From assembly GCA_045536935.1 (NCBI GenBank), contig JAZSOO010000023.1:3651-67650 (forward strand): a DNA stretch of 64,000 nucleotides. Reading direction: 5' to 3'. Below, piece by piece: positions 1 to 64,000 of this stretch (position 1 is the first letter of the stretch; each line of letters starts with the position of its first letter). The translations under genes and the position numbers were made by a program. Origin of the DNA: Eubacteriales bacterium (lineage in GTDB: Bacteria; Bacillota; Clostridia; Oscillospirales; CAG-382). The notes below the pieces were generated by a model that had not been told where the DNA came from, searched no databases, and saw nothing but the letters and a program-made list of their open reading frames with translations.

Positions 1-379
1 AAGAATCGATAACACCGCAATATTCCTTACTGCCGTCAACAGCAACGTAAAGACCGATAGTAACGTTCAATCTGTTGTCGCAGGCAAAACGGATATGCTC
101 CTCCTTGCCGAGGGGACGAACCGTTCCTGCGGAAGCAACCTGAAGACAATAGCTTTCTTCAATGGGGTCAAGCTCGTCGATAATGGGTTCAACAAGCCTT
201 GTGACAATGGAACAATCGTTAATAGAAATACCCTCGTCCCTGTCGATGGATATTTCAAGTATCATTTCGGGACCTTCTTTGTAATAGGAAACGTCCCAGA
301 GCTTATAGCCTGCATCGGTAACAACGCTTTCAATTGCGTTTCTTACCTTAACGGCTATGCCTGTTTTCTTGTCTGCCAT
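1..379 (-). CDS. rimP: Ribosome maturation factor RimP (3' end runs off the window)
   Basis: Not in the ORF track; manual translation from ATG at 379 gives MADKKTGIAVKVRNAIESVVTDAGYKLWDVSYYKEGPEMILEISIDRDEGISINDCSIVTRLVEPIIDELDPIEESYCLQVASAG, matching RimP motifs (ID..GI..DC, LDPI...Y.L.VSSPG-like); GGAGG RBS upstream. Confidence 0.9.
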   Translation of the reverse strand, partial: MADKKTGIAVKVRNAIESVVTDAGYKLWDVSYYKEGPEMILEISIDRDEGISINDCSIVTRLVEPIIDELDPIEESYCLQVASAGTVRPLGKEEHIRFACDNRLNVTIGLYVAVDGSKEYCGVIDS

Positions 380-397
380 AAATCCTCCAATCAAGAC

Positions 398-425
398 TCA
401 AGAGAGGGCTTGCACCCTCTCTTGA
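398..425 (-). promoter_or_regulatory. Hairpin in rimP leader (possible attenuator of the rimP-nusA operon)
   Basis: Perfect 11-bp inverted repeat tcaagagaggg/ccctctcttga between the promoter and the rimP RBS; leader hairpins are known upstream of rimP/ylxS in Firmicutes. Confidence 0.55.
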
Positions 426-449
426 TAGCTTAATGTTCTTTATGCGGTT

Positions 450-478
450 ATTATATCACAAGAATAGCCGTTTTACAA
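450..478 (-). promoter_or_regulatory. SigA-type promoter for rimP
   Basis: Minus strand TTGTAA-N17-TATAAT with extended TG. Confidence 0.65.
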
Positions 479-502
479 TAGATTTTCAAAAAAATAGTTG
501 AT

Positions 503-1273
503 TCAAGCCAAAAATTTTTCTGCTTTTTCCCAATCAACAAACAAAAGCTTCTGTTTCTTGCCTTTGTTTCCGGATGCGATAGTGCGTTCCGAGATAACGT
601 CATTTTCCATAAGCACCTTCATCGCTTTCACGATCTGTTGCTTTGTTGCACCGCCGCGGTTTCTTTTAACAGCGGCATTTATCGCTTCGTTATAAGTGGG
701 TTGAGAACTGGTTTTAAGATAATCGAATATATTTCTGTAAAAGCTTCCGTTAATATCCTGCTCGGTAGGGAGAATATGAAACGTGTTTGCGGTTTCACGT
801 AGCTGCTTTGAAAACGAACCGTTTACGCCGTAAATGACGACCTGCTTGTGATAAAAATTCTTAAGAAACGATGTGACCGAGCTGAAATGCCCGTCGCCCG
901 AAAAAAGAATGAAAACGTCGATATCGTCAGACGAAAGCGCCTTCTGATACATATTGTCAAGAATGATAAAATCGGTAAAATCCTTTTGAACACCGTTTGG
1001 GCTTCGGGTATCGATTATCTTGTTTGAGAAAAGACGGATACGTCCGATCTCTTCTGCAAGACTCTTATGAGAGAAATCCGCAAAGAAGTTTACTTCGACA
1101 AGGTTGTATTTCGTGTTAAGCTCCTCGAACCAAGCCTTGATGTTCGGCTGAAGTCCGTAATTGTTTTTAAGCGAAATATACCAATGCTCGTAATCAACGA
1201 AAGCCACCGCCTTCGGAAGAACGTTCTGCAAACAGGTTTCTTTTGCGGTCTCTTTTTTAAACAGACCTAAAAT
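503..1273 (-). CDS. NYN-domain (LabA/DUF88, PIN-like) putative ribonuclease with C-terminal winged-helix-like region
   Basis: Motifs FVDYEH, KDFTDF, LFSGDGHF, V.IYG typical of NYN domain; ORF track starts at TTG 1231 but the frame is open to an ATT at 1273 lying 7 nt after GGAGG. Confidence 0.8.
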   Translation of the reverse strand: MLGLFKKETAKETCLQNVLPKAVAFVDYEHWYISLKNNYGLQPNIKAWFEELNTKYNLVEVNFFADFSHKSLAEEIGRIRLFSNKIIDTRSPNGVQKDFTDFIILDNMYQKALSSDDIDVFILFSGDGHFSSVTSFLKNFYHKQVVIYGVNGSFSKQLRETANTFHILPTEQDINGSFYRNIFDYLKTSSQPTYNEAINAAVKRNRGGATKQQIVKAMKVLMENDVISERTIASGNKGKKQKLLFVDWEKAEKFLA

Positions 1274-1308
1274 ACAATAACCTCCTCTCTTGATTATTCT
1301 TTAAATTA

Positions 1309-1337
1309 ATTATAACCCCGTTGTCCTTTTGTGTCAA
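1309..1337 (-). promoter_or_regulatory. Consensus SigA promoter for the NYN gene, overlapping the sigE stop codon
   Basis: Minus strand TTGACA-N17-TATAAT, perfect match. Confidence 0.8.
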
Positions 1338-2047
1338 TAGTTTTGCTTTGTAAGAAGCTCTTTAAGATGTGCGATGATCTTCTTTTCAAGCCTTGAAATA
1401 TAGCTTTGCGAGATACCAAGCGCATCCGCAACCTCTTTCTGTGTAAGCTCTTTTCCGTTGCGGTTTATGCCGTACCGAAGCTCGATAATGTTACGGTCAC
1501 GCTTGTTTAAGGACGATATTGCTTTTAATATCATCTTTCTGTCTTCGCTTTCTTCAATGCTCTTATAGACAAAATCGCTGTCTGTTCCAAGCACGTCGCT
1601 AAGCAACAGCTCGTTGCCGTCATAGTCGATATTAAGCGGTTCGTCAAGCGAAAGCTCGTTTTTAACTCCTGTGTTTTTTCGAAGGTGCATTAGAATCTCG
1701 TTTTCAATACACCTCGAAGCGTATGTGGCAAGCTTTATCTGCTTGTCGGCACGGAAGGTGTTTATCGATTTTATAAGCCCGATAGTGCCTATAGATATAA
1801 GGTCCTCTATCCCCACAGCCGAGCTTTCAAATCTCCTTGCAATATAAACGACAAGACGTAAATTATGCTCAATAAGCCGTTTCTTTGCATCGGCATCGTC
1901 GGGTAGCTTTTCAATAAGAATTGCTTCTTCTTCCTTTTCGAGAGGGGGAGGGAGCGTTTGAGGGCCGTTTATGTAGAATATCTCCTCGCCAATACCCAAA
2001 ACCTCTTTCAACCAATGAATAACTAAATCATAACCCTGCTTTAACAT
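1334..2047 (-). CDS. sigE: RNA polymerase sporulation sigma factor SigE (pro-sigmaE)
   Basis: [80 protein letters not shown]; directly downstream of spoIIGA; probable ATG at 2047. Confidence 0.95.
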
Positions 2048-2063
2048 AATATAACTCCAATAA

Positions 2064-2882
2064 TTATAATAAACTTGTCGGCATAAGCCCGTCGTAACCC
2101 GAATAGGTCTTGTTTTCTGTGTCAATGCCTATGTATGCCTCAACCCTTTTCGGTTTTCTTGCCATCTGCCGAACTTCAATTCTGTCGGGACGGAACCCAA
2201 AGAAACAGCTCTTGCCCGAGCTTGTTCTGAAGGGTATTGCACGTATGGGAAAAGGGAAGACCTCGCTCTCGGGCGAATCAAAAGGGAAGGGCAGAGCCGA
2301 TGACGCAATGACGATGACCGGCAAAGCCGAAAAAGGCTCTGTCACAAGATTTCCGCTGTCCGCAAGCAACCTTGCATCAAACCTCTTTTCTCCTGCATAG
2401 ACACGTATCTCCGCCGACCTTGTATATATCTTTTTTCGGCATATAAGTCCGTACGATAGAGCAACGAACGCCGAAATAAGACAGATAAGCACAAACGAAA
2501 CCGAATCTACTTCCGAATAAACCCCGTCGGAATATCTCGTGCCGAGACTGTAAAAAGCCGTCACAAGTCCGCCCAATAATGCCGAAGAAACGATAAATGT
2601 TCCGCATATCACGAAAAACCGCTTAAGATCTTGCTTGCCGAACGCCATAAGACATATCAATCCCGCCGCACCGAGATCAAAGGTGAAGGAAGCAAACGTC
2701 GGCGGCTCTACAAGATAGGGGACAAAGGCATATATACCGCCGATAAAAGCCCCCAAAAGCAACCGCAAGACCTTTCCTCCGCAGTTAAGTATCCGCCCCG
2801 TAAGAAAAAGACATAAGTAATCAAGCGAAAAATTTATAATAAAAAGCATATCGGCATAAATGACCGTTGTTTCCGCATACAT
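2064..2882 (-). CDS. spoIIGA: Sigma-E processing aspartic peptidase SpoIIGA
   Basis: N-terminal IYAD..F..NF..DY TM region, DSGN catalytic motif, IPF, GFRPD; upstream of sigE; ATG at 2882 after GAGGTG. Confidence 0.9.
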
Positions 2883-2901
2883 AAAAACACCTCTTGAATC
2901 T

Positions 2902-2936
2902 ATTATATAGTAATCAAGAGGTGTATTTTGTCGTAA
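2902..2936 (-). promoter_or_regulatory. Spo0A-dependent spoIIG-type promoter
   Basis: Minus-strand TATAAT (2902-2907) with a 0A-box-like TGTCGTA (2929-2935, + strand) 21 bp away, similar to the over-spaced B. subtilis spoIIG promoter. Confidence 0.55.
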
Positions 2937-2958
2937 CGGATAAGGCGGTGATATTTTT

Positions 2959-3141
2959 TTGAAAAAACCTATAATGTCGCTCAAATCAAGCAAGGATATA
3001 TTAAAACTAACGCTTTGCCTGGTTTTAACTCTTTCTGCGTTCTCTCTCTTCTTCCTTCCCGAAGAAAGCGTCGCCGTGTTCGGTAACGGGACTGAATATA
3101 CCCCAAAAAGCCTTTACGGGCTTATAAAATCGTTGTTGTAG
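2959..3141 (+). CDS. Small putative membrane protein upstream of the SpoIVFB-like gene
   Basis: 60 aa with one hydrophobic helix; GGCGGTGA SD-like sequence before TTG; no recognisable family. Confidence 0.35.
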   Translation: MKKPIMSLKSSKDILKLTLCLVLTLSAFSLFFLPEESVAVFGNGTEYTPKSLYGLIKSLL

Positions 3142-3228
3142 ATATGCCAAGTGAGTTTTGTGAAGTTATAGCAAAAAATAACATTTTAAACCGAATTGAG
3201 TTCAACTCTTTTCGGCTATAGAGGTTTT

Positions 3229-3807
3229 ATGTTTATCGTTTTTCCACGTATACGCTTGCGTGTTTCGCTTTTTGCGCTCCCTGCCTATATATTGATGCTC
3301 TGGCTTGAAGGTATTAAGCCCTTTTCTGTGATGATACTGTCTGCGCTTGTGCACGAACTTGGGCATATAACGGCGATCCGACTTTGCGGTTATCGTCTCC
3401 GCCGTGTTGATATACTCCCTATGGGTGCGCTCATCGTCTGTCCCGAAGGGATACCCAATTCAGATGAAACAAAAATCGCTCTCTCAGGCCCTCTTGCTTC
3501 ACTTTTTCTTGCACTTGTCGGCTCTTTGTGGTTTTTAAAAACGGGGGAAGCTCTTGCACTTCTTGCAACACTTATAAACCTCGTTCTCGGTCTGTTCAAC
3601 CTTCTGCCCGTACAAAAACTTGATGGCGGAAAGGCTCTGTTCTGCTTTCTGTCAACCAAAACGAAAAGAGCAGATAAGATCTGCTCTCTTGCTTCACACA
3701 TATCAATTTTAATCTTCTTCCTCGCCGGCCTGTTGTTTGTGATCCTTTCAAACTTCAACCTCGGCGTTATTATCCTTTCGTCTGCACTGTTGGTTCAACT
3801 TTTTTAA
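3229..3807 (+). CDS. M50 family site-2 metalloprotease, SpoIVFB-like (short, no CBS domain)
   Basis: HELGH zinc motif, ALSGPLAS, FNLLP..LDGG; ATG at 3229 after GAGG. Confidence 0.85.
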   Translation: MFIVFPRIRLRVSLFALPAYILMLWLEGIKPFSVMILSALVHELGHITAIRLCGYRLRRVDILPMGALIVCPEGIPNSDETKIALSGPLASLFLALVGSLWFLKTGEALALLATLINLVLGLFNLLPVQKLDGGKALFCFLSTKTKRADKICSLASHISILIFFLAGLLFVILSNFNLGVIILSSALLVQLF

Positions 3808-3837
3808 TCTTCACGGTGTAGTTTGGTTTAGTCTAAC

Positions 3838-4347
3838 TGTCATTCCGAGCTTGCGAGGAATCTCACTCAGTGGAAGGTAAAGTTAATGAAACAAAGACAA
3901 AAGAAACAACGAATTGAGATTCTTCACTTTATCACCCCACAAAATTAATTTTGCGGGGACCCCGTCGTTCAGAATGACAGGTTAGAGAGTTGTTGTTTGT
4001 GTTAATTTGATTATTGTAGGGACCGGCGTCCTCGACGGTCCGCCCATAAAACATTGTCGTTTCTTTTGTCTGCAAAACAACAAAAATATCTGATCGTATG
4101 GGAGGGGTTCCCCCTCCCGTTCGTGAAAATATGTTGTTTGTATCAGTTTCGTTGTTTATAGAAATTACATTGTAGGGGAGGGTCTTGCACCCTCCCGAAC
4201 TCGAAAGATTTTGTTGTATCTTATCTCTGTGTTATATGCCTTTAAGTTTTATCCATAGACGATTTATACAACAGATAATCACGGGCACGGGAGGGTTTAT
4301 CACCCCGCAAAATAAATTTTGCGGGGACCCCGTCGTTCAGAATGACA
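3838..4347. repeat. Cluster of REP-like palindromes (TGTCATTC/GAATGACA family and GTAG family) with nested GGGGACCCC elements
   Basis: tgtcattccgagcttgcgaggaatctc (3838-3864) inverted to gagattcttc...gttcagaatgaca (3916-3979); gtagggaccggcgtcctcgacggtccg (4016-4042); gtatgggagggg..ccctcccg (~4096-4119); tgtaggggagggtcttgcaccctcccg (4171-4197); chimeric unit 4287-4347. Confidence 0.85.
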
Positions 4348-4395
4348 GGTTTGGGATTTGTTTTTGGTTCAGATGACAGATGATTTTTTTAAAAT

Positions 4396-4428
4396 AAAAA
4401 AGAGAGGCTTTAACAACCTCTCTTTTTA
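4396..4428. terminator. Bidirectional intrinsic terminator after oppA-like gene
   Basis: aaaaagagagg-loop-cctctcttttt with A/T tracts on both sides. Confidence 0.7.
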
Positions 4429-4435
4429 TTATTAA

Positions 4436-6307
4436 TTATTTATTTTCGTTGCGCTGATTGTTGAGTTCTTCTTCTTTGGAGTTGATCTCACGCCAATCGT
4501 CAAGCTCAAGTTCGGTGAAGTCTACGTAACCAAACCAGCTGTCGGTTTCGTAATCGTCAATTTCGTCGCTTGCAACGAAGCTTCTCGAATAGAAGAATAC
4601 CATTGTTGCGGGGCAGAGTTCTTCAACAAGCTTCTTTTCTGCGTTGTGGAGAATTTCTGCTCTCTTTGCACGGTCCTTTTCGGTAAGAGCCGATTGGATA
4701 AGCTTGGAATAATCTGCGTTGTCGATCTTGGTGTAGTGAGGATTGAAGGTTTCTTCGGTGGTAGCAACGCTGTTGTCAACAACGATACCCGAACCGCTGT
4801 ATTCCTTTGCGAAGGGAGCGAGGTAGGAGAATGCGTCAACCGAGCCGTTAACGATGTTAACACCGATAACGTCGAAATCACTTGTCTTAAGTGCGGTGAG
4901 ATATGCTTCGGGGTCAAGACCTACAAGCTCAACGTTAATGCCGATAGCCTTCCAGTTTTCAGCAGCCTTCTTTGCAGTTTCTTCATAAAGATTTACGTAG
5001 TTAACTTTTCTCGAATAGGTAGAAACGGTAATATCGTTAAGAGGGATAAGGTATGCAACCTTAAGGCTGCCCTTCTTGCTGCCGAGAAGCGATTTTGCCT
5101 TTTCTACGTCAGCGTTTACGCTGTAAAGTTCGCCGCCTTCTTCACGGAAATCGGATTTTCTGTCGGTATTGAATACACCGCCGGGAACGTAGCCGGTAGC
5201 GGGAACTTCGCCGGTTCCGGTCGTTTCGGTAATAGCCTTTCTGTCAAGTGCTGCGGAAAGAGCCTTACGAACGTTTGCATCGGAAAGGAATTCTTTTTCG
5301 GTGTTGAAATAGAATGCAAAGCCGTTAAGTGTCTGCTGGGTTTCGATGTCGTCCTGATATTTCTTGAAAGTTTCCTTGTCAAACTTGCCAAGATAGAATA
5401 CTTCGCCGTTGTCAAAACGGTTTGCTTGGAACTGCTGCTGAGTCAATCCCTTTTCTTCGGGATAGTATTCGGTCTGACCTTCGTAGTAGAGACAGGTTAT
5501 ACGGTAGGGATCAACGTATTCGTCAAGGTCGTCCTTTTCGGGGTTACGCATATAGTATGCGTTACGTTCAAGAACGAGCTTGCAGGCAAACTTACCGCTG
5601 AAGTCCTGTTCGCCTTCCTTCTTTTCACGGGGCATATCCATCGTCTGAACTCTGAATTTGCCGTTTGCAACCATATCGGTTGCGCTTGCTGCCCAGTCAT
5701 CGCCGTTTTTGGAGCAACGGGTGATGATATCTTCACGGGCAGGAACAAGGTGAACGTTTGCAACCTGTTCTGCGAAGAGGTCGCAGTCATATTCGTTTTC
5801 GAAAGTAACTTCAAGAAGGGTGTTGTCAACTGCCGCAAGACCAAGGTCGTCGATAGTGCCGATACCCGATTTTACGTTTCTTGCGCCCTTGATGCAATAG
5901 AGAAGGGAAGCATAGGGGCTATCCATTTCGGGAGAGAGGATTCTGCTCCAAGCATAGATAACGTCGTCTGCGGTAACGGGTCTGTTATCGCTCCATGCGG
6001 TTTCCTTCAATTTGAAGTACATTTTGTGGAGCTGATAGATCTCGTCGTATTTATAGTACCATTCGGTAGCGAGAGCAGGCTGAACCTTGCCGTCCTCGTC
6101 GATGGTAGTAAGGGGTTCGAAAATCAAAGAAAGGATCTGTTCAACGTCGCTGTTAAGCTGAACAACGGCAGGGTCGAGCGTGTAGGGATAATCCGAAAGA
6201 TACATTCGGATATTTGCACCCTTTTCGCCTTCTTCCAATCCGCCGCAGCCAACAAGTGCGCTCAAACAGAACATGAAGCAAAGTGCGAGACAAAGTATTT
6301 TTTTCAT
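4436..6307 (-). CDS. Peptide ABC transporter substrate-binding lipoprotein (family 5, OppA-like), without adjacent permeases
   Basis: Lipobox LVGC, TLDPA, IFEPL, PALA..W, WSD..PVTADD..YAW.R, VRKALSAALDR. Confidence 0.9.
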   Translation of the reverse strand: MKKILCLALCFMFCLSALVGCGGLEEGEKGANIRMYLSDYPYTLDPAVVQLNSDVEQILSLIFEPLTTIDEDGKVQPALATEWYYKYDEIYQLHKMYFKLKETAWSDNRPVTADDVIYAWSRILSPEMDSPYASLLYCIKGARNVKSGIGTIDDLGLAAVDNTLLEVTFENEYDCDLFAEQVANVHLVPAREDIITRCSKNGDDWAASATDMVANGKFRVQTMDMPREKKEGEQDFSGKFACKLVLERNAYYMRNPEKDDLDEYVDPYRITCLYYEGQTEYYPEEKGLTQQQFQANRFDNGEVFYLGKFDKETFKKYQDDIETQQTLNGFAFYFNTEKEFLSDANVRKALSAALDRKAITETTGTGEVPATGYVPGGVFNTDRKSDFREEGGELYSVNADVEKAKSLLGSKKGSLKVAYLIPLNDITVSTYSRKVNYVNLYEETAKKAAENWKAIGINVELVGLDPEAYLTALKTSDFDVIGVNIVNGSVDAFSYLAPFAKEYSGSGIVVDNSVATTEETFNPHYTKIDNADYSKLIQSALTEKDRAKRAEILHNAEKKLVEELCPATMVFFYSRSFVASDEIDDYETDSWFGYVDFTELELDDWREINSKEEELNNQRNENK

Positions 6308-6445
6308 AGTGACCTCCGGACAAAAAATTCCAGTCTTTAATGATTAGATTATAACACTATATTATTAAATAATCAAGTGCGATTTATCTATTTGTGAAAA
6401 CTCACAAAATCCGAACCTTTTAATTGTGCGATTTATCGAGTGCAC

Positions 6446-7345
6446 TTAAAACAACCCTTGGCAGAGCTGAATGATAACACCCGATGCACAGGAAATTATA
6501 TAAAGCAATCCGACCGCAAGAAGATTTTCCTTTAGCCCTCTGTTCACACGGAAAAGAACGAGAAGACCGACACCTGCACTCGTGCAAAGACCTGCGAAGA
6601 CCGAGCCCAAACTTATTGCTCCTTCAACGAACATTCCTGCCAAAATAACCGAGGGCGCACAGTTGGGGATAAGCCCTATCAACGCAGTCAAAAACGGTTG
6701 GAAAACGCTGTCGGTGAGCATAAATTCGCCGATTCTGTCCTCACCGACGAATTCAATGGCGAACGAAAGCAAAAACGTTGCGACAAAAAGGAAAGCAAAG
6801 ACCGAAGACGTGCGCTTGACGGTACATAAAGCGATCGCACGCCAATCGGTATGACTGCAACAATGCTCTTCGCCGATAATTTCTTCTCCTTCGCAGGAAT
6901 CGTCGTGGTGATGACAATGGTGGCAATCTTCGGTTATTATTTTTTTCTTTCCGACAAAAAAGTCTATCGTATAGCCTGCAATGATCGCAACGACGAGTTT
7001 TAAGCCCATAATGATCAAAAGATCTTTGTAGTGCGAAGGGCTTGCAAGCATAATAAGCAATGCTTCGTCCGAAGTGGAAAGAAATATTGCGATAAGCGTT
7101 CCGAGCGTTATAATACGTTTTGCAAAAAAGTTTGCGCCTATGACCGAGAAACCGCATTGGGGTATCAACCCAAGCAATGCACCCGTAAAAGGACCGCTTT
7201 TTTCTGCTTTTTCAATAGCTTTTGCGCTTTTTTGTTCAAGACGGGCTTCCGTAAATTCAAGAAACAGGAACGCCAAAAACAAAAAGGGAAGCATCTTTAA
7301 TGAATCGAAAAAAGAATGCTCGAGCGCATGTAAAAATTCGTGCAT
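6446..7345 (-). CDS. Putative manganese/heavy-metal transporter (ArsP-like permease) with His/Cys-rich loop
   Basis: GALLGLIPQCGFS, FLSTSDEA, GLIPNCAPSV duplicated motifs; CHHCHHHDDSC loop; ATG at 7345. Confidence 0.8.
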   Translation of the reverse strand: MHEFLHALEHSFFDSLKMLPFLFLAFLFLEFTEARLEQKSAKAIEKAEKSGPFTGALLGLIPQCGFSVIGANFFAKRIITLGTLIAIFLSTSDEALLIMLASPSHYKDLLIIMGLKLVVAIIAGYTIDFFVGKKKIITEDCHHCHHHDDSCEGEEIIGEEHCCSHTDWRAIALCTVKRTSSVFAFLFVATFLLSFAIEFVGEDRIGEFMLTDSVFQPFLTALIGLIPNCAPSVILAGMFVEGAISLGSVFAGLCTSAGVGLLVLFRVNRGLKENLLAVGLLYIISCASGVIIQLCQGLF

Positions 7346-7516
7346 AATAAATTCCTTAAAAACGGAGCAACACTCCGAAAATATACAAAATAAATTATAC
7401 AGCAAAGCGATTGTTTGTCAAGAATTTTTTAAGAAACGTTAAATAATTAAATACTTGATATAATAAATAAAATATGGTAAGATGTATGCAAATAAAATGC
7501 ATAACGGAGATGTGTT

Positions 7517-8197
7517 ATGGAAACAAAAACGAAAATGAGTGCACGTGAATGGATAGAAAATCTGTGGTATCACTATAAATGGCTGATAATCTTCGGCGGC
7601 TTGATCTTGGCTTTTCTTATAATAAGCTTGTTCCAGTACGTCGGTTCAAAAGACCCCGACGTTAATATCCTTCACGTCGGACCGATGTATATCTCGCCCG
7701 AGTCGGCAGAAAACCTAAAAGGAAGCGTTGCCGCACTGTCCGAGGACTATAACGATGACGGAGATATAAACGTTGCGCTTCTCGATATAACCGTTAATAA
7801 GTTCGGCAACGAGGACGAGGGTATCGACCCTGTGAATTACGATCAAAACAATAACGGATTAAAACGGTTCCAGACCGAAGTCCGTGCGGGTGATGCGGTC
7901 ATATATCTGCTTGATGAAGAATTTTTTAATATATGTATCGACGAAAACCTTCTTTCTCCCTTGAAAGACGTGGTTCCCGCAGATATTCTTCCCGAAAATA
8001 CGGTCAAGGGCTACGGTGTGAAGATCAGCGATCTTGATGCATATAAATTAAGCGGACTCTCCAACGTTCCCGAAACGGCAATACTTTGCCTTCGCCGTTC
8101 GCCCGATCTCGACCCGATAAAATACGGCAGAACCGTCGAGGTTTGGGAAGGCAACCGCAAAACTTTTGAAAATATATTGAAGTATAAAGCGGAATAA
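7517..8197 (+). CDS. Conserved hypothetical protein with N-terminal membrane anchor
   Basis: ENLWYHYKW followed by a TM helix, then a soluble domain with DYNDDGD; GGAGA RBS. Confidence 0.7.
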   Translation: METKTKMSAREWIENLWYHYKWLIIFGGLILAFLIISLFQYVGSKDPDVNILHVGPMYISPESAENLKGSVAALSEDYNDDGDINVALLDITVNKFGNEDEGIDPVNYDQNNNGLKRFQTEVRAGDAVIYLLDEEFFNICIDENLLSPLKDVVPADILPENTVKGYGVKISDLDAYKLSGLSNVPETAILCLRRSPDLDPIKYGRTVEVWEGNRKTFENILKYKAE

Positions 8198-8284
8198 AAT
8201 GCAAATCATAGCAAATTTCTATTGCAAAACAGTATAATTTGTGGTAGAATAACTCGATTGAAAATTTTTTCGGAGGATTTTAAA

Positions 8285-10486
8285 ATGAGTAACAAAGTTG
8301 TTGCCAAGCAAAAGAGAACAATAATCGTGTCCGTTGTGCTCGCAGTTCTTCTTTTTGCAGGCTCCCTTTTCGTTCTTGTGGACGGCTTGGTTCATATGGA
8401 CGACCCTTATAAACAGTTTGAAGACGTTAATTTCGCAAAAGGATTCGCAACTGCGCTTAAAAAAGCAAGCGTGCGTGATCTCACCCAAGAAGATCTCGAT
8501 AAAGTAGAATCTCTCGTCTACTACGTATCGGTCACCAACGATGCTAACAGCCAATATGCGACCGTAGTTCGTCCCGTTGTTATGCTCGGCTTTAAGGAAT
8601 TTACCGATAAGATCATCGAAAACGAGAATAATAACACGACCTTGTCGGACAACGTTCCCGAAAATTCCTACGTTATTCTCGAACACATTATCACCGAAGC
8701 GGACGACCTTGCAATATTCAAGAATCTCCGTGTGCTCCGTTCCTTCGACCTTTCTGAAGTTTCGGAAATGCAACAGGGTTGCTACTATAACGAGCTTTAT
8801 GCACAGATATACGGTAGCCAAAGCTCCAATATCGTTTCCGTTCCTTTCTCGGATATCGTCAGCGGTTCGGCTCTCAAAGGCCTTAAAAAGCTCGACCAGA
8901 TCTCTTCCTTGACAAAGCTTGAATACCTCTCCCTTCAGTATTCGGGAATAACCTCCCTTGAAGGTATCGAAAAATTCACAAACCTCAAGAAGCTCGACAT
9001 CGGTAACACCGAAATCACCGATTTCACAAAGCTTTCCGAGCTTAAAGAGCTTTCCAACCTTACCATCGTTGCTATGGGCGGCGAAGAAGCTGAAGAAACC
9101 GAAGAAACCTCCGACGTTTCCGATACTTCCGATACTTCCGATACTTCTTCCGAAGAAAAAGAAGAAAAACATACCCATGCAGGTATGACCGATATAAGCA
9201 CTCTTGCAAACCTTACAAACCTCAAGAAGCTCAACTTCTCTCAGAACGCAGTTGTTGATATCAGCGCAATTGCCGGTATGAAGAACCTCGAAGACTTCAC
9301 CGCTATCGGTAACTGCATCGAAAACCTCGATGCTCTTTCGGGTATCACCACTCTCAAGAACGTCGCTGTTTCCGATAACCACATCACCGACATCAAGGGT
9401 CTTGCTTCTGCAGCCAACCTTGAACTTCTCGAAGCATATCAGAACAAGATAACCGATATCAGTGTTCTTGAAAACTGCACAAAGCTTACTTCGGTTAACG
9501 TTAATACCAACGAGATCAAATCTCTCGGCGATTTCTCAAAGCTTCAGGAACTTGCAGTTCTCAATATTTACGGAAACAAGATAACCAGCCTTAAGGGTCT
9601 TGAAAAGTGCAAGAAGCTTACTAATATCGATGCTTACAATAACGAAATTACCGAGATCGGCAACCTCTCCGAACTCGACGAGCTCACCTATATCACTCTC
9701 TACAACAACAAGATAAAAGATATCAACGGTCTTAACGGCTGTGCAAAGCTTGCTACTATCGAAGCTTACAACAACGAATTTGAAGGTGTTCTCACCCTCG
9801 ATAAATGTCCCGAACTCGCAACCCTCAACGTTTACTATGACGAACCCGAAAAGGAAGACGATAAGAAGGACACCGCTACTAAAGACGATGATAAGAAGGA
9901 AGACGACAAGAAGGACGATGCATCGACCGATGCTTCCGAAGACACTTCCGCAGATGCTTCCGAAGAACCCGTTGAAGAACCCGAAACCAAGAAGGGTCTT
10001 ACCGGTCTTGTTATCAAGGGACTTAAGAAGCTCACCACAGTTGATGCACACGGCAACGCGATCACCGCTGTTCCCGACCTTACCGATTGTGAAAAGCTTA
10101 CGACCCTCAACCTCAGCAAGAACCTTGTAACCGACGTTAAGGGCGCTGAAAAGGGCAAGCTTACAAACCTCAACCTTGCTTCTAACAAGCTCACCGATAT
10201 CTCTGCTCTCGAAAAGGTTACAACTCTTACAACTCTTGATCTTTCCGAAAACAATATAACCAATATCGATGCGGTCGGCAAGCTCACAAAGCTCACCAAC
10301 CTCAACCTCAAGAACAACAAGGAACTTGTTTCTCTTAAAGCACTCGACAGCTTCCCGACAACCACTTCGCTCACCCTCAATATCGTTGGTACGAAGATCG
10401 CAGAAAACACCGAAGCTATCAAGGAGATCCAGTCCAAGTACACCACAATGAAGATTACCTACACCGAAACGACCGATAAAAAGTAA
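8285..10486 (+). CDS. Membrane-anchored internalin-like leucine-rich repeat protein
   Basis: N-terminal TM helix; many 22-aa LxxLxxLxLxxNxIxDI repeats; ATG at 8285 after GGAGG. Confidence 0.9.
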   Translation: MSNKVVAKQKRTIIVSVVLAVLLFAGSLFVLVDGLVHMDDPYKQFEDVNFAKGFATALKKASVRDLTQEDLDKVESLVYYVSVTNDANSQYATVVRPVVMLGFKEFTDKIIENENNNTTLSDNVPENSYVILEHIITEADDLAIFKNLRVLRSFDLSEVSEMQQGCYYNELYAQIYGSQSSNIVSVPFSDIVSGSALKGLKKLDQISSLTKLEYLSLQYSGITSLEGIEKFTNLKKLDIGNTEITDFTKLSELKELSNLTIVAMGGEEAEETEETSDVSDTSDTSDTSSEEKEEKHTHAGMTDISTLANLTNLKKLNFSQNAVVDISAIAGMKNLEDFTAIGNCIENLDALSGITTLKNVAVSDNHITDIKGLASAANLELLEAYQNKITDISVLENCTKLTSVNVNTNEIKSLGDFSKLQELAVLNIYGNKITSLKGLEKCKKLTNIDAYNNEITEIGNLSELDELTYITLYNNKIKDINGLNGCAKLATIEAYNNEFEGVLTLDKCPELATLNVYYDEPEKEDDKKDTATKDDDKKEDDKKDDASTDASEDTSADASEEPVEEPETKKGLTGLVIKGLKKLTTVDAHGNAITAVPDLTDCEKLTTLNLSKNLVTDVKGAEKGKLTNLNLASNKLTDISALEKVTTLTTLDLSENNITNIDAVGKLTKLTNLNLKNNKELVSLKALDSFPTTTSLTLNIVGTKIAENTEAIKEIQSKYTTMKITYTETTDKK

Positions 10487-10562
10487 TTTTCAAATAACCT
10501 TCGGGGCTGTTTAATACAGCCCTCGAATTTTGATTAGATATGTATTTTCGGAGGAAATGATT

Positions 10563-11036
10563 ATGCCCGATATGCTTGTCCGTCTTTACGACCTTCCCGA
10601 AACAAGCTCCTTTTATAAAAAACTCGAAGAAAAAGGAATAAAAATACTTCGTCCTATGACACCTAATAAATCCAAAGTTTTAAATTGGATAAGAGAAAAT
10701 TTCGACGGTGATTGGGCAGACGAAGTTTCGACGGCATTTTCTCACGCTCCCGTAAGCTGTTTTATCGCATACGATACTAACGAACGTAAAATTCTCGGTT
10801 TTGCGGCTTATGATTGCACCTACCGTGATTTCTTCGGGCCTACGGGTGTTGCAATCGACCAACGTGGCAACGGAATAGGAAAAGCCTTGTTCCTGCGTTG
10901 CTTAGAGGCTATGCGTGACGAAGGATATGCTTATGCGATCGTCGGAAGTGTAGGACCTGTAAACTTCTATGAAAAAACCGTGTCTGCCGTTATGATAGAC
11001 GGAAGTGACCCGAGCATTTATAAAGACCTTATATAA
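10563..11036 (+). CDS. GNAT family N-acetyltransferase
   Basis: MPDMLVRLYDLP start, FFGPTGV..QRGNGIGKAL acetyl-CoA motif, FYEK. Confidence 0.85.
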   Translation: MPDMLVRLYDLPETSSFYKKLEEKGIKILRPMTPNKSKVLNWIRENFDGDWADEVSTAFSHAPVSCFIAYDTNERKILGFAAYDCTYRDFFGPTGVAIDQRGNGIGKALFLRCLEAMRDEGYAYAIVGSVGPVNFYEKTVSAVMIDGSDPSIYKDLI

Positions 11037-11058
11037 TTAATGAAAGAGGCGAAAACAA

Positions 11059-12135
11059 ATGAGTAAACTCAGAGCCGGTATAGTCGGCGCAACCGGTATG
11101 GTTGGTCAAAGATTTATAACCCTTATTGAAAACCACCCTTATTTTGAAATATCCGCATTGATCGCAAGCCCTTCTTCCGCAGGCAAGACCTACGGCGAAG
11201 CAGTAAACGGCCGTTGGAAGATGAAAACTCCTCTCTCCGACAAAATTGCAAATATGCAGGTATTGAACGCAGAAGATATTGAAAGCGTAAAACCCCACGT
11301 TGATTTTGTGTTCTGCGCAGTAAATATGCCCAAGGCAGAGATCAAAGCCCTTGAAGAAGCTTATGCAAAGGCAGAGATCCCCGTAATTTCCAACAACTCT
11401 GCAAACCGTGGAACCGCAGACGTTCCTATGCTCATTCCCGAGATCAACTATGCGCACAGCGCAATTATCGAATCCCAGAAAAAACGCTTGGGCACCAAGA
11501 AGGGCTTCATCTCCGTAAAGCCCAACTGCTCGATACAGAGCTACGTTCCGGCGCTTGAGCCTCTCCGTAAGTTCGGTATCAAGGCTGTAAACGTAACAAC
11601 CTTCCAGGCGATCTCCGGTGCAGGCAAGACCTTCGATACCTGGCCCGAAATGATCGATAACGTAATTCCCTACATCGGCGGCGAAGAAGAAAAGAGTGAA
11701 AAAGAACCTCTTAAGGTTTGGGGTACGATCGAAGGCGACGCTATCGTTCCTGCAACAAGCCCCGTTATCTCTGCACAGTGCATTCGTGTTCCCGTTGCCG
11801 ACGGCCACCTTGCCGCTGTTTCGGTCAGCTTTGAAAACAAGCCTTCTATCGAAGAGATCAAAAAGGCTTGGGCTGAATATGTCGGAGAAGCACAGAGATT
11901 GGAACTTCCTCTTGCACCTGCACAGTTCCTTACTTACTTTGAAGAAGACAACCGTCCGCAAACCAACCTCGACCGCGACCTTTACGGCGGTATGGGTATT
12001 TCGATCGGCAGACTTCGTGAAGACACTATCTTCGATTACAAGTTCGTTTGCCTCTCCCACAATACCTTAAGAGGTGCGGCAGGCGGCGCAGTTCTCGGCG
12101 CTGAATTGCTCTACCGTCAGGGCTATTTGTATTAA
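11059..12135 (+). CDS. asd: Aspartate-semialdehyde dehydrogenase
   Basis: GIVGATGMVGQRF, KPNCS, QAISGAG, HNTLRGAAGG. Confidence 0.95.
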   Translation: MSKLRAGIVGATGMVGQRFITLIENHPYFEISALIASPSSAGKTYGEAVNGRWKMKTPLSDKIANMQVLNAEDIESVKPHVDFVFCAVNMPKAEIKALEEAYAKAEIPVISNNSANRGTADVPMLIPEINYAHSAIIESQKKRLGTKKGFISVKPNCSIQSYVPALEPLRKFGIKAVNVTTFQAISGAGKTFDTWPEMIDNVIPYIGGEEEKSEKEPLKVWGTIEGDAIVPATSPVISAQCIRVPVADGHLAAVSVSFENKPSIEEIKKAWAEYVGEAQRLELPLAPAQFLTYFEEDNRPQTNLDRDLYGGMGISIGRLREDTIFDYKFVCLSHNTLRGAAGGAVLGAELLYRQGYLY

Positions 12136-12250
12136 TAAACAGCAAGAAAAACCGTAAAAGTTTAGGACTTTTACGGTTTTCTCTTTATTTTCGTTGTTTC
12201 GAACGAAATGAAGAATCTTAATTAAGTACAGCTTTGATTTCGCACACAAC

Positions 12251-12430
12251 TGTCATTCTGAGCGGAAATGGGGTCCCCGCAAAATTTATTTTGCGGGGTA
12301 TAAAGCGAAGAATCTCAAGAAAGTTGTTTCTTATGTCTTCGTTAAAAAACAAAATCCAACGGTGTAGGGGAGGGGCAACGGGGTCCCTGAAAACGCTTGC
12401 GTTTTTGGGGCAATAAACCCTCCCGAACTC
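12251..12430. repeat. Two REP-like hairpins, each carrying a nested GGGGTCCC(C) element
   Basis: tgtcattctgagcg[...ggggtccccgcaaaatttattttgcgggg...]gcgaagaatctc (12251-12316) and tgtaggggagggg[...ggggtccctgaaaacgcttgcgtttttgggg...]ccctcccgaactc (12363-12430). Confidence 0.85.
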
Positions 12431-12514
12431 GTAATTATTCGTTGTTTGTTGTATTTTTGTATTTGCACTTGTCCGTATCAAAAAAAGAGCCTGAATTTAT
12501 CAGGCTCTTTAATA

Positions 12515-13930
12515 TTATTTACAAAGTGCTTCGTCAATAGCTTTCGCAGCGGTTTTACCTGCGCCCATAGCGGAGATAACCGTTGCCGCACCGGTAACAG
12601 CATCACCGCCTGCATAAACGGAATTACGGGAGGTAAGACCGTCTTCGTTAACGATAATACCGCCTCTTGCGTTAACCTCAAGACCTTCGGTGGTGGATTT
12701 GATAAGCGGGTTGGGAGAAGTACCAATGGACATGATAACTGTGTTAACGTCAATTTCAAATTCGCTGCCTTCTATTTCAACAGGACGTCTGCGGCCCTTT
12801 GCATCAGGCTCGCCAAGCTCCATTCTAACGCACTTCATACCCGTAACAAAACCGTTTTTGGGGTCTCTGACGTCGTCGGGATTGTTGTAACCGATGATTT
12901 CGGTGGGGTTGCAAAGAAGACGGAATTCAATACCTTCTTCCTCTGCGTGTTCAACTTCTTCACGTCTTGCAGGGAGCTCTTCCATAGAACGTCTGTAAAC
13001 TATATAAACCTTTTCTGCACCAAGACGGAGAGCAGTACGGGCTGCGTCCATAGCAACGTTACCGCCGCCGACGACAGCAACCTTGCCGCCCTTCATAATG
13101 GGAGTTTCGGGGTTTTCAAGATAAGCCTTCATAAGATTGCTTCTCGTGAGGAATTCGTTTGCAGAATAGACACCCTTCAAGGATTCGCCGGGGATACCCA
13201 TAAAGTTGGGAAGACCTGCGCCCGAGCCGATAAATATTGCTTCATAGCCCATATCGAAAAGCTCGTCAACGGTAAGAGTTTTGCCGATAACGACGTTTGT
13301 TTCGATCTCAACACCAAGCTTTTTGAGTGTTTCAACTTCCTTGGCGACAATAGCCTTGGGAAGACGGAACTCGGGAATACCGTAAACGAGAACACCGCCT
13401 GCCGTATGGAGAGCTTCATATACGGTTACGGCATAACCCTTCTTCGCAAGATCGCCTGCGCAGGTAAGACCGGAAGGACCGGAACCGACGATTGCAACCT
13501 TGTGGCCGTTTGCTTCGGGACGGATAGGTTCTTCGGTGCAGAAGGTGTTGTGCCAGTCCGCAACGAATCTTTCAAGTCTGCCAATGCCGACAGATTCACC
13601 CTTAATACCACGAACACACTTCGATTCACATTGCGATTCCTGCGGACAAACACGGCCGCAAACGGCAGGAAGGGAAGAGGATTTTGTGATTATTTGGTAA
13701 GCACCCTCAAAATCGCCTTCTTTTATCTTGGCGATAAATTCGGGAATATGAATTTTAACGGGACAGCCTTCAACGCAAGGCGTGTTCTTGCAGTTAAGAC
13801 AGCGCATAGCTTCGTCGATTGCGGTTTCTTCGGTGTAGCCGAGAGCAACCTCGTCAAAGTTGCGTGCACGTACCAACGGGTCTTGCGTAGGCATAGGGTT
13901 GCGCATTAAGGACATATTGGGTTTATTCAT
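12515..13930 (-). CDS. NADPH-dependent glutamate synthase beta-like subunit / NfnB (SudA-type) electron-bifurcating subunit
   Basis: EAMRCLNCK..PC..GCPV, CGRVCPQE.QCE..C, GSGPSG, GGGNVAMD, GGDAVTGAATVI; ATG at 13930. Confidence 0.9.
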   Translation of the reverse strand: MNKPNMSLMRNPMPTQDPLVRARNFDEVALGYTEETAIDEAMRCLNCKNTPCVEGCPVKIHIPEFIAKIKEGDFEGAYQIITKSSSLPAVCGRVCPQESQCESKCVRGIKGESVGIGRLERFVADWHNTFCTEEPIRPEANGHKVAIVGSGPSGLTCAGDLAKKGYAVTVYEALHTAGGVLVYGIPEFRLPKAIVAKEVETLKKLGVEIETNVVIGKTLTVDELFDMGYEAIFIGSGAGLPNFMGIPGESLKGVYSANEFLTRSNLMKAYLENPETPIMKGGKVAVVGGGNVAMDAARTALRLGAEKVYIVYRRSMEELPARREEVEHAEEEGIEFRLLCNPTEIIGYNNPDDVRDPKNGFVTGMKCVRMELGEPDAKGRRRPVEIEGSEFEIDVNTVIMSIGTSPNPLIKSTTEGLEVNARGGIIVNEDGLTSRNSVYAGGDAVTGAATVISAMGAGKTAAKAIDEALCK

Positions 13931-13931
13931 C

Positions 13932-14786
13932 TCAATGCACCTCCTTCTTGAAAAGGTTGCAGGTTTCTTCGTGAGCGTGACGTTCAAAGTCGAAATACAT
14001 TCTGCCTCTCGACATAGCCTCGTCAAAATCAACCTCGTAACCGTTAAAGTCGGGACCGTCAACACAGGCAAATTTTGTAACCTTCTTGCCGTCAACGTTA
14101 AGCGTTAGTCTGCAACCGCCGCACATACCCGTACCGTCGATCATGATCGGGTTCATAGATACGGTGATAGGTGTACCGAAGGGCTTTGCCGTTGCAACGA
14201 CAAACTTCATCATAATAAGCGGACCGATAGTGATTATCATATCAAACTTTTCGCCGCCTTCAAGCATTTCCTTAAGGGGAACGGTAACGTTACCGTGTTC
14301 GCCGTAAGAGCCGTCGTCGGTCATAATTCTCAATCTATCCGAGCAAGCACGGAATTCGTCTTCGAGAATCAAGAGGTCTTTGTTTCTAAATCCGATAATG
14401 CTCGTAACTTCCGCACCCATTCTATGTAATTCTTCTGCAATAGGCATTGCGATAGCACAACCGACACCGCCGCCGACAATGCAGACCTTCTTAAGTCCGT
14501 CAAGATGCGTTGCAACTCCCAAAGGGCCGACAAAGTCCTGGATATAATCGCCTTCTTCCTTGTAGGAGAGCTTTGTGGTAGTTCCGCCTACAACCTGGAA
14601 GATGATCTTAACAGCGCCGGTCTCCTTGTTAACGCCTGCAACGGTAAGAGGAATTCTTTCACCGTTTTCGTCAACACGAAGAATGATAAACTGACCGGGC
14701 TTTGCCTTATTCGCAACAAGAGGTGCTTCAATACAAAGCTGAATGACCGTAGGGTTCAAAACCTTTTTTTCGAGAATCTTATACAT
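13932..14786 (-). CDS. NfnA (SudB-type) FAD/[2Fe-2S] subunit
   Basis: PGQFIILR..ERIPLT, GPLG, GGGVG, MIDGTGMCGGCR, FACVDGPDF. Confidence 0.9.
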   Translation of the reverse strand: MYKILEKKVLNPTVIQLCIEAPLVANKAKPGQFIILRVDENGERIPLTVAGVNKETGAVKIIFQVVGGTTTKLSYKEEGDYIQDFVGPLGVATHLDGLKKVCIVGGGVGCAIAMPIAEELHRMGAEVTSIIGFRNKDLLILEDEFRACSDRLRIMTDDGSYGEHGNVTVPLKEMLEGGEKFDMIITIGPLIMMKFVVATAKPFGTPITVSMNPIMIDGTGMCGGCRLTLNVDGKKVTKFACVDGPDFNGYEVDFDEAMSRGRMYFDFERHAHEETCNLFKKEVH

Positions 14787-15007
14787 ATCTATCTCCTAAA
14801 TTAAAGCGTATATCAAACGTGTAAATAAACGCTGAGAGCGTATATCAAACAATAAAGCGATGCTTTAGCCGAAATAACTCTTCTTAGCGATTTTAGTTAA
14901 ACTATTTTTGGCTATTCTACATTATCGCAGAATACCTTCGAAAATGCAACACTTTTTCGCAAAAAAACTTGTCAATATATAGAATAATTTGAAATAAAAT
15001 CAAATAT

Positions 15008-15021
15008 TAAGAAAATCTTAA
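15008..15021. promoter_or_regulatory. Putative response-regulator box TAAGAAAATCTTAA (copy 1)
   Basis: Identical 14-mer at 16818-16831; lies at the -35 position ahead of TG-TATAAT upstream of the response regulator. Confidence 0.65.
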
Positions 15022-15079
15022 TGTTTTTTGGGGCTTTAATATGTTATAATCGTTATATACATTTTGCGAGGTGATAAAA

Positions 15080-15769
15080 ATGACCGTTTTGACAGTAGAC
15101 GACGAAAAAGAAATAGCCGACCTCGTTGAACTTATTTTAAAGAACGAAGGATATAACGTTATAAAATATTACGACTCCGTAAAAGCTTATGACGAGATAT
15201 TAAAAAACAGTAATATCGACCTTGCCGTTATCGACGTTATGATGCCGAATATGGACGGATTTGAACTTTGCGCAAAAATACGCGATAATTATAATTACCC
15301 CATAATAATGCTCACGGCACGTGTTGAGGACGTTGATAAGATAACGGGATTAAGCATCGGTGCCGACGATTACGTAACAAAACCCTTCAACCCGTTGGAG
15401 CTTATTGCACGTGTAAAGGCACAACTGCGCCGATATAAAAAATACGGTGCTTCCGACGAGATGACAAAGTGTTATTACGAAAAAAACGGCTTGGTGATCA
15501 ATAAACAGCAGCATACCGTAACCTTGTTTGATAAACCTGTTTTGCTAACACCAACCGAGTTTGATATTCTCTGGCTTCTTTGCGAAAATGCAGGCAAGGT
15601 CGTTTCTTCGGAGGAAATATTCCAAACCGTCTGGAAGGAAGATTATCTCGACAGCAACAATACCGTTATGGTACATATAAGAAGGATTCGTGAAAAGCTG
15701 AAAGAGCCTTCCAAAAACCCAAGAATAATTAAAACCGTGTGGGGAGTGGGATATAAAGTTGAAAAATAA
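15080..15769 (+). CDS. OmpR/VanR-like response regulator
   Basis: VDDEKEI, DVMMP, GADDYVTKPFNPLEL, NNTVMVHIRRIREKL, KTVWGVGY. Confidence 0.92.
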   Translation: MTVLTVDDEKEIADLVELILKNEGYNVIKYYDSVKAYDEILKNSNIDLAVIDVMMPNMDGFELCAKIRDNYNYPIIMLTARVEDVDKITGLSIGADDYVTKPFNPLELIARVKAQLRRYKKYGASDEMTKCYYEKNGLVINKQQHTVTLFDKPVLLTPTEFDILWLLCENAGKVVSSEEIFQTVWKEDYLDSNNTVMVHIRRIREKLKEPSKNPRIIKTVWGVGYKVEK

Positions 15770-16820
15770 CGCAATAAAACGCTATATAACCTATATATTC
15801 GTCTATACCGTCCTCTATTTTCTTTTCGTGGTTGTTATGGACAATCTTTTCGACGGCGTTCTTTTGGAATTTTTATATAACAATCTCTATTTTCGAATAT
15901 TCACACTGATAAACCATAACCGCAGTGCCATAACCTATATCTTTTATGCAATAGGACTTGTTATTATATCGGGCTTGTATATTTTAAAATGCAATAAGCT
16001 TATCAGAATGGCAAGCGAATCCTTTTTGGAAGAGGAATCAAAGGTTCTGTCCGATAACTGTCCTGCGGAATTGCGTGATTTCGGACAAAAGCTGAAGGAT
16101 TTTAAATACACCTTAAAAGAAAACGAGACTGCAAGAATACTTGCCGAACAGCAAAAAAATGACCTTATCGTTTATCTTGCCCACGATTTAAAGACCCCCT
16201 TGACCTCCGTTATCGGATATCTAAGCCTTTTGGAGGAAACACAGGACCTACCCATAGAACAACGTGCAAAATACGTCGGTATCGCTATCGATAAAGCATA
16301 TAGACTTGAAAACCTCATTAACGAATTTTTCGAAATAACACGTCTTAATCTTCAAACGATAGAAGCCCAGAAATCAAAGGTCAATCTAACTGTTTTGTTA
16401 ATGCAGGTCTTGGTCGAATTCTATCCGATGTTCGAGGAAAAAAGACTTAATATCGTGCATAAGGTGGAACCCGAGCTTACGGTCCATGCCGATGCAGATA
16501 AGCTGGCTCGTGTATTCGATAATCTTTTCAGGAATGCCGTTAATTACAGCTATGAAGAGACTGATATAGTCTGCACCGCCTATAAGACCGAAAAAGAGGT
16601 CGTCATAAAGGTTAAAAATAAAGGCGACGATATACCCAAAGAAAAGCTCGACCGCATTTTTGATAAATTCTACCGTGCGGATAACTCCCGACGTTCGGCA
16701 ACGGGCGGTTCGGGCTTGGGACTTGCTTTCGCAAAACAGATAGTCGAGCTTCATAAAGGAACGATAACCGCCTCCTGCGATGACGGAAATACCGAATTCA
16801 CGGTAATTCTGCCTTTGTAA
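15759..16820 (+). CDS. VanS-like intramembrane-sensing histidine kinase
   Basis: Two N-terminal TMs, KNDLIVYLAHDLKTPLTS H-box, NLFRNAVNYS, FDKFYR, GGSGLGL; overlaps the regulator stop. Confidence 0.92.
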   Translation: MKNNAIKRYITYIFVYTVLYFLFVVVMDNLFDGVLLEFLYNNLYFRIFTLINHNRSAITYIFYAIGLVIISGLYILKCNKLIRMASESFLEEESKVLSDNCPAELRDFGQKLKDFKYTLKENETARILAEQQKNDLIVYLAHDLKTPLTSVIGYLSLLEETQDLPIEQRAKYVGIAIDKAYRLENLINEFFEITRLNLQTIEAQKSKVNLTVLLMQVLVEFYPMFEEKRLNIVHKVEPELTVHADADKLARVFDNLFRNAVNYSYEETDIVCTAYKTEKEVVIKVKNKGDDIPKEKLDRIFDKFYRADNSRRSATGGSGLGLAFAKQIVELHKGTITASCDDGNTEFTVILPL

Positions 16821-16831
16821 GAAAATCTTAA
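16818..16831. promoter_or_regulatory. Putative response-regulator box TAAGAAAATCTTAA (copy 2)
   Basis: Identical to 15008-15021; upstream of the C39-like peptidase. Confidence 0.65.
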
Positions 16832-16876
16832 GAATATCTAAATACAAGATTAAAACAAAAAACGACGTAATAAACT

Positions 16877-16913
16877 AAAATACTCCTATCAATAACTGAT
16901 AGGAGTATTTTTT
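16877..16913 (+). terminator. 15-bp hairpin plus T-tract that also contains the RBS of the peptidase gene
   Basis: aaaatactcctatca-ataac-tgataggagtatttt. Confidence 0.6.
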
Positions 16914-17729
16914 ATGAAAAAAGATATGAAAGTATACGTATTTACGTTTGTCGCATTGTTTGCCATTTCCTTCATTCTGTTGCTGTCACAAGCAATAGAC
17001 TATAATGAGGAAATACCGCAAACGAACGGTTCAAATAAAGAAATATCACAAACCGTATCTACCCAATGGCAGGAAGCCGATACGATAACCGCCTTTGCGG
17101 AACAAAATAATATACCAATGAGCGAATACCCCGAAAAGCTATTGGAGCTTCTCGAAAAGAACCCCGAAACAAAAGAGTTTGTTTTTAACTATCCCTTTTT
17201 AAAAAACAAGACATTTAATATTGACCTGAGCGAATATAAAAACACAAATGAAGTTCCGCTTTTAATGCAATGGGATAAACGCTGGGGCTACAGCGAATAT
17301 TCGGGCGGGATAATGGGATTAACGGGTTGCGGTCCAACCTGCCTTTCAATGGTTTCCATACACCTTTTAAACGACACTTCCTATACCCCCCGCTACGTTG
17401 CGGATTATGCTGTTCAAAACGGATACAGCGTAAACGGAAAGGGAAGTGCTTGGAGCCTTATCAAGGAAGGCGGAGAGGCTTTCGGCTTGACCGTAAAAGA
17501 ACTCCCTCTCGTTGAAAGTATGATAATAAATAACCTTAGTGACGGCAACCCCATAATCTGCGTAATGGGCCCCGGCGATTTTACAACGGAAGGCCATTTT
17601 ATCGTTATGACCGATTATATCGACGGCAAGATTAAAATAAACGACCCCAACAGTATCTCCCGTTCCGAAAAGCTTTGGGATCTGTTCGCTATTAAAGACC
17701 AGATACGTAACCTGTGGGTATGTACGTAG
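16914..17729 (+). CDS. Membrane-anchored C39-like (papain-fold) peptidase
   Basis: N-terminal TM; Q.D.RW...Y, GCGPTCLSMV, GDFT..GHFIV, INDPNS. Confidence 0.85.
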   Translation: MKKDMKVYVFTFVALFAISFILLLSQAIDYNEEIPQTNGSNKEISQTVSTQWQEADTITAFAEQNNIPMSEYPEKLLELLEKNPETKEFVFNYPFLKNKTFNIDLSEYKNTNEVPLLMQWDKRWGYSEYSGGIMGLTGCGPTCLSMVSIHLLNDTSYTPRYVADYAVQNGYSVNGKGSAWSLIKEGGEAFGLTVKELPLVESMIINNLSDGNPIICVMGPGDFTTEGHFIVMTDYIDGKIKINDPNSISRSEKLWDLFAIKDQIRNLWVCT

Positions 17730-17807
17730 TAAGAATTTTATCGGTGTTGATTTTTCATATTGTGTTTGTTATAATTGATTATAACCATAAAGAAAGGTTG
17801 TAATGTT

Positions 17808-18530
17808 ATGATAAGATATGAGATAGAAGGTGGAAACCTTCCCGTAGTAATCTGTTATCCCCAAGCAGGCCAATCGCTTTGTACCGAAAGCGGTGCGATG
17901 AGCTGGATGTCGCCCAATATGGAAATGGATACAAACACGGGCGGCGGATTCAAGAAAATGTTCGGACGAATGTTTTCGGGTGAATCTATCTTTATGAACG
18001 AATATACCGCAATCGGAAACGAGGGTATGATTGCCTTTGCCGCAAGCTTTCCGGGAAGCATCATTCCCTACCAAGTAACACCGGGTAACGGTATAATCGT
18101 GCAAAAACGCGGATTTTTGGCTATGGAAAAGGGCTTAGAACTTTCGGTTTATTTCCAAAAGAAGCTCGGCAAAGGCTTTTTCGGCGGTGAAGGCTTTATT
18201 ATGCAGAGAATCAGCGGTAACGGTATGGTATTCCTTGAGATCGACGGCTATTGCAAGGAATATAACCTCGGAGTGGGCGAATCTATCGTTATAGATACGG
18301 GCTATCTTGCCGCAATGAGCGAGACCTGCACAATGGATATTCAAACCGTCAAGGGCGCAAAGAATATCTTCTTCGGCGGCGAAGGCTTGTTCCATACCCG
18401 TGTAACAGGTCCCGGTAAGGTCTATATCCAATCCATGCCCGTAATCAACACCGCACAACGCCTAACGCCTTACCTTCATATAAGCTCGGGCAACGATAGC
18501 GGCGGAATCAACATCAAATTAGGCGATTAA
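17808..18530 (+). CDS. AIM24/TIGR00266 family protein
   Basis: ESGAMSWM, RMFSGESIF, FFGGEGF, FFGGEGLF, GPGKVYIQSMP. Confidence 0.9.
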   Translation: MIRYEIEGGNLPVVICYPQAGQSLCTESGAMSWMSPNMEMDTNTGGGFKKMFGRMFSGESIFMNEYTAIGNEGMIAFAASFPGSIIPYQVTPGNGIIVQKRGFLAMEKGLELSVYFQKKLGKGFFGGEGFIMQRISGNGMVFLEIDGYCKEYNLGVGESIVIDTGYLAAMSETCTMDIQTVKGAKNIFFGGEGLFHTRVTGPGKVYIQSMPVINTAQRLTPYLHISSGNDSGGINIKLGD

Positions 18531-18558
18531 AAACAGATTAATTAACGACGTATAAAAC

Positions 18559-18589
18559 TAAAAGCGAGGTGAACTTCACCTCGCTTTTG
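18559..18589. terminator. Bidirectional terminator between AIM24 gene and the R-M-like gene
   Basis: aaaagcgaggtgaa/ttcacctcgctttt inverted repeat. Confidence 0.75.
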
Positions 18590-20824
18590 TTATTTTATTA
18601 ATTCATATTCGAATAACATTGGTGTAATAGCATTGTTATAATAATTCTTGAGTGCATTATCCAGTTTTCTGATTTCCGAATTTAATGTATTGTATTTATA
18701 CATCATGAAAGGATTGCCTTTCTTGTCTTTTCTTCCACTGTCTATTTTAATGTTTAGTTCTTGCATTATTTGCCACAATCCGTAACGAACATTCTTGTTG
18801 GCTGATTTATATTCTTCTGTTTTAGACGCTTCGAATAATACATCTCTCCAATATTTCAAAAGTGTTTGTTCGGTTTCGGATAACTCCAAACCACCATTCA
18901 AAAACTCTTGCAGCGATTTCCAAGCTAAAGTATCTTCTCGGTCAAAGCATAATTCATTACGATAAAAACGCTTGTCATTGCCATAAAAGGACAGACATTT
19001 GTTTTTAGGAGAAAGAGCAGTATAAAATAGACATTTTTTTAAAAACTCTTTGTTTTTTAAATAAGATCCTTGACCATCATAAGATTTTGAATAGACATCA
19101 GTTTTGTACCATTTATCATAAGGGAAAACACCCGCAATGAACAGTGGCAACTTTTCTAAAAAATTATCAGAGCGTAGATAAAAACCATGACCGTTATATA
19201 GCACACCTCTGACTAACTTAACGGTTTTTCTATCTATTGAAAAAGAATCTGATTGAATGTATCCGATTATATTTTCGTTAAACAGCGGCTTTGAAACAAG
19301 GACCTTTCGTTCATTGGCAATAAACTCGTATCCATCTTTTTCACATATTATACCGTTCGTTTGGTCATTTTGAAAAATACGATTATCGTAAGCTTCGGAT
19401 AATTTATGATACGCTTTTTTTATAGTAATATCGTCTGCGGCGCGTTCTGTTTTATCTACCACTATATCATATGGGGTAAATGTTAGTGCTTCTGTGGAAA
19501 AATCGTTTACATTTTTCCACCATATGCATCCAATAGCAGATACTTGGTTTGCATGAAACTCTTTTCTATTACATAAAAATCCTCCGCAGCATTTTTTATT
19601 AACTAAATTTTGATTTCTCCAATATTTTGTCGGAGAAAATAAAATATAGCTGTCAAGGGGCTTTTTTAAATAATATTTAAATGCGCTCCATATAAACAAA
19701 TTGGCGAGATCGTTCAATACAACCCCTCGGTGTTTGTTTTCGTTTCGCATTTGTTCAATTACAAAACTTTTCTTCCAAATATTCTCTTTCTTTCCTGTGT
19801 TTTGGGATGCTCCGCTCCCTGATTCGCTATAGGGCGGATTTTCCATAAGAATAACAACACAATTTGGATCATTTACTTTTTCGCGTATAAAATCATTTGC
19901 TATCCCTTGTTCATTTTTCTCGGCAGGAATAATATCATATGCTAAAGCATCTATATTTGGAATCACAACAAGGCACTTATCGCCATATTTATAGTTCAAT
20001 ATGGCATATTCATTGAATTCAATAGTCGATAACACACAATGCTTTAATATTTCGTCGGACAGTCCTTCCTCTAAATTTCCCGTTCCGGCACATCTGTCGA
20101 TAATTATATAGTCCATCCCTTTAGGTATTTCTTCTATTGCCTTGAATAGCATCTTGTGCATTTCGTTAACATAAGCGGTTGGAGTGTAATACGCACCTTG
20201 CTCTCTTTGCAAAAGGCCAGGATTCAAACAATCCATAATATCTTCAAATTCAATATTATCCGCTTTAGCATAGGGATAGATTCTATCTTCCAAAATGTTT
20301 GGTTTTCTTATTTCGGCATTTTCACCCTTGATAAACTTATCTTTATCCTGATTGTATTTGTAAAACTGCTGAGATAAGCCAAGAATATTGTTTTTGTCAA
20401 CATGATATTTTACAAAATCCTCACTATTGACCACGGTTAGCAATTCTTGTAAACCAGTACTTGTAGAATAATCGATAGTGATATATTTGGCTTCGGTTTT
20501 ATATGCTTCGTTATTTTTACTTGCTGCACCAAAATAAACTTTTTCGATGTCTTCTAATAAATCAGCAGAATTAAAAATATATGCAGTTTCTCTATTAAGA
20601 TCGTTCAAAATAAGGTTGGCGGGCAATCGTTCGCCACGAATTCGTATACGTGAGGCATATTTTATTGCTTGTGATAAAACTTCATAAATGTTTTTTATGT
20701 CAATTTTGTTTTCGTATAGATTTCCTCTATCTACACCATCTGTATTGTGAGATAAATCGGGGTTGATACCAACACGATTATAAAAGTCTCTTTGTCCCTC
20801 ATATTCATCGTAATATTGCTTCAT
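18590..20824 (-). CDS. Single-chain restriction-modification-like enzyme (type IIG-like: nuclease + N6-adenine methyltransferase + putative TRD)
   Basis: N-terminal TDG...LYENK...Q...Y (PD-(D/E)xK with QxxxY), GAYYTP, IIDRCAGTGNL (motif I), ENPPY (motif IV); visibly more AT-rich than its neighbours. Confidence 0.7.
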   Translation of the reverse strand: MKQYYDEYEGQRDFYNRVGINPDLSHNTDGVDRGNLYENKIDIKNIYEVLSQAIKYASRIRIRGERLPANLILNDLNRETAYIFNSADLLEDIEKVYFGAASKNNEAYKTEAKYITIDYSTSTGLQELLTVVNSEDFVKYHVDKNNILGLSQQFYKYNQDKDKFIKGENAEIRKPNILEDRIYPYAKADNIEFEDIMDCLNPGLLQREQGAYYTPTAYVNEMHKMLFKAIEEIPKGMDYIIIDRCAGTGNLEEGLSDEILKHCVLSTIEFNEYAILNYKYGDKCLVVIPNIDALAYDIIPAEKNEQGIANDFIREKVNDPNCVVILMENPPYSESGSGASQNTGKKENIWKKSFVIEQMRNENKHRGVVLNDLANLFIWSAFKYYLKKPLDSYILFSPTKYWRNQNLVNKKCCGGFLCNRKEFHANQVSAIGCIWWKNVNDFSTEALTFTPYDIVVDKTERAADDITIKKAYHKLSEAYDNRIFQNDQTNGIICEKDGYEFIANERKVLVSKPLFNENIIGYIQSDSFSIDRKTVKLVRGVLYNGHGFYLRSDNFLEKLPLFIAGVFPYDKWYKTDVYSKSYDGQGSYLKNKEFLKKCLFYTALSPKNKCLSFYGNDKRFYRNELCFDREDTLAWKSLQEFLNGGLELSETEQTLLKYWRDVLFEASKTEEYKSANKNVRYGLWQIMQELNIKIDSGRKDKKGNPFMMYKYNTLNSEIRKLDNALKNYYNNAITPMLFEYELIK

Positions 20825-20854
20825 AATTAATCACCCCTTTTATAGGACTAAAAA

Positions 20855-20893
20855 GTAACAAAATGTTACATTTTCATTGTAACAAATGGTTAC
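20855..20893. promoter_or_regulatory. Twin palindromic operators GTAAC-N5-GTTAC between divergent genes
   Basis: GTAACaaaatGTTAC (20855-20869) and GTAACaaatgGTTAC (20879-20893). Confidence 0.7.
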
Positions 20894-20914
20894 AATAAAA
20901 TCAAGGGGGATTTA

Positions 20915-21118
20915 ATGATTGGTCTAAAACTTATACGAAAACAGCGCAAATTAAATCAACAAAAAGTCGCAATGGATTTAAATATATCAAGAGAGGCGTT
21001 ATCCTATTACGAAAATGGAAAACGCGAACCTTCGTTGGCGTTACTTGTTGCTATGTCGAAATATTTTAACGTTTCGATTAATTATTTGATCACCGGAAAA
21101 GAATTTATAAAAAGATGA
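20915..21118 (+). CDS. XRE/Cro-family helix-turn-helix regulator
   Basis: LKLIRK..LNQQKVA..LNISREALSYYENGKREPS...YFNVSINYL. Confidence 0.9.
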   Translation: MIGLKLIRKQRKLNQQKVAMDLNISREALSYYENGKREPSLALLVAMSKYFNVSINYLITGKEFIKR

Positions 21119-21160
21119 ATCTGCCTTCTTACTACGGAAAAGGCAGATTTTTTTATATAA

Positions 21161-21190
21161 GTATAAATCCCCTCCTTTTTACAAATAATA
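21161..21190 (+). promoter_or_regulatory. Forespore SigG/SigF-type promoter for spoVT
   Basis: GTATA-N18-AATAATA; spoVT is a known SigG-regulon gene. Confidence 0.55.
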
Positions 21191-21225
21191 ACACCACAAA
21201 TGTAAAAACAAGGAGAAATTTATAT

Positions 21226-21762
21226 ATGAAAGCAACAGGAATTGTACGCCGTATAGACGACCTCGGCAGGGTAGTTATCCCCAAAGAAATACGCCGTACT
21301 ATGCGAATACGTGAGGGCGATCCTCTCGAAATATATACCGAAAACGACGGAAGCGTGGTCTTCCGAAAATATTCGCCCGTTGGCGAATTAAGCCGAGTTT
21401 CGGCGGAATATGCCGAAGCGATGAACCGTTCAAGCGGAATCCCGATAGCGATCTGCGACAGAGACAGCGTTATTGCCGTTGCGGGACTTCCTCGCAGGGA
21501 CTATCTTGAAAAACCGATCTCAAGCGGACTTTCGGGCGTTCTTTCAACACACAGACCCTATTCCGCAGCCGAAAAGAACGGCAACGTAACAGTTATCGAA
21601 AACGGCGGTGAAGTAAGCTATCTTTCGCCCATCGTAAGTGAAGGAAGCGTTATCGGTGCGGTTATGTCGCTTAAGCAAAGCGGAAAGGTTTCGGACACCG
21701 GCTCCGAAAAGAAGCTTGTCGATACGGGCGCATACTTTATGTCATCGCAAACAGAAATATAG
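21226..21762 (+). CDS. spoVT: Stage V sporulation protein T (AbrB domain + GAF-like domain)
   Basis: MKATGIVRRIDDLGRVVIPKEIRRTMRIREGDPLEI..KYSP, CDRD, PI..EG.VIGAV. Confidence 0.92.
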   Translation: MKATGIVRRIDDLGRVVIPKEIRRTMRIREGDPLEIYTENDGSVVFRKYSPVGELSRVSAEYAEAMNRSSGIPIAICDRDSVIAVAGLPRRDYLEKPISSGLSGVLSTHRPYSAAEKNGNVTVIENGGEVSYLSPIVSEGSVIGAVMSLKQSGKVSDTGSEKKLVDTGAYFMSSQTEI

Positions 21763-21767
21763 AATTG

Positions 21768-21856
21768 CCCCAAGAAGTCTTACGACTTCTCGGGGACCCC
21801 AACACCACCACCCCAAGAAGTCTAACGACTTCTCGGGGACCCCAACACCACCCCAA
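21768..21856 (+). repeat. Tandem free-standing GGGGACCCC hairpin elements (2 full copies plus a remnant)
   Basis: ccccaagaagtc-ttac-gacttctcggggacccc (21768-21800) repeated at 21811-21843, linked by aacaccacca. Confidence 0.85.
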
Positions 21857-21898
21857 CAAAAGAAAGGTTATTGCAACAGTCAGCAATAACCTTTTTTC

Positions 21899-22699
21899 TT
21901 ATAAACCAAGCAATCCTTCTGCGTTTTTGTGAAAAACCATTTCAAGTGTTTCCTCGGAAAGACCAAGCTTGTTCAAAAATTCAATAATCTCCGCAGGGCT
22001 TGCCCAGGGAGCGTCCGAGCCGAAAAGTATTTTCTCGTGCGGGTGCTTTTCAAAAATCTTTTTGCCTTGCTCAACGGTAATTCCAATGCGTTCACAGCAA
22101 AAAGCCGTGTCAAGATAAAGATTCTTTCCGCAAAGCTTCTCAATAACCTCGTCCCAATGGCTGACACCGCCCAAATGAGCCGCAACAAGAATAAGACTTG
22201 GGAATTTGTCAAGCACGTTAAGGATAGCATCGGGCGTGGCGTGTATCTTGTTCGGAGAAACGGGGTCGTATCCCGTGTGGATAACAACGGGCAAGCCCAT
22301 TTCACTTATTGCCGATAGGATAGGCTCAAACCTTTCATCGTCAAACTCAATACCCAAATAATCAGGGTGGAGCTTAACACCCTTAATTCCCTTGGATTTA
22401 AAGTATAAAAGCTTTTCTTTTGGATTATCGTTGTCGGGGTGGAGCGAGCAAAAGGGAATAAGCTCTTCCGTGCTTTCGTTAACCTCAAGCGCAAAGTTGT
22501 TCACCTTTTCTTCCTGCTTTGCGTTTGTAACGGTATTAAGAACAACAGCTTTGTCAATGCCGTCTTCCTTCATAAGCTTTATAAGCCCGTCTGCCATTCC
22601 GTCAAAAGCAACGGGCAGACCTGCAGTTGCCTGAAGCGATGCTATTGCCCTTGGAGCCAACGCATCGGGGAAAATATGTGTGTGAAAATCGATTATCAT
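21899..22699 (-). CDS. Amidohydrolase_2 family metal-dependent hydrolase
   Basis: IDFHTH, GVKLHPDY, VIHTG, AAHLGG, LFGSDAPW. Confidence 0.88.
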   Translation of the reverse strand: MIIDFHTHIFPDALAPRAIASLQATAGLPVAFDGMADGLIKLMKEDGIDKAVVLNTVTNAKQEEKVNNFALEVNESTEELIPFCSLHPDNDNPKEKLLYFKSKGIKGVKLHPDYLGIEFDDERFEPILSAISEMGLPVVIHTGYDPVSPNKIHATPDAILNVLDKFPSLILVAAHLGGVSHWDEVIEKLCGKNLYLDTAFCCERIGITVEQGKKIFEKHPHEKILFGSDAPWASPAEIIEFLNKLGLSEETLEMVFHKNAEGLLGL

Positions 22700-22779
22700 A
22701 AAACGTTACCTGCTTTTTGTTTTGCAGTACCAATTATATGCCTTGATTTCTGCAATGTCAATAATGTGGCAAATAATTA

Positions 22780-22812
22780 CCCCAAGAAGTTGTTAGACTT
22801 CTTGGGGACCCC
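22780..22812 (+). repeat. Free-standing GGGGACCCC hairpin element
   Basis: ccccaagaagt-tgttag-acttcttggggacccc next to the hppA terminator. Confidence 0.8.
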
Positions 22813-22815
22813 AAC

Positions 22816-22850
22816 AAAAAAATGCGTTGGCGAAAAGCCAACGCATTTTA
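22816..22850 (-). terminator. Intrinsic terminator of hppA
   Basis: aaaatgcgttggc-gaaaa-gccaacgcatttt. Confidence 0.75.
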
Positions 22851-22859
22851 TAACTTTAA

Positions 22860-25073
22860 TTAAAGACCGAGCCAGTTAAGCAAGTTGTTGTTTGCAAATG
22901 CAGCAACAGTAACGAGCGAGATGGTGGACATGATCTTGATAAGAATATCGAGGGACGGACCAACGGTATCCTTCAAGGGGTCACCAACGGTGTCACCAAC
23001 GACAGCCGCATCGTGAGCGGGGCTGCCCTTCTTCTGGCCTTCAACGCCGCCGACTTCGATATATTTCTTACCGTTGTCCCAAGCGCCGCCTGCGTTACCG
23101 CAGAAGAGAGCAAGCATGATAGCGGAGATGGTTGCGCCGACAAGAACGCCGCCAACGAATGTCCAACCGAATACGAAACCGCAAACAACGGGGAATGCGA
23201 TACAGAAGATTGCGGGAACACGCATTTCTTTAAGAGCACCCTGAGAAGAGATTTCGATACAGGTCTTGTAGTCGGGAAGTACTTCGCCTTCCATAAGGCC
23301 CTTGATTTCTCTGAACTGACGGCGAACTTCTTCAACCATCTTCTGTGCAGCCTTAGCAACAGCGTTGATAAGCATACCGGAGAACATGAAGGGAAGAGCT
23401 GCACCGACGATAGCGCCGACAAGTACGAGCGGATCGAGAACGTTGAGCGCCAATTCGGTACCGGTGTGACCGTGGTTAGCTGCGAAGATGAAGGAAGTCA
23501 TCATGGAAAGGGTTGCAAGTGCAGCAGAACCGATTGCGAAGCCCTTACCGATAGCAGCGGTGGTGTTACCAACAGCGTCGAGTTCATCGGTGATTTCACG
23601 TACGCCGGGTTCGAGATAGGACATTTCAGCGATACCGCCTGCGTTGTCCGAGATAGGACCGTAGGTATCAACCGAAACGGTAGCAGCAACGAAGGAAAGC
23701 ATACCGATTGCAGCAGCAGCAACGCCGTACATACCGGAAAGGAGATAAGAAGCGTAGATGGAAACGCTCAAAAGTACGCAAGGAAGCATACAGGAGATCA
23801 TACCGAGGGAAAGACCCTGAGTAATGGTGAGAGCGGAACCGTCGATAGAAGCCTGGGAAAGAACCTTGGTGGGCTTGTAATCATAGCTGGTGTAGTATTC
23901 AGCGATCTTACCGATAACGATACCTGCAATGATACCGATTACGGAAGCAACCCAAGGAGATATCCAACCGAGTTTGAAGCTGAGCTGTTCAAATACAGAA
24001 GCTTCGGTACCGTTGAACGAGAAATATGCGATAACCGCACCGAGAACAACGGTAAGACCTGCAGAAACGTAGGTTGCGCCGTTAAGTTCTTTGTGGGGGT
24101 TGTCAGAAAGTTTTCTGCGGATAAGAAGGGTAGCAACACCGATAATACAAGAAATAAGACCAACTGCCGCAAATGCGAGCGGGAAGAGGATCATAGCTTT
24201 CATCATAGCAGCATCGGTGAAAGTGAGGTTTGCAAAAAGTTCAACTGCGAGGATAGCGCCGGAAAGGAGCGCACCGACAAAGCTTTCGAGAAGGTCGGAA
24301 CCGAGACCTGCAACGTCACCGACGTTGTCACCAACGTTGTCAGCGATAGTAGCGGGGTTTCTGGGGTCGTCTTCGGGAATGTGAGCTTCGGTCTTACCAA
24401 CAAGGTCAGCACCCATGTCAGCAGCTTTGGTGTAGATACCGCCGCCGATACGAGCGAACATTGCGATGATAGAGCAACCGAGAGCATAGCCGGAAAGTGT
24501 CATGGTAAAGGTTGCGCCGAAGTCCAAATCAGCACTGATCATACCGAGGATGCTTGTAGTGGAGGAAGCCAAAACTTCTTTGGTACCGACAACAGCATCG
24601 ATTTGATTAAGGCATATACCAAATACGACGTAAACTATAAAAATACCGAGAAGCGCAAAACCTGCAACGCAAAGACCCATAACCGAACCGCCCTTGAAAG
24701 CAACCTTAAGGGTGCTGGGGAGGGATTTGGTGGTACGTGCGGTGTTGGTAACGCGTACGTTTGCGTAGGTAGCGATTTTCATACCTACCCAACCTGCGGA
24801 AGCACTCATGACTGCACCGATAACAAATGCGATAGCGGTGGACCAAGAGATAAGAAGTGCAAGTACAAGCGCTACGATAGTTGCAACGATAGCGATGATC
24901 TTGTACTCATAAGTAATGAAGGCATTTGCGCCGACACGGATAGCAGCAGCGATTTCCTGCATACGTTCGGTACCTTCTTCGAGTTTCTTGACCGAGTAGA
25001 AGTTGAACGCTGCGTAAGCAAGACCGCCGAGCGCTGCAACAATGACAAGGCCAAGGACGAGGGTAATGTCCAT
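22860..25073 (-). CDS. hppA: Membrane-integral pyrophosphatase, K+-dependent, probably Na+-translocating
   Basis: GGIYTKAADMGADLVGKTE, EDDPRNPA.IADNVGDNVGD, DLLES, GNTTAA (Ala = K+-dependent type), GDTVGDPLKD. Confidence 0.95.
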   Translation of the reverse strand: MDITLVLGLVIVAALGGLAYAAFNFYSVKKLEEGTERMQEIAAAIRVGANAFITYEYKIIAIVATIVALVLALLISWSTAIAFVIGAVMSASAGWVGMKIATYANVRVTNTARTTKSLPSTLKVAFKGGSVMGLCVAGFALLGIFIVYVVFGICLNQIDAVVGTKEVLASSTTSILGMISADLDFGATFTMTLSGYALGCSIIAMFARIGGGIYTKAADMGADLVGKTEAHIPEDDPRNPATIADNVGDNVGDVAGLGSDLLESFVGALLSGAILAVELFANLTFTDAAMMKAMILFPLAFAAVGLISCIIGVATLLIRRKLSDNPHKELNGATYVSAGLTVVLGAVIAYFSFNGTEASVFEQLSFKLGWISPWVASVIGIIAGIVIGKIAEYYTSYDYKPTKVLSQASIDGSALTITQGLSLGMISCMLPCVLLSVSIYASYLLSGMYGVAAAAIGMLSFVAATVSVDTYGPISDNAGGIAEMSYLEPGVREITDELDAVGNTTAAIGKGFAIGSAALATLSMMTSFIFAANHGHTGTELALNVLDPLVLVGAIVGAALPFMFSGMLINAVAKAAQKMVEEVRRQFREIKGLMEGEVLPDYKTCIEISSQGALKEMRVPAIFCIAFPVVCGFVFGWTFVGGVLVGATISAIMLALFCGNAGGAWDNGKKYIEVGGVEGQKKGSPAHDAAVVGDTVGDPLKDTVGPSLDILIKIMSTISLVTVAAFANNNLLNWLGL

Positions 25074-25185
25074 ATTCTGTCCCTTTCGTATAATACGGCA
25101 AAAGCCGCTTTTTTATTATGATGCCTTTGGTTAAAGAACGGCGAAAAATGTATTTTTGCCAAATCTTTGCCAAACGCTCGCATTT

Positions 25186-25214
25186 ATTATATATGTAATC
25201 ATTCAATATGTCAA
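25186..25214 (-). promoter_or_regulatory. Consensus SigA promoter for hppA
   Basis: Minus strand TTGACA-N17-TATAAT. Confidence 0.75.
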
Positions 25215-25401
25215 TAAAGAATTTTCAACAAAAATAAACAAAATATGTCCGATATTTTACGTGATTGTTTTGCAGAATTTACTATAGCCGAAAAAAGTCA
25301 AATTAAAATCGTCCCAAAGGGCTATTTTTAGTTATACTAATTGACATTTAAGTTAATGTGTGGTAAAAGTTATATGAACGATAAAAAAGAAGGAGAAAGC
25401 T

Positions 25402-27204
25402 ATGACTATACTTCCTCAACCCAAAAAACTCAAAAAAACCTCGGGAGTCGTTGCAACAGCAGCACTTGACATTGTTCTCACCTCAAAATGCGACTACCGT
25501 ATTCTTAAAGCGGCTCAAAAGCTTGCTGCCGAAATTTATGAAGAAACGGGCAACGATCCCGTCATAACCAAGGTTCTCGGTACTCCCTCTCCCGCAGGCA
25601 AGATCTTGATCGACTGCCTTAATAAAAAGACCGAAGGATACAAGCTTTCTGCCCGTCCCGACGGTATCACTATCGTTGGTGATTCGCTCGCAGGCGCATT
25701 CTACGGTATCCAAACTCTCCGCCAGATGCTTGAGACCTGCGGTGAAGATATCGAATGCTGCGAGATCGAAGATAAACCCGATATGAAGTTCCGTGGTTTT
25801 TATCACGATGCTTCCCGCGGACGTGTTCCCACTCTTGAAGGCGTTTATAAGATGATCGATTTCATCGCATACTATAAGCATAACGCTTACCAAATGTATA
25901 TTGAACATACCTTTGAATTTGATGAATATAAGGGTATCTATAAGGCGTTCGGCTATATGACCGCCGAAGAAATTATGGAGATCGATCAGTATTGCTACGA
26001 TAACTTTATCGACTTCATTCCTTCGCTTTCCACGTTCGGACATCTTTTCCGTCTCCTCGAAAGCAAGAAATATAATCATCTTTGCGAGCTTGATACGTAT
26101 CAAAAGCATAATAACCCTTGGATCAACATTATGCTTCACCATACGATAAACGCAAGCGATCCCGAAGCAGAACAGCTTGCATATTCGCTCATCGACCAAT
26201 ACGTTCCCTTGTTCAGAAGCAAATATTTCAATATCTGCTGTGACGAAACCTTCGATATCTGCCTGGGCAAGAACGCAGGCAAGGATAAGGGTGCACTTTA
26301 TCTTGAATTCACTCTCAAGATAATGGAACATCTCCGTTCCCTCGGCAAGACCGTTATGATGTGGGGTGACGTTGTCCTTCACTATCCCGACACTATCGGT
26401 CAGTTCCCCGACGATATCGTTATGCTCAACTGGGACTACGGCAACAATCCTCCCGTTGAAAATATAGAAAAGTTCAATACTTATAAGTTCGGTCAGATCG
26501 TTTGCCCCGGCACAAGCTGCTGGAACCATTTCTGTGAACACGTTGATTATGCGGAACAGAATATAATCAAAATGGTCGAAAAGGGCGTTGAACAGAAGAT
26601 CATGGGTATGCTCAATACCTCTTGGGGCGACTTCGGTGCGATCTGCCCGATGTCCTGCACTCTTTACGGCTGCGTTCTCGGTGCTTCCAAGGCTTGGAAC
26701 TGCAAGACAAAGGCTGCTTGCGAAAAGTTTGATAAGGCGGTTTCCGAGCTTGTTTACGGCGATGCTTCGGGCGAGACTGTCAAGCTTATCCGTGAATTCG
26801 GCTCGGTTCAGGGTGTATTCTCTTGGGGCTCCTTCTGCAGTGCTCACTTCGATAACCGTATCGGCTACGGCGATACTATCGAACCGCTTCCTACCGACAG
26901 CGCACCTTACGTGACCAACGCAGAAAATGCTTTCAAGCTTGCTGAAAAATTCCGCCGCTTGCCCGTACAGAGCGAAATCACCAATGACCTCCGTATCGGC
27001 GCAGAAGGTCTTGCGATCATCAACCTTCGTTATGCAAGAATCATTGACGGCACCACCACGATCGACGAAGCTTTCGTTGAAAAATGGTGTGAACGCTATG
27101 CGGAATCTTGGCTCACCAACGATAAATATGCAGAGCTCGATGCAGTTCTCGCAGTTATGAGAGGCAAAAAGGTTTCTCTCGATTACCTCTTGACAAACAC
27201 CTGA
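25402..27204 (+). CDS. GH20 beta-N-acetylhexosaminidase (no signal peptide)
   Basis: ILPQPK start, GAFYGIQTL, EDKPDMKFRG..HDASRG, STFGH, NICCDET catalytic DE pair, MMWGD. Confidence 0.9.
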   Translation: MTILPQPKKLKKTSGVVATAALDIVLTSKCDYRILKAAQKLAAEIYEETGNDPVITKVLGTPSPAGKILIDCLNKKTEGYKLSARPDGITIVGDSLAGAFYGIQTLRQMLETCGEDIECCEIEDKPDMKFRGFYHDASRGRVPTLEGVYKMIDFIAYYKHNAYQMYIEHTFEFDEYKGIYKAFGYMTAEEIMEIDQYCYDNFIDFIPSLSTFGHLFRLLESKKYNHLCELDTYQKHNNPWINIMLHHTINASDPEAEQLAYSLIDQYVPLFRSKYFNICCDETFDICLGKNAGKDKGALYLEFTLKIMEHLRSLGKTVMMWGDVVLHYPDTIGQFPDDIVMLNWDYGNNPPVENIEKFNTYKFGQIVCPGTSCWNHFCEHVDYAEQNIIKMVEKGVEQKIMGMLNTSWGDFGAICPMSCTLYGCVLGASKAWNCKTKAACEKFDKAVSELVYGDASGETVKLIREFGSVQGVFSWGSFCSAHFDNRIGYGDTIEPLPTDSAPYVTNAENAFKLAEKFRRLPVQSEITNDLRIGAEGLAIINLRYARIIDGTTTIDEAFVEKWCERYAESWLTNDKYAELDAVLAVMRGKKVSLDYLLTNT

Positions 27205-27445
27205 TACAGTGTTGTTTTACAGCTCCCGAAAGTCAATTTCGGGGGCTGTTTTTTTACGTTTTAGACGTTCCTTTAAGTTAGTTTTAAGAAAGATTGTGTT
27301 TTGTGTGAAAAACACCGATAATGTTTTTGTGAGTCTTTACAAAAAAGATGATTGTGCACAAAAAATTCTGTAAAATTGTTGCAATTCAGAAAAGAATATG
27401 TTATTATCTACGCAGAATGAAAAAATATTTGAAAGGAAATTTATC

Positions 27446-29143
27446 ATGAAAAAAAGTCTTAGCTTCATTCTTTCCGCAATCATGTTGCTCTGCGTTTTTG
27501 CTGTTCCTCTCAGCGTTACCGCAGTAGACATTATGACTCCTTACGACGTACCTAAGGTATTGTTCTATACCGAAAACGGCGTAACTCCTCCTTCCGATAA
27601 AACCAAGATCAACACCGAAATTTATATTATCGATGAAGAAGGCGGCGAATACGAAACAATTCACTGTGCATTGGAAGAAGGCACTACCGTTAACGTAAGA
27701 GGTAACTCCACTTCCGCTGCTCACAAAAAGGCTTATAACTTCAAGTTCGATTCCAAGACCGACGTTCTCGGTATGGGCAAGAACAAAAAATGGTCCTTGC
27801 TTGCAAATGCTTATGAAAAGACATTGCTCCGTAACCAGATGGTTCTCGACGTTGCAGGTCAGGTCGGCGTTCCCTATACTCCCGACTACAGAGTAGTTGA
27901 CGTTTATATGAACGACGTTCTTCTCGGTTCCTACCTCCTCGTTGATTCTGTTGAGGTTAGTTCCACCCGTGTTGATATCGATACCGATAATAACGAATTC
28001 CTTCTCGAGCTCGACTACAACACCCCCGATGAAGACAGCCAGTACTTCTATTCCAGCCAATACAATATCAAGTTCGCTATTAACGAACCCCAGCTCGAAG
28101 ACCTTACTACCGAACAGTACAGCTATTTGACCGACCTTATCACAAAGGCGGAACAGGCTCTCAAGACCGGCAGAATTTCCGAGATCGAAAAGTATTTCGA
28201 TATTGAATCGATGGCAAGCTTCTATCTTGTTCTCGAATTCTTCAGAAACGTTGACGTAAACACAAGCTCCACCCGTTTCCACGTTAAGGGCGGCAAAATT
28301 TACGGCGGTCCTGTTTGGGACTTCGACCTTTCCTCCGGTAACTACCGTGAAGATTACTACACCACAATGTACGATTCCAAGGGTAATTCCTATGCAGGCC
28401 TTCACGCTGTAAACCTTCCTTGGTTCGGTGCACTTGTAAAAGTTTCCGACTTCCAGAATACCGTTGAAGATAAATTCCTTGAATGTCAGGACCTTTTCGT
28501 GAACATTTATGCGGATAACGTCAACGGTCAGAACCGTATCGACAAAACCATCGATACTTATGGTAAATCTTTTGCCCGTAACTATAACGAAGCAGGCTGG
28601 AAATTTGCTGTTCAGACCGACGGTTTCGTTCTCGAACGCACTCCTCTCCCCACATACGAAGAAAACGTTGAATACTACCGTCAATGGCTCAAAGACCGTA
28701 ACGAATGGTTGCTCGAAGAATGGGGCCTTGATAATACCACCGTTACCATGAACTCCAATTCCACCTTCGTTCAGGACGGTTACCTCATCAAGGGTGCAGA
28801 GGCAGGTATGAAGGTTTCTGCTCTTATGGCAAACTTCACTTCCGGCACTTCTCTTATGAAGGACGGTGTTGCTCTCGCAAGCACCGCAAATATTCCCAAC
28901 GGCGCAGTTGTCACAAAGGGCGGCGCATCTTACGCAGTAATCGTTAAGGGTGACGTTGACGGAACCGGCGAACTCGCTATTAACGACTATATAATGGTTA
29001 AACGTGCTTGTATGGGCAACATTGTTCTCGAAGGCATCGACAATTTGGCAGCAGACGTAGATAACGACGAAGCATTCGGCATATTCGACTATTTGCTCCT
29101 CAAGCGTCACGTTATGGGAACCTACGACATTTACGCAGACTAA
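27446..29143 (+). CDS. Secreted CotH kinase-family protein with C-terminal dockerin-like domain
   Basis: Signal peptide; VRGNST..KKAY.FKF, KKWSLLAN..KTLLRN, GPVWDFDLS.GN; C-terminal GDVDGTG..INDY..VKR...AADVDND....DYLLLKR duplicated Ca-loop. Confidence 0.85.
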   Translation: MKKSLSFILSAIMLLCVFAVPLSVTAVDIMTPYDVPKVLFYTENGVTPPSDKTKINTEIYIIDEEGGEYETIHCALEEGTTVNVRGNSTSAAHKKAYNFKFDSKTDVLGMGKNKKWSLLANAYEKTLLRNQMVLDVAGQVGVPYTPDYRVVDVYMNDVLLGSYLLVDSVEVSSTRVDIDTDNNEFLLELDYNTPDEDSQYFYSSQYNIKFAINEPQLEDLTTEQYSYLTDLITKAEQALKTGRISEIEKYFDIESMASFYLVLEFFRNVDVNTSSTRFHVKGGKIYGGPVWDFDLSSGNYREDYYTTMYDSKGNSYAGLHAVNLPWFGALVKVSDFQNTVEDKFLECQDLFVNIYADNVNGQNRIDKTIDTYGKSFARNYNEAGWKFAVQTDGFVLERTPLPTYEENVEYYRQWLKDRNEWLLEEWGLDNTTVTMNSNSTFVQDGYLIKGAEAGMKVSALMANFTSGTSLMKDGVALASTANIPNGAVVTKGGASYAVIVKGDVDGTGELAINDYIMVKRACMGNIVLEGIDNLAADVDNDEAFGIFDYLLLKRHVMGTYDIYAD

Positions 29144-29170
29144 CAGCACACGAAGGATTAATAGGGTATA

Positions 29171-30022
29171 ATGAAAAAATTTCTTGTTTGGATATTAGTG
29201 ATCAGCATGCTTGCTCTTGTTGCATGCGGTGGTAATGATGAAACGAGCGTTCCGGAGACCGATCCTAACGCACCCGGCGATATGTTCGTTCATTACATCG
29301 ACGTTGGACAGGGAGATGCGATCTTTATCGAATTCCCCAACAAAGCGACAATGTTGATCGACGCAGGTGATACTGCACACGCAGATAAAGTCACCTCTTA
29401 CATCGGCGACTTGGGTTATAATACGATCGATTACGTTATTGCAACCCATCCTCACGCCGGTCACATCGGCGGTTTGAAAGCTGTTTTTGAAAAGTTCACG
29501 GTAAAAAGGATCTATATGACCAATAAGTCTACCGAGGAACAGGAATATATCGATCTTCTCAGCGCTATCGAAAATGAAGGACTTAAAAAGCTGCCCGCTG
29601 TTGCAGGCAATACCATCAAAGATATCGCAGATAACGTAACGGGTACGTTCCTTGCTCACAGAACACTTTCGGCAGATCTGCACGATAGCTGTGCTGTATT
29701 CCAGCTCACTTACGGAAACCGTTCCTTCCTCTTTATGAGCGATGCGGGCTTCGAAGAAGAAGAAAGCATTGCTTGGGATTATAAGAGTGACGTTGTCAAG
29801 GTTGCCGCTCATGGCAGCAACAAGGCTTCGAGCCTTGAATTCCTCAAGAATACAAAAGCAAGTATTGCAGTAATTTCTTGCGGCAAGGACAACGCTCCTG
29901 CAAAAGAAACTCTCGAAAATCTTGATAAAGCAGGAATCAAGCAGGTTCTCCGTACCGACGAAAAGGGTGACATCACCATTAAGACTAACGGTGACGCTCT
30001 TGAGATCACAAAAGGTAAATAA
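29171..30022 (+). CDS. ComEC/Rec2-like metallo-beta-lactamase-fold lipoprotein with degenerate metal site
   Basis: Lipobox LVAC; IDVGQGDA, MLIDAG, THPHAGHIGG, KVAAHGS, RTDEKG. Confidence 0.8.
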   Translation: MKKFLVWILVISMLALVACGGNDETSVPETDPNAPGDMFVHYIDVGQGDAIFIEFPNKATMLIDAGDTAHADKVTSYIGDLGYNTIDYVIATHPHAGHIGGLKAVFEKFTVKRIYMTNKSTEEQEYIDLLSAIENEGLKKLPAVAGNTIKDIADNVTGTFLAHRTLSADLHDSCAVFQLTYGNRSFLFMSDAGFEEEESIAWDYKSDVVKVAAHGSNKASSLEFLKNTKASIAVISCGKDNAPAKETLENLDKAGIKQVLRTDEKGDITIKTNGDALEITKGK

Positions 30023-30108
30023 GTAACAAAAAAAGAAACCGAGTGATGTGAAAATCACTCGGTTTTTTGTTGTGGTTATTTTTGCGAATGAAATGAGCAA
30101 AGGGGTCA

Positions 30109-31311
30109 TCAATCAATATCAATACAATCCCTCTCCAAGGCGTTCAAAAACGCTGTTGCTGTATAGATCTCATATCCGCCGATTATGTCTGCGTTTTCCA
30201 CCTCGATTACTTTGTCCATAAACGCTGTATAGACGAATTTCGGTGTTGGGTTGATAATAAGTACCTTTTTACCTTCTGCCTCGTATCCGAAATTAAAATT
30301 TATCTGCGAACGCTTAAGCTCAACTCTTAAAAATCTAACTATCTTAAGAAAAGCACCGCAACCGCCGGGGAAGATGAATAACGGCATATACTTTTTCGGA
30401 CAGCCGATAAGCTTGCAGGAAAAACGCCTATCCCCGATATAAACGGAAAAGCTTTCTCCTTTATAAATCCCCGTTGCAGAACGGTAACGGAAATTGATCT
30501 TTGACAGCGTGTAATTTCTTTCCTCACATATCTTATACAGCCTTTTTAGGAACTTTCTTCGCTTGCTGTATGCACGGATATAACGCGTGAAGAACGGTAT
30601 AAATAAAGCAATGACAATAAGTATCAAGAATTTTAAAGTGAACGCACGTGAAAAAGCTATCATTATCGTTCGAAGAACGGGAAGCAACATCATTAAACCC
30701 AAACCGCCGACGATGTAAGCAACACAAACGAGCATCGTTTCCTTGAAAAGACCGCCCTTTTTGTACTTTTTCTTGCGTTTTTGGAATTCTTCCATTGGCT
30801 TATGCCATATCCAAACCTTAATAGCCGTCGTATATCCCAATACGATAAGCGGTGTAAAACAGATAATAACCACCCAACGAACCATATCAAGCGGAACGAT
30901 TTGCGCTATTCCTGCGTATTGTGCATAAGCAGGGAAGATAAGCGTGAAGAATACGAACAAACCCCATCTTATAAGAAAATACTTGTTCTTGAAAAGGAAT
31001 TTAACTCTTTCCCAAAAAGTGCTCGGCTGTGTCTCTATATTGAAAAAAGATTCCTTCAAAGGATTGTCGAATATAGCCATAACTCTTGCAAGAGAGAATA
31101 TCAAAAAGAAGGGTATGGTTGCGGTTATTATGTTTATCGGCAAAGCAAGCTCTTCGCCAAGAATAAAGCTTTGCTCCCAATAAATGCTTTTATACGTAAG
31201 ATTGGCTGAATTCCAAATATTAATTATTAAATTGCACAACAAAAACGTTGCGTTTATCTGAAAGGTTCTTCCGAAATTCGCAACCTTCTTTTCGTCGAAT
31301 TTTTCGAGCAT
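30109..31311 (-). CDS. Hypothetical multi-pass membrane protein with basic C-terminal domain
   Basis: About 6 hydrophobic segments; co-oriented after the AlkD-like gene with a GAGG RBS. Confidence 0.65.
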   Translation of the reverse strand: MLEKFDEKKVANFGRTFQINATFLLCNLIINIWNSANLTYKSIYWEQSFILGEELALPINIITATIPFFLIFSLARVMAIFDNPLKESFFNIETQPSTFWERVKFLFKNKYFLIRWGLFVFFTLIFPAYAQYAGIAQIVPLDMVRWVVIICFTPLIVLGYTTAIKVWIWHKPMEEFQKRKKKYKKGGLFKETMLVCVAYIVGGLGLMMLLPVLRTIMIAFSRAFTLKFLILIVIALFIPFFTRYIRAYSKRRKFLKRLYKICEERNYTLSKINFRYRSATGIYKGESFSVYIGDRRFSCKLIGCPKKYMPLFIFPGGCGAFLKIVRFLRVELKRSQINFNFGYEAEGKKVLIINPTPKFVYTAFMDKVIEVENADIIGGYEIYTATAFLNALERDCIDID

Positions 31312-31320
31312 ATCAAAACC

Positions 31321-32004
31321 TCAATTCTGTTTGAAGCTCCTCAAAACAGCTTTTCTTTCATCGCTTATACGGTAGCTTTCAACAGCCTTTTGAATGGCTT
31401 TCAGCCTTGCACTTTCCTCAATACGCCTTTCCGAAATAAATGGGAGAATATCGTCGTATTGCTTTGCAAGCGCCGTTGCAAAATACCAAGCAACTGCCGT
31501 TATTATATAATAATCGTCACATTTTGTCAACGCAACCTTGTTTGCATATTCAATATCAAAACGCTCGTCAAGAAAGTACCTCATCAAGCAAATGATTGCA
31601 AAACGAACGGTGTAGGTGTGTTCCGATCCAAGCCAGATATCAATATACGGCAAAAGCTTTTCGGGGTCTTTATAAAAGCACTTCGGCGATAACTGATCGC
31701 AGGTCGCCCAATTGTCGATATAGGGCAGAAAGTCACCGACCTTTTCGATACAAACCGAAAAGTCTTTTTCCGATGAGATCAAAAACGAATGTAACTGATT
31801 CTCGTCAAAATATTTATGGGGTAGCGTTGACAAAAATTCTTTCTCTGCGTCACTTCCGTGAAGTTCTTTTGCGAGTTTTTTTAGTATAGGCGTACGGACT
31901 CCGATAAAAAGCTCTTTTTTAATATTCGGTATTAAAGGACTTTGAAAATCACGGTATTTTTCATCACGCAATTCAAAAAGCCGTTTTTGTATATCGGTCA
32001 GCAT
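31321..32004 (-). CDS. DNA alkylation repair protein (AlkD-like HEAT-repeat family)
   Basis: IGVRTP.L, LPH.YF.EN, FLPYIDNWATCD, YY...AVAW..ATALAKQ, KAIQKA.ES.RI. Confidence 0.85.
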   Translation of the reverse strand: MLTDIQKRLFELRDEKYRDFQSPLIPNIKKELFIGVRTPILKKLAKELHGSDAEKEFLSTLPHKYFDENQLHSFLISSEKDFSVCIEKVGDFLPYIDNWATCDQLSPKCFYKDPEKLLPYIDIWLGSEHTYTVRFAIICLMRYFLDERFDIEYANKVALTKCDDYYIITAVAWYFATALAKQYDDILPFISERRIEESARLKAIQKAVESYRISDERKAVLRSFKQN

Positions 32005-32903
32005 TTTTTCGCCTTACCGCCTTTAACGATATTAAGAATTATATAAGCAATAATAGAAACCAAAACCGTAACACCGACAACTGCAAACATTGCACCGATA
32101 GGAACCTTTTCGTCCATAAAATACAGATTGCAGTCAATTGCATTTTTAATTTCTTCGACAGCATCGGTCGTAAGACCTGCTTCTTTAAGTGCATTTAAAG
32201 CACCTCTCATAGAATGATTGCGGAAAAGTACGGTTCCGTAGGTACCGGGGAGGAAGGAAAGAAGGTCTTGCAATCCCTCTCCAAACTGCGAAATAGGCAT
32301 ATATGCACCGCAAATAAAACCGTAACAAGAGCTTACAATACTGCCGACAGCAGATATTGCCCCCTGCGAGGAAAGGAAGAATCCAATAACCGACGAAAGC
32401 GCCGTTCCGAACATGACCATAATAAAAATATCAAGTATAAGGAACAATACGTCGGCAACCGATAGATACCAACCTGTCACAGCAAGGTATATCAAACAAG
32501 CACCGAGAGCAACCAAGCAAATAAAGAAGGTTGCAATAAAGGTTGCGACGTAATAAGAAAAGGCAACGTGCGAGCTTTTAACGGGAGAAACTGCAATATC
32601 GTTTACCGCACCGTTCACCTTGTCCTGAACCATAAGCATATTCGAGCAAAAGGCAACGGTAATACAGCTGACCGCAAGCAGGGAAGACATAAGCTGACCG
32701 CCGACGCAACCGTCGATGATATTTTCGTCAATATTAAGAAATTCGGGGATAGAAAGCATAAAGCTGTCACGGTATACGTTTCCAAGGAAGGTCGTATACA
32801 GCACAAGAAGAATTAAGGGGGTTATCAGCGACGTGAAAAACAGACCCTTGTCCTTGAAAAATAGTTTAAGGTTTCTGCCTATAAGACATCTGACTGTTTT
32901 CAT
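31998..32903 (-). CDS. ABC-2 type transporter permease
   Basis: RNLKLFFKDK, V.DK..G...D..VSP, GFICGAYMPI; follows the ATPase. Confidence 0.88.
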   Translation of the reverse strand: MKTVRCLIGRNLKLFFKDKGLFFTSLITPLILLVLYTTFLGNVYRDSFMLSIPEFLNIDENIIDGCVGGQLMSSLLAVSCITVAFCSNMLMVQDKVNGAVNDIAVSPVKSSHVAFSYYVATFIATFFICLVALGACLIYLAVTGWYLSVADVLFLILDIFIMVMFGTALSSVIGFFLSSQGAISAVGSIVSSCYGFICGAYMPISQFGEGLQDLLSFLPGTYGTVLFRNHSMRGALNALKEAGLTTDAVEEIKNAIDCNLYFMDEKVPIGAMFAVVGVTVLVSIIAYIILNIVKGGKAKKC

Positions 32904-32905
32904 AT

Positions 32906-33814
32906 TTACGCCTCCTCTCCAAGCTTCTTGCCCGTAACGGCAAGAAAAACGTCGTCCATATCGCCTTTTGTTATCTCATAATCCCTGAATTTTTCGGGAT
33001 ATTTGATGATCAATTGCGTTGCGCTTTCTGTGTTAGGAACTTTAATTCTGAAAGCATCTTTAACAGCTTCAAAGGGATATCCAAATCCTTCAACGTCTTC
33101 TTCGTTCACACCGTAAAGCGTGATATAATCGCCCGTAAAACGGTTTTTAAGCTCGTGCGGAGTACCTTCCGCAGCAATACGGCCGGAATCAAGAATAACA
33201 ACGTTGTCTGCGTTTGCGGCTTCTTCCATATAATGCGTTGTAAGGAAAACGGTAATGCCTTCGTTTTTTTGAAGCTTTTTAACGACCTTCCAAACGGTGT
33301 TTCTCGTCTGCGGGTCAAGCCCCGTTGTCGGCTCGTCGAGAATAAGTATCTTCGGCTTGTGTATAAGCGCACGCGCAATATCGATCCTGCGTTTCTGACC
33401 GCCCGAAAGCTTTGATAAAGTCCGTTTAAGTAGCGGTTCGAGATCTAAAAGCTCGGTAAGCTCATTCAAACGGTTTTTAAATTCACTGCCATAAATTCCG
33501 TAAAGCGATGCACGGTTTTTAAGATTGTCGTAAACAGAAAGAGGGGAATCGAGAACCGAATGCTGAAATACAACGCCGATATCACGCTTGATCACGTTCA
33601 TATTCTTTTTGATGTCGTTGCCGTTCACCGTAACGGTTCCGTGATCGGACAAAAGCTGACCGCAGATTATGGAAATGGTCGTACTCTTTCCTGCACCGTT
33701 CTGCCCGAGAAAAGCGAAAAGCTCGTTTTCTTTCACCGAAAAACTAATTCCGTCAACAGCCTTGACCTCTCCGAAATACTTTTTCAGATCCTTAATTTCA
33801 ATAATAGGCTTCAT
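32906..33814 (-). CDS. ABC transporter ATP-binding protein (DrrA-like)
   Basis: GQNGAGKST, LSGGQ, LILDEPTTGLD, TTHYMEEA. Confidence 0.93.
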   Translation of the reverse strand: MKPIIEIKDLKKYFGEVKAVDGISFSVKENELFAFLGQNGAGKSTTISIICGQLLSDHGTVTVNGNDIKKNMNVIKRDIGVVFQHSVLDSPLSVYDNLKNRASLYGIYGSEFKNRLNELTELLDLEPLLKRTLSKLSGGQKRRIDIARALIHKPKILILDEPTTGLDPQTRNTVWKVVKKLQKNEGITVFLTTHYMEEAANADNVVILDSGRIAAEGTPHELKNRFTGDYITLYGVNEEDVEGFGYPFEAVKDAFRIKVPNTESATQLIIKYPEKFRDYEITKGDMDDVFLAVTGKKLGEEA

Positions 33815-33848
33815 ATCGAAAAACCTCCAATGTGTTCTTGACGGTTAT

Positions 33849-33869
33849 ATGATATCATAACGATATCAT
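33849..33869. promoter_or_regulatory. Palindromic operator inside the ABC-operon promoter
   Basis: ATGATATC-ataac-GATATCAT between minus-strand TTGACA and a TATCAT -10. Confidence 0.6.
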
Positions 33870-34048
33870 CGTTGTCAAGAGGAATTGAAAATTTTGACAA
33901 AAAGCCGTCTTGTTGCAAACTGCTCAAAAAAAGAAGGGTGTAACAGGAAAAAATTTGTAAAAATTCGGTTTTTATGGTGTTGAAAAATGGTAACGTTTGT
34001 GTTATTATTATCCTAATAAAGATTTTGTTTATGAAAAGGAGTCAGACT

Positions 34049-35557
34049 ATGGCATTCTATTTTGAACAGGAGTCCCACACATTCAGTGAGTACCTTCTCG
34101 TTCCCGGTTATTCGTCTGCGGAATGTATCCCTGCTAACGTAAGCTTGCGTACACCTCTTACAAAGTTCCGTAAAGGCGAAGAACCGAAGATCTCTCTTAA
34201 TATTCCGCTTGTTTCTGCAATAATGCAGTCGGTCTCCGACGATAAAATGGCTATCGCTCTTGCAAAAGAGGGCGGCTTGTCTTTCATTTACGGTTCTCAG
34301 TCTATCGAGAACGAGGCTGCAATGGTTCGCCGTGTTAAGAACCATAAAGCAGGCTTCGTTACTTCCGATTCCAACGTTTGCGTTGACGATACTCTCGCCG
34401 ACGTTATCGCTTTGACCGAAAAGACCGGTCATTCTACTATTGCCGTTACCGATGACGGAACTGCCAACGGCAAGCTTATGGGTATCGTAACCTCTCGTGA
34501 CTACCGTGTTTCGAGAATGGACAAGGATACCAAGGTCTCTGAATTCATGACCCCCTTCGAAAAGCTCGTTTATGCTTATGAAGGAACCTCGCTCAAAGAA
34601 GCAAACGACATCATCTGGGATAACAAGCTCAATTCGCTTCCCATAATTGATAAGGACGGAAAGCTTTGCTATTTCGTATTCCGCAAGGACTATGCTTTCC
34701 ATAAGGAAAACCCTCTTGAACTTCTCGATTCTCAAAAACGTTATATGGTCGGCGCAGGTATCAATACCCGTGACTATGAAGAACGTGTTCCCGCACTTGT
34801 AGAAGCAGGCGCAGACGTGCTTTGTATCGACTCTTCGGAAGGCTTTTCCGAATGGCAGGCACGCACTCTTAAGTTCATTCGTGAAAAATACGGCGATACC
34901 GTAAAGGTCGGCGCAGGTAACGTTGTTGACAGAGAAGGCTTTATGTTCCTTGCAGAAGCAGGCGCAGACTTCATCAAGATCGGTATCGGCGGCGGTTCTA
35001 TCTGTATCACCCGTGAACAAAAGGGTATCGGCAGAGGACAGGCTACTGCAGTTATCGAGGTTGCAAAGGCTCGTGACGAATATTTCGAAAAGACCGGTGT
35101 GTATATCCCGATCTGTTCCGACGGCGGTATCGTTTACGATTACCATATAACCCTTGCTCTCGCTATGGGTTCGGACTTCATCATGCTCGGCAGATATTTC
35201 TCCCGTTTCGACGAAAGCCCTACAAACAAGGTAAATATAAACGGTCAGTTTATGAAAGAATATTGGGGCGAAGGCTCTGCACGTGCCCGTAACTGGCAGC
35301 GTTACGATATGGGCGGCGATAAGAAGCTCTCCTTTGAAGAAGGTGTCGATTCCTACGTTCCCTATGCAGGCCCGCTTAAAGATAACGTCGGCTTGACGTT
35401 AAGCAAGGTTCGTTCCACAATGTGCAACTGCGGTGCTCTCTCCATTCCCGAACTTCAGCAAAACGCAAAGATCACCCTCGTTTCCGCAACTTCCATCATC
35501 GAGGGCGGTGCACACGACGTTGTGCTTAAGGATAAAACAGCAACTCCCGTAAAATAA
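34049..35557 (+). CDS. guaB: IMP dehydrogenase with CBS domains
   Basis: [56 protein letters not shown]. Confidence 0.95.
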
Positions 35558-35579
35558 TCATTAAGAAAGGAAACAAAAA

Positions 35580-35807
35580 ATGAAAAAGGTTATCTGCAAG
35601 GTAGAATACGATACCGATAACGCTCAGATCGTTGAAAAACGCACTTTCGGCAACTTCGGCGATGCAGACGGATATGAAGAAACCCTTTACAAGACCGCAC
35701 AGGATAAATTCTTCCTCTATGTAAACGGCGGTTCCGAATCTAAATATCCCGAAGAAAACATCAAGAGAATGTCTGCTGATAAAGCAAACGAATGGCTCGG
35801 TAAATAA
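35580..35807 (+). CDS. Small conserved hypothetical protein
   Basis: MKKVICKVEYDTDNA...YEETLYKT...FFLY..GG..SKY; strong AAAGGA RBS; host-like codon usage. Confidence 0.75.
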   Translation: MKKVICKVEYDTDNAQIVEKRTFGNFGDADGYEETLYKTAQDKFFLYVNGGSESKYPEENIKRMSADKANEWLGK

Positions 35808-35831
35808 GAACAAAAACGAAAACAGACCGTT

Positions 35832-36413
35832 TCAAACGGTCTGTTTTTTGTATACTGAAATTATATAATCTCCCTCTCGAAACACTTCGCAAGAAGGGAT
35901 AAGGTTTGAATATTCCACGGCTTTAAGATTCGTAATACCCGTTCCGAGATATTTAAAATATGCCTCTTTTGCAGTCCAGATCCTGAAAAAACGTTCTCTT
36001 TTTTCTTCTTCGCTCTCTGCAGAAAAGATAAATTCCTTTTCGGCTTCGGTACAGGCGATTTTTGTTACACGAAGGTTGATAGGACGCAAAAGCTCGATAT
36101 CAATGCCGATTTTCTCGTGGCTCACCGCACAAACAACGGCATCGCCCGAATGACTTATAGAAAATTCTGCATTCAAATCCAAGACAAAAGGCTTTCCGTT
36201 TTCGTCACGATCAAAACGTATGCTTTTTTCATCAACGCCCAGAAAGGCACTTATCGCCTTTCTTGCGAGATATTCGCCGAGCACAGTCCTTTTCCTGTCT
36301 TTTTCGTTTTTGTAACGTAAAACGGCATTTTTGCGTGTTTCTGACATCATCGAGAAGCATTCGTTATATTCATCTTCCGAAAAATCTTTAAGATAGGATA
36401 AATAAAACTTCAT
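35832..36413 (-). CDS. 4'-phosphopantetheinyl transferase (Sfp type)
   Basis: GKP, FSISHSG, IGIDIE, FFRIWTAKEAYFK..GTG. Confidence 0.9.
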   Translation of the reverse strand: MKFYLSYLKDFSEDEYNECFSMMSETRKNAVLRYKNEKDRKRTVLGEYLARKAISAFLGVDEKSIRFDRDENGKPFVLDLNAEFSISHSGDAVVCAVSHEKIGIDIELLRPINLRVTKIACTEAEKEFIFSAESEEEKRERFFRIWTAKEAYFKYLGTGITNLKAVEYSNLIPSCEVFREGDYIISVYKKQTV

Positions 36414-36419
36414 TAAAAA

Positions 36420-36824
36420 CTATTTCACTTCGCCGTCTTTTTTGTTCTTCTTGAATTGCTTTATAACAGCGTCGATAATGCTCGATTTCGTGTCCTTGCC
36501 CGAAGAAGCAACCTCGACAACGCTGACCTCGCCGTTTGCGATAACAAGGAAGGATATCGGCGTGACCGAAACCTTCGCACCCGAGCCCGCAGGCGTGTTC
36601 GATTTCTTAACGGTTGCGTTAATAACGCTTGCGCCGCCGCCTGCAAAGCCTGCAGAGATCTTGGAAACGGGAATGATAGTCATACCGTCGATCTCGATCT
36701 TTTCGCCGAGAACCGAATTTGCATCGGCAAGCTCGAGAGCTTTGTCGGCAGTAAAGGACATAAGCTGCATAAGATTTTCGGCAGCGGTAGGCTTGTTGGT
36801 TTTGGTTTCACTAATGTTGCTCAT
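36420..36824 (-). CDS. ytfJ: Sporulation protein YtfJ/GerW family
   Basis: DANSVLGEKI..IIPVSKISAGFAGGG..GSGAKVSVTPISFLVI. Confidence 0.85.
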   Translation of the reverse strand: MSNISETKTNKPTAAENLMQLMSFTADKALELADANSVLGEKIEIDGMTIIPVSKISAGFAGGGASVINATVKKSNTPAGSGAKVSVTPISFLVIANGEVSVVEVASSGKDTKSSIIDAVIKQFKKNKKDGEVK

Positions 36825-37461
36825 TAATTTTTGCCTCCTCGGAAGTGAGATTACGTAATAATGCACGTACAATATGAATAGTTCTTACAGAAAGATAAAT
36901 ATAAAATTCAAAGCTCGAATCATTTTCAAAATCACAGTATATTCGAATATCCTGCGCATTTTTCTTTGTCTTCAAGGTTGCGTCAAGATACCCCGCAAAA
37001 GGATAGACCGTCGAACATACCAAACCGTAGTCCATCGCCGCATCTGCGGCATCTCCACCACCGCAAACGGCAGAAAAACGAAGGTGATGAAGCTTGAACC
37101 GCTTTAAAAGCCAAACAGCCTCTCCTGCTATCAGCGAAACGGCGGTTATAACCTTGCTCACGGTGCTTGAAATACCCGTTTCCTCGGTGTTTTGCTTAAG
37201 CGAATCGCTGTCAGACAAAACGTCTACGCCGAACAGCTTCTTTAATTTCAATATAAATTTGCTTTGTTTTTTCTCTTTTTTCTCTTTTTTGGGCTTGTCG
37301 GGCTTGTTTATTCTGAACTTAAAAAACAAAACCCCAATGTAAAATTTTGCTTCACTCTGCGTTGAATAATCAAAAATAATACGGATACGCAGAGAAAGAA
37401 TAAACATCAACAATACAATAATCGCAAGCAAAAGGATACCGACTATTTTTAAAATAATCAT
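36811..37461 (-). CDS. DUF2953 (YtfI-like) membrane protein
   Basis: N-terminal TM, Lys-rich linker, GGGDAADAAMDYG motif, DF; upstream of ytfJ. Confidence 0.75.
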   Translation of the reverse strand: MIILKIVGILLLAIIVLLMFILSLRIRIIFDYSTQSEAKFYIGVLFFKFRINKPDKPKKEKKEKKQSKFILKLKKLFGVDVLSDSDSLKQNTEETGISSTVSKVITAVSLIAGEAVWLLKRFKLHHLRFSAVCGGGDAADAAMDYGLVCSTVYPFAGYLDATLKTKKNAQDIRIYCDFENDSSFEFYIYLSVRTIHIVRALLRNLTSEEAKINEQH

Positions 37462-37479
37462 AATTTCCTCCTTCTTGCA

Positions 37480-37509
37480 TAGTATTAACAGCTCAATTTT
37501 ATCATATAC
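37480..37509 (-). promoter_or_regulatory. Forespore SigF/SigG-type promoter for ytfI-ytfJ
   Basis: Minus strand GTATA-N18-AATACTA, same spacing as the spoVT promoter. Confidence 0.55.
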
Positions 37510-37594
37510 CGCCGATAAAATCAATATTTAATTTCGGCGGCATACCCAAGACAAACTAAAACCGCCGAACACAGTCGACGGTTTAAAAGTATGC

Positions 37595-39463
37595 TTATTT
37601 TTCAGATATATCGGGTGATTGATATTTTTTCTTTGCGGGCTTTTTGCTCAAATCGGGCAATTGGTACTTCTTCTTGGTTTTAACCATATCGGGAGCTTCG
37701 TATGCCTTTTTCTTGTTTGCGAAATAATTGAATCTTTCCCAAATAATAAAAAGTGCAATCAACACGGTCGAAACGATGCTTATAACTCTTGTTGTATGCT
37801 GTATCGGAGTACCCGTGTATTCAAAAGTAACCGTACCGCTTCTTCTGTCACCGAGGAAGACCTTAATTCGGTTGTAAGAACCGTATGTGCATTCAAGCTC
37901 TGTTCCGTCGTCAAGCGTTGCGGTATATCCCTTATACATGACCAAAGGAACGTTAAGATATGCGTTGTCCTTTTTGGAATCGCTGAAATCGACGATAAGC
38001 TTTCCGTCAACACGTTCCATCGAGGCCTTAAGCTGACCGTCTGAGAACACCGTGTCGGCGTATTTCAATAGTTCACGCTTGTAGTTCACGTCATATTTCT
38101 TTACTGACTCGAACTCGTCAGTCGAAGGCAAATATTCTGCAGCACCGATGACGTTAGTATAGGCATAGTTGACAGTTTTTCCTTCGTGCTGATAGTTCAT
38201 AAATTTGTTGAAATACGGCATGAAACAGCTGATGTAAGAAAACAGCGAGATCGAAATCACAAGAACCATCGAGATCGTCAATTCCGAAGTCTTCGTTGCC
38301 TTATTCGAAAAATACAAAGCAACGGCAACAGCAATAAAGAACGTCGGGAAAATGAGGAATCGCCAAGGGAATTGAACAACACCCGCAATCTCTTGGAAGA
38401 GGTCCCAAGGGAACAAATCGGTTGCAAGGAATAAGAATATTCCCGATATCGCCAAAAGCTTTACGATAAAGTTATCCTTGATCTTTTTGCGGTTGATAAT
38501 ATAGATAACGAGGAAAACGATTCCCGCAAAACCGATACCGTTCGGAACGAATGCCTCGAAGAACTCAATGCCGGTATTAAAATCGTAAAATACCGACCAA
38601 TAGGGCATAGAACGCTGTAACAAAGTGCCCCATCTCGTCGAGGCATAGCCGTCTGTCGCAAGGAATGAGGTCGAATTCATCTGCTCAAGCAACGGGAAAA
38701 TAAAGCTTGCGCCCAAAAGGAAGAACACACCGACACTAACGGCAAGATAGCCGATTCTTTGGGGCTTTTCCTTAACCTGATTGATTGAGAAAAGGAAGAC
38801 CAAAAACAGAGCAAAAACGGTTATCATGCTTGATAACGTGTGACAATGCAACATTAATGCAAGCCCGATAGGGAGAAGATACCATTTTCTCGCTTCGCCG
38901 TACATAATGTGATAAAAACCGGTAAACGCAATAGGTATAAAGATAAACGCCTGCGCCTCACCCAAAGCAGCTCTCGCAATAAGGTCGGTCGCAAGATACG
39001 ACGAAATACCGAACATAACTGCACCGCAAAAAGCGGCTCTGCTGCTTTTTGTAATAGAACGAGTGCAGAAATACATGCTCAAAACTGTACAGGCATAAAT
39101 CAAAGCGACAAAAATCGAATAAGCGTGGTAGACAGTATAATTTTTGAATGCAACCAAATATGCCGGAATAGACAAGAAAATATCACCGTAAAAAAGCGGA
39201 GAAGCATAGCCGTTTCCGTCAAGCACGGTTGTATAAATTCTTGGCAAAAAGTTCCCGTATTCATATTCTTCCGCAATAGCGGCGATACGTTGAAGATGGA
39301 ACGCAACGTCGTGTCCGCCTGTTGTCGCCATAAGCGATAACGGCTTAAGACAGAATATGAAAAGACAGAAAAGCGTCAGCAAGAAATATTTATGCTGATA
39401 AATAAAAGCTGCGATCTTTTTGAAAAAATCGACAGCAATATCCTTTACTTTCGTTTTACTCAT
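37595..39463 (-). CDS. GT-C fold membrane glycosyltransferase (YfhO / 6-pyruvoyl-tetrahydropterin-synthase-related membrane family)
   Basis: GHD..FHL.RI, GYASPLFYG, RAALGE, H.LS, QFPWRFL, EYLP, P...YKGY. Confidence 0.75.
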   Translation of the reverse strand: MSKTKVKDIAVDFFKKIAAFIYQHKYFLLTLFCLFIFCLKPLSLMATTGGHDVAFHLQRIAAIAEEYEYGNFLPRIYTTVLDGNGYASPLFYGDIFLSIPAYLVAFKNYTVYHAYSIFVALIYACTVLSMYFCTRSITKSSRAAFCGAVMFGISSYLATDLIARAALGEAQAFIFIPIAFTGFYHIMYGEARKWYLLPIGLALMLHCHTLSSMITVFALFLVFLFSINQVKEKPQRIGYLAVSVGVFFLLGASFIFPLLEQMNSTSFLATDGYASTRWGTLLQRSMPYWSVFYDFNTGIEFFEAFVPNGIGFAGIVFLVIYIINRKKIKDNFIVKLLAISGIFLFLATDLFPWDLFQEIAGVVQFPWRFLIFPTFFIAVAVALYFSNKATKTSELTISMVLVISISLFSYISCFMPYFNKFMNYQHEGKTVNYAYTNVIGAAEYLPSTDEFESVKKYDVNYKRELLKYADTVFSDGQLKASMERVDGKLIVDFSDSKKDNAYLNVPLVMYKGYTATLDDGTELECTYGSYNRIKVFLGDRRSGTVTFEYTGTPIQHTTRVISIVSTVLIALFIIWERFNYFANKKKAYEAPDMVKTKKKYQLPDLSKKPAKKKYQSPDISEK

Positions 39464-39611
39464 AATAAAAATCCCCAATTTAAAATGATTCTTTGGAAAA
39501 AACTTCCGCAAGAATCCCTTTTGATGAGTATATCATAATAACCTATGCTTGTCAACATAAGCGACATGATTGACAATGGTAAAAATCCGCTTAAAACCGT
39601 TAAATGATATA

Positions 39612-40691
39612 TCATATCAATTCTTTTCTCTTGTTTCTTCTGACCCGGTTAATATGCCTTTCAAAATCACCGTTGTTGATAAGCTCTGTGAGGACGTATT
39701 GCATAAATGTAGGAACTGTGCAAGAATAAAAGCCCAATTTTTCATTGAAGGTCTCAACAAGATGTTTCGGAAGGACCATATATGCAATACGCAGCGAGGG
39801 AGAAACGGTTTTTGAAAATGAATTCAAATAGATTATATTGTCCGCTTTAGAGAGGGAAAATAATGTTTCCGTTGGTTTCGTAGATACGGAAAATTCAGAT
39901 TCAAAATCATCTTCTATAATATAGCGGCCGTTTTGTTCGGACCATCGGATATATTCGTGCCGTTTGGAGGCGGTTGCGGTAACACCGCTGGGATAGCTTC
40001 GGTATGGCGTGGTATGCAGCACGTCAGCTTTCGTTTTGGAAAGAGCGTTGCTGTCGATCCCGCAATTTGTCAGAGGCAACGAATCATAGATGACCTCGGT
40101 TGATTTGTAAACCTGTTCTATTTTTTTATACGAAGGCGTTTCTATGGCATAAATTAAATTCCTGCCGAGCAGTCCGATAATAAGACTGTAAAGATATTCA
40201 GAACCCGAACCGATAATAATTTGCTCTACGTCGATTTTTATGCCACGATTTCGTGCAAGGTAACGGCGGATAGCTTCCCGAAGCTCGAAGCATCCGCAAT
40301 TGGGGGATTTTTCAAGTAAAAGCTCTCCGTGCTCGGTCAATACCCTGCGCATGGTTTTACTAAGCACAGATAAAGGAAAATCGTGATATTCGTGTAATGC
40401 CGATTGTATCGAATGCTCCGTATTATGCTCCGGCGAGGTCGCAAAACCGTCGTTCTTTCTGAAAATAACCACAAATCCGCTTCGTTCTCGGGATTCCGCA
40501 TATCCTTCTTCACAAAGAAGCGAATAGGCGTGTTCAACGGTGATCGTGCTGACGCCCGTTTCTTCCGCAAGGCTCCGCTTAGAGGGAAGTTTGGTATTAT
40601 ATTGATAGTTTTCTGCAATAATGTCATCACGTATCTGCTTATACAGTTGAAGATATATCGGACGGTTTTTCTTATCGATTGCGTATTTCAT
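39612..40691 (-). CDS. MocR/GabR family PLP-dependent regulator (PdxR-like), short form
   Basis: GntR wHTH (PIYLQLY..KLPSKR.LA..VS..TVEHAY..L..EGY), IIEDDFESEF, SFSKTVSPSLRIAYMVLP; divergent from an ECF S-component. Confidence 0.88.
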   Translation of the reverse strand: MKYAIDKKNRPIYLQLYKQIRDDIIAENYQYNTKLPSKRSLAEETGVSTITVEHAYSLLCEEGYAESRERSGFVVIFRKNDGFATSPEHNTEHSIQSALHEYHDFPLSVLSKTMRRVLTEHGELLLEKSPNCGCFELREAIRRYLARNRGIKIDVEQIIIGSGSEYLYSLIIGLLGRNLIYAIETPSYKKIEQVYKSTEVIYDSLPLTNCGIDSNALSKTKADVLHTTPYRSYPSGVTATASKRHEYIRWSEQNGRYIIEDDFESEFSVSTKPTETLFSLSKADNIIYLNSFSKTVSPSLRIAYMVLPKHLVETFNEKLGFYSCTVPTFMQYVLTELINNGDFERHINRVRRNKRKELI

Positions 40692-40778
40692 CTGGCTATA
40701 TAAAATACTCCTTGTTTGGTAATTGTTATATGGTCAGATTTAGTATATATTAATTTCATCAATATGTAAAGGGATCTG

Positions 40779-41297
40779 ATGAAAATGAACACAAGAACAA
40801 AGAAAATAGTTATGGCATCGCTTATGGCGGCATTGGCCTGTGTTGCAACCATGATTATTAAAATACCCTCTCCTCTTAAAGGATATTTAAATTTGGGAGA
40901 TTGCATCGTATTAGTATCGGGTTGGATACTTTCGCCTGCGTACGGGTTCCTTTCCGCAGGTCTTGGTTCTGCACTTGCAGATCTGTTTTCGGGCTATGTA
41001 ACTTACGCACCTGCAACCTTTATTATTAAAGGGTCAATGGCATTGATTGCTTTTTACGGGTTCAAGCTTTTACATAAAAAGCTCGGGGATCTTACGTCGA
41101 GGATCATAAGCGGTATTTTGGCTGAGATAATGATGATATTGGGTTATTATGTATTTGAAGGCTTTTTATACGGTTTTATTCCTTCATCCGTGAATATCCC
41201 CGCAAACGCCATGCAGGGAATTGCAGGCCTCGTTCTCGGCGTAATTCTTGTTAAACTGTTTAAAAAAAATAAAATATTCCTTGATAGTAAAAATTAA
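40779..41297 (+). CDS. ECF transporter S-component (pyridoxine/HMP type, PdxU/HmpT-like)
   Basis: GYLNLGD, G.GSALADL..GY..YAP.TF.IKG, N..Q. Confidence 0.8.
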   Translation: MKMNTRTKKIVMASLMAALACVATMIIKIPSPLKGYLNLGDCIVLVSGWILSPAYGFLSAGLGSALADLFSGYVTYAPATFIIKGSMALIAFYGFKLLHKKLGDLTSRIISGILAEIMMILGYYVFEGFLYGFIPSSVNIPANAMQGIAGLVLGVILVKLFKKNKIFLDSKN

Positions 41298-41380
41298 ATC
41301 AACGTATACGAAAAAAGAAAACCTCGCTTAAAAAACGAGGTTTCAGTTAGTGTTGATTTTCTTTTGAGGTGTTAAGCGGT

Positions 41381-41483
41381 ATGTCATCAATCCGACGGAA
41401 ATGCACCTTCGGTGATGTCATACGTCTTACGGCGATTACATTCACCCTTCGGGTGATTACATACCAATCCTGTCGGATTGGAT
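41381..41483. repeat. Array of short hairpins joined by a repeated 8-nt linker, downstream of the tRNA
   Basis: caccttcggtg-ATGTCATA-cgtcttacggcg-ATTACATT-cacccttcgggtg-ATTACATA-ccaatcctgtcggattgg. Confidence 0.75.
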
Positions 41484-41516
41484 AAAAACCGAAAGTCTTT
41501 TTGACTTTCGGTTTTT
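41484..41516 (-). terminator. Intrinsic terminator of the tRNA
   Basis: aaaaaccgaaagtc-ttttt-gactttcggttttt immediately after CCA. Confidence 0.75.
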
Positions 41517-41591
41517 TGGCACCCGCAACGGGAATCGAACCCATAACTAACCCTTAGGAGGGGTTTATTATATCCATTTAACTATGCAGGC
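41517..41591 (-). tRNA. tRNA-Arg (anticodon CCT, reads AGG)
   Basis: GCCTGCATAGTTAAATGGATATAATAAACCCCTCCTAAGGGTTAGTTATGGGTTCGATTCCCGTTGCGGGTGCCA: acceptor stem, AACCC/GGGTT anticodon stem with CT-CCT-AA loop, TTCGA T-loop, encoded CCA. Confidence 0.93.
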
Positions 41592-41747
41592 ATATTTTTC
41601 GTAGCTCGAATATGGCGCATACCGCATACTGCTTCGAAAAAAGTTTCGCTTGCAATAGGTTTCTATTGCTTCGCTCCTCTTTTTCCGATCTGCGCTCATC
41701 TTCGAACTCCAAAAGGCTCGAATACGGCGCATCCATATCACTCAACC

Positions 41748-41777
41748 ATTTTAATCGTAAATCGACCGCTTTGTCAA
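41748..41777 (-). promoter_or_regulatory. SigA promoter for tRNA-Arg
   Basis: Minus strand TTGACA with TAAAAT about 17-18 nt downstream. Confidence 0.65.
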
Positions 41778-41908
41778 GTGCTTTCGGGCAAAATTGTGCA
41801 TATAATTGTAATACAAAGGTTTTGTTTGTTAAAAAAGTTATTGAAATATTAAATACAGTATGATAGAATAATGACGAATTTATATATATTTTTAACGGAA
41901 ATGTGATT

Positions 41909-43237
41909 ATGAAGAAAAATTACGAAAAAAAGGTTGTAAAATTCGGCGGAAGCTCTCTTGCTTCTGCTGAACAAATGAAAAAATGCGCTGATATTATCAA
42001 ATCGGAAGCTTCCCGCAGATTTGTCGTACCCAGCGCCCCCGGTAAGCGTTTTAGTGAAGATACAAAGGTCACCGACCTTTTGATCTCTTGCTATACAAAG
42101 AGTGCCAACGGCGGTGATTGGGCAAGTGATTTCGAGGAGATAAAATCCCGATATTGCGACATCATCAACGGACTCGGTACAAAAACCGACCTTTCCGCTG
42201 AATTTGCCGTTATTGCCGAAAATCTTTCGAAGGGCACAACTCTCGACTATACCGCTTCCCGTGGCGAATACCTCAACGGTATCGTTCTTGCGGATTACAT
42301 CGGATATGAATTTATCGATGCGGCAGAAGTAGTCTTCTTTGATGCGGACGGCAAGTTTGATGCAAACAAGACAAATATCGTTATGTCCGAACGTCTTGCA
42401 GGCAAGAAGAATGCCGTTATTCCCGGCTTCTACGGCTCCAATCCTGACGGCAGTATCAAAACCTTCTCCCGTGGCGGCAGTGATATCACGGGTGCTATCG
42501 TTGCACGTGCGGTCATGGCGGATATCTATGAAAACTGGACCGACGTTTCGGGATTCTTAATGTGCGATCCCAGAATCGTTGAGAACCCCCGTCCCATCAA
42601 TATCGTAACCTACCGTGAGCTTCGTGAGCTTTCCTATATGGGAGCATCTGTTCTCCACGAGGACAGCATTTTCCCCGTTAAGATTGCAAGCATTCCGATA
42701 AATATCAGAAATACAAACCGTCCCGAGGACGCAGGTACTCTTATCGTTACCTCCACCGACGGATATAAGACAGAAGACATCATCACGGGTATCGCAGGTA
42801 AAAAAGGTTTCTCGGTAATCCGTATCGAAAAGGATATGATGAACCAAGAGCCCGGCTTCGGTATGAAGGTTTTGAAGGTATTTGCAGATCTTGGGATCAA
42901 CTTCGAGCATATCCCTTCGGGTATTGATACAATGTGTGTCGTTATCAACAGCGTTGATATCAAGGGCAGAGAATACGATATCGCTTCTTCAATTCAGCGT
43001 GCAGTTAATCCCGACCATATCCATATCGATAAGGCGATGGGCTTGGTTGCGGTAGTTGGCCGTAATATGGCAGGTCAGCCCGGTACTGCGGCAAGGATCT
43101 TTGCGTCGCTTGCAAAACAAAATATCAACATTCGTATGATCGACCAGGGCTCGAGCGAGTTGAATATCATCATCGGTGTTGATGAAAGCTCCTTCACCCG
43201 TGCAATAAAGGCGATCTACAGAGAGTTCTGCTCGTAA
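41909..43237 (+). CDS. Aspartate kinase with two ACT domains
   Basis: KFGGSSLA, VPSAPGKR, SRGE, TFSRGGSDITG, YENWTDVSG, ELSYMGASVLH, QGSSE. Confidence 0.93.
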   Translation: MKKNYEKKVVKFGGSSLASAEQMKKCADIIKSEASRRFVVPSAPGKRFSEDTKVTDLLISCYTKSANGGDWASDFEEIKSRYCDIINGLGTKTDLSAEFAVIAENLSKGTTLDYTASRGEYLNGIVLADYIGYEFIDAAEVVFFDADGKFDANKTNIVMSERLAGKKNAVIPGFYGSNPDGSIKTFSRGGSDITGAIVARAVMADIYENWTDVSGFLMCDPRIVENPRPINIVTYRELRELSYMGASVLHEDSIFPVKIASIPINIRNTNRPEDAGTLIVTSTDGYKTEDIITGIAGKKGFSVIRIEKDMMNQEPGFGMKVLKVFADLGINFEHIPSGIDTMCVVINSVDIKGREYDIASSIQRAVNPDHIHIDKAMGLVAVVGRNMAGQPGTAARIFASLAKQNINIRMIDQGSSELNIIIGVDESSFTRAIKAIYREFCS

Positions 43238-43854
43238 TGAAATATACAACGGTTCGTGATAAAGGCGAATATACTCTCGTTGAGAAGAAAAGCGAATTTA
43301 TCGGATATTGCGCTCCCGTAAAGACAGAATCCGAAGCAATCGAGTTTGTCAATTCGATCAAGAAAAAGCATTCCGATGCACGCCATAACGTCTATGCCTA
43401 CGTCCTTCGTGAAGGCTTTGCTTCTCGCTTTTCGGACGACGGAGAACCCCACGGAACGGCAGGAATGCCCGTTCTCGATTCTATAAGAAAAGCAGACCTG
43501 ACCGACGTTGCAGTCGTCGTAACACGCTATTTCGGCGGCATTTTGCTTGGTACGGGCGGTTTGGTAAGAGCCTATACCGCTGCGGCAACGGGCGCAATAA
43601 GTGCTTCGGGCATTGTCGAGGTCGGCACCTTCTCGCTTGTTAATATCCGTGCAAACTATTCCGATTACCAAAAAATAATGCCCGTCGTTTCTTCCTTTAA
43701 CGGAAAGATAGAGGACAGCGATTTTGGTACGGAAGTCGTAATGACCGTTTCGGTTCGAAGCGAAAACGAAGAAAAGTTTGTTGCCGAATTGGTAGAAACC
43801 ACAAACGGAAGGGTAATTGCGAAAAATACGGGAGAAAAATGCGACTTTATTTAG
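43237..43854 (+). CDS. YigZ/IMPACT family protein
   Basis: EKKSEFIG, ARHNVYAY, SDDGEPHGTAG.P, VTRYFGGILLGTGGLVRAY. Confidence 0.92.
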   Translation: MKYTTVRDKGEYTLVEKKSEFIGYCAPVKTESEAIEFVNSIKKKHSDARHNVYAYVLREGFASRFSDDGEPHGTAGMPVLDSIRKADLTDVAVVVTRYFGGILLGTGGLVRAYTAAATGAISASGIVEVGTFSLVNIRANYSDYQKIMPVVSSFNGKIEDSDFGTEVVMTVSVRSENEEKFVAELVETTNGRVIAKNTGEKCDFI

Positions 43855-43969
43855 ATTCTTCCATATACGTAAAAAATCAATAAAGATATTCTTAAAGACT
43901 GACGATTGAACCATCGTCGGTCTTTTTGTTATAATTACAGCAAGGGGAAAAAGGCAGAAAGGAATTATT

Positions 43970-44812
43970 ATGAAAATACTACTTGATGCAGGTCACTACG
44001 GTTACCAAAACCGAAGTCCTGTCCTGCCTGAATATTACGAGTCCTGCCGTATGTGGACTCTCTGCGAACTGCTCGCAACCGAACTTGCGGAATACGGCTT
44101 TACCGTTAAAAAAACACGAACCGACCTCAAAAAAGACCTTGCCGTAACCGAACGAGGAAAGATGGCAAAGGGATACGACCTTTTCATCTCGCTACATTCA
44201 AACGCAGTAAGCGGAAACCGAAAGGTCAACAGAGCAGACGTATATGCGGCGTACGATAAGCGAAATAAATCGCACGTCTTGGGCGCAATACTTTCAAAGA
44301 CGGTTGCCGAATGTATGGACGTTGAAGACGGCGGTGTAAAGACAAGAAAGAGCACAAAGGGCGATTATGAATATTACGGCGTACTCCGTGGTGCTTCAAG
44401 CGTCGGCTGTCCATTGTATTACATTGTGGAGCATTCGTTCCATACCAACGAAGCCTCTGCACGCTGGCTTATGGACGATAAAAACCTCAAAAAGCTCGCA
44501 GCAGCAGAAGCAAAAGCAATCGCAGATTATTTCGGATATAAGAAGAAAACAAGTTCCGAAGAGAAAGGAGAAACCAAGGTGAATATCGAATTAAACGTGA
44601 TTAAAAACGGATCCAGGGGAGAGGAAGTGAAAACACTTCAAACTCTCCTAAAGGCAAAAGGCTATAAGGGGGAAAACAAAAAGGTGCTCTCGATTGACGG
44701 TATCTTCGGTGCAAACAGCGAATATGCCGTAAAAGCCTTCCAAAAAGCAAATAAGCTTTCTGTTGACGGTATCGTGGGCAAAAATACCTGGAATAAGCTC
44801 ATAAAGGGCTAA
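43970..44812 (+). CDS. N-acetylmuramoyl-L-alanine amidase (Amidase_3) with C-terminal PG_binding_1 domain, no signal peptide
   Basis: LDAGH, E, SLHSNA, IVEHSFHTN; C-terminal GS.G..VK.LQ..L..DGIFG..AVK.FQ...L.VDGIVG..TW. Confidence 0.9.
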   Translation: MKILLDAGHYGYQNRSPVLPEYYESCRMWTLCELLATELAEYGFTVKKTRTDLKKDLAVTERGKMAKGYDLFISLHSNAVSGNRKVNRADVYAAYDKRNKSHVLGAILSKTVAECMDVEDGGVKTRKSTKGDYEYYGVLRGASSVGCPLYYIVEHSFHTNEASARWLMDDKNLKKLAAAEAKAIADYFGYKKKTSSEEKGETKVNIELNVIKNGSRGEEVKTLQTLLKAKGYKGENKKVLSIDGIFGANSEYAVKAFQKANKLSVDGIVGKNTWNKLIKG

Positions 44813-44888
44813 CAAGTAAAAAAAGTAAAAAAGGCTGTCATCTTTGTGACAGCCTTTTTTATACTTCAAGCACGTAAAGAACGAGTTT

Positions 44889-45590
44889 TTATTCCTCTGA
44901 GGTATATTCTTTTTCATTAATTACAAACGTCGTATCGTCAATCCAAGAAACCTTTGCGGTTTTTGCCTCGTATGCTTCACCTTCATATATGGTTGTCTGC
45001 TTTTTGAAATAATTACCGATGAAAGCCTCAATTTCAGGAACGTTTTTCTTTATTTCAAACGTAGAAGCCGAGCTTAAAGGAGATTCCTCGCTGTATACAA
45101 AAGCAGTATACGTACCTATAGGAGAATCGAGCGTTGTTACCGTTTCTTGCTTAACAACGATTCCGCTGAAAAGATTCCAAAGATAGATAACCGCAATACC
45201 AATGGCAATTAAGACCGAAAATGCCGCAGACGTTGCCTTGATTCTGCTGTCGGGCACAAACTTGATGTAAAGCGTAAAAACACAAGCAAATGAGATGACG
45301 GCAATAAGGATTGAATAGCTCCAGCTTGAATCAACAAAACATAACGTGTTAAAAAGCGATATCGGAGTTAAAAGCATTAAAAACGTTCTGCCGGTCCTGT
45401 TGTATTCGGGCTTTGTTATAAAAAGAATGACCAAAGCGGTAATCGCAAAAAACGCCTGAACCGAAACGGTGAGGATCTCGTTTTCCAAAACGAAATCAAG
45501 CCCGTTTGTTAATCCGATAACCTCAAAAACGGGAACGATAATAAATAAAACACAAAGTATTATCGGAATCGTTACCAAAAATGCTTTCAT
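44889..45590 (-). CDS. Hypothetical membrane protein
   Basis: Five hydrophobic segments then SP.G.Y.A...W.DD.T..IN soluble domain; GGAGG RBS. Confidence 0.7.
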   Translation of the reverse strand: MKAFLVTIPIILCVLFIIVPVFEVIGLTNGLDFVLENEILTVSVQAFFAITALVILFITKPEYNRTGRTFLMLLTPISLFNTLCFVDSSWSYSILIAVISFACVFTLYIKFVPDSRIKATSAAFSVLIAIGIAVIYLWNLFSGIVVKQETVTTLDSPIGTYTAFVYSEESPLSSASTFEIKKNVPEIEAFIGNYFKKQTTIYEGEAYEAKTAKVSWIDDTTFVINEKEYTSEE

Positions 45591-45602
45591 ATCAAAACCT
45601 CC

Positions 45603-46928
45603 TTAAAGGATAACAGAAATTCTATCTATGCCGTAGTATTCAAAACATTCAACGGCGCTTTTATCAATAACCTCACCGCAAACCGCAATCGGCACGGCGG
45701 GCGGACAGGAAACACCAAGTTCTTGAAGTATCCTTCCTTCGCTTTCATCAATATCCACGATCTCGCTTTTCGAAAAAACCGCTTCTCTGATAGACAACGC
45801 TTTTTTCGGTAAGCAAATCTTTGGAGCTCTTTCTTCTATCGGACTTTTCTTTTCTATCGAAGAAATTGCACCGAAAAGGGAAGTGAAGTCGGATTCCGTA
45901 TTATCTGGCGTGAACACCATAACAACAAAATCTCTGTCGGAAAATTCACAGTAAATGTTCTTTTCCTCAAGAATCTTTGCAAATTCAAACCCGTAATAGC
46001 CAAAGCTCTTTGTCGCAAGCGTCAGCTTCAGCTTTTCGTTGCCGATTATTTCAAAGCCAAGCTTTGAAAGATTATCCTTAAGATGTTCAACGTTAACAAC
46101 CGTTTCTTGCAATCTTTCTTTATAATCACTCACGATATATCCGTTTGCTCTGTCAAGCGATTGTAAAATCAAATACGAAGGGCTTGTAGAACCGAAAAGC
46201 GCAAGTGATTGCTTTGCACGTTCTTTAAATATATGCGGGGCATTATCAGAAATATGCAGATATGCACCGCCCGTAAGCACGGGAAGTGTCTTGTGCGCCG
46301 AATCACAGCAAATATCTGCGCCGAGATCTATCGGATGGATAGATTCGGGCAGAAACTTAAGATATGCGCCGTGTGCGTTATCCACGATAAGCAGTGCATT
46401 ATGCTTTTTGCAAACGTCGGAAATCGCGGGTATATCGGCAATATTCCCGAGATAATCGGGAGAGGTTATATAAACTGCGGCCTTACGGTTTGTTTCCTTT
46501 GCAAGCATCAAATCAAGCGATTCAATATCGATCTCGCAGGAAAGATATGAAGAACCCTTTTCGGAGTATACCCATTCAACGTCAACGTCGTTCAGCGCAC
46601 AGGCCGAAACAAAGGATCTATGTACGTTTCTTGCCGCAAAAATAATCGGGTCTTCTCCCCAAAGCTTCAAAAGATATATCATCGCACGGATACAAAGCGA
46701 AGAGCCTTCTGTTGAATAAAAGGTTTGACAACCAAAAAGCTGTGATGCATTCTCTTCGCTTTTTTTGATAATACCGCAAGCGTCAAAAAGACTGTCTGCG
46801 CCCGTAATTTCGGTAATATCAAGCGCATTTATATCTTCACCCTTGCCCTTATGACCGGGCATATGAAGCCTTGTTGCGTTTTTATTTGAATATTCCTTTG
46901 AAAAATCAACAATGGGAGTTTTCATCAT
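45603..46928 (-). CDS. PLP-dependent Orn/Lys/Arg decarboxylase family protein (YaaO-like)
   Basis: RLHMPGHKG, DITEI.G.D.L, RNVHRS, TSPDYLG, VDNAHGA, SAHKTLP, STSPSY, PPAVPI..GE. Confidence 0.88.
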   Translation of the reverse strand: MMKTPIVDFSKEYSNKNATRLHMPGHKGKGEDINALDITEITGADSLFDACGIIKKSEENASQLFGCQTFYSTEGSSLCIRAMIYLLKLWGEDPIIFAARNVHRSFVSACALNDVDVEWVYSEKGSSYLSCEIDIESLDLMLAKETNRKAAVYITSPDYLGNIADIPAISDVCKKHNALLIVDNAHGAYLKFLPESIHPIDLGADICCDSAHKTLPVLTGGAYLHISDNAPHIFKERAKQSLALFGSTSPSYLILQSLDRANGYIVSDYKERLQETVVNVEHLKDNLSKLGFEIIGNEKLKLTLATKSFGYYGFEFAKILEEKNIYCEFSDRDFVVMVFTPDNTESDFTSLFGAISSIEKKSPIEERAPKICLPKKALSIREAVFSKSEIVDIDESEGRILQELGVSCPPAVPIAVCGEVIDKSAVECFEYYGIDRISVIL

Positions 46929-48307
46929 ACGTCGCCGAGCGATTTTGCAACCGCAACCATTATTGCACATTCCATTCTCTTTTTAAAGAGCTTGCAACCG
47001 TATTCGTAAATACCCTTAACAGAGCCCGTCGAATGATATGCGTTAGCAGCACAACCGCCGGAGCAATACAGCTTTGCCCAGCAATCGACACATTCCTTGC
47101 GTGCATATACGTTACATTCAAGAAATTCGTTTTGGATTTCAATATTGTCAACACCGTTCCAAATATCGCCAAGCTTAAATTTCTCGTCGCCGACAAATTG
47201 GTGGCAGGGGTATAGGTCACCCCAAGGAGTAACAGCCATATATTCGGTACCCGAACCGCAACCCGAGATACGCTTGTAAATACAAGGTCCGCCCGAAAGG
47301 TCTATCATATAGTGATAGAAGGTGAAGGGCTTGCCTTCCTTTTCTCTCTCAAGCATAAGAGAAGCAAGCTTTTCGTATTGGTCAAGAACTATAGGCAGGT
47401 CTTGCTCGGTAAGCTCCGAAGGATCGCCCGAAGCGCAAACGACGGGTTCCATACTAAGCTCGTTAAACCCAAGGTCGAGCATCGTTTGAATATCCTTCAA
47501 AAAGTCGGGATTTGCGTGGGTGAAGGTGCCGCGCATATAATAATTCTTGCCGTTTCTTGCATCAACGAGCTTTTTGAATTTGGGAACGATCCTTTCCCAG
47601 CTTCCGTTGCCTGCATAGTCAACACGGAAACGGTCGTGAACCTCTTTTCTGCCGTCAAGGCTGAGAACAACGTTGCTCATTTCACGGTTTGCAAAATCAA
47701 TAACGTCGTCATCGATAAGAAGTCCGTTTGTGGTAAGCGTGAAACGGAAATTCTTGTTCTTTTCCTTTTCAATGCTTCTTGCATATTCGACAAGCTGTTT
47801 GACAACGTCAAAATTCATCAAAGGCTCGCCGCCGAAAAAGTCAACCTCAAGATTCCTTCTGCTTCCCGAATTTTCGACAAGAAAATCAAGTGCACGCTTG
47901 CCCACCTCAAAGCTCATTATAGCTCTGTCACCGTGATATTTGCCCTGACTTGCAAAGCAATAAGAGCAATTAAGGTTGCAGGTGTGTGCAATATGAAGAC
48001 AAAGAGCCTTTATAACGCCCGACGTCTTTCTTTTAAGCTCGCCTGCCATGGGCTCGAAGGTGTCTTCAACGAAAAGCTTTTTTGCTTCCTTAAGCTCGTT
48101 TATCTGGTCGTAGCATTCCAGAATATCGTTTTCGGTAATTCCGTCAACGCCAAGATATTTACCGTTCATTTCGGCAATTATTTCGTCCTTGCTTTTACTT
48201 TCAAAAAGCGAAATAATATCATAAGCCACGTCGTCAACGGCGTGGACCGAGCCCGAGCAAATATCCAAAACAATGTTATATCCGTTTAATTTATACTGAT
48301 GAACCAT
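46925..48307 (-). CDS. scfB: SCIFF (ranthipeptide) radical SAM/SPASM maturase
   Basis: ALCLHIAHTCNLNCSYCFA, VDFFGGEP, GPC.YKR.SGCG.G.EY, YPCHQF, C..CWAKLYCSGGC.AN; adjacent to the precursor. Confidence 0.95.
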   Translation of the reverse strand: MVHQYKLNGYNIVLDICSGSVHAVDDVAYDIISLFESKSKDEIIAEMNGKYLGVDGITENDILECYDQINELKEAKKLFVEDTFEPMAGELKRKTSGVIKALCLHIAHTCNLNCSYCFASQGKYHGDRAIMSFEVGKRALDFLVENSGSRRNLEVDFFGGEPLMNFDVVKQLVEYARSIEKEKNKNFRFTLTTNGLLIDDDVIDFANREMSNVVLSLDGRKEVHDRFRVDYAGNGSWERIVPKFKKLVDARNGKNYYMRGTFTHANPDFLKDIQTMLDLGFNELSMEPVVCASGDPSELTEQDLPIVLDQYEKLASLMLEREKEGKPFTFYHYMIDLSGGPCIYKRISGCGSGTEYMAVTPWGDLYPCHQFVGDEKFKLGDIWNGVDNIEIQNEFLECNVYARKECVDCWAKLYCSGGCAANAYHSTGSVKGIYEYGCKLFKKRMECAIMVAVAKSLGDV

Positions 48308-48366
48308 AATTTTCCTCTTAATCAAGAAAAACGGCGCAAGTGCGCCGTTTTTGAATAATTATCCGA

Positions 48367-48519
48367 TTATTTTTCTTCGGACTTGTTCTCGCACTGTTGG
48401 TTTGCGATACCGCAGCTGGTCTTGCAAGCGGACTGGCAAGAAGTCTGGCATTCGCCGCAACCGCCGTTCTTTGCGCTTTCGCAAAGGTTACGAGTTTCGA
48501 TAGTCTTGATATGTTTCAT
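48367..48519 (-). CDS. scfA: SCIFF ranthipeptide precursor
   Basis: Not in the ORF track; MKHIKTIETRNLCESAKNGGCGECQTSCQSACKTSCGIANQQCENKSEEK contains the SCIFF core GGCGECQTSCQSACKTSC; GGAGG RBS. Confidence 0.95.
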   Translation of the reverse strand: MKHIKTIETRNLCESAKNGGCGECQTSCQSACKTSCGIANQQCENKSEEK

Positions 48520-48601
48520 CATGAATTCCTCCGTAAATATCTTTATTTCTGACTAATTATACACCATATTTATTTTCAAGTCAACAGTTTGAACCCAAAA
48601 A

Positions 48602-51151
48602 TTATTCTTCGTCGTCCTTGTTTTCATTATCTCTGACAGATTTCGGCATGTGGCCCTTTTTCGGCTTGGCGTTTTTACGTCTTATACCAACGATGATAGC
48701 CGCCACAGCACCGATAAGGGTTATGCTTACAAAGCCGTAAACGAGCATCTCGTCGATTGCAATATTGCTAAGAAGGTTTCCGATAGCGCTTCCGGAGTTG
48801 TCATCGTTCGCAACGTTGTTTTCGATGTTGCTTTGTTCGCTTTCTTCGGGAATCTCACTGAAGATTGTGTCGGAAATTTCTTCGCTTAAATCTTCACTTT
48901 CTTCGATGATTTCGGGTTCTGTAATACCTCTTACCGTTGCGATCTTAACAAGCTTGTCATAATCCTTCAAAATATCTTCCTTTGCGGAATTTGTCGCCAA
49001 AGCAATCGCAATATCGTCACGCATAGCACGAATCTTGCTTATAGAATTTGCGTTGTTTTCCAAATCTTCAAGGAAAGCTTTTATCTTTTTCTGTGCCGAA
49101 TCGGATTCCGCTCTCGTACATTGCTCACGTCCGTAAAGAAGAGCTATTCTGTTTTCAGAGAAGGTAAGGATAGCGCTTGCAACCTTTTCAATATCCGCAA
49201 AAGGCGATTCCGCAGGGTCGTTGATGACCTTGTTTATAAGCATATAATTTCGGTCGAAATATCCCTGAAGGCTGTCAAGAATAAAACCGTCTGCACCAAC
49301 ACGGCGAGCCTCGCCGATAGCGTTTGCAAGTATCTGATCATCATAGTCACAAGAGCTTTCAATACCGACAAAGAAGAGTGATTTCTTGCCCGTATATGCT
49401 TTTGCGATCTTGCCCTTTGAAGTAACCACACCGTCGTAATATGCGTTTTTGTCCAAGGGGTCGTTTTCGCTTTCGTCACCCTCGTAAAGAGCAAGACAAA
49501 GACCGTCAAAATAACCCTTTTCGATCCAACCGTATGCGTCCTGCATATAGTAATAATCAACGCTGTCACGTGCGGAAAGTACGGTTGTAGAAACGTTGGG
49601 TGCGTTTGTTTTGAGTGTTTCGGAAATGGATTTTGCCATATCCGAAACGAGCGACGTTTTGAATTCAACCCATTTTTTCCAATGCTTAGATTCAAAAAGC
49701 TCGGTCTTGATAGCCTCTGCTTCATTCATCGGCACCTTGTATTTTTTCGAGAATGCTTCAAGAGTTTTTGTATCGTAGCCAAGGTCACAGCCTTCGGAAA
49801 ATTTGGGGTATCTGAGATAGTCGAACATAATATGTTCAACAGGATATTGCTTTACGATATATTTAAGATAATCGATAAAATATTCCTTAAATTCCGTGGA
49901 AGCAGGGGAGAAGTATTTGTTTTTTAAGCCTTCTTCTTCGGAGTTGGTCTTCGATAACCAGTTCGGCTCTGCGACAGAAGCGTGTTCGTTGTAATAAACG
50001 TCAATACAAAGCGCAATCGCAATATTTTCTGCCTTGCCGACTTTTATAAAGGAATTAAGAACGTCAAAGCCGTCAAATTTTTCGTCTTGATTGAACTTAT
50101 TTCCCTCGGGAAGTGGGATAAAGCTGTTGTAGCCGTTGGAAAGCTTGAGAATTATTGTGTTTATATTAGCTTCTTTTACAGCTTTTACGGTCTTCTTAAC
50201 GTCTTCTTCACTTGTTTCCGTAGGAATATGGAAAGCACCTCGAAGCTCACTTCCTTGCTCGATGCCCGAATAGCAATCGTTCATTGTGTTATAAAGAAGA
50301 CCTGCCGCATAGGTTGCGGTCTTGTATGTGATCGTTTCGTCAAGAACTTCCTCGATGTGCCTAATGCAGTAGTCGAGCGATTCCCAATGATAAATATGCT
50401 CGTTTATAATAAGCTCTTCTTTTGCTTTTGCGTTTTCGAGCGTATATTCGACGGTGGTCTTGAGCATATCTTTTGTATATGTGAATGTGGCAATTCCGTC
50501 TTTCACAACGCATTTTGCACCGACAAGCGCATACATAATAAGAAACTGTCTGTCAGCATCCGTAACAGCAGAAACGATAAATCCGCCGTCGGGAAGAACT
50601 GCATCACTGCCTCTTGCGCAAACTATACCAAAACCGTCAACTGCAACCTTATATGCATAGGCAGAGTTAGAGCCTTCGCCGTTTGCAGAAATCATATATT
50701 GTTCGTCTTCGCCGGCAACCTTTACAGTCTTTTCGAAATAAGGGTTGAAACTGCCGTTCGAATCGCAAACAAAAAGCTTTTGTGTGTAATCGTCGTAATA
50801 AAGTCTTGTACCGACGCTGACGTTGTTTTTAAACCATTTTGCCTTCTCGCCGGTTGAAGATATTACCATACAGCCTTCGGGAACGGCAAGGTCGTTGCCT
50901 GAAGCATCGGTTGAAGGGATTATCTTTGTAACCTTACCGTTTTTATCAACGATAACGTCGTGACCCCAACGGTCCTGCTTGGTGGAGGGAACGTCGATGT
51001 AAACCACCGCACAATCGGAGGAACGCATTATGTTAACACCGTCGATAAATATAGCCTTACCCTCCGAATCCGCAGAAGCAAAAACGCAAAAAGACGAAAA
51101 TAAGGTTATTAAAGCAATAAATAACGCAAAAATTCTATTTGAAATACGCAT
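48602..51151 (-). CDS. Secreted, C-terminally anchored GHL10 (DUF187)-like glycoside hydrolase with two N-terminal repeat domains
   Basis: Signal peptide; ELRGAFH, FDVL, SPA..E, Y.V..I.FDYLRYP, W..F, QD...WI..GY.D; acidic linker, TM and basic tail. Confidence 0.75.
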   Translation of the reverse strand: MRISNRIFALFIALITLFSSFCVFASADSEGKAIFIDGVNIMRSSDCAVVYIDVPSTKQDRWGHDVIVDKNGKVTKIIPSTDASGNDLAVPEGCMVISSTGEKAKWFKNNVSVGTRLYYDDYTQKLFVCDSNGSFNPYFEKTVKVAGEDEQYMISANGEGSNSAYAYKVAVDGFGIVCARGSDAVLPDGGFIVSAVTDADRQFLIMYALVGAKCVVKDGIATFTYTKDMLKTTVEYTLENAKAKEELIINEHIYHWESLDYCIRHIEEVLDETITYKTATYAAGLLYNTMNDCYSGIEQGSELRGAFHIPTETSEEDVKKTVKAVKEANINTIILKLSNGYNSFIPLPEGNKFNQDEKFDGFDVLNSFIKVGKAENIAIALCIDVYYNEHASVAEPNWLSKTNSEEEGLKNKYFSPASTEFKEYFIDYLKYIVKQYPVEHIMFDYLRYPKFSEGCDLGYDTKTLEAFSKKYKVPMNEAEAIKTELFESKHWKKWVEFKTSLVSDMAKSISETLKTNAPNVSTTVLSARDSVDYYYMQDAYGWIEKGYFDGLCLALYEGDESENDPLDKNAYYDGVVTSKGKIAKAYTGKKSLFFVGIESSCDYDDQILANAIGEARRVGADGFILDSLQGYFDRNYMLINKVINDPAESPFADIEKVASAILTFSENRIALLYGREQCTRAESDSAQKKIKAFLEDLENNANSISKIRAMRDDIAIALATNSAKEDILKDYDKLVKIATVRGITEPEIIEESEDLSEEISDTIFSEIPEESEQSNIENNVANDDNSGSAIGNLLSNIAIDEMLVYGFVSITLIGAVAAIIVGIRRKNAKPKKGHMPKSVRDNENKDDEE

Positions 51152-51162
51152 TAAAAACCCTC

Positions 51163-51996
51163 CTAAAAATCAATAACCATACCGTCGTAGGCGGCAATAA
51201 AATCAATCTTTTCCGCCGCTTCAACAAGCTCGTCGTGCAGCAACATACCGTTGTGTGAAAAATGGTTAACGACGGATATGGTATTGCTGTCCGAAACTCC
51301 GATGCTTTCAAGCTTCTTTCTCAATACGGGTACAGAATCAAGACCAAGATGATTACCGCCGCTCGGCAGAGCAACGTAGGTGCAGTCGTAAGAAATAAGA
51401 TCGGCACGTATCCTGTTCTTTACGAGATAATCATAAACCTCGTCAAAAAGCATGCCAGTATCGTGAAGATAAAGAAGAGTTTTGTCGTCCTGCTGTATAA
51501 GATAAACGTAGGGTGTTTCACGGTCCGTATGATTTGCAGGAAGGGGAGTTATCCTGTAATTACCGACACAAACCGTTTCGTAAGGACGAATCTCCTTAAT
51601 ATCCGTCTGCGGCGGATAATTCTCCTCTTCAATCTCCATAAAATGCTCGTAACGTCTTTTGACGAAGTCGTTACCGTAAAAGGTAAGCGTCTTTTCGGTT
51701 ATATCGTGTGCATAACCGTAACCGATACGGTAAAGAATGTCTAATGGCTGAAAGTGGTCGAGATGTGAATGTGTTACAAAGCAATATTTGACAGCCGAAA
51801 GGTCAAGACAGTTTTTTTGTGCGTGAGAAAGCGTGTCTGTCGGAAAATCGATAAGAAGATCGTCGTTTATCAAGGCTTGTGAACGGGTACGAATATTCTT
51901 ACCGCCAAGCTTTTTTGCTTTCTTACAGTATTCGCAATTACAGAAAAGAGCAGGCCAGCCTTCTGCGGCGGCTGTTCCGAGATAGGTTAATTTCAT
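51163..51996 (-). CDS. Metallo-beta-lactamase fold hydrolase (PhnP-like)
   Basis: LGTAAAEG.P..FCNC..C, R.RS, THSHLDH, HDTG, NHFSHN, AYDG. Confidence 0.85.
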   Translation of the reverse strand: MKLTYLGTAAAEGWPALFCNCEYCKKAKKLGGKNIRTRSQALINDDLLIDFPTDTLSHAQKNCLDLSAVKYCFVTHSHLDHFQPLDILYRIGYGYAHDITEKTLTFYGNDFVKRRYEHFMEIEEENYPPQTDIKEIRPYETVCVGNYRITPLPANHTDRETPYVYLIQQDDKTLLYLHDTGMLFDEVYDYLVKNRIRADLISYDCTYVALPSGGNHLGLDSVPVLRKKLESIGVSDSNTISVVNHFSHNGMLLHDELVEAAEKIDFIAAYDGMVIDF

Positions 51997-52216
51997 TTTT
52001 CTTTTCCTCTGAAACAAAAAATCGCAAAATCACAAAATATATTATAATATGAAGCAAATTAAATTGCAAGCGAAAAAGAGAATCTTTTAGCCCTTTCAAA
52101 AAAAGAGAAAAAATACGAAAAAAGGTATTGCAATTTTGTTTGCTGTATGATATACTTTAGATTGCGAAATAACGGAGCCTTGGCTCCTTCATCATACGAA
52201 AGAGAGGAAAACTAAA

Positions 52217-52417
52217 ATGAAGCAGGATCTCCATCCCGACTACAAGACCACTACTATCAAGTGTGCTTGCGGCGCAGAATATGTTACCAAATCCGTAAAG
52301 GAAAATCTCAAGGTTGATATATGCTCTAAATGCCACCCCTTCTTCACCGGCAAACAGAAGTTTGTTGATGCAGGCGGACGTGTTGATAAGTTCAAGAAGA
52401 AGTTCAACCTCGACTAA
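52217..52417 (+). CDS. rpmE: 50S ribosomal protein L31 (zinc-binding type)
   Basis: [36 protein letters not shown]. Confidence 0.96.
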
Positions 52418-52504
52418 TCGTAACGTAATCAAATTGCAAAGCGGCGCAAATATGTGCCGCTTTCTTTTTTGTTTACCACATAACCGTGTGTTTTGTGAGG
52501 TATT

Positions 52505-53782
52505 ATGGCAGAAAATAATAATTTAACAGAAGAATTAAAAAACGGCTCGGGCAGGGCGGTTCTCGTTTCGGTTTCAACGACCGATGAATACGAAAAGTGT
52601 ATGCGCTCCCTCGATGAATTAAAGGGCTTGCTGGAAACGGCGGGCGGAGAAGAGGTTGCACGTATAATCCAGAACCGTGCAACGCCCGATAAGGCAACCT
52701 ATATCGGAAGCGGTAAGGTTAAAGAAATTGCCGATTTTGTAGAAGCCGACGGCGATATTTCCCTTGTCGTCTTTGATAACGAGTTAACTCCGTCGCAGAT
52801 AGCAAACCTTGAGGACGAGATAAAAAACGTTCGTGTTATCGATAGAACGATGCTCATTCTCGATATTTTTGCGCTCCATGCCGTTACGGGTGAGGGTAAA
52901 TTGCAGGTAGAGATTGCCTGCCTTCGTTATACAGCACCCCGCTTAACGGGCAGAGGTAAAGATCTTTCCCGTCTCGGCGGCGGTATAGGTACAAGAGGCC
53001 CCGGTGAATCAAAGCTGGAAAGTGACCGACGTCATATAAAAAGACGTATTGCCGCACTTTCGGAAGAACTTGCCGATATTGAACGTACCCGTGCGGTCAA
53101 ACGTGCTTCGAGAAAGCGTTCGGGTATTAAATCCGCCGCAATAATCGGCTATACCAACGCAGGTAAATCAACGCTGTTGAATACTCTTACCGATGCGGGA
53201 ATCCTTGCAGAGGATAAGCTTTTTGCAACGCTCGACCCTACGACAAGAAGATTAACTCTCCCCAGCGGAACCGAAATGCTCCTTACCGATACGGTAGGCT
53301 TTATCGACAGACTTCCCACACATCTCGTAAAGGCTTTCAAATCGACTCTTGAAGAATTGAAGTATGCCGACTATATCATTCTCATCACCGATGCGAGCGA
53401 GGAATTGACCGAACGTGAACGCAAGCGTGAAGTGACAAAGACTCTTGTTGCCGAGCTTGGCGCAGGCGATAAACCGATGATAGAGGTCTTTAATAAATGT
53501 GACAGAGCACTTCGTGATACACCCTTCCCGAAGGATAGCATCGAGATTTCCGCAATCAACGGGGAAGGTACAGACGTGCTTTTGGAACGTCTTGACGAGC
53601 TTGTTGCAAGCGGAAAGAAAAAGCTAAAGCTTTTGATACCCCATTCCGAAGCAGGTGTCGTTGCGGAAATATACCGACTTGCAACGGTTTTGGAATGTGA
53701 ATACGTCGAATCGGGCGCACTCATAACCGCAGAATGTGATTCCCGTGCATCAGGAACGTTTGAAAAATATATCACAGAATAA
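52505..53782 (+). CDS. hflX: Ribosome-splitting GTPase HflX
   Basis: YIGSGK, IDRT.LILDIFA, GIGTRGPGE, GYTNAGKSTL, LFATLDPT, DTVGFI, NKCD. Confidence 0.95.
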   Translation: MAENNNLTEELKNGSGRAVLVSVSTTDEYEKCMRSLDELKGLLETAGGEEVARIIQNRATPDKATYIGSGKVKEIADFVEADGDISLVVFDNELTPSQIANLEDEIKNVRVIDRTMLILDIFALHAVTGEGKLQVEIACLRYTAPRLTGRGKDLSRLGGGIGTRGPGESKLESDRRHIKRRIAALSEELADIERTRAVKRASRKRSGIKSAAIIGYTNAGKSTLLNTLTDAGILAEDKLFATLDPTTRRLTLPSGTEMLLTDTVGFIDRLPTHLVKAFKSTLEELKYADYIILITDASEELTERERKREVTKTLVAELGAGDKPMIEVFNKCDRALRDTPFPKDSIEISAINGEGTDVLLERLDELVASGKKKLKLLIPHSEAGVVAEIYRLATVLECEYVESGALITAECDSRASGTFEKYITE

Positions 53783-53838
53783 AAATAAAGGACACTTCGT
53801 TTTGAAGTGTCCTTTTTTGAAGTTTTAAAAACTCTTTT

Positions 53839-55125
53839 TTATACTGTTGCGGTCTTTTTCTTGAACTTTTTAAACAAAAAGAGAATGAATACCAAGCCCA
53901 AACCGACCGCAATAGCAACGACAAGGTCGAAAATAACGGTAAGCGCAAAGGTCACAAAAGTAACGAGAATATCACTCTTCGGTGCAGTTTTAATAATTTC
54001 CTTGATCTTCTTTGCTTCGCTCATATTATAAGCGACTATAAAGAGTATCGCCGCAATTGTAGGCATAGGAATGAAGCCTGCATAGGGCATAAGGAAAAGC
54101 AAAACGATAAGAAGAATGATTGAATGTACCATACCGGCAATCGGTGTTCTGCCGCCGTTTTTAATGTTTGCCGCAGTTCTTGCGATAGCGCCTGTTGCAG
54201 GTATACCGCCGAACAAAACCGAACCTATATTAGCCGCACCCTGCGCAAAAAGTTCTGCATTGGGGTTGTGACGGGAATCGATCATATTATCGGCAACAAC
54301 ACAGGAGAGAAGCGATTCTATACCTGCGAGTATTGCAATGGTGAAAGCATCGGGAAGTAGAGCTTTGATATTTGCAAAGCTGAAATCAATGCCCGAAAAA
54401 TCAACCTTAGGAAGCCCCATAGGGATATTATAAAGCTCGTCAATGATGAAGACACCTTCGTTAAGTACGGGAATGAACTTAACCATAAGTGCACCGACGA
54501 TAACTGCGATCAAGGAAGGCGGAACTCTCTTTTCAAACTTCGGATATACAATAAGTATCAAAAGCGAAACGGCGCCAACGACCAACGCCTGCCAAGAAAA
54601 CGTATCTATCGAAGCGATATTAGCCTCGATCTTTTCAATGGTTTCGATAGGCTTAAGACCTTCTGCGTATGTAAGACCGAGGAAGTCCTTTATCTGTCCG
54701 AAAAATATCGTAACTGCGATACCTGCGGTGAAGCCGGTGGTTATAGTATAGGGGATATACTTAATAAGTGCACCGAACTTGAAAACACCCATAAGTAAAA
54801 GGATAATACCTGCGAGAACGGTTGCAACGAACAAACCGCTCATACCGTTTACGGCAACGATACCTGCAACGATAGTCGCAAAAGCGGCTGTCGGCCCTGC
54901 GATCTGAACTCTGCTTCCGCCGAGGAAGGAAACGATAAACCCTGCGGCAATAGCGGTATAGATACCGCAGGCAGGCTCAACACCCGATGCAAGCGCCAAC
55001 GCAATTGAAAGAGGAAGAGCAATAATCGCAACGATTATACCCGCAACAATATCCTTTGTGAACTGTTGACCGTTGTAGTCTTTGATTACGGAAAACAACT
55101 TTGGCTTTAAATAAAAATCCTTCAT
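53839..55125 (-). CDS. SulP/SLC26 anion permease lacking the C-terminal STAS domain
   Basis: D..AG..VA..ALPL..A, GGSRVQIAGPT, IESLLS.VVAD, ATGAIART..N; ends shortly after the last TM at 428 aa. Confidence 0.88.
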   Translation of the reverse strand: MKDFYLKPKLFSVIKDYNGQQFTKDIVAGIIVAIIALPLSIALALASGVEPACGIYTAIAAGFIVSFLGGSRVQIAGPTAAFATIVAGIVAVNGMSGLFVATVLAGIILLLMGVFKFGALIKYIPYTITTGFTAGIAVTIFFGQIKDFLGLTYAEGLKPIETIEKIEANIASIDTFSWQALVVGAVSLLILIVYPKFEKRVPPSLIAVIVGALMVKFIPVLNEGVFIIDELYNIPMGLPKVDFSGIDFSFANIKALLPDAFTIAILAGIESLLSCVVADNMIDSRHNPNAELFAQGAANIGSVLFGGIPATGAIARTAANIKNGGRTPIAGMVHSIILLIVLLFLMPYAGFIPMPTIAAILFIVAYNMSEAKKIKEIIKTAPKSDILVTFVTFALTVIFDLVVAIAVGLGLVFILFLFKKFKKKTATV

Positions 55126-55283
55126 AATACAACTCTTTTCGTCATATATTTACTTTTTGGATTATATCACCGTGTTTTTCGTTTTTCAATGGTAAAAAAG
55201 CATAATGTTATTCATTAAGATGAAGGCAATATGGGCAAAAAAGAAAACGCAAGCGTCAAGCTTGCGTTTTCGTATTTGGTTAA

Positions 55284-57377
55284 TTATTTACGGGATTTGA
55301 TAACTACTGCAGAACCTGCGAGAGAAACGAGAGCAAGAACTACGAGGATAAGAGCGCTGGAAGCGTCGCCTGTTGCGGGCTTGCCGTTTTCGTCGTCATC
55401 GGTATCTTCGTCGTTTTCGTCGTTTTCGTCGTCATCGGGATCTGCGGGATCATCGGGATCTGCAGGATCATCGGGATCTGCGGGGTCTTCGGAATCTGCA
55501 GGATCATCATCGGGATCTGCGGGATCATTGGAATCTGCAGGTTCATCAGGGTCTGCGGAATCATCGGGATCTGCGGAATCATCGGGATTGGCAGAATCGT
55601 CGGGATCTGCGGGATCGTCGGAAGTGTCTTCAGAAGGATCTTCGGAAGGATCTTCAGAAGGTTCTTCGGAAGGAATGTTGCTGAGGTCGTCATCGCTGAG
55701 TTCTTCAACGGTGAAGTAGTAGTTGCACTTACCTACAGAAGTGTAGATATCTTCAAGGTTACCGCTGAAGGAGAAGCTTTCGCCAACTTCAAGTGCAATA
55801 ACCTTTGCGGCACTGCTGGAAGTGTTGGTGTCGTGCGCCATAACAATGATTTTGCCGGGACCGAGAGTCCATTCGGTTTCGTATCTGTTAGCGCCTTCGC
55901 CCATGCCTTCGACATCGGTAACAATGAATTTATCGGTTTCTTCATCATATTCAAGAAGTGCTTTGTAGAACCACTGGAAGGTAGATCCGCCTACTTCGCT
56001 GCCGAGTCTTGCTTCAACGGTGGTTTCTTCGCCGGAAGCCCAAGCAAATACTTCTTTTTCAGCGTCTGTATAAGAGTTGATTCTGTTAACAAAGAAGTCG
56101 TCTTCGCCGAGGTCAAGGGTAGGTTCGTTGGGGGTATCTACGGAAGTATCGGGGATTTCGGGAACGTCGCTGAGGTCGGGATAGGGGAATACGTCGTCGG
56201 GATATTCGGGACCGGTGATTTCAGCACCTTCGGGAATTTCATCAATAGCATCTGCTGCTATAAGAGCCATATCAACAAGACCTGCATAGAAGAGGGTTCC
56301 TTCGTAAGTGCATTCTCTTGCAGCATTGGGGTCTTCACCGAGAGCAGGTTCCTGTCCGGGGAAGCCGATGAGATAGAATTCATCGCCTGCCTGCATATCT
56401 CTGACGGATTCAAAGCTATGAAGGTCGGTAACCATAGAGGGGTGAGCCATAACGATCATACGGCCGTAGCCCTGCTGCCATTGAATTTCGTATCTGTTGT
56501 AACCGGTACCTGCTTCTTCGGTATCAACGCAGACCCATAAGCCTTTGTCTACGTCATACTGGAGATAAGCCTTGTAGAGCCATTCAAACGTCTTTGCACC
56601 GGGGTTTTCTGCATATCTCTGTTCAACAGACCAAGTTTCGTCTTCGCCTGTCCAACCGCATGCTTCGTTTGTACCGCCGTAAACGTTGATTCTGTCAATG
56701 TCGATGTAAGCGTAATCAGGTCCTTCGGGTTCAGAGGTTTCTTCAGAAACGTCTTCGGAAGGTGTGGGGGGGACGTAGTTGGGGTCTTCGATGATCAAGT
56801 TGGAACCGTTACCGGTGCAAGGAGTATCAACGGTAGCACCTTCAACGTCTGTATCGAAGAAGAGCTCAATATTGCCGTAAGCAGTATTGTTAACCTTGAA
56901 GGTGAACTTCAAAACGACGGAATCGTCTTCAACGGCAAAATTGACTTTGTTTTTAGTAGTGGTGTATACGTTAAGATTGATCCAACCACAGTTCGTGGAA
57001 GTAGCGAGGTATTCATCTTCGTCGAAAGTACATTCGGTGAGAGATTCGTTCTTCCAAGTGTTAGGTACGGTATCAAGACACTTAACCGTATTAGCACTGT
57101 CTTCATCAAGGTCGTTGGTGAGGACCATTCTGGAGTTGTCATACCAGAGAGTACCGGTAATAGAGGTGAGTCCGTCACGGGTACCATCGGTAGCAGTGAT
57201 GTTTTTAACTTTAACAAATACTTCGATTTCGTCGCCGGGTGCAAAGGTTTCGGGACCTTCGATGACGAGATCAAAATTAGTTTCGCCGTCAGCAACAGCA
57301 GAAACTGCGAGAACAGAAAGCATCATTGCAACGATAACAACAAAGCTCATGATTCTCTTGAAGGTGAGATTTTTCAT
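55284..57377 (-). CDS. Cell-wall-anchored surface protein: cohesin-like domain, two uncharacterised repeat domains, Asp/Pro stalk, sortase-type tail
   Basis: Signal peptide; PGDEIEV.V.V.N..GL......L.YD....L..LKFTFKV cohesin-like pattern; KPATGD + TM + KSRK C-terminus; ATG at 57377 after GGAGG. Confidence 0.75.
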   Translation of the reverse strand: MKNLTFKRIMSFVVIVAMMLSVLAVSAVADGETNFDLVIEGPETFAPGDEIEVFVKVKNITATDGTRDGLTSITGTLWYDNSRMVLTNDLDEDSANTVKCLDTVPNTWKNESLTECTFDEDEYLATSTNCGWINLNVYTTTKNKVNFAVEDDSVVLKFTFKVNNTAYGNIELFFDTDVEGATVDTPCTGNGSNLIIEDPNYVPPTPSEDVSEETSEPEGPDYAYIDIDRINVYGGTNEACGWTGEDETWSVEQRYAENPGAKTFEWLYKAYLQYDVDKGLWVCVDTEEAGTGYNRYEIQWQQGYGRMIVMAHPSMVTDLHSFESVRDMQAGDEFYLIGFPGQEPALGEDPNAARECTYEGTLFYAGLVDMALIAADAIDEIPEGAEITGPEYPDDVFPYPDLSDVPEIPDTSVDTPNEPTLDLGEDDFFVNRINSYTDAEKEVFAWASGEETTVEARLGSEVGGSTFQWFYKALLEYDEETDKFIVTDVEGMGEGANRYETEWTLGPGKIIVMAHDTNTSSSAAKVIALEVGESFSFSGNLEDIYTSVGKCNYYFTVEELSDDDLSNIPSEEPSEDPSEDPSEDTSDDPADPDDSANPDDSADPDDSADPDEPADSNDPADPDDDPADSEDPADPDDPADPDDPADPDDDENDENDEDTDDDENGKPATGDASSALILVVLALVSLAGSAVVIKSRK
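55436..55673 (-). repeat. Coding tandem repeats (18-bp DDPADP units and 12-bp PSED units)
   Basis: cgggatctgcgggatcat-like units repeated about ten times, preceded by gaaggatcttc units. Confidence 0.85.
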
Positions 57378-57563
57378 ATTTCCTCCTGTTTGTTTTGGTT
57401 TTCCGCCGATTTTTGCGGAATAAACCCTTGTTTTATTCATCGGCAGAAAAGCCAACGTTATTTCGTGTATTATAATATCACAAGTTATATATTATTTCAA
57501 TAGTTTTTTGACTATTTTAAGAATAATTTTTTGCCAATTCTTCTTTAAATAATAGCACGCACG

Positions 57564-58847
57564 CTATTTGAGGATAAAACGAGCTTCTTCTTCCTCGTAG
57601 ATCACGGAAAATATCTTTGCCGTTTTGTAGATAAAAACGATAACCGCAATATATCTCGGAGTGACCGTGAACGGATATAAATAGGGGACGGCAAGACCTA
57701 TACCCCATAAAACCGTCAGAATACAAAAAGAAATCCAACAAATAGAAACCGAAAACCTTTCACTGCCGAGAGTTGCAGAAAGATTCTGCGTTTCCATAAG
57801 GAAAAACCGTATGCAAAGCATAACCGCAAAAGCCGTAACGAGCGCAATCAAAGCACCGACGATGACCTTCCAAAGTGCCGTTTCATAAATAACGACAGCG
57901 CCGTTCGGGTTAAATTCGGTTCTGAACCATTCGGAACCGAACATTAACAAAAACGCAGGGATTGCAAGCCTTTTCGTCTTTTTGAATTCACATATCCCGT
58001 CAAAGAAAAAGCAGGAAGCAAAAAGCAAAAGGAAGGTGAACGATGCAGGTATCGCACGCACTCCGTCAAAGCTGATGTCAAAAAGGAAAAACAAAGAAAA
58101 ATAGACTGCATATTTGCCCATTCTCAAACGTTTGATGCGAACCGAATCGGGCTGCTCCGAATATTCAATTTCGTAACGTGTGTCGAGCGTTTCTCCTGCT
58201 TCTCTGCGGAACGTATTAAAAAATCCGACAGCGTTGAAATACCAAATGACCGCCGTTCCAAACGCCAACATAGAAAGAAGGACCGTGAGGATCGGCTTTA
58301 TGGAAACGATGTCGGTTATCGTGTCGATAACGTCAAAATCGGTTTCTGTGTAGATCCGAAGCTCGATTATCGAAATCAATTCCGGCAAAAGCGTTGCCGC
58401 AATACGGGAGAAAAACGCAAGATAGGAAAGGAACGAAAGGTTTTCGCAGTTTTTCAGCGTTTCGTTGCAATTGTTTCTCATCGCAAAATAAGAAATACCG
58501 CCGAACAACTGTCTGAAAAATATAATGTAGATAATGCCTTCAACGATCGAAAACCCCGTTGCCGCAAGCATTCTGTTGGAACCGATCTCTGTTGCCAGCA
58601 TCGGCTTTGTCAAAAGAAGCTTTATCGCTTCGGTCACGAAAAGGTATATAAGCGTTTTTCGTGCGTTATCGACCGAACCGTCAAAATACGCAAGCTGGGT
58701 CAAACCGAAAAACAGCAAAGCACAGCCGAAAACGTCGGGAAGTATATCAACGTTTGCAGGTACGGGATTGATGAAAAACAAAAAACCGAAAATTATAAGA
58801 AAACGGCTTTTGCCCGAAACGCTTTTATTTTTTCTTTCGCTTTTCAA
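57564..58847 (-). CDS. Hypothetical multi-pass membrane protein (internally duplicated)
   Basis: FGFLFF.NP....DILPD..G..L...G..L; about 10 TMs; start uncertain (TTG 58847). Confidence 0.65.
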   Translation of the reverse strand: MKSERKNKSVSGKSRFLIIFGFLFFINPVPANVDILPDVFGCALLFFGLTQLAYFDGSVDNARKTLIYLFVTEAIKLLLTKPMLATEIGSNRMLAATGFSIVEGIIYIIFFRQLFGGISYFAMRNNCNETLKNCENLSFLSYLAFFSRIAATLLPELISIIELRIYTETDFDVIDTITDIVSIKPILTVLLSMLAFGTAVIWYFNAVGFFNTFRREAGETLDTRYEIEYSEQPDSVRIKRLRMGKYAVYFSLFFLFDISFDGVRAIPASFTFLLLFASCFFFDGICEFKKTKRLAIPAFLLMFGSEWFRTEFNPNGAVVIYETALWKVIVGALIALVTAFAVMLCIRFFLMETQNLSATLGSERFSVSICWISFCILTVLWGIGLAVPYLYPFTVTPRYIAVIVFIYKTAKIFSVIYEEEEARFILK

Positions 58848-59469
58848 TTTTTCTCTCAACCTCCTGCTTCTCGTTATATCTCTTTTCGATAGCCTTTGCA
58901 CGTTCGGCAGCCAACTGCTGCTTGTCCTGCTGATATTGAGCCTCGCTCGTTATGAGAACAAAGCAGGTGTGCAAAAACATTATGTTAACGAAAATCACGG
59001 CATACTGCAGAATATACTGCGCCATTGAAACCATAAATGCAAGCTCGCCGAGCACGCCTAAAAGATTTGCAACTCCTGCAAACAAAGCCAATGAAATTGC
59101 AAAAACCGTGAAAACAAGACGCTTTCTTGCTTGAATTTCAAGCCTTTCTGCTTTGCAGTCCTTTGCAATCTTCACAACCGAGCCCAACCAGAAATACGAC
59201 ATCAATGCCCATGCCGTAAGATAGAGTATAAACGTAATTACGTTAACCGTGGGTATGGTGTCTATATCTACTATTCCCAAAATATCGAAGAATAACAAAA
59301 TTCCTCTCGGGAGCATAAATAACGAGCTTACGGAGGCTCTCATAAAGCCTGCTTCGAGCCGGGAAGCGAGGAAGAAACCGTATGCAAGCAAGACTACGCC
59401 GAAAAGCGCACCGCCGACTTCATTAAGCAATAAAAAGCCGTATCCGAATAATGCAATACCGAATCCCAT
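58825..59469 (-). CDS. Hypothetical membrane protein
   Basis: MGFGIALFGY.FL..G..LL.YG; about 5 TMs; charged C-terminal tail; directly after secA. Confidence 0.7.
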   Translation of the reverse strand: MGFGIALFGYGFLLLNEVGGALFGVVLLAYGFFLASRLEAGFMRASVSSLFMLPRGILLFFDILGIVDIDTIPTVNVITFILYLTAWALMSYFWLGSVVKIAKDCKAERLEIQARKRLVFTVFAISLALFAGVANLLGVLGELAFMVSMAQYILQYAVIFVNIMFLHTCFVLITSEAQYQQDKQQLAAERAKAIEKRYNEKQEVERKIEKRKKK

Positions 59470-59503
59470 ATTTAAAAACCTCGCTGATAATCAATAAACT
59501 TTT

Positions 59504-62242
59504 TTAATTTTCTTTACCCTGACAGCATTTTTTATATTTCTTGCCGCTTCCGCAGGGGCAAGGATCGTTCGGGCCGACCTTTTCTGCCTTTTTAACGGGG
59601 GTAGGTTTGACCTTCTGTCCGCCTTCGCCTTTCAAGGAAGCCGAACCGTTAAGGATCTGCTTTCTTTCGGTTGCTTCGGGACGGGGTTTAACGGTGAGAA
59701 GCATTCTCGCCGTGCCCGAATGTATCTCTGTGATCATTTCGTCGTACATCGCACCGCCCTGAATCTTATATTCGGTAACAGGGTTGCGCTGTGCGTATGC
59801 GTTCAATCCGACACTTCCGATAAGATCGTCCATAGCGTCGATGTGGTCGACCCAACGGGAGTCAACGTTGCGAAGTAATATTGCACGTTCAACCTCACGG
59901 AATACTTCGGGAGTGAATATTTCTTCCTGCTTGTCAAGAGCCTTGTTTGCACGTTCTTCGAGAATAGAGACGATGTCCTCTTGGGTGAGCGTTGCAAGGT
60001 CTGCCTGATCATATCTGAAATCATTGCTATCACAAAGAAGACCGTTAAATTCGTTGCGGATTCCGTCAAAATCCCAATCATCCGCAACGTCGGAAGTTGT
60101 ATACATACCGACAATTTCGGAAATATAACTGCTCATCATCTTGCGGATCGTTGCAGAAATATCGTCGTCGTTAAGTACCGAACGGCGCTGAGCATAAATT
60201 CGTTCACGCTGTTGATTCATAACGTCATCGTACTGAAGAACGTTCTTTCTGCGTTCGGAGTTACCGCCTTCAATACGCTTTTGTGCGTTTTCGATGCCGT
60301 TTGAAAGAATGCCTGCGTCGATAGGCTGGTCTTCGGGAAGTTTTAATGCATCAACAATGCCGATAATTCTGTCCGTACCGAAAAGACGCATAAGGTCGTC
60401 CTGCATCGAAAGGAAGAATTTACTTTCACCGGGGTCACCCTGACGTCCTGCACGGCCACGAAGCTGGTTGTCGATACGACGGCTTTCGTGTCTTTCCGTA
60501 CCGAGAATGAAAAGACCGCCTGCTTCACGGACTTTTTCCGCTTCAATACGGATATCCTTTTCAAATTCTTCTTTAAGCTCTTCAAAATGCTTTCTTGCGG
60601 CAAGGATCTCGGGGTCGTCGGTCATACCGAAATTGGTTGCCTCGTAAAGCATATAATCGTCAAGCCCTTCTTTTCTGAGAGCGTCCTTTGCAAGAAATTC
60701 AGAGTTACCGCCAAGCATAATGTCGGTACCTCTGCCCGCCATGTTGGTGGAGATCGTAACGGCACCAAGCTTACCTGCCTGTGCGATTATCTCTGCTTCT
60801 TTTTCGTGATATTTTGCATTGAGTACGTTGTGAGGAATGTTTCTTGCCTTGAGAATCTTCGAAAGAAATTCACTCTTTTCAACCGAGACCGTACCCACAA
60901 GCACGGGCTGACCCTTCGAACGGCATTCCTGGATCTGATCGATAATAGCTTCAATCTTGCCGTTGACGGTCTCGTAGACCACGTCGTTGTGGTCTTTTGT
61001 TATCATAGGCTTGTTTGTCGGGATAACCACAACGTCAAGCGCATAGATCTCACGGAATTCGTCTTCTTCGGTTAAAGCAGTACCCGTCATACCGGAAAGC
61101 TTTTTGTATTTTCTAAAGTAGTTCTGGAAGGTAACGGTTGCCTGAGTTCTGTTTTCGTTTTGAACGGTAACGCCTTCCTTTGCTTCAATAGCCTGATGAA
61201 GACCGTTTGAAAAACGTCTGCTCGGCATAATACGTCCCGTGAAGGAATCGACGATAACAACCTTGCCGTCCTGCATAACGTAATCGATATCACGTTGCAT
61301 AATGCCTCTTGCACGGATAGCGTTGTTGAGGTAATGCATAAGCTCGGAATGTTCGCCTTCGCCGATGTTTTCAATACCGAAATGCTTTTCGGCTTTCGCA
61401 AGACCGTTTGCCGTGAACATACAGCTTCTTGCTTTTTCGTCAACGATATAGTCTTCTGCGATGTTTTCGTCGCTCTGCTTGGAATCAAATTCCTTAATAC
61501 GGTAGCATTTAAGTCTGCGAACGAATTCGTCAGCCTTTTTATACATCTCGCTCGATTCTCCGCCCGCACCCGAAATGATAAGAGGGGTACGTGCTTCGTC
61601 AATGAGGATAGAGTCAACTTCGTCGACAATGGCAAATTCGTGGCCACGCTGTGCAATTTGGTTTTTATAAACCACCATATTGTCACGGAGATAGTCAAAG
61701 CCGAATTCGTTGTTCGTACCGTAGGTGATGTCTGCGTTGTAAGCCTTTTGACGTTCCTTCGTATCAAGACCTTGAATGATAAGACCGACTTCAAGACCCA
61801 AATATCTGTAAATATTACCCATCCATTCACTGTCACGCTTTGCAAGGTAATCGTTTACGGTAACGATATGAACACCCTTGCCTGATAGTGCATTAAGATA
61901 TGCGGGGAGGGTAGCCATAAGGGTTTTACCTTCACCGGTCCTCATTTCGGCGATTCTGCCTTGGTGTATAACAATACCGCCTATAAGCTGAACTCTGTAA
62001 TGCTTTTTTCCAAGCACACGCCAGGAAGCTTCCCTCACCGTTGCAAAAGCCTCGGGAAGAATATCGTCAAGAGTTTCACCGTTGTTAAGTCTGCCCTTGA
62101 GAATATCGGTCTGGCCTCTGAGTTCGGCTTCGCTCATATTTGAATATTTATCCGAAAGAGCTTCTATCTTCTGAACGATAGGCTCGATCTTTTTAAGCTG
62201 TTTGTCGCTGTAAGTACCAAAAATTTTTGTAAATAAAGACAT
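59504..62242 (-). CDS. secA: Preprotein translocase ATPase SecA
   Basis: EMRTGEGKTL, VNDYLAKRD, IVDEVDSILIDEARTPLIISG, TNMAGRGTDI, RIDNQLRGRAGRQGDPG, SEC-C tail CPCGSGKKYKKCC. Confidence 0.97.
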   Translation of the reverse strand: MSLFTKIFGTYSDKQLKKIEPIVQKIEALSDKYSNMSEAELRGQTDILKGRLNNGETLDDILPEAFATVREASWRVLGKKHYRVQLIGGIVIHQGRIAEMRTGEGKTLMATLPAYLNALSGKGVHIVTVNDYLAKRDSEWMGNIYRYLGLEVGLIIQGLDTKERQKAYNADITYGTNNEFGFDYLRDNMVVYKNQIAQRGHEFAIVDEVDSILIDEARTPLIISGAGGESSEMYKKADEFVRRLKCYRIKEFDSKQSDENIAEDYIVDEKARSCMFTANGLAKAEKHFGIENIGEGEHSELMHYLNNAIRARGIMQRDIDYVMQDGKVVIVDSFTGRIMPSRRFSNGLHQAIEAKEGVTVQNENRTQATVTFQNYFRKYKKLSGMTGTALTEEDEFREIYALDVVVIPTNKPMITKDHNDVVYETVNGKIEAIIDQIQECRSKGQPVLVGTVSVEKSEFLSKILKARNIPHNVLNAKYHEKEAEIIAQAGKLGAVTISTNMAGRGTDIMLGGNSEFLAKDALRKEGLDDYMLYEATNFGMTDDPEILAARKHFEELKEEFEKDIRIEAEKVREAGGLFILGTERHESRRIDNQLRGRAGRQGDPGESKFFLSMQDDLMRLFGTDRIIGIVDALKLPEDQPIDAGILSNGIENAQKRIEGGNSERRKNVLQYDDVMNQQRERIYAQRRSVLNDDDISATIRKMMSSYISEIVGMYTTSDVADDWDFDGIRNEFNGLLCDSNDFRYDQADLATLTQEDIVSILEERANKALDKQEEIFTPEVFREVERAILLRNVDSRWVDHIDAMDDLIGSVGLNAYAQRNPVTEYKIQGGAMYDEMITEIHSGTARMLLTVKPRPEATERKQILNGSASLKGEGGQKVKPTPVKKAEKVGPNDPCPCGSGKKYKKCCQGKEN

Positions 62243-62393
62243 TTTTATCGCTCCTTTTGCGAACGTGTAAACTTTCACAAATAGTATATTAACATATATC
62301 TTACAAAAAGTATACAGTTATTTGTAAAAATAATTGCAATAACGCAAAAAATGAAGTATAATAGATTGAATACGTGTTTATGGAGATTGTGTT

Positions 62394-63752
62394 ATGAGTA
62401 CGATTGCTGCCATCGGTACGCCCTACGGTAAGGGCGGTGTGGCAATGATAAGAATAAGCGGAAGCGATGCTTTCAGCGTTGCCGAAAAAATATTCGTTCC
62501 TGCTTCAAAGGAACGCTTTGCAAAAAGACTTCACGGAACGGTCTATTACGGCTCTTTCCGTGACGAAAAGGGTATTTTCGACGACGGTATATGTATCCTC
62601 TTCGAATCCCCCCGTTCCTTCACGGGTGAAAACGTTGCCGAGCTTTATTGCCACGGCGGTACTCTCGTAACGCAAAACCTTCTCTCCGCCGCATTAAAAA
62701 ACGGTGCACGAATGGCAACCGCAGGCGAATTTACAAGACGTGCCTTCATAAACGGAAAAATATCGTTAACCCAAGCCGAAGCGATAGGCGGTATTATAGA
62801 TTCAAAAAGCGAGCGTCACCTGCGTATCGCTTCAAAGCAGGCAAACGGCTCGTTAAGCCGTGCGCTTGGCGAGATATACGATTCCCTCCGTATCCTTGCC
62901 GCTTCGGTCTATGCGTATATCGATTATCCCGACGAGGATATGACAGACGTTTCGGTTCCCGAAATGCGCTCCCGTCTTACAGAGCTTAAAAGCCGCCTTG
63001 ATAAATTAAAAAGCAGCCATACCTACGGCAGAGCAATAAGCGAAGGCATAGTGACCGCCATCGTCGGCAAGCCGAACACGGGCAAAAGCTCGCTTTTAAA
63101 CCGTCTTTGCGGTGAAGACAGGGCAATAGTAACCGATATTGCAGGCACGACCCGTGACGTTGTAACCGAAACGGTACGTCTGGGCGATATGATATTGCGT
63201 CTTTCCGATACTGCAGGTATCCGTGAAAGCGAGGATACCGTTGAAAAGATCGGTATTGAAAAAAGCCGTAAGGCTATTGAGGAATCGGGTCTTGTCCTTG
63301 CTGTATTCGATTCGTCAAGACCTTTGGACGATGACGACAAAACTCTTATAAACGCAATCAAAGAAAGCGAAAAGGAAGACAAGACCGTTTGTATCGTCAA
63401 CAAGACTGATATCGCAAGCGAAGAGCTCAACCTTCCCTTTGAAAGAGTAATAAAAATAAGTGCCCGTAACGGAGAGGGAATAGAAGCCCTTATAGAAACA
63501 GTTTCCCAAATGTTCGGTGCAGGCGAGATCACGGAAAACGATGAGATCGTTGTAAATGCACGTCAATGCGCCGCCGTTGCAAATGCCGCCGAAGCGCTTG
63601 AATCGGCAATAGACGCACTTGACGGCTTCACGCAGGATATCGCAGGAATGGATATCGAGCGTGCGCTTTCTTCCATAGCCGAAGCCGACGGAAGAACGGT
63701 CAGCGAAGACATTGTAAACGAGATATTCTCACGCTTTTGCGTAGGTAAATAA
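62394..63752 (+). CDS. mnmE: tRNA modification GTPase MnmE
   Basis: [56 protein letters not shown]. Confidence 0.97.
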
Positions 63753-63763
63753 AGGAATCTATT

Positions 63764-64000
63764 ATGCAGAAATACTCAGCAGAAAAATTGGACGTAGCCG
63801 TAATCGGCGCAGGACACGCAGGCATAGAGGCTGCATTGGCTTGCGCACGTATGGGTGTTAAAACAGCGTTGTTCACTCTGACGCTCGACCTTGTCGGAAA
63901 CCTTCCCTGTAACCCCTCGATCGGCGGTACGGGCAAGGGACATCTCGTTTTCGAGATAGACGCTTTGGGCGGTGAAATGGGACGTGCGGCAAACGAAGTT
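63764..64000 (+). CDS. mnmG: tRNA uridine modification enzyme MnmG (5' part, truncated by window end)
   Basis: [31 protein letters not shown]...[22 protein letters not shown]; follows mnmE. Confidence 0.93.

Follow-up and report, generated by a model that had tools for sequence, protein, structure and literature searches.

A REP-like family of tiny hairpin repeats, possibly mobile, in uncultured herbivore-gut Clostridia

Introduction

Few components of bacterial genomes are as poorly understood as small palindromic repeats, whose known families are mostly Proteobacterial and RAYT-dependent. Insertion sequences of the IS200/IS605 type and their gene-less derivatives (PATEs) carry subterminal hairpins that are read as folded single strands, imperfect pairing making the two strands unequal; terminal inverted repeats in the usual sense are absent, and insertion events are seamless. 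IS1397 and examples from the IS110 family use the loop or body of REP hairpins as a preferred target.

The sections of one account that treat GTAG- and CGTC-tagged REPs describe extragenic palindromes of 20-40 bp, present in tens of copies and mostly located between convergent or co-directional genes; the same account describes some REP families as 'inserted within' other palindromes, mentions IS insertion into REPs, and gives CGTC REPs as lacking a dedicated transposase (PMC3733652). REPIN/RAYT systems are described as non-autonomous short hairpin repeats whose copies make up populations within a genome and are believed to depend on mobilisation in trans (PMC3116915).

The element described here was noticed as a set of hairpins in one 64-kb stretch of DNA (hereafter the window) from a draft genome, G000. 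Like REPs, as far as those sections portray them, it is a short extragenic palindrome (a 12-bp helix) with tens of copies (67), an unpaired end tag and a habit of nesting, and, as they report for CGTC REPs, no dedicated transposase was found for it. Unlike GTAG and CGTC REPs, it ends in neither tag, carrying ACCCC instead (GGGGT on the other strand). Its copies are single or in direct tandem rather than inverted dimers, no RAYT is linked to it, its stems vary freely within one genome, and a longer element in phages includes the hairpin as one of its modules. It shares with REPINs, as so described, the non-autonomous, short, hairpin-forming character and the within-genome population, but its unit does not appear to be an inverted doublet and no repeat-flanked single-copy RAYT was found.

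As in IS200/IS605, the hairpin is strand-asymmetric through imperfect pairing and the usual terminal inverted repeats are missing; unlike IS200/IS605, the element is one hairpin of ~40 nt instead of hundreds, carriers without TnpA were found, junctions are ragged, strand bias is not seen and the 5' flank is only loosely A-T-Y-A. A preference for the REP hairpin loop is shared with IS1397 and IS110-family elements, but those elements are complete and encode their own transposase, whereas here a 30-nt hairpin invades and no IS110-type gene was found. We read the element as new and REP-like, with no catalogued counterpart found, and infer its mechanism from sequence.

Results

Seven hairpins in the window

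Scanning the window with the pattern CCCC-N(13-27)-GGGGACCCC gave six exact matches, against none in each of 100 shuffles (0 expected). A covariance model applied at E<=0.01 recovered seven copies and no other match in the window. The seven hairpins of the original prediction are therefore genuine, six of them exact and one a variant with a single mismatch (Table 1). All seven were predicted to adopt the proposed hairpin as single-stranded DNA (z -1.4 to -5.6), and for five of them not one of 200 shuffles folded equally well. Six sets of coordinates stood unchanged; for the remaining copy, the first base moves from 4302 to 4303.

Four copies had been placed at the apex of host palindromes. This holds for three, the copy at 4303-4331 having chimeric flanks and no intact palindrome. 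Empty and filled versions of the GTAG-type and TGTCATTC-type hosts were as described, and the other three copies do sit beside terminators, with two terminator-like hairpins next to them.

Contigs from four gut-metagenome runs, compared with positions 3500-23100, tended to stop at the copies, one contig spanning the copy at 22780, and showed odd joints between the copies at 3935 and 4303; at 88% likeness such contigs are too noisy to carry weight.

Table 1. Element copies, hosts and neighbouring features in the window
Feature	Position	Strand	Evidence
Element core in loop of TGTCATTC-type host (3916-3979)	3935-3963	+	Exact pattern, fold, model match 3921-3965
Element with chimeric flanks: left arm GTAG-type host, right arm TGTCATTC-type host	4303-4331	+	Exact pattern, fold, model
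Element nested in TGTCATTC-type host (12251-12316)	12270-12298	-	Exact pattern, fold, model
Variant element ending in AGGGACCCC (one mismatch), in GTAG-type REP host (12363-12431)	12380-12410	-	Fold, model
Tandem pair, copy 1, 5 nt past stop codon of SpoVT/AbrB-type gene	21768-21800	+	Exact pattern
Tandem pair, copy 2, 43-nt period, followed by A-tract and terminator hairpin	21811-21843	+	Exact pattern
Free-standing element, 3' end touching A/T-tract of H+-pyrophosphatase gene terminator	22780-22812	+	Exact pattern
TGTCATTC-type host hairpin, empty	3838-3864		Sequence
GTAG-type REP host, empty	4171-4203	+	Sequence
Terminator-like hairpin, bidirectional, adjoining tandem pair	21863-21894		Terminator scan
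Terminator-like hairpin of pyrophosphatase gene, directly adjoining copy 22780-22812	22819-22849	-	Terminator scan
Empty site, occupied in close relative G048	30077-30105		G048 contig 132 near 9025 versus G000 C9:33727-33755

A fixed frame around a covarying stem

The core measures 29-34 nt; adding the flanks, A-T-Y-A on the 5' side and G/A-W-H on the 3' side, gives a unit of ~42 nt. Invariant parts are the CCCC/GGGG stem foot, the adjacent non-Watson-Crick position and the unpaired ACCCC tail (a GGGGT head on the other strand), and the 9-bp near-palindrome GGGG(A/T)CCCC does not vary; the remainder of the stem changes provided that pairing is kept. Across the 12-bp helix 89.5% of cells were paired, compared with 74.7% in shuffles (reached by 0 of 500) and 29-57% in slid controls, and double changes occurred at 7 of the 12 stem pairs. 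The claim that structure rather than sequence is conserved was thus borne out, the stem covarying within a fixed frame.

In 122 copies from two genomes, the pair next to CCCC was A.C in 82, corresponding to G.U on the complementary strand; it is probably this complementary strand that folds. The predicted layout was right in its CCCC-stem-loop-stem frame, and its 5' motif is better written A-T-Y-A (conserved at 78/64/85/79% in the same 122 copies, with ATCA 39, ATTA 16 and AACA 9 the commonest tetranucleotides). The four bases after the unpaired 3' ACCCC included GACA 24, GTAG 6 and GTCG 6 times (n=121). Copies stood singly or in direct tandem arrays that repeat every 40-45 nt, with spacers of ~10 nt. 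The CCCC on either side of the hairpin-plus-GGGGA can be read as a 4-bp duplication of the MITE kind, yet whole-unit insertions bring their own flanks. The element lacks the form of an intrinsic terminator: the helix is followed by ACCCC and G/A on the forward strand and by T-R-A-T on the reverse, with no T/U run. A loose terminator scan picked up one element copy.

Distribution in the genome and the genus

More copies had been expected genome-wide, and G000 (1.49 Mb, 96.4% complete by marker genes) contained 67. All but one of these (66) were intergenic, in a genome with 88% predicted coding sequence. The intergenic setting was convergent for 21 copies and divergent for 1; beside co-directional genes, 23 copies had the same orientation as the genes and 21 the opposite. 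A transposon using lagging-strand single-stranded DNA would be expected to show strand bias. None was seen (15 of 34 copies on the G-rich strand, 11 of 28 on the strand with the majority of genes) in this draft assembly with weak skew.

Within the genus, 44 of 61 genomes carried the frame, which also occurred in a few other Clostridia; the 17 genus genomes with no copy included some that were 95-98% complete. Other families of the order and class kept the frame with quite different stems. Stems of genomes G030 and G040 were taken from the match table alone and left out of alignments. No catalogued match was found in the collections and literature covered. In Rfam, a tRNA was the sole match in the window to reach the gathering score, and the tandem pair matched nothing in the GenBank phage and plasmid collections. 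Full-text literature searches for the 9-mer on both strands and for nested REPs or hairpins returned nothing relevant, although a related family could figure in the supplementary REP lists of Di Nocera 2013, outside the scope of these searches.

Nesting in unrelated hosts

One stem type accounted for 20 copies, 19 of which had an identical 29-nt core while lying in the loops of at least seven unrelated host hairpins and at free sites. Such identity across unrelated hosts argues that the element moves independently, and agrees with its predicted status as a family separate from its hosts. Some 40% of copies lay inside other repeats. Apex positions in larger hairpins were commoner than expected from shuffled flank pairings. 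Of 117 copies, 18 were enclosed by a perfect outer stem of 6 bp or more, whereas shuffling the partners gave 4.65, and a further 27 lay inside the imperfect TGTCATTC host. Genome-wide in G000, the GTAG-type host was found empty about 35 times and filled 10 times; for the TGTCATTC-type host, 10 were empty, 9 filled and 2 in another state. Orientation within each host was invariant (10/10 and 9/9). Since filled hosts may spread as composites, independent nesting events would be fewer than nested copies.

Turnover against a close relative

We compared copies with the close relative G048 wherever both flanks were at least 88% identical, and the predicted presence/absence polymorphism was found at matching sites. 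The two genomes shared about 9 of the 22 comparable copies in G000 and 4 of the 21 in G048; about 13 of 22 and 17 of 21, respectively, were absent or replaced in the other genome between flanks 90-98% identical. A stretch of 84 nt with both tandem copies (21768-21843) was absent in G048 between flanks 97-98% identical, and the cluster at 12251-12431 was missing or replaced, whereas copy 22780-22812 was present in both. At the site empty in the window, G048 had a multi-hairpin cluster of 120-135 nt, in which a CTCCCC/GGGGAG hairpin holds an element copy in its loop. One matching site held different stem types in the two genomes, and tandem arrays varied in copy number between them. Many of these differences could be losses, there being no usable outgroup by which to tell insertion from deletion at individual sites.

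The original prediction had envisaged simple insertion. Junctions were instead unclean, 4-5 nt of host loop bases being replaced rather than split, and several bases adjacent to inserts differed between G000 and G048. At matching sites we also detected solo forms, in which the hairpin and GGGGACCCC were gone exactly between the CCCC repeats and the palindrome was not retained; the solo motif occurred 10 times, against once for a reversed control. Neither these forms nor the copy-variable arrays had been foreseen, and the same is true of the probable opposite folded strand and of the phage module.

A longer form in phages

Phage contigs contain a three-helix element of 105-107 nt whose 5' stem is the hairpin in its opposite-strand reading. 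Its consensus showed compensatory changes in 16 of 24 pairs. The conserved odd position was G.U in 24 of 27 phage copies, with additional G.U pairs on that strand, and no Rfam family matched even at E<=1. The phage element lay on the coding strand in all six ORFs (5 loci) checked by Pfam; over all phage loci the count by ORF length was 23 versus 12, at a high G+C content that yields long spurious ORFs. No reading frame across the element was maintained (11, 13 and 10 of 27), yet the element was found inside a cytosine-methylase ORF, frameshifted in one of two near-identical phages.

Search for a mobiliser

The element contains no gene, as expected of a non-autonomous unit, and we searched targeted protein families for a mobiliser. 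The Y1 transposase family PF01797 had no match in the G000 draft assembly; it was present in 21 of 61 genus genomes and absent from the richest element carriers. RAYT-like Y1 proteins, found in 15 of the 61, were uncorrelated with the element (10 of 35 element-rich and 5 of 26 element-poor genomes). The genus does have a REPtron, but GTAG REPs rather than the element flank its RAYT-like gene, and it did not track the element; no element copy was found beside IS200-type TnpA genes of the genus. With no Y1 transposase found in G000 and none following the element across the genus, the HUH/RAYT mobiliser implied by the original prediction is unsupported. In five element-rich genomes DUF559 occurred in 2, TnpB (weakly) in 1, and reverse transcriptase and IS110 in none, so that no family tested, RAYT and DUF559 included, tracked the element. 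No IS-like multicopy DNA, DDE-type included, was found in G000. Genes boxed by copies were considered as mobilisers and set aside; they comprised amidohydrolases, one aminopeptidase-like gene, one phosphoesterase-like gene and one acidic small protein.

Discussion

On balance we favour a family of tiny gene-less hairpin repeats that acts as mobile DNA in uncultured herbivore-gut Clostridia, read as a folded strand and targeted to loops. A folded single strand would be recognised, most likely that starting GGGGTCCCC, on which the odd position would be a G.T/G.U wobble. A trans-acting enzyme may then place copies at single-stranded or hairpin-shaped DNA, such as the loops of REP-type palindromes and the feet of terminator hairpins. 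After insertion, copies would spread with their hosts as composites, slippage would give local direct tandem arrays, and deletion between the two CCCC repeats would remove the hairpin and leave solo footprints of 10-12 nt.

This pattern could arise with no dedicated enzyme, from template switching, slippage at CCCC, gene conversion between repeats of the same host and unequal recombination on palindromes. The differing tandem copy number in G000 and G048, exact hairpin loss between CCCC repeats, the chimera of two host types at 4303-4331, imprecise junctions and the lack of a mobiliser among the targeted families all suit such processes. They leave unexplained how an identical 29-nt core reached the apex of at least seven unrelated hairpins that share no microhomology, and why the frame from CCCC to GGGGACCCC and the wobble persist across families and phages while stems change; we consider this account unlikely. 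An essentially RNA role is distinctly unlikely in our judgement: the strand starting GGGGUCCCC would be transcribed, the phage form would be a functional or self-processing RNA, and genomic copies would be its hairpin domain, either kept for an RNA role (e.g., transcript stabilisation) or decayed. The G.U wobble with further G.U pairs on the same strand, the compensated three-helix fold, the coding-strand position in the Pfam-checked ORFs, and the presence within a methylase ORF of 105-107 nt in which no frame is kept open are what an RNA might show. Against it, the short G000 copies lack orientation preference, about 40% lie within other repeats and some beyond terminators, no Rfam family matched, and reverse transcriptase was missing from all five rich genomes.

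We regard as very improbable that the repeats are not selfish mobile DNA but host-selected binding or signal sites, with a nucleoid, termination or restriction-modification protein reading GGGG(A/T)CCCC. An invariant near-palindrome, copies at gene ends beside terminators and a frame kept class-wide would fit such sites. Genus genomes that lack the element despite near-completeness do not, nor do the differences from G048 at most sites, the many copies in loops of other selfish repeats, and the solos devoid of a palindrome. Two further candidates were rejected: an array of type III toxin-antitoxin RNA or of CRISPR-like kind, to which the tandem 40-45-nt units had pointed, most copies being single, nested or scattered with spacers of ~10 nt, and a DNA-uptake, KOPS or SRS-type signal, for which copies are too few (about 65) and strand polarity is absent.

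A broader extension of the mobile-repeat reading is a tentative possibility. The hairpin might serve for recognition in a so far undescribed class of structured mobile elements that phages and gut Clostridia share and whose complete form would be the three-helix phage element, located between or inside phage genes on the coding strand. The 30-nt genomic hairpins would be its minimal derivative, mobilised in trans. An enzyme family with no link to transposition so far would act on both, in each case on a folded single strand of RNA or DNA.

The element lives in uncultured animal-gut Firmicutes, comes close to the minimum size for a mobile unit and bears a sharply defined signature that differs between the strands; its turnover exceeds that of the surrounding sequence, and no link to a known transposase emerged among the families tested. 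These properties make it a clean test case for how hairpin repeats move and why they nest. The phage form is an unexpected handle: there the same stem belongs to a three-helix element that covaries and can be lodged within a methylase gene. Because the repeats break metagenome assemblies and vary between strains, they are also useful markers.

Copies of the element in the window

The original prediction placed in the window seven copies of a ~35-bp hairpin element, laid out as CCCC-stem-loop-stem-GGGG-ACCCC (foot, CCCC/GGGG; tail, ACCCC). Six exact matches to CCCC-N(13-27)-GGGGACCCC were found there, against 0 in 100 shuffles, and the seventh copy is a variant ending in AGGGACCCC. All seven formed the expected hairpin when folded as single strands, and for 5/7 none of 200 shuffles folded as well as the copy. 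The host palindromes and terminators named beside them were present where they had been placed. One further detail survived in part: the copy at 4303 is real, but it does not sit at the apex of an intact palindrome. It is a chimera, since its left arm is GTAG-type and its right arm TGTCATTC-type. An Rfam scan of the window returned tRNA only and no family for the element.

Conservation of structure over sequence, also proposed at the outset, was borne out by aligning 35 distinct copies, drawn from the window and from G048, a relative in the same genus. Pairing occupied 89.5% of the cells of a 12-bp helix, compared with 74.7% after shuffling (0/500 shuffles reached the observed value) and 29-57% when partners were slid. 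Seven of the 12 pairs had changed on both sides and the four pairs of the foot were invariant; the aligned copies being kin, these counts stand for perhaps ten stem types, not 35 independent events. The flank consensus was loose, A-T-Y-A at the 5′ end and G/A-W-H-R at the 3′ end.

The window also holds a BIME-like mosaic with at least four hairpin repeat types in 520 nt, lying between genes for an M50 peptidase and a solute-binding protein. In four gut-metagenome runs, contigs of related strains covering 3500-23100 often end at element copies. One such contig has a joint that deletes the DNA separating the 3935 copy from the 4303 copy, suggesting inter-copy recombination.

Copies across the genome and their turnover

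Further copies were readily detected in the source genome (G000), a draft assembly of 1.49 Mb in 36 contigs (G+C 43.7%, completeness 96.4% by marker genes) in which the window occupies contig 9 from 3651 to 67650. A hairpin-aware scan and a regular expression identified 67, and an independent covariance model also gave 67 matches. All but one of the 67 are intergenic, the remaining one partly overlapping a predicted ORF, in a genome where rough gene calls assign 88% of the DNA to coding sequence. Copies lay in convergent (21), co-directional (44) or divergent (1) contexts; within co-directional regions, 23 were oriented as the genes and 21 opposite. Stem types included AAGAAGTC, A/GCAAAAC (two loop forms), AAAAA(C/T)GC and others, with the frame common to all. 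Some copies carry directly 5′ and/or 3′ an extra 13-nt module (GTCGCTTCGCTCT-like), whose opposite strand resembles the purine-rich stretch following the hairpin in the phage element described below. The only large repeats in this genome are three extended tracts of internal repetition (85-88% self-similarity), which resemble repeat-domain coding regions.

Turnover was assessed against G048 (1.0-Mb assembly, 64% complete, 140 contigs, 62 copies), whose flanks are mostly 90-98% identical to those of G000, by anchoring sites on both flanks. Where both flanks reached 88% identity or more, G048 had a matching copy for about 9 of 22 G000 copies, and three of these nine carried point mutations in the frame; reciprocally, 4 of 21 G048 copies had a counterpart in G000. 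The filled/empty comparison yielded clean present/absent pairs at matching sites (see table). An 84-nt tandem pair in the window is missing in G048, where its flanks are 97-98% identical, and the site at C28:27081 has one stem type in G000 and another in G048. These differences are unpolarised, each being a gain or a loss, the remaining genomes being too distant for intergenic alignment.

Locations of individual features (C, contig of G000; L, locus)
Feature	Location	Strand	Remark
Seventh window copy	window 12380-12410	-	
Chimeric window copy	window 4303-4331		
BIME-like mosaic	window 3830-4350		
GTAG-headed palindrome in mosaic	window about 4017-4045		
GTAG-headed palindrome in mosaic	window about 4095-4118		
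G000 copy, present/absent pair	C14:14083		
G000 copy, present/absent pair	C28:25596		two copies
G000 copy, present/absent pair	C9:110167		
G000 copy, present/absent pair	C9:96133		
G048 copy, present/absent pair	contig 3:3534		
G048 copy, present/absent pair	contig 62:1348		
G048 copy, present/absent pair	contig 49:3579		
Empty cluster site	window 30077-30105		C9:33727-33755
Tandem solo run	C15:55928-55963		outside window
Tandem solo run	C31:36300-36330		outside window
13-nt module	C2:53939		outside window
13-nt module	C5:53240		outside window
13-nt module	C5:59185		outside window
13-nt module	C32:26198		outside window
Large repeat	C23:9600-10900		outside window
Large repeat	C32:56350-57220		outside window
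Large repeat	C6:52500-53500		outside window
REPtron	G069 contig 46:1-1200		L299
Broken RAYT-like gene	G048 contig 71:2522-3530		L121
Site lacking RAYT cassette	C14:51587-51594		outside window
Phage element	L310:1427-1534	-	IMG/VR
Phage element	L320:1427-1534	-	IMG/VR

Solo forms and tandem arrays

At three matching sites the full unit was present in one genome and A-T-Y-A-CCCC-G only in the other, the exact piece missing being the hairpin, GGGGA and one CCCC. The solo motif AT[CT]ACCCCGA occurred 10 times, single or in tandem, versus once for the reversed control, and the number of solo repeats differed between G000 and G048. Copy number in full-unit tandem arrays (period 40-45 nt) also varied between the two genomes. 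We read the solos as footprints of deletion between CCCC direct repeats; read in reverse, the same sites would record a 29-nt piece inserting at CCCC. Tandem runs of solos (10-12 nt) were seen before terminators, with a repeat number that is not the same in G048.

Placement inside other hairpins

Of 117 copies from G000 and G048, 18 were enclosed by a perfect outer stem of 6 bp or more, against 4.65 with partners shuffled. The imperfect TGTCATTC host holds another 27, bringing the nested total to roughly 40%. Filled copies took a single orientation in the GTAG host (10/10; about 35 hosts empty) and in the TGTCATTC host (9/9; 10 empty, 2 other). The host loop was replaced rather than split (GCAAG to TTATTA-element-GTAG), and the 4-nt loops of another host were likewise lost where the element was present. 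Free AAGAAGTC-type copies lay between a stop codon and a terminator, or just past the T-tract as seen from the other gene, their 3′ end abutting the A-tract of the terminator hairpin.

Could copies simply have been inherited along with their hosts? In one stem type, 19 of 20 copies have an identical 29-nt core, and these 20 are found both at free sites and in the loops of seven or more host hairpins unrelated to one another. Host-linked inheritance therefore cannot account for the spread. Spread of filled hosts as composites is also probable. A multi-hairpin cluster of 120-135 nt with an element copy was present at two G048 sites and missing at both matching G000 sites, so clusters of this kind move, or disappear, as a whole. 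Of the three hairpins in the cluster matching the empty site in the window, one is a CTCCCC/GGGGAG host that contains an element copy; the others are a CAAAACC hairpin and a GTAGGACGC REP. Taken together, the evidence supports a repeat without genes that is constrained in its structure, turns over fast and enters other hairpins.

Search for a mobiliser

RAYT/Y1 and DUF559 genes had been named at the outset as candidates to look for; neither tracked the element in the genus genomes examined. The Y1 transposase (PF01797) was absent from G000; it was found in 21/61 genus genomes, but the richest carriers lacked it and empty genomes had it, and none of the genus PF01797 genes had an element copy beside it. 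A divergent RAYT-like protein (176-188 aa) in 15/61 genomes was distributed over 10/35 element-rich versus 5/26 element-poor genomes. In G069 a RAYT-like Y1 gene is flanked by GTAG REPs, forming a true REPtron. In G048 the gene is broken, with REPs interrupting it, and lies in a 1-kb cassette that is missing at the matching G000 site. Five element-rich genomes gave DUF559 in 2/5, TnpB in 1/5 (weak), and reverse transcriptase and IS110 in 0/5. In G000, neither IS-like multicopy DNA nor a transposase-like gene boxed in by element copies was found, and copies showed no strand bias relative to GC skew (15/34) or gene orientation (11/28).

Distribution and classification

The frame was detected in 44/61 genus genomes, G000 included (backwards-read control, 0-2 per genome); several of the 17 without it are 95-98% complete. 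Within the order, two further families retain the frame on stems that are GC-rich and unrelated. In a class-level sample (G000 and 250 other genomes) most matches were single and no commoner than in the control, and clear hairpin copies occurred in a few genomes of other families (8, 9 and 3). Searching a species-representative genome collection for exact matches to one stem type gave 100 stretches; nearly all of the 80 matches listed came from ruminant- and rabbit-gut genomes that were assembled from metagenomes and bear the title Clostridia or Eubacteriales.

The tests that define REPs, REPIN-RAYT systems and IS200/IS605 derivatives all exclude the element. REPs nested in other palindromes and REP families without a transposase are already described in sections 7 and 16, respectively, of PMC3733652. 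We therefore class it as REP-like, of a kind already known in its nesting and lack of a transposase, yet outside those three definitions.

A phage relative

A degenerate pattern for common stem types gave 42 matches at 41 IMG/VR loci. For 35 of the 42, representing 30 distinct sequences, a conserved element of 105-107 nt begins with the hairpin in reverse complement, and its upstream flank varies. Beyond the first hairpin, a purine-rich stretch leads to a second hairpin, which covaries and around which a long-range helix closes; the three helices have 24 consensus pairs, 16 with compensatory changes. No Rfam family matched, even at E<=1. In G000 the long-form model found nothing beyond the hairpin part; it gave matches of about 100 nt with weak outer pairing in one congener. 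The position adjoining the foot is A.C in 82/122 copies (A-T in 23, G-C in 15), versus an odd position that is G.U in 24/27 phage elements. This strand asymmetry, together with the invariant foot and tail, suggests that one folded strand is recognised.

At one locus the phage element separates capsid from head-tail connector genes; elsewhere it coincides with the start of a Clp-type protease ORF or has GH18 and YQBQ-like genes beside it. Where it sits within a C-5 cytosine methylase ORF (L320/L335), it is read through in one phage and frameshifted in a near-identical other. No reading frame is kept open across the phage copies (11, 13 and 10 of 27). In all cases checked (6 ORFs, 5 loci) the element was on the coding strand. 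We regard this phage element as the most interesting open lead.
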